Shown here: piece by piece, positions 1 to 64,000 of the stretch | Layout of the letters: each line of letters opens with the position of its first letter | Position numbering within the stretch: the stretch's first letter is position 1 | Origin: Eledone cirrhosa | Lineage: Eukaryota | Direction: 5' to 3' | DNA length: 64,000 nt | Assembly (NCBI GenBank): GCA_964016885.1 | Contig: OZ024741.1 | Span: forward strand, 351,602,001-351,666,000 | Notes under the pieces: generated by a model | What the model was told of the DNA's origin: nothing | The model's database searches: none | What the model saw: the letters and a program-made list of their open reading frames with translations, nothing else | Program-made: the position numbers and the translations under genes

Positions 1-190
1 TTGAGCAAAACATTTCATTTCACGTTGCTCCAGTATACTCAGCTGAAAATGAGTACCAGCAATAGCTGGGGGTTTAACCCTGCCATGGACTGGCGTCCTG
101 TCAAGAGGGGGAGGGGGTGTCTTGTACTCTCACTCACTTCACGCCATGAAACCGGGATAAGCACCGGTCAAATGAGCCTTCTGGCTTAAG
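1..190 (+). mobile_element. SINE fragment (central/3' part, Nin/Deu-domain-like), cut by the window edge
   Basis: Blocks 'gctccagt..actcagctgaaaatgagtacc', 'cctgccatggactggcgtcc' and 'gaaaccgggataagc' resemble conserved central domains of invertebrate tRNA-SINEs. It ends next to a (TA)n tract. Confidence 0.55.
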
Positions 191-472
191 ACAGACTTTA
201 GACATATATATATATATATATATAGTGGCTAGGTTCACGAACTTTGTTTGGGCCTTCCCACTTATATACACGGTGATGTACACAATTAATGTATAACAAC
301 ACACACACTCACATGTCCCCCTTGCCTAATTTTTATATTAACATTTTTTTTCTATTTTTCCACTGTACTCTCCTGGCGAAGGGCTAGTGTCCGATACGTT
401 GAACTCGTTTTTCTCTCTTTCATCTAAGTGTGAATCTAATAACATTAATTTTTTTGTATCTCTGTGTATGCC

Positions 473-503
<31 letters not shown>

Positions 504-1105
504 ATGTATATGTATATATATATATAATAGAAATAGGATTTAGCTTCAAGCATAGCTGTAGACAGATATGTATAGAAATTTCGTATTTCTAAAGAAACAC
601 GGTATGTTTACAGATATATATATCAATGTGTAAATTTATATACGCAGTCTCGGTTACTTCTATTCTGTATATATACAGGTATAACTTTATCATATACTTA
701 GACAGCTTAGTGCACACCTTAATATATATCTCAACTACCCATATAAGCGCTAATGATATGCAAATTAGTATGTCCATTTCAGGATACTACTATTTTTTCA
801 GTTTACATGGAAATATGTATATTTGGCATGCTTACAGATCTAAAATGTGTATGTAGCTTTATATACTCATTTATTGTATACTAACAGAGGTACCCGACAA
901 TGCCTAGGTATTTTATGAAAGTATTTTGGCACATATTACAAAATATTGGACCAATGAAATATGATTGCTGTATTTTAACTTAATTAGGAATTATAGTAGA
1001 ATATTTATTGTTGCTTGTTCAAAGAAAATCATCTAGATAACAATATTAGTTTTGTCCAGTGGTGTTGTTTTGAATATTATTCCCTATTACAGTCAGTATA
1101 TATAA

Positions 1106-1290
1106 TTGTTTCTACTCTAGGCACAAGGCCAGCAATTACCCAGTGCATTACTGGTACTTTATTTTATCGACCCCGTAGGGATGAAAGGCAAAGTCAACCT
1201 TGGCGAGATTTGAACTCAGATCGTAAAGGGACGTAACTATGCTGGAAAGCATGGCGTACGACCCTCCACCGATACTGCCAATCCACCGCC
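1106..1290 (-). mobile_element. tRNA-derived SINE (CORE-type, resembling common octopus SINEs)
   Basis: The minus strand starts GGCGGTGGATTGGCAGTATCGG (A-box-like) and has GAGTTCAAATC (B-box), then 'gactttgcctttcatcc..ggggtcgataaaataaagtaccagt'. A second copy lies at 61771-61875. Confidence 0.8.
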
Positions 1291-1863
1291 AGTATATATA
1301 ATGCTTAGATGAATCATTAGGTATGTTGTCAGTTTAAAGGACATGAACAAAAAAACATTTAGATTTATCTTCTTATTTTTTTGTGCATTCAGAACCTCTG
1401 AAATTCAAAACAATACCTGAAGCCTATTTTGAAAACCATAAATAAAATGAAATAAAAAAAATAATGTTAGCATTGGCTCATGAATGAACTATTATGAAGC
1501 ATTTACTTACTCATTTCTGTAATTCAGGAAAGTGTGCTTAGATTTTTATACTGTAGCTTTCACTCACCTTTACCTCAAAGGCAGTAGGATCGTGTTTGAG
1601 GGAGATTTGTTTTCTATTTCTGTTGGCTCCCATAACATACATACATGCACATATATGCGTGTGTGTGTAAGACAGTTGGCTGTGATTTGAAAGGGATTTT
1701 GCTAATGTTTCTAGTAGATTGAGTATTACATAGAACATTTCCTTTTTGCTTCATACATATATACATACATGAGACAGTAGGGTGAGATTTGAAGGAAATG
1801 TGGATGTTATTTCTAGCAGGTGTAGCTAGCTACCACACAAAGATCTCACTTATACTATTTTAT

Positions 1864-2370
1864 ATAGCAGAAATACCCAGGAATACTTGCATATTCTCAC
1901 AAAGCAACACTATACACTAAAGTTGCGACTTCAGAATTTCTTACAAACTATATGACTAAGGAATTAGGATCTGTGTGTATTGTCATTGAATGAGGAATTA
2001 CTATATTGCTCATTCCAACTCTGGATAAACAACATTCTTGGTTTTGCCCTATGGTGATACAATGAAGAGACAATCAGGGTTTTCAACCTTTGTGGTATCA
2101 ACATGGAGTTGACCATGTGAAAAGACAGGATCTGCCAAGTTCAACTCAACAACCCTTGAGATTTATTGATGGCCATAGCAAAACTGAGACTGACAGGAAA
2201 TTGAAGCCTTTCAAATTCAAATGGCAAATCTGTTGGCTTCAGAGGTATTCCGGGAATGAAATAATTGTCACTAGCAAATTTTCCTGGTATGATTACGACT
2301 TCTAGGACATTGGGCATCATATTTTTGATGATGAGTCTTGTGGCATTGCAAAGTTTTAGAGGATCCAGTC
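1864..2370 (-). mobile_element. Helitron 3' fragment: Pif1-type helicase C-terminus (pseudogenised)
   Basis: My minus-strand translation gives DPLKLCNATRLIIKNMMPNVLE..FIPGIPLKPTDLPFEFERLQFPVSLSFAMAINKSQG, a frameshift, then LNLADPVFSHGQLHV..GKTKNVVYPE, which are RepHel C-terminal motifs. A degenerate terminus lies near 1864. Confidence 0.88.
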
Positions 2371-2568
2371 AACGAAGTAACATAACCGATGCTTCTTTCG
2401 ATATGCATAAGGAAATTTTTACAATTGAATTTAAATAGATTCCTTGCTTCATAAATCAAAAATATTTTACCATTACTTGTTCGATCTAATGAATATATAT
2501 ATGTAATTTGTGGGTGTCCGTACGCTAGTTCCTGAGTTTTAGGCGGACACACAGAATCAAACACTTTC

Positions 2569-2609
2569 ATCTATCTATCTATCTATCTATCTACCTATCT
2601 ATCTATCTA

Positions 2610-2658
<49 letters not shown>

Positions 2659-2765
2659 AAAGAAATACGGTTTTAGGAAGCCGTGGCTATGCAAACACCG
2701 AGGGGCTAACGCCCTCCGGTGATGTCCAGCAGAAGCAAGGGGGACAACCGTCTATGCATTTCAGA

Positions 2766-2852
<87 letters not shown>
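2569..2852. repeat. Compound microsatellites: (CTAT)n-(CT)n-(TA)n, then (TA)n, flanking a ~110-bp unique insert
   Basis: Directly visible at 2569-2656 and 2769-2852. Confidence 0.95.
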
Positions 2853-2854
<2 letters not shown>

Positions 2855-3312
2855 TGTAACCATCGTTTGAAAACGACTTTTTCTTTTTTTAAATGCATAT
2901 AATGTTACCTTTTTACACCAACGTTTGCAAATTTCTGTCTTATATGTTTATACACTAGATATGACTTTCTATAATAATAGTACTAAACACTGTTTTTCTG
3001 GACCCCTTTAGAAATAACCTGCTACTATAATAGCCCTAATAACTTGTCTGTGACATTGTACCACTTTGACCCCTCTAACTAAATTTTGTCCGAACAACAC
3101 CACTAGAAGTATCTACTTCCCAGCCAACCTTAGCACGCCTCATTAAGCTAACTGCTGCCAAAACATTCTCTCTTCACAATCTCTACTAGTCTGACAGTCT
3201 TAAACCCTAAGACTCCCTCCACCTTACTCACTTCCCTCTTCCCCTTCTCTTCCTACCTCCTTCTTTATCTTTTATCTAGTGTATAAAATATTTTCATACC
3301 ATTCTAATACAA

Positions 3313-3430
3313 AGGTCTGATGACATTGGTGTGTTGGCTTACAGTGTACTTTCGGTTTTTGATAATATTTGTGTATTATTCAAATAGCGAGGTATAGGTA
3401 ACTCATACACTATAGAAACAATTGTTACCT
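3313..3430 (+). ncRNA. Type I hammerhead ribozyme motif with a long helix II
   Basis: AGGT-CTGATGA-[~90-nt irregular hairpin]-GAAAC-AATT-GTT-ACCT. Helix I is AGGT/ACCT, the core is canonical, helix III is the palindrome ACAATTGT, and AATAAA follows immediately. Confidence 0.72.
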
Positions 3431-3471
3431 AATAAATTCTATATACCCGCATTTCCATTTCGTAAATTTTT

Positions 3472-3505
<34 letters not shown>

Positions 3506-3511
3506 ATATAT

Positions 3512-3585
<74 letters not shown>

Positions 3586-3716
3586 GATAAATCTACCAAG
3601 AGTTTACGGTAGTGTCCAATCCGTATGAAGAACTCAATGTATTCCGGATATCATGGAAAGAAGAGATGTAATGAAAAACCACTTTCGGTGAAAGATAAAC
3701 GGTATACAGAGTCAAG

Positions 3717-4032
<316 letters not shown>

Positions 4033-4240
4033 CGTATCGAGAGAGAGAAAAAAGGAGGGATAGGTGATACATGTAGTTATTTGCCAAATAGCGTATGCAG
4101 AAAGTGCTCAATACTAGTGCCGGCAGTATTAAATATTAGAAGTGTTAATATTTAGTGGGCGAGAGAATTAGAAGAGCGTAACTACGTGGAAAAGTAAGAA
4201 ATAGGAGAACAGACCGTTAATACATGTTTATTTAAAACAG

Positions 4241-4280
4241 CACCTACGTACGTTTCGCTCGGATGGGCTTCTCAAGGGCA
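4241..4280 (-). ncRNA. Minimal type I hammerhead motif (U3-A8 variant) in the left pseudo-LTR
   Basis: Minus strand: CC-TTGAGAA-GCCCatccGAGC-GAAAC-GTAC-GTA-GG, with palindromic helix III ACGTACGT. Confidence 0.62.
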
Positions 4281-4655
4281 TAAATAACTAAAAGTGTTCC
4301 TTACATGGCCCACGAAAGTGTTTTTGGAGGTAAGTTCACGTCAGAGTTCATTCTTTGCAAAAAAAAAAGTGTTTTGATTTTGCAGTAGGTCAAGGGAGGT
4401 AACTCTGGCCGGTGTTAGGGCAGTCTTTCTCGGACAAATTTTTTATCCGTTACAAGATGTGGTTATAACCTTACCATTGTCGATACGCACAGGGTCTGGT
4501 AAGCAACGTTTGTTTTGAGACGTTTGTTTTTTGCACCTGCTCGCCTGGGTCATTTGAAGCTGGGTCTAGGATGCATGGTTAGTTTCCGGATGTTTTTTGC
4601 AGCGCCTGCCCGCCGGGGTGTTAAAGCTTGTTGCGGGGAGACCCGGTATACGGTT

Positions 4656-5111
4656 TCACTCCTCATCCTTCTCCCATCTGAAGAAGGATATTTTTAAGCG
4701 ATGTGTACAGCTTATCGTCGTTTCAGCTCTGCTGTTGATGAGCTCGTGGGGTGCCGTTATGATGTGGTAGAGCTCCATGAGGCAAAGATCGCACTTCCTC
4801 TTGAAGTTGTACGGTGCAGCCCTGCCGACAATATCCCAGTGCGTGGAGAAGTTGATGTTTAAGTCTTTTAATGATGTGATGTAGTCCGCGAGCGAAGTGG
4901 AGTGTCTTAATTTCTTATTTGTGAAAGAGTGATGTATTCGAAATCTAAGTTTGAACGGGCCAGAGGTAGCCTCTATATAATGTTTAACGCTATTGTGGCT
5001 AGTTACAGTGCACTTATATATAACCTTATCAGTCAAGCAGTATCCCCCAAGGGGACAGCGTCCCCTGTCGCGGCAGTTGCAATTTCTGTCGCGGTCCCTT
5101 CTAATTCCCAC
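4656..5111 (-). pseudogene. Inverted duplicate of the GIY-YIG endonuclease domain (part of the pseudo-LTR)
   Basis: CNCRDRGRCPLGGYCLTDKVIYKC..HYIEAT..CDLCLMELY is nearly identical to the product of ~6915-7372. Confidence 0.9.
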
Positions 5112-5139
5112 GGTAAGGCTATCATTATTGCTATCTACT

Positions 5140-7372
5140 AATCTTACCTATATCAGATGTAGAGGGACATATAAGTCTAATAGAGAAACTTTCATTAAAG
5201 TTACATTAGATTAGTAAAGTGATCCTCGATAGAGTACTACTGGAGCTTAATAGAAAGGCTAAGGTCTGCCTCTGGGGCAACACCGACCAGGTCATAAATT
5301 GGTTCACCGAGTTGCCTGATACAGCGACCTTGAAGTTCATCCAGTTTGACATAGATAGTTACTACGCCTCTATCTCCCCCATACTCTTAAATAAGGCACT
5401 CATATTAGCTAAATCTAACACTAGCCTCACTAAAAAAGAAATAGACATAGTTCTAGCGGCGCGTAGAACCATTATCCAGTTCGAAGGCTCCCACTGGACC
5501 AGAACCAACCGTCCTGATAACTTCGATATCACGATGGGGTCCAACGACTCAGCGCAAGCAACTGACCTGGTCGGAATATACCGCCTCCATAAGCTTAGGG
5601 ACGAGATACCGGCCCTACAAGGAGGTGTATATGGGACGACGCCCTGTTTACCGTTAGGAACCATAGCCCTCGTAGGATAGAGAACCTTAACAAGCATATA
5701 CACAGGTTCTTCAAGTCATATGGCCTATCCGTAACTATAGACCTCAACCACCAGGTTGTCAACTTCCTGTACGTGACCCTGGAGTTGAGTACGGGCCTAT
5801 ACAAGCCATACCATAAGCCTGGAGAGAGCCTTTCTTATATTAATTATGCCTCCAATCACCCTAAGCAGACTCTCAACTGCATAGTCTATAGCATCTCACA
5901 TAGGATCTCGAGGCTCTCCGCCAATGAGGATATCTTCAACCAAGCGGCAGATTACTACAATAGGGCCTTGATAAGCGCTGGCTTTAACCGAGGAATTTCC
6001 TACATCCCTAACGCTAGCTCCAGAAACCACCCCCCTCATAAGACGAACGTTATAGTAAGCCATACCTATAACCGATCACGCGGCGACTTCGTAGGAGTCG
6101 GATATAATAGTATAGATAATCACACTAAGGAACACGGCCGCAACGTTAATTACACTGGCGAAGGTATAGGTAACTTACCGCACAATAAAGATCACGACCC
6201 CGGTGACAGTGACCACTGTAGCCTACTCGAATTATTCCCCTACTATAAAATCAACAAAGGCGACGGCTTACTACCAACGCCTTCCAACCAACATCTTCCT
6301 GTACATAAACATAGAAGAAGGAAGAAGAGTGCACCCGAGCATAAAGTGAAAGGGGCACGTAACGGGCTACAGCGCATTAACATGCATAAGAACGGTCACC
6401 TTGATGGGACCACCCGTAGCAAACGTACAAGGATACGTAATCGCCACCGTAACGTCCTATGGTTCCATCCCCCTACTCTCGGAGTGTGGCCTCCAACATA
6501 CCCCGGATATTCTTCGAAGCCTTAGAGAAGAACTTCCCACCCAACCATAGGCATAGAAAAATCCTTAATAGGAACAATATAAAAATATCCTTCTCTACTA
6601 CTCCTAACCTAGCAGACATCATAGGAACAACTAATCACAGTAAGATCACCAAGACACAGCACTTTAGCACAGACGCACCTACACCTGACAATAACTATAT
6701 CGGCCTTAACGACTCCCTAGCTACATCCAATAGTGCTGGCAACAGCCTCCACAGACACAACCAGCATAACCGCGACATGACTGGTAAACATGCAGGACAT
6801 GACGTGCGGAATAATAATGGTACCACCCCACGCGCAGTGGGTTATAATGGTGCTAACGACAGGTGCGGGAGCGTAGATAACAACATAGATAGCAATAATG
6901 ATAGCCTTACCGTGGGATTTAGAAGAGACCGCGACAGAAATTGCAACTGCCACGACAGGGGACGCTGCCCCTTTAGGGGATACTGCTTGACTGATAGGGT
7001 TTTATATATATGTGCACTGTAACTAGCCACAATAGCGTTAAACATTATATAGGGGCTACCTCTGGCCCGTTCAAAATTAGATTTCGAACACATCTCCACT
7101 CTTTCACAAATAAGAAATTAAGACACTCCACCTCGCTCGCGGACTACATCACATCATTAAAAGACTTAAACATCAGCTTCTCCACGCACTGGTATATTGT
7201 CGGCAGGGCTGCACCGTACAACTTCAAGAGGAAGTGTGATCTTTGCCTCATGGAGCTCTACCACATCATAACGGCACCCCATGAGCTCGTCAACAGCAGA
7301 GCTGAAACGACGATAAGCTGTACACATCGCTTAAAAATATCCTTCTTCAGATGGGAGAAGGATGAGGAGTGA
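5140..7372 (+). pseudogene. Penelope-like RT/GIY-YIG polyprotein, frameshifted
   Basis: ORF pieces 5219-5680, 5773-6525, 6459-7022 and 7010-7372 are collinear parts of one protein broken by frameshifts. Confidence 0.9.
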
Positions 7373-7604
7373 AACCGTATACCGGGTCTCCCTGCAACAA
7401 GCTTTAACACCCCGGCGGGCAGGCGCTGCAAAAACATCCGGAAACTAACCATGCATCCCAGACCCAGCTTCAAATGACCCAGGCGGGCAGGTGTAAAAAA
7501 CAAACGTCTCAAAACAAACGTTTTTTGCGAAGAATGAACTCTGACGTGAACTTACCTCCAAAAACACTTTCGTGGGCCATGTTAGGAACACTTTTAGTTA
7601 TTTA

Positions 7605-7644
7605 TGCCTTGAGAAGCCCATCCGGGCCAAACGTACGTAGGTGG
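7605..7644 (+). ncRNA. Minimal type I hammerhead motif (U3-A8 variant, G12 mutated) in the right pseudo-LTR
   Basis: GCC-TTGAGAA-GCCCatccGGGC-CAAAC-GTAC-GTA-GGT. Helix II is perfect but GAAA is changed to CAAA. Confidence 0.55.
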
Positions 7645-8369
7645 TGTTTTAAATAAACATGTATTAACGGTCTGTTCTCCTATTTCTTACTTTTCCACGT
7701 ATATATATATATACAGAGAGAGAGAGGGAGAGAGAGAGGGGGGGGGGGAGATATGCAGGTATAACTTAATCATATACTTCGGTTACTCAGCATACAAGTT
7801 TATCTATATATATATATTTTTTTTTTATGAGTACTGTGGTAATATATATATATATATATATAATGGAAAAATTTGAACAGGGACGAAACAGAGAGGCAGT
7901 ACAACGAATGTTTATTAATTTCTACCACAGTACTCATAAAAATGTCGGGGTTTACCGTAAAAAATATTTAATTTAATAATTCCTTGGTTAGAAATATGTA
8001 AAAATGCTTAAATTTTCGAGTTTCCTCTCGTCACTGGCGATTGTCGAATTTCATCTTACGTTCATGTAAATCGATTGCAATAATATTTTCCATACATTCA
8101 GTAATCATTATCAAACATACCTATCAAATTCCGATTAATCTTTTTCTGCCGATGTATCTGTCTATCTTCGAACTGTTATTGGTATTTTTACTATGTTGTT
8201 GTTGTTATTGTTGTTCTTGTCCGAAGAGAGATGCATTGGTAAATATATAACTATAAGCAGAGAGTCAGATAAGCAGATAGACAGTCGGATAGACAGATGG
8301 ATTGACAGTTAGATATGTATACTGAAAGAGAGATTAATAGATAGATAGACAGATAAATAGATAGATATA

Positions 8370-9148
8370 TTTCTTTATTAGCCACAAGGGCGCACAAGAA
8401 AAGGGGTCAAAACAAGGACACATGGCGGGCATTTTACATATAATCGTTTTAAAATATTGAAACAAACAAATTTAACAATCGAACTCCCAATAGGGGAGAG
8501 GCGCCACAAATGGGTTGTTTAATACCCCCTCGATAGAACAACCCTCAACTTCAGGAGCGTGTTGTGCAAGTGCTCCTTTCCTCCTTTTGCTTTCTTCTTC
8601 AACCTACAGATTTATATACAGAGAAGGCCCAATCACTCGAGCCATTTTTGCCACATTCACTCACCTTTCAGTAAATTTACTGGGGTGCAGTGCCTCTCTC
8701 TCCACTCTGATTCTCCTTCTAAAGTGGTACCTAAAGAAGGGAATGAGTTGTTGTCCGGAGAGAAAGGCATCTGTCCTCAGTCCTCTCAATCTCGTCCACC
8801 ATATAACCTCTTTCACCATAGCCCCTATACAGAGGAAAACCGCCTCTCTTTCGTTTTTGAAAGAAGTTGGTGGTTTGATCCTTACTATGGACTCGGCAAT
8901 CAACCGGATTTGTCCCATACGCGACATCAGTTGTTCTGCGTAGTTCCACAGGTCGGTTACGCCCGGGCAGTGTACAATTGCATGCAAGACAGTTTCAATT
9001 CCCTGTTCGCATGTTGGACACGTCCTTTTGGCAGGATCTCTGCCAGGGCGTCCGTGCTTGTAGATTTTGTCTCGAACTGGTAGAGCTCCTCGGTAGCATT
9101 GCCAAGCCAGAGAACTCTGGAAGTTATCCATAGGCCCTGGACGGAAGG
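8370..9148 (-). mobile_element. 5'-truncated Tx1/L1-clade LINE (ORF2 C-terminal zinc finger + 3' UTR)
   Basis: CPTCEQGIETVLHAIVHC (zf-RVT-like). It is a close paralog of 9218-9995 and ends in aataaagaaat at a degenerate GATA tract. Confidence 0.9.

Positions 9149-9217
<69 letters not shown>
9149..9217. repeat. (GATA)n microsatellite between two LINE copies
   Basis: Directly visible. Confidence 0.97.
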
Positions 9218-9449
9218 TTCTTTATTTGCCACAAGGGCGCACAAGAAAAGGGGACAATACAAAGACATGTCGGGGATTTTACATACAGTCGTGTAAAAAA
9301 TATAGAACAAACAATTACAACAATCGAAATCCCCAATAGGGGGGAAGCGCCACAAATGGGTTGTTTAATACCCCATCGATAGAACAACCCTCAACTCCAG
9401 GAGCGTGTTGTGCAAGTGCTCCTTTCTTCCTTTTGCTCTCTTTTTCAAC

Positions 9450-12400
9450 CTACAGGCTTATAAACAGAGAAGGCCCAATCACTCGGGCCATTTTTGCCAC
9501 ATTCACCCACTTTTCAATAAATTTACTGGGGTGCAGTGCCTCTCTCTCCACTCTGATTCTCCTTCTAAAGTGATACTTAAAGAAAGGAATCAATTGTTGT
9601 CCGGAGAGAAAGGCATATGTCCTCAGTCCTCTCAATCTAGTCCACCATATAACCTCTTTCACCATAGCCACTGTACAGAGGAAAACCGCCTCTCTTTCGT
9701 TTTTGAAAGAGGCTGGCGGTTTGATCCTTACTATGGACTCGGCAATCAACCGGATTTGTCCCATACGCGACATCAGTTGTTCTGCGTAGTTCCACAGGTC
9801 GGTTACGCCCGGGCAGTGTACAATTGCGTACAAGACAGTTTCAATGTCCTGTGCGCATGTTGGACACGTCCTCTTGGAAGGATCCCTGCCGGGGCGTCCG
9901 TGTCTGTAGATCTTGTCACGAACCGGTAGAGCTCCTCGGTAGCACTGCCAGGCCAGGGACCTCTGGAAGTTATCCATAGGTCCCGGGCGGAAAGTCCTAC
10001 CAAACAGACTGGTGAGCTCATCGTCTTCGACGCCCAGAGTCTCTCCGAGCACGTCGTCGCCCTTGTAACGTACAATCCCTCTATAGAATGTCGAAATGGA
10101 GTCTCCACTGATTGCTGCGCCCGCTTGCCAGAGGATTGTGAGCGCCTGAGCGTATTCAATGCGCCAGGCGCCCATCGTTTTCGGTCTTTTCTTGACCCAG
10201 GACTACAGCTCTGTCAGTGAGACGAGCTGCGGGAAAGCCTGTCTCACAAACGGTGCCCACACCGGTTGGGGGTCGGTGAGGAATACCTGGAGATGCCGCA
10301 GCCTCAGCGCATGTTTGCGCATCATCAGCCACGGCATTCCCAGCCCTCCGTTGGAAGGGTGCTGACAGCAGACGGATCTCCTCACCAGCGGAGCCTGCTT
10401 CTTCCACAGAAACTGGAAGAGCATGCGTTCCATCTTGGCGAGGTGTTCACGGGGACAAGGCACGACAGTCAAGCGGTAGTAGATGACGGACGCTATGAAA
10501 GTGTTCGCCACCTCCGCTCGACCTTTCAAGGACAGTTTGTACTCTGTCCACTTCTGGGTGAGCGCAAACACCTTGGCCGTTACCTCGTTCCAGATTTTCT
10601 CCACCTGGAGGTCTGGACCGAACCAGACCCCGAGCAATTTCACCGGTCCGTCCGTCCAGCGTCCAACGACGTTGTAGGACGTCATCGGTTTGCCTCTCCA
10701 CGTACTGAGTTGCAAACCGACAGACTTGTCCGGGTTTAGTTTTGCTCCCGTCAGCGTTTCGTATTCTTTCAGTAAGTTGCCGATCACCCCGATATCCGAG
10801 GTGCTCAACACCATCACCGTCACGTCGTCAGCATAAGCCGACGCCGCTTTGCGCAGTCCCGGTTCTAGAGGGATACCCTGCAACAGCTCCAATTTCCGCA
10901 GTAGTGGCTCTAGAGTCAATACATACAGAATGGAGGAGAGAGGGCATCCTTGTCGAATGGAACGCGTGATTGCGAACCGCTCCGATAGGTAGCCGTTGAC
11001 CTTGACCCTCGAGCAGATGCTGGTGTGCATCGCCTCGATTCAGCCTCTGAAAACGGGACCGAAACCGGCCGCCTTGAGAAGCGCTTCCAAGTATCGATGG
11101 TCGACCCTATCGAATGCCTTAGACTGATCCAAATTGATCAGAGCCCCACCGAAGCCGGGTTTACTGCCCACCCTCTCTATGATGTATCGCATGAGGTGGA
11201 GGTTGTCGTGTATGGACCTGGTCGGAGTTGCACACGTTTGCGCTTTCCCTACCAGGTTCTAGACGACAAGCGCCAACCTCGTCGCTAGCACCTTGACCAA
11301 AATCTTTAACTCTGTGTTGAGCAGAGTTATGGGCCTGAAGTTGTTAATTTCGCCCCCCTTGTTCTCGTCTTTCCTGATCAGCGTTACTACGCCCTTGCCT
11401 GCAGAACTGGGAATTCTCCCGGTTTCCTGCCAATTGCAGTAGACGGCCTTGAGGACGCCAGAGAACAAGTCCGGCATGCCTATGTAAAACTCATAGGGTA
11501 GACCATCTAGACCGGGTGACCTGCGTTTCCCGCAGCGGCCCAGAGCGTTCCGTATCTCAGTCTCCGTGATCGGTCTTTCCCAGAACTCGGCGTCCGTGTT
11601 CGAGAGACGCGGCAAGCCGTCGAGGTATGAACTAAAGTCCATTGTCCTGTTCGGCTCACCGTCGTTCTGCTCAAACAGTCGTGCAAAGTGCTGCTGAAAG
11701 GCCGCGCACATTCGCTTGGTGTCAAGTATCACGCGTCCGTTTTAGTATTTCAAAGAGCGAATCGTGGAATTGTTGCCACTTTTTGCCTCCGCCACTCGGG
11801 CCCAGCTGACAGCTTTCGCTCCTTCGTTTCCTAGAGCACATGTTTTGCTTCGCGTCGAAGAACTACTCTAGTGCCGTTCTCGACGCTAACACTCTAGCCG
11901 CGTTGCCACTTCTAAGTGCCTTCTCTACCTTGGCTACTAGTTCTCTTTCTATTTTTTTTTCTCTAAGGCTAACTCTCTGCTAAACTCTATCGATTCTACT
12001 TTAATTGCTTTCTTGAGAGAGTACCACCATCTATTGTTGACGATGGCTCCCGTTAACTGTTGCTTGACTAGTCTACTTATCCGTTCACTGTAAGCTTTAC
12101 GTGCCGGCAACGACTCGTTCATCTTCCAGTATCCCGGTCCCTGTCTATGTATTCTATCACGGTTGACTAAGCAGACGACTAATTTGTGATTAGAGTAGGC
12201 AACCATGTGCATTCGTGGACAGCTTAACATCTCCTTGTCCCTTTCTCTAATGAAGAACCTATCTAAATACGATCTAGATGTCCCGCTGCGGTTTGCCCAC
12301 GTCTACTGTGGTGCAGTCGGGAAATCCAGTCGATACCTATCGGCCAGTTGGAATTGGCCGATTAATGTTTTGAGGCTGTTGCACCTCCTTCTACTGGGAC

Positions 12401-12872
12401 ATGCTCCCACATAGTCCCATCGTGCATCTAGGATTCCATTCCAGTCCCCCACTAAAAGTAAGGAGCGAGATGTTCCCAGAAAAGACTCTAGACGCTTAAA
12501 GAAGTCTGGCCGTGATTGCGATTGCCCGGTCGGGGCATAAACGGCCACCAGTCTGAAGGCTGCACCTCCAATACTGTTCACGTCTAGGACTACCAGTCTA
12601 CCCTCCGGGTCCAAGTGTACTTGCTGTACTTCGACGTCCAGGTTCTTCCGAAACATGAGTGCCACTCCCCCTCCACTTCCTGGCTGACAGAGTGATGCGT
12701 AGATCTCAAAGTCGTGGAAGATGGGGGTTAGTTGCTGCCTATTGTGGATCCTGGACTCAGTGATGGCTAACACATCCATACCGTGTGACCTAAGGTCGTT
12801 TAAAAGTTGGCCCTGTTTCCAGGGCATCCCTAGGCCACGCACATTCACGCTTCCAACTCGTAAACTAGCCAT
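9450..12872 (-). pseudogene. LINE ORF2 (APE endonuclease - reverse transcriptase - zinc finger), disrupted
   Basis: MASLRVGSVNVRGL..AVYAP..VGDWN; YSNH..GPGYWKMN; SPGLDGLPYEFY; FRPITLLNTELKI; RQGCPLS; AYADD; GGLG; CPTC..ETV.YA..HC. Stops or frameshifts occur near 12303, 11950, 11740, 11030 and 10203. Confidence 0.93.
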
Positions 12873-12949
12873 GTTGGTGAAGAAGAGTTGGAGAAAAAGG
12901 AAGAAAAGGTACACTTACCTTTTCGTTTCCTGGAGATCGGGTTGTTCAA

Positions 12950-14489
12950 TCTCCATTTGGGTGTTGGAAGGGGTGTTGGGTGGGGTGGGGAAACATTTTA
13001 ACAGGACGCGGTTGATGGCTTTCTGGCAGGGGCTGCCCACGTCCTGCGAAAATTTATTTTTCAGGTCACTATAGGTCGCCATAGAGACCCTTATAAGTTT
13101 AAGGTGGGAGACGATTCTGCTTTGACGAAAGTTTTGCCCTCCGTCCCACCTTGGGGTTTTGGGAGATGACCTCCATCAAACTCTTGTTGTTTGTGTTGAT
13201 CTATGCGTATTGTTGTTTGTGTTTTTGTTGTGTTGTTTTAGTTTGTTTTCGTCCGGGAGTTTTCTTTTTATGGTGGGTGCTTGCTTGTGTTTGGGGTTGT
13301 GTTGGTGTTGGTTTTGCTGGTAGGGGGATATTTGACTATGGTGTTGTTTGTGTTGTTGTTTGTGTCTGTGGTTGTGTGTTGGTGTTGGTGATTGGAGTTT
13401 TGGGGGTTTTGTGGTGTCTTTTTTTTTTTTTTTTAGATTTCCGAGTCTCTCCTTCTTCTTCACTCAAAGAAGGGGAAGCAACCTCATCTGTTAATGAATA
13501 ATCATCGTCAGGAGTGTGGGGTAGGGGTATGTTGTGTGGTGGTGGTATTTCGGTGTGTGTGTTTTTGGTAGTGTTTGATGGAGTGGGATGGGGTGGGGCT
13601 GTGTTCTTCAGGGGTGTTGTCTGTGTTTTTTCTGTTGTTGGTGGTTGAGTGGCTGTTTGTTTTGGTGTGTTTGCTTGTTTCGTGAGTTGTTGTTGTTGTG
13701 GTGGTGGTTGTTTTGGTGTTGGTGTTGGTGTTGGTGTTGGTAACAGTGCTTTCTTTTGTATTGTTTTGGTTGATCGTGTTTGTAAATGGCAGGAGACCTT
13801 TAGGTGTGTTGTGCTACCACAGCGAAAGCAATGAAATTTACGACCGTCCACCGAAATGTTTATTTTGTTGTTGTCGTCAATGACGACTTTTTCGGGTATT
13901 TTGGAGATTCTCTCTGGCTTCATTTGCATCAGAATCTCCAAGTCAGCACTCACCCACCTTTGTCTATTAGACTTTCGTATTGAAAGAATGGCATCAGTCT
14001 CTGGCTCCACGAAGCCAGCCAAGATCCATCAGATGTTAATGTTTGGTGGTATATATATATATATATTTTTTGTGTGTCCTTTTTCCCATGTACGTAGGGG
14101 AAAATGTGAATGCTTTTGACACCATTGGTGCCACAGAATGTTTTGGGGCGAGTGCCTCGCTTTTAAACAGTACGGAAACACCTCCGTACTGTTTTCCTCG
14201 TTGGAGAAAGTCAATATTTGCTAGAGTCTCCTTCAAGGTGGCTTCTATATCTTCTTGGCTCACAAATATTGGCTTTCTCGTTGTGTTGGAGACAGTCCTG
14301 AAGGTCACTGTCCTTCGAACTGTCTCTTCTTTTATTTCGAGGGGTGAGTTGATTCTAAATCCACCCTTGTCTTCGAAAGTTACAAATTTTCTCCCTTGCT
14401 GGAGCATATCTCTTGCATTGGAGATGTCAAGATTTATAAAATCTTGTTTTTTGTTCACTGTTTCAGCGAAAGACATTTTTTTTTTGTGG

Positions 14490-14534
<45 letters not shown>

Positions 14535-14856
14535 CGTTGTTAGCCTCGGTGTTGGAAATTGAAATTTCTTGACGAGGTGAAACTTTATGTGTAGATGTAT
14601 CTATGGAGTTGTTGTCTTTTTCATGTGTATGTATATTAATAGGTTTAATTCCTGTGTTTTCCTGGGTGTTATTTTTCTCCGCTTCGACGGTAGAAATTTT
14701 AAAATCTTCAAGTGGTAATAATATTTTTTTCTCTTTGTTGACAGTCGTATCTATGGCGACGTCCATAATAGCAGAAGCAGATATAACGTTAATATCTGCC
14801 TCTTTACCTCTCTTCTCTCTGTCGACGTTCTCCCGCGTTCTTTCCGAATTATTCAT
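12950..14856 (-). pseudogene. LINE ORF1 (low-complexity N-terminus, RRM-like core, CCHC knuckle, T/P/Q-rich linker), frameshifted
   Basis: ORF pieces 14455-14856, 14036-14476 and 13336-14022 (CFRCGSTTHLKVSC) lie upstream of ORF2. Frameshifts fall at a poly-A run and a (TA)n expansion at ~14050-14066. The 3' boundary is approximate. Confidence 0.82.
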
Positions 14857-15027
14857 GTTTTATAGTTGGCAAAATTTGATTTTTTAAAACAATTTTTAAA
14901 TTAAATTTTCGCTGACAATTCAGCTTGGGGTTAATCTACAAAATGATATGTTTTTTCAAACAATTTGTTCAGTTTTTTGTATAGAGATTTACAAAAAAGC
15001 TTACCGGCGATGTTCCACGCGTCAGGC

Positions 15028-15111
<84 letters not shown>
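15028..15111. repeat. (GATA)n microsatellite between LINE copies
   Basis: Directly visible. Confidence 0.97.
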
Positions 15112-15947
15112 TTCTTTATTAGCCACAAGGGCACAAAAGAAAGGGACAAATACAAATGGGGAGTTTACATACAGGTATATGAAAATAAAGCTATTAATAC
15201 AATAACAAATAACAATTGAAATCCCCAATAGTAGGGGGGGGGTTACACAGGGGTTGTACACACCCCGAAAAAATGTACAACCCTCATCTCCAGGAGCACC
15301 AAGAGTGAGTACTCCCTTCCTCTCTTCCTCTTTTTCTTCAACCTACAGGCTTATATAGAGAGAAGGCCCAACCACTCGAGCCATCTTTGCCACATTCACC
15401 CACCTTTTATAAAATTTGCTGGGGTATAGCACCTCCCTCTCCATCCTGATTCTTCTTCCAAAATGATATTTGAAAAAACGAATCAGTTGCTCGCCGGAGA
15501 GAAAGGTGTCTGACCTCAGCCCTTTTAACCTCGTCCATCATATAACCTCTTTCACCATAGCCATAACACATAGGAAAACCGACTCTCCCTCGTTTTTTGA
15601 AGGAGGGTGGCGGTTTGATCATGACAATGGACTCGTGGTCAACTGGATTGGTCCCACCCGCGACAATAGTCGTTCTACATAGCCCCACAGGTCGGTAACG
15701 CCCGGGCAGTGTACGAATGCGTGTGCGACGGTTTCCTCGTCATGCACGCATCTCGGACAGATCTTTTTCGTCGGGTCCCTACCCGGGCGCCCGTGTCTGT
15801 AAAGCTTGTCTCGAACTAGTAGAGCTCCTCGGTTGTCCATTGGTCCCGGGCGGAAGGTCCTACCGAACAGACTGGCCAGTTCGTCCTCCTCTACGCCTAG
15901 AGTTTCTCCGAGCGTGTCGTCGCACTTGCTGCGGACCAACCCTCTAT

Positions 15948-15948
<1 letters not shown>
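15112..15948 (-). mobile_element. More diverged 5'-truncated copy of the same Tx1-type LINE family
   Basis: LGETLGVEEDELASLFGRTFRPGPMDN..CPRCVHDEETVAHAFVHC and the same 3' end (cttgtggctaataaagaaat). It has an internal deletion of about 10 codons. Confidence 0.9.

Positions 15949-16022
<74 letters not shown>
15949..16022. repeat. (GATA)n microsatellite at the 5' junction of the third LINE copy
   Basis: Directly visible. Confidence 0.97.
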
Positions 16023-16023
<1 letters not shown>

Positions 16024-16194
16024 ATAATTGATTGGTTGAGTAATAGACAAACAGACATATAAATTTGCATGTATGAACATATATATATATGCATGTATAT
16101 ATACGTCTGTTTGTATGTATATGTATATAAATATATGTTGACGATAAAAACAAACATCGAATGTTTATTACTTGTAGCAACATGTTTGACACGC

Positions 16195-16652
16195 ACATAA
16201 AGATTATGTGAGAAAACTATGCCAAGAGCTCTTCTGTTTATTTTCACACTCTTTTGTTATACATACATACATACATTCGAAAGAGTACTGGTGGAATGTT
16301 CCAGTCAAAACCCCAATAAAATGCAGGCATAACAGACCAGATATTATGATATGGGACAGGGAGAAGAAAACATGCACAGTAGTGGAACTCAGCTGCCCAG
16401 CAGATGCCAATATAATATTGAAAATTAGCGAAAAGGAGAATATCTATGCAGATACTCCAGCCTGATTACACCTTCAGATTTATGCTTGTGCTTATTGGAG
16501 CACTGGGATATGTTAGTAACTGCTTCAGTACAAATCTTGAGAAGCTTTGCTTCACAGGAACAGAAAGAACACAACTAGTTAGGAAATTACAAGTACAATC
16601 CATTAATGGAACAGTAAAAATATGTAAAACATTCCAAAGATTTTGCATCTAA
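16195..16652 (+). mobile_element. R4/Dong-like non-LTR retrotransposon 3' fragment (restriction-like endonuclease)
   Basis: YWWNVPVKT..HNRPDIMIWDREKKTCTVVELSCPAD..K..EK..Y and IGALG..GTVKI fit a PD-(D/E)xK REL domain, frameshifted. Confidence 0.8.
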
Positions 16653-16984
16653 TAACTGCATATACACATGTACAGATACAATGCATATACGCATGCACAC
16701 ATACAACTCAAAACATCCACCTCCACACATACAATAACATCCATACCTGCACACACATGCATGCAGACATGCATACATATCTAGCTGATTGATGCTTAAA
16801 TTCCAATGAGAGAGCCATACGGCATTTTTACTTGGGAGAGGAGGGGGCATTGAAAACATGGTGGAACCCATCCCTCTCCAGGTCTGAACACAACAGATTT
16901 CTTCAGAGAAGGATAGAGAGAGGGGGAGGAGAGAGGGAGAGAGAGAGGTAGAAAGAGGGGGAGAGAGAGAGGGGGAGAGAGAGT

Positions 16985-17148
<164 letters not shown>

Positions 17149-17219
17149 AATTCTTATTTCATTTATATATATATATCAAAATGAAAATCCGAAGGCAAGG
17201 TAAAATTCCAATCATTTAA

Positions 17220-17293
17220 TCACGACACATGTTTCAATAAGAGATAGATCGATTGTGAAGCCATGATCGATTATCACTGATCTCATCAGGTGA
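17220..17293 (-). ncRNA. Type I hammerhead ribozyme motif with a canonical core
   Basis: Minus strand: TCAC-CTGATGA-[47-nt hairpin]-GAAAC-ATGT-GTC-GTGA. Helix I is TCAC/GTGA, the cleavage triplet is GUC, and helix III contains the palindrome ACATGT. Confidence 0.78.
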
Positions 17294-17503
17294 AAATGAA
17301 TTGTCTTCAAATTCTTGATATGAGGGAGAAAAATAACGATGTTCTCTCACAGAATTCATTCCCTCATATGAAGACACAACATGGAATTGGAGATATACAA
17401 AAGCGTGGAGAACTTAATATTGCTAACATAAATTTATTGGTCCATTTTACACAACCATTAATGCACCTTACTATATAACAACTATATATATATATATAAT
17501 ATA

Positions 17504-17537
<34 letters not shown>

Positions 17538-17691
17538 ATAACACAAGTAGGAAGTGACCATATGGTTGTATGAAACATATATAAACATGTATATGCTTAT
17601 ATACACAGACACACCTGCACGCGCGCAAACACAGACACACACACACATACACACATATATATATTCACATATATTTTTTATTATATATAAG

Positions 17692-18660
17692 ACTAGCAGA
17701 TGTACCCGACGTTGCCCGAGTTAAAGAAAATAATGAAATTTCATTCAAAACTATTTCTATGATATATTTGAAACTTCTAATATAGCTGTTTCTTGTATTT
17801 AATATTTCTTGTAGTTGCAATATGATTTCATACTTTGTTTCATTCTTCCCGTCATGTCTTTTCTTTGCCTGGTTTTTCATTATCACTGATGAAATACAGT
17901 TGTAAATATTTTGGTTCTTCTTCTGAATGTAGCTGAAGTGGTCCAATTAGGTGGAACACTTGCCCTTGGATCTTAAAAGTAGGCATAAATCTACTTTCAT
18001 GGATGACGTTTGCACCAAATGATGTTATTTGGAATGCATTGTTATACTTCTGGATATTTTGAAGAAAGTGTTTTGATCTTGTGGTTGTACCAATTAGCAG
18101 TCCTCTCAAGAGTTCTAGTGGCTCACGTAATATTTTAAACTTAATCTTTCCATTTGAACAACACAATCCAGTTGACTCACCATTCCATTTTTTAGCACCA
18201 CAATTTGGATAAATTTTGTTCATTGAGGAAATTCGAATTAAATGTTCTGAGGCATAGTTCTGATGTGAATTGTAACAAAAAGCAGCACACTTCCATTCGA
18301 CAACCTTTTTAAATCGTAAATCTTCTATTCTTGCTCTCTGTTCACATAGCTTTTGAGTTACTTGAGCTTCAGTTTCTTCATGCCACCTTTGAGCTGCTCT
18401 ATTTCTCTCCATTTGCTGTCTTGGTGATTTTCGTACATCTGATTCCTTTTGACGAATAGTTGCTTACATTGCCCTATCTACAGCAAGCCTTTTTTATCTT
18501 TGTTCTTCTCATTCATCCTGTCTATTCTGTACACTTCTTCTTTGTTGTTGAAATCTTGATGATCTTTGTGCATCTGATTCATCCTCTCTGTTTTGTGCTG
18601 TGGTTTCGTACATCTTCTGTTCTTGCCTTCTGTTTACATGACGCCTTTGAGCTTCTCTAT
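17692..18660 (-). mobile_element. Internally deleted Helitron (RepHel N-terminal region joined to a 3' terminus)
   Basis: ORF 17852-18412 reads C.AKKWNGE..GLCCSNGK..F..NI.KYNNAFQITSFGA..FKIQGQVFHLIGPL..YLQLYF. The minus strand ends with the hairpin ctcgggcaacgtcgggta followed by CTAG|T at ~17692. Confidence 0.88.
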
Positions 18661-19300
18661 TTCTGGATCAGGAAGCACGTTCTCCGTTTTGCATTGACCA
18701 TCGAGTTCTTTATAAAACTGAGACGGGCTTGATCGAAAAAGTTTATTTTGGTAGAATTGTTGTTATTGATTTTCGAAATTCCGCATCTTCAGATTGCCAC
18801 ATTGTAATTTTGTCTTAAGCTGACTGATCACACCAATATAGCCTACAGCTTCAAGATCAGAATTTTTGCTGGATGTAGCTCTAGAGGTCAGCTTGGTTTC
18901 CCTTCTTTAATTCTTCCAGGAGACTAAGATCTTTTCTCTAGTCAATTATATTTCTCTCAATTCTACGTTTCCAGAATGGAGCTTCTATTTTTTCCCGTTT
19001 ACCCTTTTGAGGGGCTGCACTGTTAGGCTGCTTTCAGTAATGTTGTTGGCTGATTTTATCTCAGCCTTGATCTTATCCCATTTGACGTTTTACATGGACG
19101 AGATCACCTGTGGTAAGCCACCTTGATAGACATCTCTTAACCTTGCTAATAAATTCCTTTCCTCTTCAGTCAACACCCTGATGTTATCATTTTCATTATT
19201 AATGTCTCAACTCTGAAGTTTCACCACCGGTTCGGCTAGATGAGATGACATGGTACCTCTTACTTCCTCAACTTCAATAATGTTTTCCTTAATAGCAAGT
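18660..19300 (-). mobile_element. Degenerate R4/Dong-like LINE fragment (region N-terminal to RT)
   Basis: My multi-frame translation gives EAPFWKRRIERNI..RKDLSLLEE..QFYQNKLF..FY/ELDGQ..VLPDPE, resembling the pre-RT region of R4-clade elements. Confidence 0.55.
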
Positions 19301-19823
19301 TCTTCAGGGGGCTACATTTAATTCTATTTTGCACCTATTAAGTTTCTGGTAGCATCGTTTGGGGTAGGAGTGAAATGGCTAGTTTTGTTTAAAAACTTTT
19401 GGCACTTTTCATATCTCCGGATTCTTTGTGCCTTTGCAAGTATTTGTTGTTTTGGTTATTCCTTAGTCTCCAGGATTTCCTTTTCTGTTATATTATATTT
19501 CTTTGGGATTTTTATCTTCTTCCTATTCCTAGTTTTGTTGTTTTCTCTCCTATTTAATTTAAGATTGAGAGGTTTTTCTTATATTTTTAATCTTTTTATC
19601 TATCTTTTATTTCCATGTTTGAGAGGGTTTTCTTTTTCTTTTTCTTTTTCTAAGGGGATACCTACTTTCTTTCGTAACAACAGCGGCTGCTACGATATTA
19701 TATTATTTAGCCTTGTGATACTAATGGTTTTATTCCTGTGATACTAAACGTTTAAATATGTATCTCCTTAAATTTACTTGTTTGTTGACAAGCAAGTTTG
19801 TTTTGAAACAGCGAGTGAGTTTG

Positions 19824-20028
19824 AAATTAGAAATAGAAGCTTTCGCCGTATTTTTTACTAAAGAAATTTTAGCCTGATAGTGGGGTTTAGAACCCTTTAA
19901 GAAATGGAAAACGATGAGTCTTGTATGTCAATACTCATCTTTTTCTATTTTTTAGAGGGTTCTAAACCCCACTATCAGGCTAAAATTTCTTTAGTAAAAA
20001 ATACGGCGAAAGCTTCTATTTCTAATTT
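19824..20028. repeat. ~205-bp fold-back palindrome
   Basis: 19824-19896 is the exact reverse complement of 19956-20028. Imperfect pairing continues inward to a loop of a few bases. Confidence 0.93.
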
Positions 20029-20597
20029 GTGTTTTCATTTTTAGGATATAGTGTTGCCATAAAATATGTATGTAGAATAGAAGCATATTCCTCATGTATC
20101 CAATTGTAACTTTTTGATTTTATTAGTGGCACACATGACTGGAAAGCTCCATCACTTAGAATGTTATCATTTTTGTGCTTCTAAATTTGTACGGTTTTGT
20201 TCGCAAAGTCCTTACGATTATTTTTTTTTTAAGTTCAAAGAACGAACGACTATACATCTATGTGATTCTTATATCTTACATCTTTCGCTATTTCTATAAT
20301 ATAAGCCCATGTAATACAATCGATAACTTTTATGTTACTAACATGCACACGAACCCCTTTTTTATTTGTTTGTCTGTTCTCCGTTTCTTGTTTTTTTTGT
20401 TTTTTTTTCTTTTTTCTTGTTATTTTGTAACTATTAACATTTTGTAATATTTCTTTCTTTAAGGCGACACATTTCCGAGGTAACTGGTCGTTTTCACTTT
20501 ATCTTTGGCCCCTAAAGCTGTATTTCTTTTGTGGCTTCGCCACACAATGAATCTATTGTCGTGTGCCTCGATTTCTTCTTCTAGGAAGAACTTCAAC

Positions 20598-23500
20598 ATG
20601 CAGGAGAAAAACGAGAGGGGCGACGTCCCCACCAACGTTACGATTGTCAGCACCAAAACTACAGACATCAACAAGGCCACTGTCACCACCACAACTACAG
20701 ACATCAACAAGGCCACTTTCACCACCACAACTACAGACATCACCAAGGCCAATGTCACCACCACAACTCCAGACATCAACAAGGCCATTGTCACCACCAC
20801 AACAACAGACATCAACAAGGCCACTTTCACCACCACAACTACAGACATCACCAAGGCCAATGTCACCACCACAACTGCAGACATCACCAAGGCCAATGTC
20901 ACCACCACAACTACAGACATCACCAACAAGGCCACTGTCACCACCACAGCTACAGACATCAACAAGGCCATTGTCACCACCACAACTACAGACATCAACA
21001 AGGCCACTGTCACCATCACAACTACAGACATCACCAACAAGGCCACTGTCACCACCACAACTACAGACATTAACAAGGCCATTGTCACCACCACAACTAC
21101 AGACATCAACAAGGCCACTTTCACCACCACAACTACAGACATCACCAAGGCCAATGTCACCACCACAACTACAGACATCAACAAGGCCACTGTCACCACC
21201 ACAACAACAGACATCAACAAGGCCATTGTCACCACCACAACTACAGACATCAACAAGGCCACTGTCACCACCACAACTACAGACATCAACAAGGCCACTG
21301 TCACCATCACAATTACAGACATCAACAAGGCCACTGTCACCACCACAACTACAGACATCAACAAGGCCATTCTCACCACCACAACTACAGACATCAACAA
21401 GGCCACTGTCATCACCACAACTACAGACATCAACAAGGCCACTGTCACCATCACAATTACAGACATCAACAAGGCCACTGTCACCACCACACCTACAGAC
21501 ATCAACAAGGCCACTGTCACCATCACAACTACAGACATCAACAAGACCACTGTCACCACCACAACTACATACATCAACAAGGCCACTGTCACCACCACAA
21601 CTACAGATATCACCAAGGCCACTGTCACCACCACAACTACAAACATCACCAACAAGGCCACTGTCACCACCACAACTACAGACATCAACAAGGCCACTGT
21701 CACCGTCACAACTACAGACATCACCAAGGCCACTGTCACCACCACAACTACAAACATCACCAACAAGGCCACTGTCACCACCACAACTACAGACATCAAC
21801 AAGGCCACTGTCACCATCACAACTACAGACATCAACAAGGCCACTGTCACCATCACAACTTCAGACATCAACAAGGCCACTGTCACCAACACAACTACAG
21901 ATATCAACAACGCCACTGTCACCACTAAAACTACAGACATCAACAAGGCCACTGTCACCACCACAACTACAGACATCAACAAGGCCACTGTCACCACCGC
22001 AACTACAGACGTCAACAAGGCCACTGTCACCACCACAACTACATACATCAACAAGGCCACTGTCACCACCACAACTACAGACATCACCAAGGCCACTGTC
22101 ACCACCACAACTACAGACATCACCAAGGCCACTGTCACCACCACAACTACAGACATCACCAAGGCCACTGTCACCACCACAACTACAGACATCAACAAGG
22201 CCTCTGTCACCATCACAACTACAGACATCACCAACAAGGCCACTGTCACCACCACAACTACAGACATCAACAAGGCCACTGTCACCACCACAACTACAGA
22301 CATCAACAAGGCCACTGTCACCACCACAACTACAGACATCAACAAGCCCACTGTCACCACCACAACTACAGACATCAACAAGGCCACTGTCACCACCACA
22401 ACTACAGACATCACCAAGGCCACTGTTACCAGCACAACTACAGACATCAACAAGGCCACTGTCACCACCACAACTACAGACATCAACAAGGCCACTGTCA
22501 CCACCACAACTACAGACATCAACAAGGCCACTGTCACCACCACAACTACAGACATCAACAAGGCCACTGTCACCACCACAACTACAGACATCAACAAGAC
22601 CACTGTCACCACCACAATTACAGACACCAACAAGGGCACTGTCACCACCACAACTACAGACATCACCAAGGCCACTGTCACCACCACAACTCCAGACATC
22701 ACCAAGGCCACTGTCACCACCACAATTACAGACATCAACAAGGGCACTGTCACCACCACAACTACAGACATCAACAAGGCCACTGTCACCACCACAACTA
22801 CAGACATCAACAAGGCCACTGTCACCACCACAACTACAGACATCAACACGGCCACTGTCACCAGCACAACAACAGACATCAACAAGGCCACTGTCACCAC
22901 CACAACTACAGACATCAACAAGGCCACTGTCACCAGCACAACTACAGACATCAACAAGGCCACTGTCACCACCACACCTACAGACATCAACAAGGCCATT
23001 GTCACCACCACAACTACAGACATCACCAACAAGGCCACTGTCACCACCACAACTACACATATCAACAAGGCCACTGTCACCACCACAACTACAGACATCA
23101 ACAAGGCCACTTTCACCACCACAACTCCAGACATCACCAAGGCCACTGTCACCACCACAACTACAGACATCAACAAGGCCACTGTCACCAGCACAACTAC
23201 AGACATCAACAAGGCCACTGTCACCACCACACCTACAGACATCAACAAGGCCATTGTCACCACCACAACTACAGACATCACCAACAAGGCCACTGTCACC
23301 ACCACAACTACACATATCAACAAGGCCACTGTCACCACCACAACTACAGACATCAACAAGGCCACTGTCACCACCACAACTACAGACATCAACAAGGCCA
23401 CTGTCACCACCACAACTACACATATCAACAACGCCACTGTCACCACCACAACTACAGACATCAACAAGGCCACTGTCACCACCACAACTACAGACATCAA

Positions 23501-24899
23501 CAAGACAACTGTCACCACCACAACTACAGACATCACCAAGGCCACTGTCACCACCACAACTACAGACATCAACAAGGCCACTGTCACCACCACAGCTACA
23601 GACATCAACAAGGCCACTGTCACCACCACAACTACAGACATCAACAAGGCCACTGTCACCATCGCAACTACAGACATCAACAAGGCCACTGACACCACCA
23701 CAACTACAGACATCAACAAGGCCACTGACACCACCACAACTACAGACATCAACAAGGCCACTGTCACCACCACAACTACAGACATCAACAAGGCCACTGT
23801 CACCACCACAACTACAGACATCAACAAGGCCACTGTCACCACCACAACTACAGACATCAACAAGGCCACTGACACCACCACAACTACAGACGTCAACAAG
23901 GCCATTGTCACCACCACAACTACAGACATCAACAAGGCCACTGTCACCACCACAACTACAGAAATCAACAAGGCCACTGTCACCACCACAACTACAGACA
24001 TCAACAAGGCCATTGTCACCAACACCACTACAGACATCAACAAGGCCACTGTCACCACCACAACTACAGACATCAACAAGGCCACTGTCACCACCACAAC
24101 TACAGACATCAACAAGGCCACTGTCACCACCACACCTACAGACATCAACAAGGCCACTGTCACCACCACAACTACATACATCAACAAGAACACTGTCACC
24201 ACCACAACTACAGACATCAACAAGGCCACTGTCACCACCACAACTACAGACATCACCAAGGCCACTGTCACCACCACAACTACAGACATCAACAAGGCCA
24301 CTGTCACCACCACAACTACAGACATCAACAAGGCCACTGTCACCACCGCAACTACAGACATCAACAAGGCCACTGTCACCACCACAACTACATACATCAA
24401 CAAGGCCACTGTCACCGCCACAACTACAGACATCACCAAGGCCACTGTCACCACCACAACTACAGACATCACCAACGAGGCCACTGTCACCACCACAACT
24501 ACAGACATCAACAAGGCCACTGTCACCATCACAACTACAGACATCAACAAGGCCACTGTCACCATCACAACTTCAGACATCAACAAGGCCACTGTCACCA
24601 ACACAACTACAGATATCAACAACGCCACTGTCACCACTAAAAACTACAGACATCAACAAGGCCACTGTCACCACCACAACTACAGACATCAACAAGGCCA
24701 CTGTCACCACCACAACAACAGACATCAACAAGGCCACTGTCACCACCACAACTACAGACATCAACAAGGCCACTGTCACCACCACAACTACAGACATCAA
24801 CAAGACCATTGTCACCACCACAACTACAGACATCAACAAGGCCACTGTCACCACCACAACAACAGACATCAACAAGGCCACTGTCACCACCACAACTAG
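20598..24899 (+). CDS. Possible Thr-rich repeat ORF (MQEKNERGDVPTNVTIVST + [TTTTTDINKATV]n); coding status unproven, probably the N-terminus of a decayed LINE ORF1
   Basis: caacATG at 20598 is in frame with the Thr-rich frame. A +1 frameshift occurs at ~24640. Open frames are expected here from the unit's composition alone. Confidence 0.25.
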   Translation: MQEKNERGDVPTNVTIVSTKTTDINKATVTTTTTDINKATFTTTTTDITKANVTTTTPDINKAIVTTTTTDINKATFTTTTTDITKANVTTTTADITKANVTTTTTDITNKATVTTTATDINKAIVTTTTTDINKATVTITTTDITNKATVTTTTTDINKAIVTTTTTDINKATFTTTTTDITKANVTTTTTDINKATVTTTTTDINKAIVTTTTTDINKATVTTTTTDINKATVTITITDINKATVTTTTTDINKAILTTTTTDINKATVITTTTDINKATVTITITDINKATVTTTPTDINKATVTITTTDINKTTVTTTTTYINKATVTTTTTDITKATVTTTTTNITNKATVTTTTTDINKATVTVTTTDITKATVTTTTTNITNKATVTTTTTDINKATVTITTTDINKATVTITTSDINKATVTNTTTDINNATVTTKTTDINKATVTTTTTDINKATVTTATTDVNKATVTTTTTYINKATVTTTTTDITKATVTTTTTDITKATVTTTTTDITKATVTTTTTDINKASVTITTTDITNKATVTTTTTDINKATVTTTTTDINKATVTTTTTDINKPTVTTTTTDINKATVTTTTTDITKATVTSTTTDINKATVTTTTTDINKATVTTTTTDINKATVTTTTTDINKATVTTTTTDINKTTVTTTITDTNKGTVTTTTTDITKATVTTTTPDITKATVTTTITDINKGTVTTTTTDINKATVTTTTTDINKATVTTTTTDINTATVTSTTTDINKATVTTTTTDINKATVTSTTTDINKATVTTTPTDINKAIVTTTTTDITNKATVTTTTTHINKATVTTTTTDINKATFTTTTPDITKATVTTTTTDINKATVTSTTTDINKATVTTTPTDINKAIVTTTTTDITNKATVTTTTTHINKATVTTTTTDINKATVTTTTTDINKATVTTTTTHINNATVTTTTTDINKATVTTTTTDINKTTVTTTTTDITKATVTTTTTDINKATVTTTATDINKATVTTTTTDINKATVTIATTDINKATDTTTTTDINKATDTTTTTDINKATVTTTTTDINKATVTTTTTDINKATVTTTTTDINKATDTTTTTDVNKAIVTTTTTDINKATVTTTTTEINKATVTTTTTDINKAIVTNTTTDINKATVTTTTTDINKATVTTTTTDINKATVTTTPTDINKATVTTTTTYINKNTVTTTTTDINKATVTTTTTDITKATVTTTTTDINKATVTTTTTDINKATVTTATTDINKATVTTTTTYINKATVTATTTDITKATVTTTTTDITNEATVTTTTTDINKATVTITTTDINKATVTITTSDINKATVTNTTTDINNATVTTKNYRHQQGHCHHHNYRHQQGHCHHHNNRHQQGHCHHHNYRHQQGHCHHHNYRHQQDHCHHHNYRHQQGHCHHHNNRHQQGHCHHHN

Positions 24900-27800
24900 A
24901 GACATCAACAAGACCATTGTCACCACCACAACTACAGACATCAACAAGGCCACTGTCACCACCACAACAACAGACATCAACAAGGCCACTGTCACCACCA
25001 CAACTACAGACATCAACAAGGCCACTGTCACCACCACAACTACAGACATCACCAAGGCCACTGTCACCACCACAACTAGAGACATCAACAAGGCCTCTGT
25101 CACCATCACAACTACAGACATCACCAACAAGGCCACTGTCACCACCACAACTACAGACATCAACAAGGCCACTGTCACCACCACAACTACAGACATCAAC
25201 AAGGCCACTGTCACCACCGCAACTACAGACATCAACAAGGCCACTGTCACCACCACAACTACAGACATCACCAAGGCCACTGTCACCACCACAACTACAC
25301 ATATCAACAAGGCCACTGTCACCACCACAACTACAGACATCAACAAGGCCACTGTCACGACCACAACTACAGACATCAACAAGGCCACTGTCACCATCAC
25401 AACTACTGACATCAACAAGGCCACTGTCACCACCACAACTACAGACATCAACAAAGCCACTGTCACCACCACAACTACAGACATCAACAAGGCCACTGTC
25501 ACCACCTCAACTACAGACATCATCAACAAGGCCACTGTCACCACCACAACTACAGACATCAACAAGGCCACTGTCACCACCACAACTACAGACATCAACA
25601 AGGCCACTGTCACCATCACAACTACTGACATCAACAAGGCCACTGTCACCACCACAACTACAGACATCAACAAGGCCACTGTCACCACCACAACTACAGA
25701 CATCAACAAGGCCACTGTCACCACCACAACTACAGACATCATCAACAAGGCCACTGTCACCACCACAACTACAGACATCAACAAGACCATTGTCACCACC
25801 ACAACTACAGACATCAACAAGGGCACTGTCACCACCACAACTACAGACATCACCAAGGCCACTGTCACCACCACAGCTCCAGACATCACCAAGGCCACTG
25901 TCACCACCACAACTACAGATATCAACAAGGCCACTGTCACCACCACAACTACAGACATCACCAAGGCTACTGTCACCATCACAACTACAGACATCAACAA
26001 GGCCACCGTCACCACCACAACTACAGACATCACCAAGGCCACTGTCGCCACCACAACTACAGACATCACCAACAAGGCCACTGTCACCACCACAACTACA
26101 CATATCAACAAGGCCACTGTCACCACTACAACTACAGACATCAACAAGGCCACTGTCACCACCACAACTACATATATCAACAAGGCCACTGTCACCACCA
26201 CAACTACAGACATCAACAAGGCCACTGTCACCACCACAACAACAGACATCAACAAGGCCACTGTCACCACCACAACTACAGACATCAACAAGGCCACTGT
26301 CACCACCACAACTACAGACATCACCAAGGCCACTGTCACCACCACAACTAGAGACATCAACAAGGCCTCTGTCACCATCACAACTACAGACATCACCAAC
26401 AAGGCCACTGTCACCACCACAACTACAGACATCAACAAGGCCACTGTCACCACCACAACTACAGACATCAACAAGGCCACTGTCACCACCGCAACTACAG
26501 ACATCAACAAGGCCACTGTCACCACCACAACTACAGACATCACCAAGGCCACTGTCACCACCACAACTACACATATCAACAAGGCCACTGTCACCACCAC
26601 AACTACAGACATCAACAAGGCCACTGTCACGACCACAACTACAGACATCAACAAGGCCACTGTCACCATCACAACTACTGACATCAACAAGGCCACTGTC
26701 ACCACCACAACTACAGACATCAACAAGGCCACTGTCACCACCACAACTACAGACATCAACAAGGCCACTGTCACCACCTCAACTACAGACATCATCAACA
26801 AGGCCACTGTCACCACCACAACTACAGACATCAACAAGGCCACTGTCACCACCACAACTACAGACATCAACAAGGCCACTGTCACCATCACAACTACTGA
26901 CATCAACAAGGCCACTGTCACCACCACAACTACAGACATCAACAAGGCCACTGTCACCACCACAACTACAGACATCAACAAGGCCACTGTCACCACCACA
27001 ACTACAGACATCATCAACAAGGCCACTGTCACCACCACAACTACAGACATCAACAAGACCATTGTCACCACCACAACTACAGACATCAACAAGGGCACTG
27101 TCACCACCACAACTACAGACATCACCAAGGCCACTGTCACCACCACAGCTCCAGACATCACCAAGGCCACTGTCACCACCACAACTACAGATATCAACAA
27201 GGCCACTGTCACCACCACAACTACAGACATCACCAAGGCTACTGTCACCATCACAACTACAGACATCAACAAGGCCACCGTCACCACCACAACTACAGAC
27301 ATCACCAAGGCCACTGTCGCCACCACAACTACAGACATCACCAACAAGGCCACTGTCACCACCACAACTACACATATCAACAAGGCCACTGTCACCACTA
27401 CAACTACAGACATCAACAAGGCCACTGTCACCACCACAACTACATATATCAACAAGGCCACTGTCACCACCACAACTACAGACATCAACAAGGCCACTGT
27501 CACCACTACAACTACAGACATCAACAAGGCCACTGTCACCACCACAACTACAGACATCAACAAGGCCACTGTCACCACCACAACTACAGACATCAACAAG
27601 GCCACTGTCACCACCACAACTACAGACATCAACAAGGCCACTGTCACCATCACAACTACAGATATCAACAAGGCCATTGTCACCACCACAACTACAGACA
27701 TCAACAAGGCCACTGTCACCACCACAACTACAGACATCACGAAGGCCACTGTCACCACCACAACTACATACACCAACAAGGCCACTGTCACCACCACAAC

Positions 27801-30800
27801 GACAGACATCAACAAGGGCACTGTCACCACCACAACTACAGACATCACCAAGGCCACTGTCACCACCACAACTACAGACATCACCAAGGCCACTGTCACC
27901 ACCACAACTACAGACATCACCAAGGCCACTGTCACCACCACAACTACAGACATCACCAAGGCCACTGTCACCACCACAACTACAGACATCACCAAGGCCA
28001 CTGTCACCACCACAACTACAGACATCAACAAGGCCACGTCACCATCACAACTACAGACATCAACAAGGCCACTGTCACCACCACAACTGCAGACATCAAC
28101 AAGGCCACTGTCACCACCACAACTACAGACATCACCAAGGCCACGTCACCATCACAACTACAGACATCAACAAGGCCACTGTCACCTACACAACTACAGA
28201 TATCAACAACGCCACTGTCACCACTAAAAACTACAGACATCAACAAGGCCACTGTCACCACCACAACTACAGACATCAACAAGGCCACTGTCACCACCAC
28301 AACAACAGACATCAACAAGGCCACTGTCACCACCACAACTACAGACATCAACAAGGCCACTGTCACCACCACAACTACAGACATCAACAAGACCATTGTC
28401 ACCACCACAACTACAGACATCAACAAGGCCACTGTCACCACCACAACAACAGACATCAACAAGGCCACTGTCACCACCACAACTAGAGACATCAACAAGA
28501 CCATTGTCACCACCACAACTACAGACATCAACAAGGCCACTGTCACCACCACAACAACAGACATCAACAAGGCCACTGTCACCACCACAACTACAGACAT
28601 CACCAAGGCCACTATCACCACCACAACTACAGACATCACCAAGGCCACTGTCACCACCACAACTAGAGACATCAACAAGGCCTCTGTCACCATCACAACT
28701 ACAGACATCACCAACAAGGCCACTGTCACCACCACAACTACAGACATCAACAAGGCCACTGTCACCACCACAACTACAGACATCAACAAGGCCACTGTCA
28801 CCACCGCAACTACAGACATCAACAAGGCCACTGTCACCACCACAACTACAGACATCACCAAGGCCACTGTCACCACCACAACTACACATATCAACAAGGC
28901 CACTGTCACCACCACAACTACAGACATCAACAAGGCCACTGTCACCACCACAACTACAGACATCAACAAGGCCACTGTCACCATCACAACTACTGACATC
29001 AACAAGGCCACTGTCACCACCACAACTACAGACATCAACAAGGCCACTGTCACCACCACAACTACAGACATCAACAAGGCCACTGTCACCACCACAACTA
29101 CATACATCAACAAGAACACTGTCACCACCACAACTACAGACATCAACAAGGCCACTGTCACCACCACAACTACAGACATCACCAAGGCCACTGTCACCAC
29201 CACAACTACAGACATCAACAAGGCCACTGTCACCACCACAACTACAGACATCAACAAGGCCACTGTCACCACCGCAACTACAGACATCAACAAGGCCACT
29301 GTCACCACCACAACTACATACATCAACAAGGCCACTGTCACCGCCACAACTACAGACATCACCAAGGCCACTGTCACCACCACAACTACAGACATCACCA
29401 ACGAGGCCACTGTCACCACCACAACTACAGACATCAACAAGGCCACTGTCACCATCACAACTACAGACATCAACAAGGCCACTGTCACCATCACAACTTC
29501 AGACATCAACAAGGCCACTGTCACCAACACAACTACAGATATCAACAACGCCACTGTCACCACTAAAAACTACAGACATCAACAAGGCCACTGTCACCAC
29601 CACAACTACAGACATCAACAAGGCCACTGTCACCACCACAACAACAGACATCAACAAGGCCACTGTCACCACCACAACTACAGACATCAACAAGGCCACT
29701 GTCACCACCACAACTACAGACATCAACAAGACCATTGTCACCACCACAACTACAGACATCAACAAGGCCACTGTCACCACCACAACAACAGACATCAACA
29801 AGGCCACTGTCACCACCACAACTAGAGACATCAACAAGACCATTGTCACCACCACAACTACAGACATCAACAAGGCCACTGGCACCACCACAACAACAGA
29901 CATCAACAAGGCCACTGTCACCACCACAACTACAGACATCAACAAGGCCACTGTCACCACCACAACTACAGACATCACCAAGGCCACTATCACCACCACA
30001 ACTACAGACATCACCAAGGCCACTGTCACCACCACAACTAGAGACATCAACAAGGCCTCTGTCACCATCACAACTACAGACATCACCAACAAGGCCACTG
30101 TCACCACCACAACTACAGACATCAACAAGGCCACTGTCACCACCACAACTACAGACATCAACAAGGCCACTGTCACCACCGCAACTACAGACATCAACAA
30201 GGCCACTGTCACCACCACAACTACAGACATCACCAAGGCCACTGTCACCACCACAACTACACATATCAACAAGGCCACTGTCACCACCACAACTACAGAC
30301 ATCAACAAGGCCACTGTCACGACCACAACTACAGACATCAACAAGGCCACTGTCACCATCACAACTACTGACATCAACAAGGCCACTGTCACCACCACAA
30401 CTACAGACATCAACAAGGCCACTGTCACCACCACAACTACAGATATCAACAAGGCCACTGTCACCACCACAACTACAGACATCAACAAGGCCACTGTCAC
30501 CACCACAACTACAGATATCAACAAGGCCACTGTCACCACCACAACTACAGACATCAACAAGGCCACTGTCACCACCTCAACTACAGACATCATCAACAAG
30601 GCCACTGTCACCACCACAACTACAGACATCAACAAGGCCACTGTCACCACCACAACTACAGACATCAACAAGGCCACTGTCACCATCACAACTACTGACA
30701 TCAACAAGGCCACTGTCACCACCACAACTACAGACATCAACAAGGCCACTGTCACCACCACAACTACAGACATCAACAAGGCCACTGTCACCACCACAAC

Positions 30801-33800
30801 TACAGACATCATCAACAAGGCCACTGTCACCACCACAACTACAGACATCAACAAGACCATTGTCACCACCACAACTACAGACATCAACAAGGGCACTGTC
30901 ACCACCACAACTACAGACATCACCAAGGCCACTGTCACCACCACAACTCCAGACATCACCAAGGCCACTGTCACCACCACAACTACAGATATCAACAAGG
31001 CCACTGTCACCACCACAACTACAGACATCACCAAGGCTACTGTCACCATCACAACTACAGACATCAACAAGGCCACCGTCACCACCACAACTACAGACAT
31101 CACCAAGGCCACTGTCGCCACCACAACTACAGACATCACCAACAAGGCCACTGTCACCACCACAACTACACATATCAACAAGGCCACTGTCACCACTACA
31201 ACTACAGACATCAACAAGGCCACTGTCACCACCAAAACTACATATATCAACAAGGCCACTGTCACCACCACAACTAGAGACATCAACAAGGCCACTGTCA
31301 CCACTACAACTACAGACATCAACAAGGCCACTGTCACCACCACAACTACAGACATCAACAAGGCCACTGTCACCACCACAACTACAGACATCAACAAGGC
31401 CACTGTCACCACCACAACTACAGACATCAACAAGGCCACTGTCACCATCACAACTACAGATATCAACAAGGCCATTGTCACCACCACAACTACAGACATC
31501 AACAAGGCCACTGTCACCACCACAACTACAGACATCAACAAGGCCACTGTCACCACTACAACTACAGACATCAACAAGGCCACTGTCACCACCACAACTA
31601 CAGACATCACCAAGGCCACTGTCACCACCACAACGACAGACATCAACAAGGCCACTGTCACCACCACAACTACAGACATCAACAAGGCCACTGTCACCAT
31701 CACAACTACAGATATCAACAAGGCCATTGTCACCACCACAACTACAGACATCAACAAGGCCACTGTCACCACCACAACTACAGACATCAACAAGGCCACT
31801 GTCACCACCACAATTACAGACATCACGAAGGCCACTTTCACCACCACAACTACATACACCAACAAGGCCACTGTCACCACCACAACTACAGATATCAACA
31901 AGGCCACTGTCACCACCACAACTACAGACATCACCAAGGCCACTGTCACCACCACAACGACAGACATCAACAAGGGCACTGTCACCACCACAACTACAGA
32001 CATCACCAAGGCCACTGTCACCACCACAACTACAGACATCACCAAGGCCACTGTCACCACCACAACTACAGACATCACCAAGGCCACTGTCACCACCACA
32101 ACTACAGACATCACCAAGGCCACTGTCACCACCACAACTACAGACATCACCAAGGCCACTGTCACCACCACAACTACAGACATCAACAAGGCCACGTCAC
32201 CATCACAACTACAGACATCAACAAGGCCACTGTCACCACCACAACTGCAGACATCAACAAGGCCACTGTCACCACCACAACTACAGACATCACCAAGGCC
32301 ACGTCACCATCACAACTACAGACATCAACAAGGCCACTGTCACCAACACAACTACAGATATCAACAACGCCACTGTCACCACTAAAAACTACAGACATCA
32401 ACAAGGCCACTGTCACCACCACAACTACAGACATCAACAAGGCCACTGTCACCACCACAACAACAGACATCAACAAGGCCACTGTCACCACCACAACTAC
32501 AGACATCAACAAGGCCACTGTCACCACCACAACTACAGACATCAACAAGACCATTGTCACCACCACAACTACAGACATCAACAAGGCCACTGTCACCACC
32601 ACAACAACAGACATCAACAAGGCCACTGTCACCACCACAACTAGAGACATCAACAAGACCATTGTCACCACCACAACTACAGACATCAACAAGGCCACTG
32701 TCACCACCACAACAACAGACATCAACAAGGCCACTGTCACCACCACAACTACAGACATCACCAAGGCCACTATCACCACCACAACTACAGACATCACCAA
32801 GGCCACTGTCACCACCACAACTAGAGACATCAACAAGGCCTCTGTCACCATCACAACTACAGACATCACCAACAAGGCCACTGTCACCACCACAACTACA
32901 GACATCAACAAGGCCACTGTCACCACCACAACTACAGACATCAACAAGGCCACTGTCACCACCGCAACTACAGACATCAACAAGGCCACTGTCACCACCA
33001 CAACTACAGACATCACCAAGGCCACTGTCACCACCACAACTACACATATCAACAAGGCCACTGTCACCACCACAACTACAGACATCAACAAGGCCACTGT
33101 CACCACCACAACTACAGAAATCAACAAGGCCACTGTCACCATCACAACTACTGACATCAACAAGGCCACTGTCACCACCACAACTACAGACATCAACAAG
33201 GCCACTGTCACCACCACAACTACAGACATCAACAAGGCCACTGTCACCACCTCAACTACAGACATCATCAACAAGGCCACTGTCACCACCACAACTACAG
33301 ACATCAACAAGGCCACTGTCACCACCACAACTACAGACATCAACAAGGCCACTGTCACCATCACAACTACTGACATCAACAAGGCCACTGTCACCACCAC
33401 AACTACAGACATCAACAAGGCCACTGTCACCACCACAACTACAGACATCAACAAGGCCACTGTCACCACCACAACTACAGACATCATCAACAAGGCCACT
33501 GTCACCACCACAACTACAGACATCAACAAGACCACTGTCACCACCACAACTACAGACATCAACAAGGGCACTGTCACCACCACAACTACAGACATCACCA
33601 AGGCCACTGTCACCACCACAACTCCAGACATCACCAAGGCCACTGTCACCGCCACAACTACAGATATCAACAAGGCCACTGTCACCACCACAACTACAGA
33701 CATCACCAAGGCTACTGTCACCATCACAACTACAGACATCAACAAGGCCACCGTCACCACCACAACTACAGACATCACCAAGGCCACTGTCGCCACCACA

Positions 33801-36800
33801 ACTACAGACTTCACCAACAAGGCCACTGTCACCACCACAACTACACATATCAACAAGGCCACTGTCACCACTACAACTACAGACATCAACAAGGCCACTG
33901 TCACCACCACAACTACATATATCAACAAGGCCACTGTCACCACCACAACTACAGACATCAACAAGGCCACTGTCACCACTACAACTACAGACATCAACAA
34001 GGCCACTGTCACCACCACAACTACAGACATCAACAAGGCCACTGTCACCACCACAACTACAGACATCAACAAGGCCACTGTCACCACCACAACTACAGAC
34101 ATCAACAAGGCCACTGTCACCATCACAACTACAGATATCAACAAGGCCATTGTCACCACCACAACTACAGACATCAACAAGGCCACTGTCACCACCACAA
34201 CTACATACACCAACAAGGCCACTGTCACCACCACAACTACAGACATCAACAAGGCCACTGTCACCACCACAACTACAGACATCACCAAGGCCACTGTCAC
34301 CACCACAACGACAGACATCAACAAGGGCACTGTCACCACCACAACTACAGACATCACCAAGGCCAATGTCACCACCACAACTACAGACATCACCAAGGCC
34401 ACTGTCACCACCACAACTACAGACATCACCAAGGCCACTGTCACCACCACAACTACAGACATCACCAAGGCCACTGTCACCACCACAACTACAGACATCA
34501 CCAAGGCCACTGTCACCACCACAACTACAGACATCAACAAGGCCACGTCACCATCACAACTACAGACATCAACAAGGCCACTGTCACCACCACAACTGCA
34601 GACATCAACAAGGCCACTGTCACCACCACAACTACAGACATCACCAAGGCCACGTCACCATCACAACTACAGACATCAACAAGGCCACTGTCACCACCAC
34701 AACTACAGACATCACCAACAAGGCCACTGTCACCACCATAACTACAGACATCCACAAGGCCACTGTCACCACCCCAACTACAGACATCCACAAGGCCACT
34801 GTCACCACCACAACTACAGACATCAACAAGGCCACTGTCACCACCACAACTACAGACATCAACAAGGCCACTGTCACCACCACAACTACAGACATCACCA
34901 ACAAGGCTACTGTCACCACCACAACTACAGACATCAACAAGGCCACTGTCACCACCACAACTACAGACATCAACAAGGCCACTGTCACCACCACAACTAC
35001 AGACATCACCAACAAGGCTACAGTCACCACCACAACTACAGACATCAACAAGGCCATTGTCACCATCACAACTACAGACATCAACAAAGCCATTGTCACC
35101 ACCACAACTACAGACATCAACAAGGCCACTGTCACCACCACAACTACAGACAACAACAAGGCCACTGTCACCACCACAACTACAGACATCAACAAGGCCA
35201 CTGTCACCATCACAACTACAGACATCAACAAGGCCACTGTCACCATCACAACTACAGACATCAACAAGGCAATTGTCACCACCACAACTACAGACATCAA
35301 CAAGGCTACTGTCACCACAACAACTACAGACATCAACAAGGCCATTGTCACCACCACAACTACAGACATCAACAAGGCCACTGTCACCATCACAACTACA
35401 GACATCAACAAGGCCACTGTCACCATCACAACTACTGACATCAACAAGGCCACTGTCACCACCCCAACTACAGACATCAACAAGGCCACTGTCACCACCA
35501 CAACTACAGACATCACCAAGGCCACTGTCACCACCACAACTACAGACATCAACAAGGCCACTGTCACCACCACAACTACAGACATCAACAAGGCCACTGT
35601 CACCACCACAACTACAGACATCACCAAGGCCACTGTCACCACCACAACTACAGATATCAACAAGGCCACTGTCACCACCACAACTACAGACATCACCAAC
35701 AAGGCCACAGTCACCACCACAACTACAGACATCACCAACAAGGCCATTGTCACCACCACAACTACAGACATCAACAAGGCCACTGTCACCACCACAACTA
35801 CAGACATCAACAAGGCCACTGTCACCACCACAGCTACAGACATCACCAAGGTCACTGTCACGACCACAACTACAGACATCAACAGGGCCACTGTCACCAT
35901 CACAACTACAGACATCACCAAGGCCACTGTCACCACCACAACTACAGACATCAACAAGGCCACTGTCACCACCACACCTACAGACATCACCAACACGACC
36001 ACTGTCACCACCACAACTACAGACATCAACAAGGCCACTGTCACCACCACAACTACAGACATCAACAAGGCCACTGTCACCACCACAACTACAGACATCA
36101 ACAAGGCCACTGTCACCACCACAACTACAGACATCATCAACAAGGCCACTGTCACCACCACAACTACAGACATCAACAAGACCATTGTCACCACCACAAC
36201 TACAGACATCAACAAGGGCACTGTCACCACCACAACTACAGACATCACCAAGGCCACTGTCACCACCACAACTCCAGACATCACCAAGGCCACTGTCACC
36301 ACCACAACTACAGATATCAACAAGGCCACTGTCACCACCACAACTACAGACATCACCAAGGCTACTGTCACCATCACAACTACAGACATCAACAAGGCCA
36401 CCGTCACCACCACAACTACAGACATCACCAAGGCCACTGTCGCCACCACAACTACAGACATCACCAACAAGGCCACTGTCACCACCACAACTACACATAT
36501 CAACAAGGCCACTGTCACCACTACAACTACAGACATCAACAAGGCCACTGTCACCACCACAACTACATATATCAACAAGGCCACTGTCACCACCACAACT
36601 AGAGACATCAACAAGGCCACTGTCACCACTACAACTACAGACATCAACAAGGCCACTGTCACCACCACAACTACAGACATCAACAAGGCCACTGTCACCA
36701 CCACAACTACAGACATCAACAAGGCCACTGTCACCACCACAACTACAGACATCAACAAGGCCACTGTCACCATCACAACTACAGATATCAACAAGGCCAT

Positions 36801-39800
36801 TGTCACCACCACAACTACAGACATCAACAAGGCCACTGTCACCACCACAACTACAGACATCACGAAGGCCACTTTCACCACCACAACTACATACACCAAC
36901 AAGGCCACTGTCACCACCACAACTACAGATATCAACAAGGCCACTGTCACCACCACAACTACAGACATCACCAAGGCCACTGTCACCACCACAACGACAG
37001 ACATCAACAAGGGCACTGTCACCACCACAACTACAGACATCACCAAGGCCACTGTCACCACCACAACTACAGACATCACCAAGGCCACTGTCACCACCAC
37101 AACTACAGACATCACCAAGGCCACTGTCACCACCACAACTACAGACATCACCAAGGCCACTGTCACCACCACAACTACAGACATCACCAAGGCCACTGTC
37201 ACCACCACAACTACAGACATCAACAAGGCCACGTCACCATCACAACTACAGACATCAACAAGGCCACTGTCACCACCACAACTGCAGACATCAACAAGGC
37301 CACTGTCACCACCACAACTACAGACATCACCAAGGCCACGTCACCATCACAACTACAGACATCAACAAGGCCACTGTCACCAACACAACTACAGATATCA
37401 ACAACGCCACTGTCACCACTAAAAACTACAGACATCAACAAGGCCACTGTCACCACCACAACTACAGACATCAACAAGGCCACTGTCACCACCACAACAA
37501 CAGACATCAACAAGGCCACTGTCACCACCACAACTACAGACATCAACAAGGCCACTGTCACCACCACAACTACAGACATCAACAAGACCATTGTCACCAC
37601 CACAACTACAGACATCAACAAGGCCACTGTCACCACCACAACAACAGACATCAACAAGGCCACTGTCACCACCACAACTAGAGACATCAACAAGACCATT
37701 GTCACCACCACAACTACAGACATCAACAAGGCCACTGTCACCACCACAACAACAGACATTAACAAGGCCACTGTCACCACCACAACTACAGACATCACCA
37801 AGGCCACTATCACCACCACAACTACAGACATCACCAAGGCCACTGTCACCACCACAACTAGAGACATCAACAAGGCCTCTGTCACCATCACAACTACAGA
37901 CATCACCAACAAGGCCACTGTCACCACCACAACTACAGACATCAACAAGGCCACTGTCACCACCACAACTACAGACATCAACAAGGCCACTGTCACCACC
38001 GCAACTACAGACATCAACAAGGCCACTGTCACCACCACAACTACAGACATCACCAAGGCCACTGTCACCACCACAACTACACATATCAACAAGGCCACTG
38101 TCACCACCACAACTACAGACATCAACAAGGCCACTGTCACCACCACAACTACAGACATCAACAAGGCCACTGTCACCATCACAACTACTGACATCAACAA
38201 GGCCACTGTTACCACCACAACTACAGACATCAACAAGGCCACTGTCACCAACACAACTACAGACATCAACAAGGCCACTGTCACCACCTCAACTACAGAC
38301 ATCATCAACAAGGCCACTGTCACCACCACAACTACAGACATCAACAAGGCCACTGTCACCACCACAACTACAGACATCAACAAGGCCACTGTCACCATCA
38401 CAACTACTGACATCAACAAGGCCACTGTCACCACCACAACTACAGACATCAACAAGGCCACTGTCACCACCACAACTACAGACATCAACAAGGCCACTGT
38501 CACCACCACAACTACAGACATCATCAACAAGGCCACTGTCACCACCACAACTACAGACATCAACAAGACCACTGTCACCACCACAACTACAGACATCAAC
38601 AAGGGCACTGTCACCAGCACAACTACAGACATCACCAAGGCCACTGTCACCACCACAACTCCAGACATCACCAAGGCCACTGTCACCACCACAACTACAG
38701 ATATCAACAAGGCCACTGTCACCACCACAACTACAGACATCACCAAGGCTACTGTCACCATCACAACTACAGACATCAACAAGGCCACCGTCACCACCAC
38801 AACTACAGACATCACCAAGGCCACTGTCGCCACCACAACTACAGACTTCACCAACAAGGCCACTGTCACCACCACAACTACACATATCAACAAGGCCACT
38901 GTCACCACTACAACTACAGACATCAACAAGGCCACTGTCACCACCACAACTACATATATCAACAAGGCCACTGTCACCACCACAACTACAGACATCAACA
39001 AGGCCACTGTCACCACTACAACTACAGACATCAACAAGGCCACTGTCACCACCACAACTACAGACATCAACAAGGCCACTGTCACCACCACAACTACAGA
39101 CATCAACAAGGCCACTGTCACCACCACAACTACAGACATCAACAAGGCCACTGTCACCATCACAACTACAGATATCAACAAGGCCATTGTCACCACCACA
39201 ACTACAGACATCAACAAGGCCACTGTCACCACCACAACTACATACACCAACAAGGCCACTGTCACCACCACAACTACAGACATCAACAAGGCCACTGTCA
39301 CCACCACAACTACAGACATCACCAAGGCCACTGTCACCACCACAACGACAGACATCAACAAGGGCACTGTCACCACCACAACTACAGACATCACCAAGGC
39401 CAATGTCACCACCACAACTACAGACATCACCAAGGCCACTGTCACCACCACAACTACAGACATCACCAAGGCCACTGTCACCAGCACAACTACAGACATC
39501 ACCAAGGCCACTGTCACCACCACAACTACAGACATCACCAAGGCCACTGTCACCACCACAACTACAGACATCAACAAGGCCACGTCACCATCACAACTAC
39601 AGACATCAACAAGGCCACTGTCACCACCACAACTGCAGACATCAACAAGGCCACTGTCACCACCACAACTACAGACATCACCAAGGCCACGTCACCATCA
39701 CAACTACAGACATCAACAAGGCCACTGTCACCACCACAACTACAGACATCACCAACAAGGCCACTGTCACCACCATAACTACAGACATCCACAAGGCCAC

Positions 39801-42800
39801 TGTCACCACCCCAACTACAGACATCCACAAGGCCACTGTCACCACCACAACTACAGACATCAACAAGGCCACTGTCACCACCACAACTACAGACATCAAC
39901 AAGGCCACTGTCACCACCACAACTACAGACATCACCAACAAGGCTACTGTCACCACCACAACTACAGACATCAACAAGGCCACTGTCACTACCACAACTA
40001 CAGACATCAACAAGGCCACTGTCACCACCACAACTACAGACATCACCAACAAGGCTACAGTCACCACCACAACTACAGACATCAACAAGGCCATTGTCAC
40101 CATCACAACTACAGACATCAACAAGGCCATTGTCACCACCACAACTACAGACATCAACAAGGCCACTGTCACCACCACAACTACAGACATCAACAAGGCC
40201 ACTGTCACCACCACAACTACAGACATCAACAAGGCCACTGTCACCATCACAACTACAGACATCAACAAGGCCACTGTCACCATCACAACTACAGACATCA
40301 ACAAGGCAATTGTCACCACCACAACTACAGACATCAACAAGGCTACTGTCACCACAACAACTACAGACATCAACAAGGCCATTGTCACCACCACAACTAC
40401 AGACATCAACAAGGCCACTGTCACCATCACAACTACAGACATCAACAAGGCCACTGTCACCATCACAACTACTGACATCAACAAGGCCACTGTCACCACC
40501 CCAACTACAGACATCAACAAGGCCACTGTCACCACCACAACTACAGACATCACCAAGGCCATTGTCACCACCACAACTACAGACATCAACAAGGCCACTG
40601 TCACCACCACAACTACAGACATCAACAAGGCCACTGTCACCACCACAACTACAGACATCACCAAGGCCACTGTCACCACCACAACTACAGATATCAACAA
40701 GGCCACTGTCACCACCACAACTACAGACATCACCAACAAGGCCACTGTCACCACCACAACTACAGACATCACCAACAAGGCCATTGTCACCACCACAACT
40801 ACAGACATCAACAAGGCCACTGTCACCACCACAACTACAGACATCAACAAGGCCACTGTCACCACCACAACTACAGACATCACCAAGGTCACTGTCACGA
40901 CCACAACTACAGACATCAACAGGGCCACTGTCACCATCACAACTACAGACATCACCAAGGCCACTGTCACCACCACAACTACAGACATCAACAAGGCCAC
41001 TGTCACCACCACACCTACAGACATCACCAACACGACCACTGTCACCACCACAACTACAGACATCAACAAGGCCACTGTCACCACCACAACTACAGACATC
41101 AACAAGGCCACTGTCACCACCACAACTACAGACATCAACAAGGCCACTGTCACCACCACAACTACAGATATCAACAAGGCCACTGTCACCACCGCAACTA
41201 CAAACATCACCAAGGCCACTGTCACCACCACAACTACAGACATCAACAAGGCCACTGTCACCACCACAACTACAGACATCAACAAGGCCACTGTCACCAC
41301 CACAACTACAGACATCAACAAGGCCACTGTCAACACCACAACTACAGACATCAACAAGGCCACTGTCACCACCTCAACTACAGACATCAACAAGGCCACT
41401 GTCACCACCACAACTACAGACATGAACAAGGCCACTGTCACCACCACAACCACATACATCAACAAGGCCACTGTCACCACCACAACTACAGACATCAACA
41501 AGGCCACTGTCACCACCTCAACTACAGACATCAACAAGGCCACTGTCACCACCACAACTACAGACATCAACAAGGCCACTGTCACCACCACAACTACAGA
41601 CATCAACAATGCCACTGTCACCACCACAACTACAGACATCAACAAGGCCACTGTCACCATCACAACTACAGACATCAACAAGGCCACTGTCACCACCACA
41701 ACTACAGACATCAACAAGGCCACTGTCACCACCACAACTACAGACATCAACAAGGCCACTGTCACCACCTCAACTACAGACATCAACAAGGCCACTGTCA
41801 CCACCACAACTACAGACATCAACAAGGCCACTGTCACCACCACAACTACAGACATCAACAATGCCACTGTCACCACCACAACTACAGACATAAACAAGGC
41901 CACTGTCACCATCACAACTACAGACATCAACAAGGCCACTGTCACCACCACAACTACAGACATCAACAAGGCCACTGTCACCACCACAACTACAGACATC
42001 AACAAGGCCACTGTCACCACCACAACTACACATATCAACAAGGCCACTGTCACCACCACAACTACAGACATCAACAAGGCCACTGTCACCACCTCAACTA
42101 CAGACATCAACAAGGCCACTGTCACCACCACAACTACAGACATCAACAAGGCCACTGTCACCACCACAACTACAGACATCAACAATGCCACTGTCACCAC
42201 CACAACTACAGACATCAACAAGGCCACTGTCACCATCACAACTACAGACATCAACAAGGCCACTGTCACCACCACAACTACAGACATCAACAAGGCCACT
42301 GTCACCACCACAACTACAGACATCAACAAGGCCACTGTCACCACCACAACTACACATATCAACAAGGCCACTGTCACCACCACAACTACAGACATCAACA
42401 AGGCCACTTTCACCACCACAACTACAGACATCACCAAGGCCACTGTCACCACCACAACTACAGACATCAACAAGGCCACTGTCACCATCACAACTACAGA
42501 CATCAACAAGGCCACTGTCACCACCACAACTACAGACATCGACAAGGCCACTGTCACCACCACAACTACAGACATCAACAAGGCCACGTCACCATCACAA
42601 CTACAGACATCAACAAGGCCACTGTCACCACCACAACTACAGACATCACCAACAAGGCCACTGTCACCACCATAACTACAGACATCCACAAGGCCACTGT
42701 CACCACCCCAACTACAGACATCCACAAGGCCACTGTCACCACCACAACTACAGACATCAACAAGGCCACTGTCACCACCACAACTACAGACATCAACAAG

Positions 42801-45800
42801 GCCACTGTCACCACCACAACTACAGACATCACCAACAAGGCTACTGTCACCACCACAACTACAGACATCAACAAGGCCACTGTCACTACCACAACTACAG
42901 ACATCAACAAGGCCACTGTCACCACCACAACTACAGACATCACCAACAAGGCTACAGTCACCACCACAACTACAGACATCAACAAGGCCATTGTCACCAT
43001 CACAACTACAGACATCAACAAGGCCATTGTCACCACCACAACTACAGACATCAACAAGGCCACTGTCACCACCACAACTACAGACATCAACAAGGCCACT
43101 GTCACCACCACAACTACAGACATCAACAAGGCCACTGTCACCATCACAACTACAGACATCAACAAGGCCACTGTCACCATCACAACTACAGACATCAACA
43201 AGGCAATTGTCACCACCACAACTACAGACATCAACAAGGCTACTGTCACCACAACAACTACAGACATCAACAAGGCCATTGTCACCACCACAACTACAGA
43301 CATCAACAAGGCCACTGTCACCATCACAACTACAGACATCAACAAGGCCACTGTCACCATCACAACTACTGACATCAACAAGGCCACTGTCACCACCCCA
43401 ACTACAGACATCAACAAGGCCACTGTCACCACCACAACTACAGACATCACCAAGGCCATTGTCACCACCACAACTACAGACATCAACAAGGCCACTGTCA
43501 CCACCACAACTACAGACATCAACAAGGCCACTGTCACCACCACAACTACAGACATCACCAAGGCCACTGTCACCACCACAACTACAGATATCAACAAGGC
43601 CACTGTCACCACCACAACTACAGACATCACCAACAAGGCCACTGTCACCACCACAACTACAGACATCACCAACAAGGCCATTGTCACCACCACAACTACA
43701 GACATCAACAAGGCCACTGTCACCACCACAACTACAGACATCAACAAGGCCACTGTCACCACCACAACTACAGACATCACCAAGGTCACTGTCACGACCA
43801 CAACTACAGACATCAACAGGGCCACTGTCACCATCACAACTACAGACATCACCAAGGCCACTGTCACCACCACAACTACAGACATCAACAAGGCCACTGT
43901 CACCACCACACCTACAGACATCACCAACACGACCACTGTCACCACCACAACTACAGACATCAACAAGGCCACTGTCACCACCACAACTACAGACATCAAC
44001 AAGGCCACTGTCACCACCACAACTACAGACATCAACAAGGCCACTGTCACCACCACAACTACAGATATCAACAAGGCCACTGTCACCACCGCAACTACAA
44101 ACATCACCAAGGCCACTGTCACCACCACAACTACAGACATCAACAAGGCCACTGTCACCACCACAACTACAGACATCAACAAGGCCACTGTCACCACCAC
44201 AACTACAGACATCAACAAGGCCACTGTCAACACCACAACTACAGACATCAACAAGGCCACTGTCACCACCTCAACTACAGACATCAACAAGGCCACTGTC
44301 ACCACCACAACTACAGACATGAACAAGGCCACTGTCACCACCACAACCACATACATCAACAAGGCCACTGTCACCACCACAACTACAGACATCAACAAGG
44401 CCACTGTCACCACCTCAACTACAGACATCAACAAGGCCACTGTCACCACCACAACTACAGACATCAACAAGGCCACTGTCACCACCACAACTACAGACAT
44501 CAACAATGCCACTGTCACCACCACAACTACAGACATCAACAAGGCCACTGTCACCATCACAACTACAGACATCAACAAGGCCACTGTCACCACCACAACT
44601 ACAGACATCAACAAGGCCACTGTCACCACCACAACTACAGACATCAACAAGGCCACTGTCACCACCTCAACTACAGACATCAACAAGGCCACTGTCACCA
44701 CCACAACTACAGACATCAACAAGGCCACTGTCACCACCACAACTACAGACATCAACAATGCCACTGTCACCACCACAACTACAGACATATACAAGGCCAC
44801 TGTCACCATCACAACTACAGACATCAACAAGGCCACTGTCACCACCACAACTACAGACATCAACAAGGCCACTGTCACCACCACAACTACAGACATCAAC
44901 AAGGCCACTGTCACCACCACAACTACACATATCAACAAGGCCACTGTCACCACCACAACTACAGACATCAACAAGGCCACTGTCACCACCTCAACTACAG
45001 ACATCAACAAGGCCACTGTCACCACCACAACTACAGACATCAACAAGGCCACTGTCACCACCACAACTACAGACATCAACAATGCCACTGTCACCACCAC
45101 AACTACAGACATCAACAAGGCCACTGTCACCACCACAACTACAGACATCAACAATGCCACTGTCACCACCACAACTACAGACATCAACAAGGCCACTGTC
45201 ACCACCACAACTACAGACATCAACAAGGCCACTGTCACCACCACAACTACAGACATCAACAAGGCCACTGTCACCACCACAACTACACATATCAACAAGG
45301 CCACTGTCACCACCACAACTACAGACATCAACAAGGCCACTTTCACCACCACAACTACAGACATCACCAAGGCCACTGTCACCACCACAACTACAGACAT
45401 CAACAAGGCCACTGTCACCATCACAACTACAGACATCAACAAGGCCACTGTCACCACCACAACTACAGACATCGACAAGGCCACTGTCACCACCACAACT
45501 ACAGACATCAACAAGGCCACTGTCACCACCTCAACTACAGACATCAACAAGGCCACTGTCACCACCACAACTACACATATCAACAAGGCCACTGTCACCA
45601 CCACAACTACAGACATCAACAAGGCCACTGTCACCACCACAACTACAGATATCAACAAGGCCACTGTCACCACCGCAACTACAAACATCACCAAGGCCAC
45701 TGTCACCACCACAACTACAGACATCAACAAGGCCACTGTCACCACCACAACTACAGACATCAACAAGGCCACTGTCACCACCACAACTACAGACATCAAC

Positions 45801-48800
45801 AAGGCCACTGTCAACACCACAACTACAGACATCAACAAGGCCACTGTCACCACCTCAACTACAGACATCAACAAGGTCACTGTCACCACCACAACTACAG
45901 ACATGAACAAGGCCACTGTCACCACCACAACCACATACATCAACAAGGCCACTGTCACCACCACAACTACAGACATCAACAAGGCCACTGTCACCACCTC
46001 AACTACAGACATCAACAAGGCCACTGTCACCACCACAACTACAGACATCAACAAGGCCACTGTCACCACCACAACTACAGACATCAACAATGCCACTGTC
46101 ACCACCACAACTACAGACATCAACAAGGCCACTCTCACCATCACAACTACAGACATCAACAAGGCCACTGTCACCACCACAACTACAGACATCAACAAGG
46201 CCACTGTCACCACCACAACTACAGACATCAACAAGGCCACTGTCACCACCTCAACTACAGACATCAACAAGGCCACTGTCACCACCACAACTACAGACAT
46301 CAACAAGGCCACTGTCACCACCACAACTACAGACATCAACAATGCCACTGTCACCACCACAACTACAGACATCAACAAGGCCACTGTCACCATCACAACT
46401 ACAGACATCAACAAGGCCACTGTCACCACCACAACTACAGACATCAACAAGGCCACTGTCACCACCACAACTACAGACATCAACAAGGCCACTGTCACCA
46501 CCACAACTACACATATCAACAAGGCCACTGTCACCACCACAACTACAGACATCAACAAGGCCACTTTCACCACCACAACTACAGACATCACCAAGGCCAC
46601 TGTCACCACCACAACTACAGACATCAACAAGGCCACTGTCACCATCACAACTACAGACATCAACAAGGCCACTGTCACCACCACACCTACAGACATCACC
46701 AACACGACCACTGTCACCACCACAACTACAGACATCAACAAGGCCACTGTCACCACCACAACTACAGACATCAACAAGGCCACTGTCACCACCACAACTA
46801 CAGACATCAACAAGGCCACTGTCACCACCACAACTACAGATATCAACAAGGCCACTGTCACCACCGCAACTACAAACATCACCAAGGCCACTGTCACCAC
46901 CACAACTACAGACATCAACAAGGCCACTGTCACCACCACAACTACAGACATCAACAAGGCCACTGTCACCACCACAACTACAGACATCAACAAGGCCACT
47001 GTCAACACCACAACTACAGACATCAACAAGGCCACTGTCACCACCTCAACTACAGACATCAACAAGGCCACTGTCACCACCACAACTACAGACATGAACA
47101 AGGCCACTGTCACCACCACAACCACATACATCAACAAGGCCACTGTCACCACCACAACTACAGACATCAACAAGGCCACTGTCACCACCTCAACTACAGA
47201 CATCAACAAGGCCACTGTCACCACCACAACTACAGACATCAACAAGGCCACTGTCACCACCACAACTACAGACATCAACAATGCCACTGTCCCCACCACA
47301 ACTACAGACATAAACAAGGCCACTGTCACCATCACAACTACAGACATCAACAAGGCCACTGTCACCACCACAACTACAGACATCAACAAGGCCACTGTCA
47401 CCACCACAACTACAGACATCAACAAGGCCACTGTCACCACCACAACTACACATATCAACAAGGCCACTGTCACCACCACAACTACAGACATCAACAAGGC
47501 CACTGTCACCACCTCAACTACAGACATCAACAAGGCCACTGTCACCACCACAACTACAGACATCAACAAGGCCACTGTCACCACCACAACTACAGACATC
47601 AACAATGCCACTGTCACCACCACAACTACAGACATCAACAGGGCCACTGTCACCATCACAACTACAGACATCAACAAGGCCACTGTCACCACCACAACTA
47701 CAGACATCAACAAGGCCACTGTCACCACCACAACTACAGACATCAACAAGGCCACTGTCACCACCACAACTACACATATCAACAAGGCCACTGTCACCAC
47801 CACAACTACAGACATCAACAAGGCCACTTTCACCACCACAACTACAGACATCACCAAGGCCACTGTCACCACCACAACTACAGACATCAACAAGGCCACT
47901 GTCACCACCACAACTACAGATATCAACAAGGCCACTGTCACCACCGCAACTACAAACATCACCAAGGCCACTGTCACCACCACAACTACAGACATCAACA
48001 AGGCCACTGTCACCACCACAACTACAGACATCAACAAGGCCACTGTCACCACCACAACTACAGACATCAACAAGGCCACTGTCAACACCACAACTACAGA
48101 CATCAACAAGGCCACTGTCACCACCTCAACTACAGACATCAACAAGGCCACTGTCACCACCACAACTACAGACATGAACAAGGCCACTGTCACCACCACA
48201 ACCACATACATCAACAAGGCCACTGTCACCACCACAACTACAGACATCAACAAGGCCACTGTCACCACCTCAACTACAGACATCAACAAGGCCACTGTCA
48301 CCACCACAACTACAGACATCAACAAGGCCACTGTCACCACCACAACTACAGACATCAACAATGCCACTGTCGCCACCACAACTACAGACATCAACAAGGC
48401 CACTCTCACCATCACAACTACAGACATCAACAAGGCCACTGTCACCACCACAACTACAGACATCAACAAGGCCACTGTCACCACCACAACTACAGACATC
48501 AACAAGGCCACTGTCACCACCTCAACTACAGACATCAACAAGGCCACTGTCACCACCACAACTACAGACATCAACAAGGCCACTGTCACCACCACAACTA
48601 CAGACATCAACAATGCCACTGTCACCACCACAACTACAGACATCAACAAGGCCACTGTCACCATCACAACTACAGACATCAACAAGGCCACTGTCACCAC
48701 CACAACTACAGACATCAACAAGGCCACTGTCACCACCACAACTACAGACATCAACAAGGCCACTGTCACCACCACAACTACACATATCAACAAGGCCACT

Positions 48801-51800
48801 GTCACCACCACAACTACAGACATCAACAAGGCCACTTTCACCACCACAACTACAGACATCACCAAGGCCACTGTCACCACCACAAATACAGACATCAACA
48901 AGGCCACTGTCACCATCACAACTACAGACATCAACAAGGCCACTGTCACCACCACAACTACAGACATCAACAAGGCCACTGTCACCACCACAACTACAGA
49001 CATCAACAAGGCCACTGTCACCACCTCAACTACAGACATCAACAAGGCCACTGTCACCACCACAACTACAGACATCAACAAGGCCACTGTCACCATCACA
49101 ACTACAGACATCAACAAGGCCACTGTCACCACCACAACTACAGACATCAACAAGGCCACTGTCACCATCACAACTACAGACATCAACAAGGCCACTGTCA
49201 CCACCACAACTACAGACATCAACAAGGCCACTGTCACCACCACAACTACAGACATCAACAAGGCCACTGTCACCACCACAACTACACATATCAACAAGGC
49301 CACTGTCACCACCACAACTACAAACATCAACAAGGCCACTTTCACCACCACAACTACAGACATCACCAAGGCCACTGTCACCATCACAACTACAGACATC
49401 AACAAGGCCACTGTCACCATCACAACTACAGACATCAACAAGGCCACTGTCACCACCACAACTACAGACGTCAACAAGGCCACTGTCACCACCACAACTA
49501 CAGACATCAACAAGGCCACTGTCACCACCTCAACTACAGACATCAACAAGGCCACTGTCACCACCACAACTACAGACATCAACAAGGCCACTGTCACCAC
49601 CACAACTACAGACATCAACAATGCCACTGTCACCACCACAACTACAGACATCAACAAGGCCACTGTCACCATCACAACTACAGACATCAACAAGGCCACT
49701 GTCACCACCACAACTACAGACATCAACAAGGCCACTGTCACCACCACAACTACAGACATCAACAAGGCCACTGTCACCACCACGACTACACATATCAACA
49801 AGGCCACTGTCACCACCACAACTACAGACATCAACAAGGCCACTTTCACCACCACAACTACAGACATCACCAAGGCCACTGTCACCACCACAACTACACA
49901 TATCAACAAGGCCACTCTCACCAACACAACTACAGACATCAACAAGGCCACTGTCACCACCACAACTACAGACATCAACAAGGCCACTGTCACCATCACA
50001 ACTACTGACATCAACAAGGCCACTGTCACCATCACAACTACAGACATCACCAAGGCCACTGTCACCACCACAACTACAGACATCACCAAGGCCACTGTCA
50101 CCACCACAACTACAGACATCACCAACACGGCCACTGTCACCACCACAACTACAGACATCACCAAGGCCACTGTCACCATCACAACTACAGACATCAACAA
50201 GGCCACTGTCACCATCACAACTTCAGACATCAACAAAGCCACTGTCACCAACACAACTACAGATATCAACAACGCCACTGTCACCACTAAAACTACAGAC
50301 ATCAACAAGGCCACTGTCACCACCACAACAACAGACATCAACAACGCCACTGTCACCACCACAACTACAGATATCAACAAGGCCACTGTCACCACCACAA
50401 CTACAGACATCAACAAGGGCACTGTCACCACCACAACTACAGACATCACCAAGGCCAGTGTCACCACCACAACTACAGACATCACCAAGGCCACTGTCAC
50501 CACCACAACTACAGACATCACCAAGGCCACTGTCACCACCACAACTAGAGACATCAACAAGGCCTCTGTCACCATCACAACTACAGACATCACCAACAAG
50601 GCCACTGTCACCACCACAACTACAGACATCAACAAGGCCACTGTCACCACCACAACTGCAGACATCAACAAGGCCACTGTCACCACCACAACTACAGACA
50701 TCACCAAGGCCACCTCCACCACCACAACTACACATATCAACAAGGCCACTGTCACCACCACAACTACAGACATCAACAAGGCCACTGTCACCACCACAAC
50801 TACAGACATCACCAAGGCCACTGTCACCACCACAACTACAGACATCAACAAAACCACTGTCACCACCACAACTACAGACATCAACAAGTCCACTGTCACC
50901 ACCACAACTACAGACATCAACAAGGCCACTGTCACCACCACAACTACAGACATCACCAACAAGGCCACTGTCACCACCACAACTACAGACATCAACAAAA
51001 CCACTGTCACCACCACAACTACAGACATCAACAAGGCCACTGTCACCACCACAACTACAGACATCAACAAGGCCACTGTCACCACCACAACTACAGACAT
51101 CAACAAGGCCACTGTCACCACCACAACTACAGACATCAACAAGGCCACTGTCACCACCACAACTACAGACATCAACAATGCCACTGTCACCACCTCAACT
51201 ACAGACATCAACAAGGCCACTGTCACCACCACAACTACAGACATCAACAAGGCCACTGTCAACACCACAACTACACATATCAACAAGACCAATGTCACCA
51301 CCACAACTACAGACATCACCAAGGCCACTGTCACCACCACAACTACACATATCAACAAGTCCACTGTCACCACCACAACTACAGACATCAACAAGGCCAC
51401 TGTCACCACCACAACTACAGACATCAACAAGGCCACTGTCACCATCACAACTACTGACATCAACAAGGCCACTGTCACCACCACAACTACAGACATCAAC
51501 AAGGCCACTGTCACCACCACAACTACAGACATCAACAAGGCCACTGTCACCACCACAACTACAGACATCAACAAGGCCACTGTCACCATCACAACTACTG
51601 ACATCAACAAGGCCACTGTCACCACCACAACTACAGACATCACCAAGGCCACTGTCACCACCACAACTACACATATCAACAAGGCCACTGTCACCACCAC
51701 AACTACAGACATCAACAAGGCCACTGTCACCACCACAACTACAGACATCAACAAGGCCACTGTCACCACCACAACTACAGACATCACCAAGGCCACTGTC

Positions 51801-54800
51801 ACCACCACAACTACAGACATCAACAAGGCTACTGTCACCACCACAACTACAGACATCAACAAGGCCACTGTCACCACCACAACTACAGACATCACCAAGG
51901 CCACTGTCACCCCCACAACTACAGACATCAACAAGGCCACTGTCACCACCACAACTACAGACATCACCAAGGCCACTGTCACCACCACAACTACAGACAT
52001 CACCAAGGCCACTGTCACCACCACAACTACAGACATCAACAAGGCCACTGTCACCACCACAACTACAGACATCAACAAGGCCACTGTCACCACCACAACT
52101 ACAGACATCAACAAGGCCACGTCACCATCACAACTACAGACATCAACAAGGCCACTGTCACCACCACAACTACAGACATCAACAAGGCCACTGTCACCAC
52201 CACAACTATAGACATCACCAAAGCCACTGTCACCACCACAACTACAGACATCAACACGGCCACTGTCACCATCACAACTACAGACATCAACAAGGCCATT
52301 GTCACCACCACAACTACAGACATCACCAAGGCCACTGTCACCATCACAACTACAGACATCAACAAGGCCACTGTCACCATCACAACTACAGACATCAACA
52401 AGGCCACTGTCACCATCACAACTACAGACATCAACAAGGCCATTGTCACCACAACAACTACAGACATCAACAAGGCCACTGTCACCACCACAACTACAGA
52501 CATCAACAAGGCCACTGTCGCCATCACAACTACAGACATCAACAAGGCCACTGTCACCATCACAACTACAGCCATCAACAAGGCCATTGTCACCACCACA
52601 ACTACAGACATCAACAAGGCCACTGTCACCATCACAACTACAGACATCAACAAGGCCACTGTCACCATCACAACTACTGACATCAACAAGGCCACTGTCA
52701 CCACCACAACTACAGACATCAACAAGGCCACTGTCACCACCACAACTACAGACATCACCAAGGCCACTGTCACCACCACAACTACAGACATCACCAAGGC
52801 CACTGTCACCACCACAACTACAGACATCAACAAGACCACTGTCACCACCACAACTACAGACATCAACAAGTCCACTGTCACCACCACAACTACGGACATC
52901 AACAAGGCCACTGTCACCACCACAACTACAGACATCAACAAGGCCACTGTCACCATCACAACTACAGACATCAACAAGGCCACTGTCACCACCACAACTA
53001 CAAACATCAACAAGTCCACTGTCACCACCACAACTACGGACATCAACAAGGCCACTGTCACCACCACAACTACAGACATCAACAAGGCCACTGTCACCAT
53101 CACAACTACAGACATCAACAAGGCCACTGTCACCACCACAACTACAAACATCAACAAGTCCACTGTCACCACCACAACTACAGACATCACCAAGGTCACT
53201 GTCACCACCACATCTACAGACATCAACAAGGCCACTGTCACCACCACAATTACTGACATCAACAAGGCCACTGTGACCACCACAACTACAGACATCAACA
53301 AGGCCAGTCACCACCACGACTACAGACGTCACCAAGGCCACTGTCACCACCACAACTATTGACACCAACAAGGCCACTGTCACCACCACAACTACAGACA
53401 TCAACAAGGCCACTGTCACCACCACAACTACAGACATCACCAACAAGGCCACTGTCACTACCACAACTACAGACATCAACAAGGCCACTGTCACCACCAC
53501 ACCTACAGACATCACCAACAAGGCCACTGTCACCACCACACCTACAGACATCACCAACAAGGCCACTGTCACCACCACAACTACAGACATCAACAAGGCC
53601 ACTGTCACCACCACAACTACAGACATCACCAACAAGGCCACTATCACCACCACAACTACACACATCAACAAGGCCACTGTTACCACCACAACTACAGACA
53701 CCAATAAGGCCACTGTCACCACCACAACTACAGACATCAACAAGGCCACTGTCACCACCACAACTACAGACATTAACAAGGCCACTGTCACCACCACAAC
53801 TACAGACATCAACAAGGCCACTGTCACCACCACAACTACAGACATCAACAAGGCCACTGTCACCACCACAACTACAGACATCAACAAGACCACTGTCACC
53901 ACCACAACTACAGACATCAACAAGGCCACTGTCACCACCACAACTACAGACATCAACAATGCCACTGTCACCACCACAACTACAGACATCAACAAGGCCA
54001 CTGTCACCACCACAACTACAGACATCAACAAGGCCACTGTCACCACCACAACTACAGACATCAACAAGGCCACTGTAACCACCACAACTACAGACATCAA
54101 CAAGGCCACTGTCACCACCACAACTACAGACATCAACAAGGCCACTGTCACCACCACAACTACAGACATCAACAAAACCACTGTCACCACCACAACTACA
54201 GACATCAACAAGGCCACTGTCACCACCACAACTACAGACATCAACAATGCCACTGTCACCACCACAACTACAGACATCAACAAGGCCACTGTCACCACCA
54301 CAACTACAGACATCAACAAGGCCACTGTAACCACCACATCTACAGACATCAACAAGGCCACTGTCACCACCACAACTACAGACATCAACAAGGCCACTGT
54401 CACCACCACAACTACAGACATCAACAAGGCCACTGTCACCACCACAACTACAGACATCAACAATGCCACTGTCACCACCTCAACTACAGACATCAACAAG
54501 GCCACTGTCACCACCACAACTACAGACATTACCAAGGCCACTGTCACCACCACAACTACAGACATCACCAAGGCCACTGTCACCATCACAACTACAGACG
54601 TCATCAAGGCCACTGTCACCACCACAACTACAGATATCAACAAGGCCACTGTCACCACCACAACTACAGACATCAACAACGCCACTGTCACCACCACAAC
54701 TACAGACATCACCAACAAGGCCACTGTCACCACCACAACTACAGACATCAACAAGGCCACTGTCACCACCACAACTACAGATATCAACAAGGCCACTGTC

Positions 54801-57800
54801 ACCACCACAACTACAGACATCAACAAGGCCACTGTCACCACCACAACTACAGATATCACCAACAAGGCCACTGTCACCACCACAACTACAGACATCAACA
54901 AGGCCACTGTCACTATCACAACTACAGACATCCACAAGGCCACTGTCACCACCACAACTACAGACATTACCAAGGCCACTGTCACCACCACAACTACAGA
55001 CATCACCAAGGCCACTGTCACCATCACAACTACAGACGTCAACAAGGCCACTGTCACGACCACAACTACAGACATCAACAAGGCCACTGTCACCACCACA
55101 ACTACAGACTTCACCAACAAGGCCACTGTCACCACCACAACTACAGACATCAACAAGGCCACTGTCACTATCACAACTACAGACATCAACAATGCCACTG
55201 TCACCACCACAACTACAGACATCAACAAGGCCACTGTCACCACCACAACTACAGACATCAACAAGGCCACTGTAACCACCACATCTACAGACATCAACAA
55301 GGCCACTGTCACCACCACAACTACAGACATCAACAAGGCCACTGTCACCACCACAACTACAGACATCAACAAGGCCACTGTCACCACCACAACTACAGAC
55401 ATCAACAATGCCACTGTCACCACCTCAACTACAGACATCAACAAGGCCACTGTCACCACCACAACTACAGACATTACCAAGGCCACTGTCACCACCACAA
55501 CTACAGACATCACCAAGGCCACTGTCACCATCACAACTACAGACGTCATCAAGGCCACTGTCACCACCACAACTACAGATATCAACAAGGCCACTGTCAC
55601 CACCACAACTACAGACATCAACAACGCCACTGTCACCACCACAACTACAGACATCACCAACAAGGCCACTGTCACCACCACAACTACAGACATCAACAAG
55701 GCCACTGTCACCACCACAACTACAGATATCAACAAGGCCACTGTCACCACCACAACTACAGACATCAACAAGGCCACTGTCACCACCACAACTACAGATA
55801 TCACCAACAAGGCCACTGTCACCACCACAACTACAGACATCAACAAGGCCACTGTCACTATCACAACTACAGACATCCACAAGGCCACTGTCACCACCAC
55901 AACTACAGACATTACCAAGGCCACTGTCACCACCACAACTACAGACATCACCAAGGCCACTGTCACCATCACAACTACAGACGTCAACAAGGCCACTGTC
56001 ACGACCACAACTACAGACATCAACAAGGCCACTGTCACCACCACAACTACAGACTTCACCAACAAGGCCACTGTCACCACCACAACTACAGACATCAACA
56101 AGGCCACTGTCACTATCACAACTACAGACATCAACAAGGCCACTGTCACCACCACAACTACAGACATCAACAAGGCCACTGTCACCAGCACAACTACAGA
56201 CATCACCAAGGCCACTGTCACCACCACAACTACAGCCATCAACAAGGCCAATGTCACCACCACAACTACAGACATCACCAACAAGGCCACTGTCACCAAC
56301 ACAACTACAGACATCAACAAGGCCACTGTCACCACCACAACTACAGCCATCAACAAGGCCACTGTCACGACCACAACTACAGACATCAACAAGGCCACTG
56401 TCACCACCACAACTACAGACATCACCAAGGCCACTGTCACCAACACAACTACAGACATCAACAAGGCCACTGTCACCACCACAACTACAGACATCAACAA
56501 GGCCACTGTCACCACCACAACTACAGACATCATCAACAAGGCCACTGTCACCACCACAACTACAGACATCAACAAGGCCACTGTCACCATCACAACTACA
56601 GACGTCAACAAGGCCACTGTCACCACCACAACTACAGACATCAACAAGGCCACTGTCACCACCACAACTACAGACATCACCAACAAGGCCACTGTCACCA
56701 CCACAACTACAGACATCAACAAGGCCACTGTCACTATCACAACTACAGACATCAACAAGGCCACTGTCACCACCACAACTACAGACATCAACAAGGCCAC
56801 TGTCACCACCACAACTACAGACATCACCAAGGCCACTGTCACCACCACAACTACAGCCATCAACAATGCCACTGTCACCATCACAACTACAGACATCAAC
56901 AAGGCCACTGTCACCACCACAACTACAGACATTAACAAGGCCACTGTCACTATCACAACTACAGACATCAACAAGGCCACTGTCACCACCACAACTACAG
57001 ACATCAACAAGACCACTGTCACCATCACAACTACAGACATCAACAAGGCCACTGTCACCACCACAACTACAGACATCAACAAGGCCACTGTCACCACCAC
57101 AACTACAGACATCAACAAGGCCACTGTCACCACCACAACTACAGACATCAACAAGACCACTGTCACCACCACAACTACAGACATCAACAAGGCCACTGTC
57201 ACCACCACAACTACAGACATCAACAAGACCACTGTCTCCACCACAACTACAGACATCAACAAGGCCACTGTCACCACCACAACTACAGACATCAACAAGG
57301 CCACTGTCACCACCACAACTATAGACATCACCAAGGCCACTGTCACCATCACAACTACAGACATCAACAAGGCCACTGTCACCACCCCAACTATAGACAT
57401 CACCAAGGCCACTGTCACCAGCACAACTACAGACATCACCAAGGCCACTGTCACTACCACAACTACAGACATCAACAAGGCCACTGTCACCACCACAACT
57501 ACAGACATCAACAAGGCCACTGTCACCAGCACAACTACAGACATCAACAAGGCCACTGTCACCACCACAACTACAGACATCAACAAGGCCACTGTCCCCA
57601 CCACAACTACAGACATCACCAACAAGGCCACTGTCACCACCACAACTACAGCCATCAACAATGCCACTGTCACCACCACAACTACAGACATCAACAAGGC
57701 CACTGTCACCACCACAACTATAGACATCACCAAGGCCACTGTCACCACCACAACTACAGACATCAACAAGGCCACTGTCACCACCACAACTACAGACATC

Positions 57801-59450
57801 AACAAGGCCACTGTCACCACCACAACTACAGACATCAACAAGGCCACTGTCACCACCACAACTATAGACATCACCAAGGCCACTGTCACCATCACAACTA
57901 CAGACATCAACAAGGCCATTGTCACCACCACAACTATAGACATCAACAAGGCCACGTCACCATCACAACTACAGACATCAACAAGGCCACTGTCACCTCC
58001 ACAACTACAGACATCAACAAGGCCACTGTCACCACCACAACTACAGACATCAACAAGGCCACTGTCACCACCACAACTACAGACATCAACAAGGCCACTT
58101 TCACCACCACAACTACAGACATCACCAAGGCCACTGTCACCACCACAACTACAGACATCAACAAGGCCACTGTCACCACCACAACTACAGACATCAACAA
58201 GGCCACTGTCACCACCACAACTACAGACATCACCAACAAGGCGACTGTCACCACCACAACTATAGACATTACCAAGGCCACTGTCACCACCACAACTACA
58301 GACATCACCAAGGCCACTGTCACCACCACAACTACAGACATCAACAAGGCCACTGTCACCATCACAACTACAGACATTAACAAGGCCACTGTGACCACCA
58401 CAACTACAGACATCAACAAGGCCACTATCACCACCACAGCTACAGACATCAACAAGACCACTGTCACCACCACAACTACAGACATCACCAAGACCACTGT
58501 CACCACCACAACTACAGACATCAACAAGGCCACTGTCACCACCACAACTACAGACATCAACAAGGCCACTGTCACCACCACAACTACAGACATCAACAAG
58601 GCCACTGTCACCACCACAACTACAGACATCAACAAGGCCACTATCACCACCACAGCTACAGACATCAACAAGACCACTGTCACCACCACAACTACAGACA
58701 TCACCAAGACCACTATCACCACCACAGCTACAGACATCAACAAGGCCACTATCACCACCACAGCTACAGACATCAACAAGACCACTGTCACCACCACAAC
58801 TACAGACATCACCAAGACCACTGTCACCACCACAACTACAGACATCAACAAGGCCACTGTCACCACCACAACTACAGACATCAACAAGGCCACTGTCACC
58901 ACCACAACTACAGACATCACCAACAAGGCGACTGTCACCACCACGACTATAGACATTACCAAGGCCACTGTCACCACCACGACTATAGACATTACCAAGG
59001 CCACTGTCACCACCACAACTATAGACATCACGAAGGCCACTGTCCCCACCACAACTACAGACATCAACAAGGCCACTGTCACCATCACAACTACAGACAT
59101 CAACAAGGCCACTGTCACCACCACAACTACAGACATCAACAAGGCCACTATCACCACCACAGCTACAGACATCAACAAGACCACTGTCACCATCACAACT
59201 ACAGACATCAACAAGGCCACTGTCACCATCACAACTACAGACATCAACAAGGCCACTGTCACCACCACAACTACAGACATCAACAAGGCCACTATCACCA
59301 CCACAGCTACAGACATCAACAAGGCCACTGTCACCACCACAACTACAGACATCAACAAGGCCACTATCACCACCACAGCTACAGACATCAACAAGACCAC
59401 TGTCACCACCACAACTACAGACATCACCAACAAGCCCACTGTCACCAACA
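20646..59450 (+). repeat. ~38.8-kb tandem array of a 36-bp unit (GCCACTGTCACCACCACAACTACAGACATCAACAAG), about 1,070 copies, with 39-bp variants and higher-order duplications
   Basis: Directly visible. The unit is 14 A, 14 C, 4 G, 4 T, has one GGCC and no CpG. Copy number is estimated as length divided by unit size. Confidence 0.99.
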
Positions 59451-59789
59451 ACAACTGTAGCAGCAGCAACAACAACAGCAACGACAATGACATCAACAGC
59501 AATAACAACAACACCAGGGTTGGCAATAATAGTGGCACCAACAACCAAAACCAAAGGTGTCGTGAGACAGGTGACGATATTAATTTTCTACCACTATGAA
59601 CGCCACCTTCTCCACCGCCACCACAGTGACCACTACTACCACCATTACCTCCATCACCACGTCAACAACAAAAATACAACACAACAAACAATGACAACAA
59701 CAATAATAGTAACAACAACAACAGTAACAAAAGCCAAAGAAACAACAACAAAAACAATGAAAAATTAATAGCACCAACAACACAACAGC

Positions 59790-61030
59790 AAAATCTTTTA
59801 TCAGACATTGTCACTAAAAAAGAAATGCATGAATTAACATTACAAACAAAGGACTTGGATTGGCTCAAACCAAAAAATTAATAAAAGTTGAAGGTGGGAA
59901 GGAGTGGTTATGAAGCCACCTGAAATAGTGGAAGAAAGTGCAAAAAAAAAAAAAATTTACAGAACTGTGTCGCTGCGGGGCTGGTGTGCCGAACATTCCA
60001 CAGTTGTTCATGTGGAGAAAGCTATAAAAGAGGAAATGCCAGATGTGGCACATATACAACGAAGAAGACAGCTTACCAGTGTCGAAGTCTTCTTCAAAAG
60101 TGAGGACATCGTACGAAAATATTCGGTAGTCCCCCTTCCCGATGGAGTGAGAAGTTTGTGTCCTCTATCCAACGTATAATTCTGTCAAGAACTGTCAAGC
60201 TGAGAATACTGGGTGTTCCGCCGGGCCTAAACATTTGGTGGATCTTAGCCTGCGTTGTCCTTAGAAACCCGAATACACTCTTCGTAGTCAAAAGGAGTGA
60301 AGGACAAAATTGGTCCGGGATAGACCTGGAGATTCTGCTCCAGGTAAAGCCAGACGAAACAGACAAAATCCTGAATCATATACAGCTGCCCTCCAGATAC
60401 TTACTGAAGGAAAAAAGTCTTAAATCTGTGTGGGTCCAGCGGCCACCTAAGAGCTTGCTGCACACAGAAAATAGGAGAAAGAGGCCACTGCTGCTGCCAA
60501 TACTGAAGCAACAACAACGACAGTTTGCCACACTTGTAGCAGCAGCATCAACAACTGTTACACTAGCCAACAAAACCGGTAGCTGTAACAACAACAGTAC
60601 CAACAGAATTATCTCCAACAGAACCAACACCCATGGAAAACATGCCCCTCCCCGACGGCACACAGTTTGGCATGGATTGTGATGAAAGAAAAGAGTAGCA
60701 TGCTGTCATCCAAAAGAAAAAAAAGGGTGAAACAGAAGGAAATAAAAAAGTTAAAGCGATGAGCTAAATAATGCCAACACACACACACACACACCATCAA
60801 CAGCACAGCACCGATCCCACCTTCACAGCTAGCATCAACACCACAACAGACACCATCAACAACATTCCAAGCAACAAAGGCAACCGCAACAAAATAACAC
60901 AAACTCCACTCGTTACAAACAACCAGATACTGATGCACCACTTAAAACACAATCCTACAATTGCAGAGACTGATTATATTATCATCCACCCCAACAAAAA
61001 GATTTTAGTATGTTCCTTACTCTCCTTATA
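59790..61030 (+). pseudogene. Degenerate Tx1-type LINE ORF1 homolog (paralog of 12950-14856), no ORF2 visible
   Basis: KPPEIVEE..YRTVS..HIQRRRQLTSVEVFFKSED..KYSVVP aligns with SPLEIKEE..FRTVS..FLQRGKQYGGVSVLFKSEA..KHSVAP. PPGLNIWWILA..WSGIDLEILLQVKP aligns with PPNINI*WILA..WVSADLEILMQMKP. CGSSGHLRAC (60429-60458) aligns with CGSTTHLKVSC. Confidence 0.82.
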
Positions 61031-61074
61031 TATTCAGATCTTATCATCTTTTTCATTTTATTGCTTTTAATGTT

Positions 61075-61400
61075 ATCTACTTCCAGTGTCACTCTCCTTT
61101 ATCACCTCTCCTCTTGGTGCCTCGATTCCTTTGCTTCTCTTCAATTTACCCCCTCCTCATCACTAGGACTCCACACTTATTAACACTAAATTCTATACAT
61201 ATATCATTGCTGTAAATACGAACAGTGTTAAAAGTACATCCAACTCTTCGTTCTTCCCAAGGAGTTTTAGGTCGTCCACGAAGAGGGGGTAGTTGATGGT
61301 AAGCTCTCCTCTTCCCAGTTCGTATCCTGTCTTCACTCTTCGTAATATGGGGGACAAGAGTTTGAGGATAAGAAAAACAATAAAGGAGACAAACTATCTC
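61075..61400 (-). mobile_element. R4/Dong-like reverse transcriptase fragment
   Basis: My minus-strand translation gives LSPILRRVKTGYELG..INYPLFVDDLKLLGKNE..TVRIYSNDICIEFSVNKCGVLVMRRG, matching the (HLLFMDDLKLY..SxDIGMEFG..KC) pattern. Confidence 0.78.
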
Positions 61401-61412
61401 ATTTGAAGATAC

Positions 61413-61490
61413 CTGGTGGTGGTGGTGGTAGTGGTAGTGATGGAGTTTGTGATGGTGGTTGTGGTGGTGGTGGTAGTGTTGGTTGTGCTA
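61413..61490. repeat. Degenerate (GGT)n trinucleotide repeat
   Basis: Directly visible. Confidence 0.85.
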
Positions 61491-61770
61491 CTGTCTATCA
61501 CACACCACACGCATGTTTTGTTGCGTTCTCCAGCTAAATTGATGAAAATGTGTATTGTTGTGAAACCCATGCTGACAATATGTCTTACAAGCGATAAGAC
61601 CTGAAACTAAGACATCTCCGTTAGAATTTCCGAACGAAAGAAAAGGTTTTAAAAATAGACTTCTAAGGGAGATAATAATTAAAATCTACTGACAGGATTG
61701 TGGGTTATCCTTCTTGATTTGCTATGAATAACATCAAAAATAACTACCGAGCAATAACCGTTTAATTTAA

Positions 61771-61875
61771 TTGTTTCTACTTTAGGCACAAGGCCAGCAA
61801 TTACCCAGTGCATTACTGGTACTTTATTTTATCGACCCCGTAAGGATGAAAGGCAAAGTCAACCTCGGCGGGATT
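61771..61875 (-). mobile_element. SINE copy lacking the tRNA head (same family as 1106-1290)
   Basis: Near-identical to 1106-1210 over about 105 bp. Confidence 0.85.
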
Positions 61876-62044
61876 AATTTAATGGGAGGTGATGAAGTTA
61901 TCTCTTCTTAAATATAAATTGAATTTTAATAGATTACTACAAATTAGCAGATGGTCCATTGTAATTTGACATCACATCAACACTTATTCCTGAGAGAGAC
62001 GTGAGAAGAGAATCCCTCAGGCACAATATCCAGAAGCAACTGCT

Positions 62045-62061
62045 TCTCTCTCTCGCTCTCA

Positions 62062-62150
<89 letters not shown>
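62045..62150. repeat. (CT)n-(TA)n compound microsatellite
   Basis: Directly visible. Confidence 0.95.
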
Positions 62151-62153
<3 letters not shown>

Positions 62154-62154
62154 G

Positions 62155-62597
62155 AATAATCGAGTATCGGAAAATCAGCTCACGAATTTACGATAAACAA
62201 ATCCGACATGAGTGGCAGAGGGCTCAATAATTCAGATAACTCAGAGCTATAACTATCGTTAAGATACCAACACACAAAGAATATGCCTAAAATCACCCGT
62301 GCAGCCGAAAAATAACGACCAGGAAGATTCGGGTCACTCAGATAAAATATCAATAAATCAATAATTTATATGAATGTAAAAACTTACCCGGACCCACTAT
62401 ATATATATATATATATATATGACCCGAATTTTCCTGGTCGTTTTTTCGGCTGTGCGAATGATTTTAAACATTGTCTCTATGTGTTGGTATTTAAACGATA
62501 GTTATAGCTTTGGTTTATCCAAACTATTGAGCCCTTTGCCATGCATTTCGAAGATTGTGTTTCGTTATTTCGTGGGCCGAGATTCCGATTCTCGATA

Positions 62598-62600
<3 letters not shown>
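62155..62600. repeat. Diverged ~180-bp inverted repeat pair separated and flanked by (TA)n
   Basis: 62155-62336 versus 62420-62600, e.g. cagccgaaaaataacgaccaggaagattcgggtca against tgacccgaattttcctggtcgttttttcggctg. Confidence 0.85.
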
Positions 62601-62656
<56 letters not shown>

Positions 62657-63429
62657 TATATACATATATATATATGTGTGTTTGTGTGTGTATCAGAATG
62701 GATACAGTAAAAACCTGTCAGACAATTACTCCCCAGAGTACTCGATACTTGGGGTGGTAGAGTGTGGTAATATGAAGGATGCGAGACCCCGACGGCTGAC
62801 TTCCTGCCGTTTCAACAGCTATTATACGGGGGGGGGGGGGGGGGGTCAGCTACCAATAAAAAACATGCACCTGTTGGTTTTCACTTCAATTTATTGCAAA
62901 TTTCCGGTTGGTTGGTTTAATAACCGGGTGGTTGTTTATTTATTGTCAAAGATCTTTGTCACACATTCTGTGATGGTGTAGGATAGAACAAAGGAGAGAC
63001 ACAAAATAACAAATTAGTCACTGGGGTGGTCACAGAATGTGGATGAACTCCATTATAGGTAAAATATACTTTCTCGGTTTTGCCTGTAAAATCTGTCCAG
63101 TGATTCTTTCCTGAGACATTCTAACCACATGCCTGTAGTATCGAAGCTGTGATCTCTCAATTCAGAGAAGTAGCGGCTCTACCTGGAGTGACTCTTTGAT
63201 CTCCGAGCTACGCAATCTATCGAGTAACATTACGCCAAAGATCCTTGTAAATTTCCTGTTATTTGCCTTGGCTTGTCACTGGACACATAGCTGTGGGGAT
63301 GGAGGGGGTGCTATGTGTGTAGCACAAGCACGTAGCATTGCCATCTGTATGTGAAGATATTTCTTCACAAGTCCCACAGCAGTGGATGAGTGGCAACGTG
63401 TGCAGACATGACCACATCAGTCACAAATC

Positions 63430-63960
63430 TACACGTGGGCAGTTCTAATCTTATCCTAATGTCACTGCATGGTGTATCAGAAGATATAAGTGATCTTCAG
63501 ACATTTTCTGGCAACTCGTCCAAGGACCTAGACTGTATTTCTCTAAAAAGTGTTCTTCGCCTTCATCGACCAGGTCCCAAACCCAGACTAATTAGGCTGT
63601 CATTTGCAAGCTGTACCATTTAACATCTGATAAGGCTAGGCGTGAAAATTGAATTACCTTTCGAACTCATCCTGGCTTACCACCATACACCCAAAGCTAC
63701 GTGGTGTAGCATCCTTAAATCGCAATTCAGCACCACATGAAAGTTTTAGCGAACGCGACGATGGATAGATATGGTGAGACGTGGAAAAGGGATACCATCT
63801 GGTCTGAGCATATTGTACCCACAATAGTTGACAATGAAAAAGCTGTGGAAAAATAAACAAGAACAACCTGTCGTCCCCTATATAGCATCATAAGCTGAAA
63901 TCCAGATACAAATTATTGTCCTTAAATGCTCGTAGTTTATGCAACAAGATCCATTTTTCA
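63430..63960 (+). mobile_element. Old CR1/L2-like LINE remnant (ORF1 end and start of the endonuclease)
   Basis: NLIL..HGVSED..RL.RPGPKPRLIRLSF is ORF1-like, and LNARSLCNKI at ~63922 is the first APE motif. Confidence 0.5.
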
Positions 63961-64000
63961 TACTTATGTCAAAAGTATTGACACCCATTTCTTTAGTCAA

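Follow-up and report, generated by a model that had tools for sequence, protein, structure and literature searches.

The Locus and Its Host LINE Copy

The stretch of DNA analyzed here (the window) comprises 64,000 nucleotides of contig OZ024741.1 of the Eledone cirrhosa assembly. A tandem array occupies positions 20645-59456 of its forward strand, and Tandem Repeats Finder describes it as 1072.4 copies of a 36-bp period with 93% matches. Parts of the ORF1 of a LINE copy lie on both sides of the array. To the left are a remnant of the 5′ untranslated leader (20440-20555, +), recognized by local alignment above the shuffle control in 14 of 29 related loci, and the start of ORF1 in the register of the family (20556-20644, +), placed by eye against sister copies. 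The first ~90 bp of the host family are unrecognizable at the 5′ end of the window copy. To the right are the rest of the low-complexity, AAC/ACC-rich ORF1 N-terminus (59457-59760, +), which is collinear with sister copies, and the core and C-terminal part of ORF1 (59760-61010, +), with 54 non-self matches at 63-82% identity. Positions 1-401 of the right flank are 74-76% identical to two sister copies (L093 and L094). A long inverted repeat seen by eye at ~19826-20028, 400 bp before the host LINE, has very high read depth over the part examined and is likely MITE-like.

An earlier note on this DNA, made from the sequence alone, took the ATG at 20598, with 16 codons before the array, as the start of ORF1. 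This ATG and the 16 codons are present, and a further in-frame ATG lies at 20547, but the family start lies 14 codons before 20598, at 20556, where the window copy reads TTG. Eight sister copies (L010, L012, L022, L023, L024, L097, L108, and L109) begin with an M-x-D/N/V-T-E/K-V-S-like sequence ~14 codons before the equivalent of 20598 (by eye). The ORF1 core of the window copy contains stops, frameshifts, and a degenerate zinc knuckle. The motifs that the same note listed after ~59790 are found there in changing frames, but the CCHC knuckle among them lacks the first Cys and reads LNLCGSSGHLRACC. The knuckle motif was found in three family copies; it is complete in L074 and L128, and the first Cys is lost in L067.

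Homology to the host family stops at ~61010, about 330 bp short of the family ORF2 start. The place expected for ORF2 is occupied by an unrelated high-copy repeat with a reverse-transcriptase-like fragment (61030-61500, −), and read depth jumps at 60993-61051. The translation of this fragment contains an FVDDLKL motif, and it may be R4/Dong- or RTE-like; a Pfam search of 61149-61487 returned no match. No ORF2 adjoins the window copy in the next 30 kb, and the sole ORF2 found there is part of another LINE, which is complete. With a broken ORF1, a TTG at the start position, and no ORF2, the host copy is dead. Its ORF1 core has a mean identity of 78.6% to 10 sister copies, and the sisters are 75.7% identical among themselves, so the window copy is an ordinary old member of its family.

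The Host Family and the Other LINE in the Window

Of 21 family loci retrieved as 10-kb stretches, 7 have an endonuclease downstream of ORF1 and in the same orientation, and 11 contain at least a piece of ORF2. Because an APE endonuclease follows ORF1 in these seven loci, the host is identified as the ORF1 of an L1-group LINE. The family has the L1-group arrangement of ORF1 followed by an ORF2 with APE and reverse transcriptase (RT), although the window copy itself has no ORF2; one sister copy (L128) combines both window flanks with endonuclease and RT. Within the L1 group the family probably belongs to the Tx1 clade, for which RT phylogeny is the defining criterion (PMC4494074; PMC5203782). 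Tx1 elements are described as having an ORF2 with APE and RT, an ORF1 with an RNA-binding-like region and a CCHC knuckle, and insertion at microsatellites (PMC4494074; PMC5203782). The host family and the LINEs related to it may fit this description; the host copy itself has no ORF2. Among 111 RT homologs there was no named Tx1 reference, and the best named homolog is from Argonauta hians (61%). In about 7 of 14 cases read by eye, the 5′ end of a host-family copy lies just after an (ATT)n run.

A separate LINE, full-length but broken, lies at 9220-15030 on the minus strand (Exo_endo_phos E 1.1e-9, RVT_1 E 1.7e-10; zf-RVT, E 0.0012, fell below the cut-off). Against solved structures its RT scores 57-59 bits with human L1 ORF2p and 19-23 bits with R2 proteins. 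The element sits between (ATCT)n runs and belongs to a distant, younger-looking family. Related LINE 3′ fragments lie on either side of it on the same strand (8607-9164 and 15346-15963) with (ATCT)n runs between, a case of serial LINE insertion into the same microsatellite. An intact ORF1 of this younger family (L077) has no Pfam match above the cut-off, and none of 283 candidates matched an intact ORF1 core at E 1e-5 in a protein search. The Atlas neighbors (0.90-0.92) of the L077 core (2807-3544) carry zf-CCHC and ZCCHC3 RNA-binding domains, which is a lead only; a literature search found no paper that combines ZCCHC3 and Tx1.

The earlier note presented the 9220-15030 LINE as an unexpanded relative of the host within the window. 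The right flank does match its ORF1 at the protein level (42% over 52 aa, E 5e-12), and RT pieces of the host family are 40-62% identical to its RT. At the DNA level the two do not align; the best match of the right flank is 32 bp long and the left flank has short low-complexity matches only. Since the likeness is confined to protein, this LINE is a poor comparison for the unit, and the true unexpanded relatives lie elsewhere in the genome.

Structure of the Array

A wrap-around parse divides the 38.8-kb array into 1,072 units, a terminal piece of 24 bp included. Most units are 36 bp long (982); the others are 39 bp (70), 35 bp (13), 37 bp (5), and 34 bp (1). There are 186 distinct units, of which 90 occur once and the commonest, TDINKATVTTTT, occurs 347 times. 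Two units differ on average by 5.1%, and divergence is slightly higher toward both array edges. The final unit is of the 39-bp form, and the two commonest 36-bp units can each be derived from it by the loss of one triplet; the 36-bp units may have arisen from the 39-bp form, in that order of events.

The higher-order structure consists of nested multi-kb block duplications within 20645-59456. Blocks of 22-119 units recur with 0-13 base differences in 0.8-4.3 kb (0-0.3%). The largest internal duplication (31816-41163, +) is a block of 4,311 bp at an offset of 5,037 bp with 13 differences, and the longest exact repeat measures 2,211 bp. Tandem blocks of 945 bp (exact) and 1,272 bp (one difference) are also present, and recurring exact 300-mers cover 64% of the array. 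Nineteen of the 1,072 units shift the reading frame, and frame-shifting units have been copied 13 and 5 times along with the blocks. The array has the long head-to-tail arrangement, homogenized monomers, and higher-order blocks of a satellite.

It lies at a single locus. All 347 matches of the exact 36-mer in the 3.0-Gb genome are within the window, as are all 965 forward matches of a 24-mer searched with up to two mismatches. The only reverse match of the 24-mer is on C2 at 122.6 Mb and is a single unit in a diverged family-like copy, and no 24-mer matches occur in five neighboring 10-kb stretches. The 36-mer is therefore not a dispersed satellite, the outcome that the earlier note had named as contrary to its proposal. 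The array is interstitial, 351.6 Mb along a 416-Mb contig, and makes up ~0.001% of the assembly. Satellites are expected to be abundant or present at several loci; with one locus and so small a share of the assembly, this array is better named a giant minisatellite or an incipient satellite.

Sister Copies Without Expansion

Besides the window copy, the genome contains 54 matches to the right flank and five to the left flank. The set of 29 related loci used for comparison excludes L026, which overlaps L007, and most loci of one further search were dropped as duplicates or as low-complexity matches. The earlier note predicted copies with the two flanks adjacent and few units between them, and this was borne out. 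Both flanks occur in order in 12 of the 29 loci, all of them among the 14 whose left-flank match exceeds the shuffle control, and in ten of these 12 they are 21-225 bp apart, as against 38,854 bp in the window copy. The other two are L003, which has a longer AAC/AGC tract between the flanks, and L007, which was found by BLAST.

Sister copies mostly carry one unit-like segment between the flanks. Of 16 such segments compared with codon shuffles, 14 match the unit at p<0.01, although the match of L109 sits in its AAC tract. By eye, the segment is a 39-bp form with an extra triplet in seven sisters, a 36-bp form in one, and unclear in the others. The amplified segment of 12 codons proposed in the earlier note is thus supported as a single source segment, with the correction that it mostly measures 13 codons in sisters. 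Both edges of the array pass into flanking sequence in sister-copy register. In 13 of 14 sister segments the junction contains the 10-base core of the unit, with 0-2 mismatches. A search of the 14 segments for a short direct repeat at the bounds of the unit gave a flat profile, with 5.5-6.7 matches out of 15 whatever the offset and no excess at 36 or 39 bp.

Immediately after the same ORF1 segment, L003:2271-2778 (C2 near 235.10 Mb) contains an independent AAC/AGC expansion (63 bp × 8.2). A family-wide expansion hotspot has little support, and Tandem Repeats Finder on 116 loci, some of them overlapping, showed only the L003 tract at this site. No second expanded copy of the host LINE is present in the assembly.

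Reading Frame and Coding Potential

The earlier note described ~1,070 units in frame. The count agrees with the parse, but the common frame does not hold. The first frame-shifting unit is at 24609 (unit 110), and the open frame that begins at the ATG at 20547 spans the first 109 units and ends after 1,450 codons at a stop at 24897. In total, 668 of the 1,072 units start in the phase of the ATG, and the three frames contain 22, 20, and 33 stops. Of the 108 possible single changes of the unit, only 1 creates a stop in the ATG frame, and chance alone should therefore produce long open frames. The minus strand of the array has a still longer open frame of 5,670 aa.

The array variants are without codon constraint. 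The units contain 60 of the 78 amino-acid-changing single changes and 22 of the 29 silent ones (Fisher p = 1.0). The continuous frame and codon constraint of a mucin-like coding repeat are thus both absent. A Pfam search of the array frame found no family, and the first 150 codons, used as a protein query, matched none of 7,999 scored candidates at E 1e-10, which is weak evidence given the low-complexity query. No RNA record is listed with the right flank, which has no bearing on expression. No protein function is predicted for the array, which behaves as a neutral tandem array that is still turning over. For annotators, arrays of this kind yield mucin-like frames of several thousand codons with no sign of coding constraint.

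Assembly and Read Support

Sequencing reads support the left junction. In two runs of one sample, which is probably the source of the assembly itself, one contig extends over 20001-20684 without a difference, at a depth of ~10. The first units have summed depths of 2,982 and 1,773 in the two runs, or ~170-310 times that of the flank, and a ratio of ~400 is expected from the copies of first-unit 31-mers in the assembly; summed depth does not itself give a copy number. Coverage of the right flank runs from 59448 to 61030, again with no differences. For the stretch from the last units to 59448, none of the listed contigs bridges with 31 letters on each side. Misassembled junctions would have counted against the proposal of the earlier note; on the left, assembled reads run from the flank into the first unit with no differences. 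The reads support hundreds of units, not an exact length. Neither junction was covered in RAD-seq runs of two other individuals or in a run of organism B. X4 and X5 contain a fragment of the right flank (60699-60962), which shows that the LINE remnant is shared and nothing more.

Origin and Growth of the Array

Very likely, the array is a single-locus 39-kb minisatellite that lies within the N-terminal part of ORF1 in a decayed LINE copy of the L1 group (probably Tx1). Its likely source, through growth in place, is one segment of 36-39 bp that is single in sister copies. Growth in place is likely because the array is confined to one locus and the sisters carry the segment once. An old LINE copy would have inserted carrying one segment, and slippage in its tract rich in A/C triplets may have produced the first tandem copies. 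A unit shorter by 3 bp would then have risen to dominance, and unequal exchange between misaligned copies would have added 26-139 units at a time, regardless of the reading frame. Block repeats, copied frame-shifting units, and neutral variants are the pattern expected from unequal exchange in non-coding DNA. The flanks have diverged from sister copies by ~21%, whereas the array blocks differ by 0-0.3%, which implies that the visible growth is recent and took place in a dead copy. An ORF1 of 39 kb would hardly retrotranspose and the expanded copy is the only one, so growth after insertion is the simplest reading. Homogenization resets divergence; the origin of the array is therefore not datable, and a start while the copy was intact is possible. 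No orthologous unexpanded allele was seen. The birth of a satellite in a LINE ORF1, as proposed in the earlier note, is supported; the most fitting view of the amplification is that a dead copy grew as non-coding DNA, and not that a working ORF1 expanded.

Three other readings bear on the origin or the size of the array. The most serious of them, which we still regard as unlikely, is that the array is real but was assembled at a wrong length, through over-expansion or collapse, so that the figure of 39 kb is an artifact. The extent of the recurring exact 300-mers fits such an error, the 945-bp and 1,272-bp tandem blocks could be assembly duplications, and the observed depth ratio is below that expected. 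Against this, the longest exact repeat can be spanned by long reads, the array retains its 186 distinct units, 90 of them seen once, and the depth still indicates hundreds of units. Another reading is that a satellite already present elsewhere moved into the LINE copy and resembles the LINE segment through convergent low complexity; it could draw on the A/C-rich composition of the segment and on the other long A/C-rich arrays of the genome. It is largely refuted and barely credible, as the assembly has no other array of the 36-bp unit, both edges meet the flanks in sister-copy register, and the 10-base core recurs at the junction in nearly all sister segments.

Co-option of the 5′ part as an exon for a Thr-rich, mucin-like protein, with selection driving the expansion, would explain the 1,450-codon frame at 20547-24897 and the fact that most length variants of the unit are multiples of three. 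We consider it highly improbable: the variant spectrum is neutral to frame, long frames are expected by chance and the minus strand has a longer one, 19 units shift the frame, and the Pfam and protein searches returned nothing, the latter with the weakness noted for its query. There is equally little reason to expect that the retained LINE leader drives transcription and that 20547-24897 encodes such a protein. If this were true, a new host gene would have been built from a satellite that had itself arisen within a LINE ORF1.

Relation to Known Transposon-Derived Repeats

Tandem arrays that arose from transposon sequence are known from other systems. In Lathyrus sativus, tandem repeats of Ogre retrotransposons have likewise expanded in a few copies and remained short in others (PMC7004042). 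Ogre is an LTR element that had short 3′ UTR arrays beforehand, and its long arrays gather at primary constrictions (PMC7004042), whereas here a single ORF1 segment of a non-LTR element expanded in one copy only. Among LINE-derived satellites, chicken HinfI comes from the 3′ UTR and part of ORF2 of CR1, Phodopus PROsat and seal Pvc20 come from L1 ORF2, and the cetacean common satellite comes from the 3′ end of L1 (PMC9659126). Satellites have also been derived from gag, and any part of an element can serve as a source (PMC9659126). These satellites resemble the window array in that their monomers come from LINE sequence, coding sequence included; they are recognized by the likeness of the monomer to ORF2 or the 3′ end (PMC9659126), whereas here both parent flanks are in place. 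The available text of PMC9659126 and PMC7004042 describes no satellite derived from a LINE ORF1. A literature search, largely of papers outside subscription, likewise found no report of such a satellite or of this array. About 7,276 human minisatellites are transposon-derived (PMC9659126), and in these too a short unit has multiplied in place within a single transposon copy. The window array differs from them in its 39 kb and its multi-kb higher-order blocks. As a rule, human minisatellites are much shorter.

Long A/C-rich arrays are not rare in this genome. One of them, at C4:105,073,000-105,090,491 (L137, L138), is an (AAC)nAGT array that measures at least 17.5 kb and has no LINE ORF1 match on the side seen. 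On C2, 140 kb from the window array, a 22-bp unit is repeated 433 times over 9.5 kb with 93% matches (351,802,126-351,811,671; L131, L074). This 22-bp array was considered as part of the host-family copy L074 and rejected, for it lies ~1 kb beyond the LINE homology. A 23-bp minisatellite of ~2.4 kb is found at C2:351,751,701-351,754,148 (L136), and three multi-kb arrays, with units of 22, 23, and 36 bp, thus occur within ~200 kb.

Transposon-born tandem repeats are already known, and the window array, whose birthplace is unusually legible, needs no new mechanism. Satellite arrays usually outgrow the place where they arose and leave it, so that their origin is seldom readable. In this case one assembly keeps the parent flanks, a dozen unexpanded sisters, and a ladder of internal duplications, and together these allow the route from a single unit to 1,070 to be tested in different individuals and in related species. 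The locus adds the low-complexity N-terminal tracts of LINE ORF1 to the known sources of satellites.
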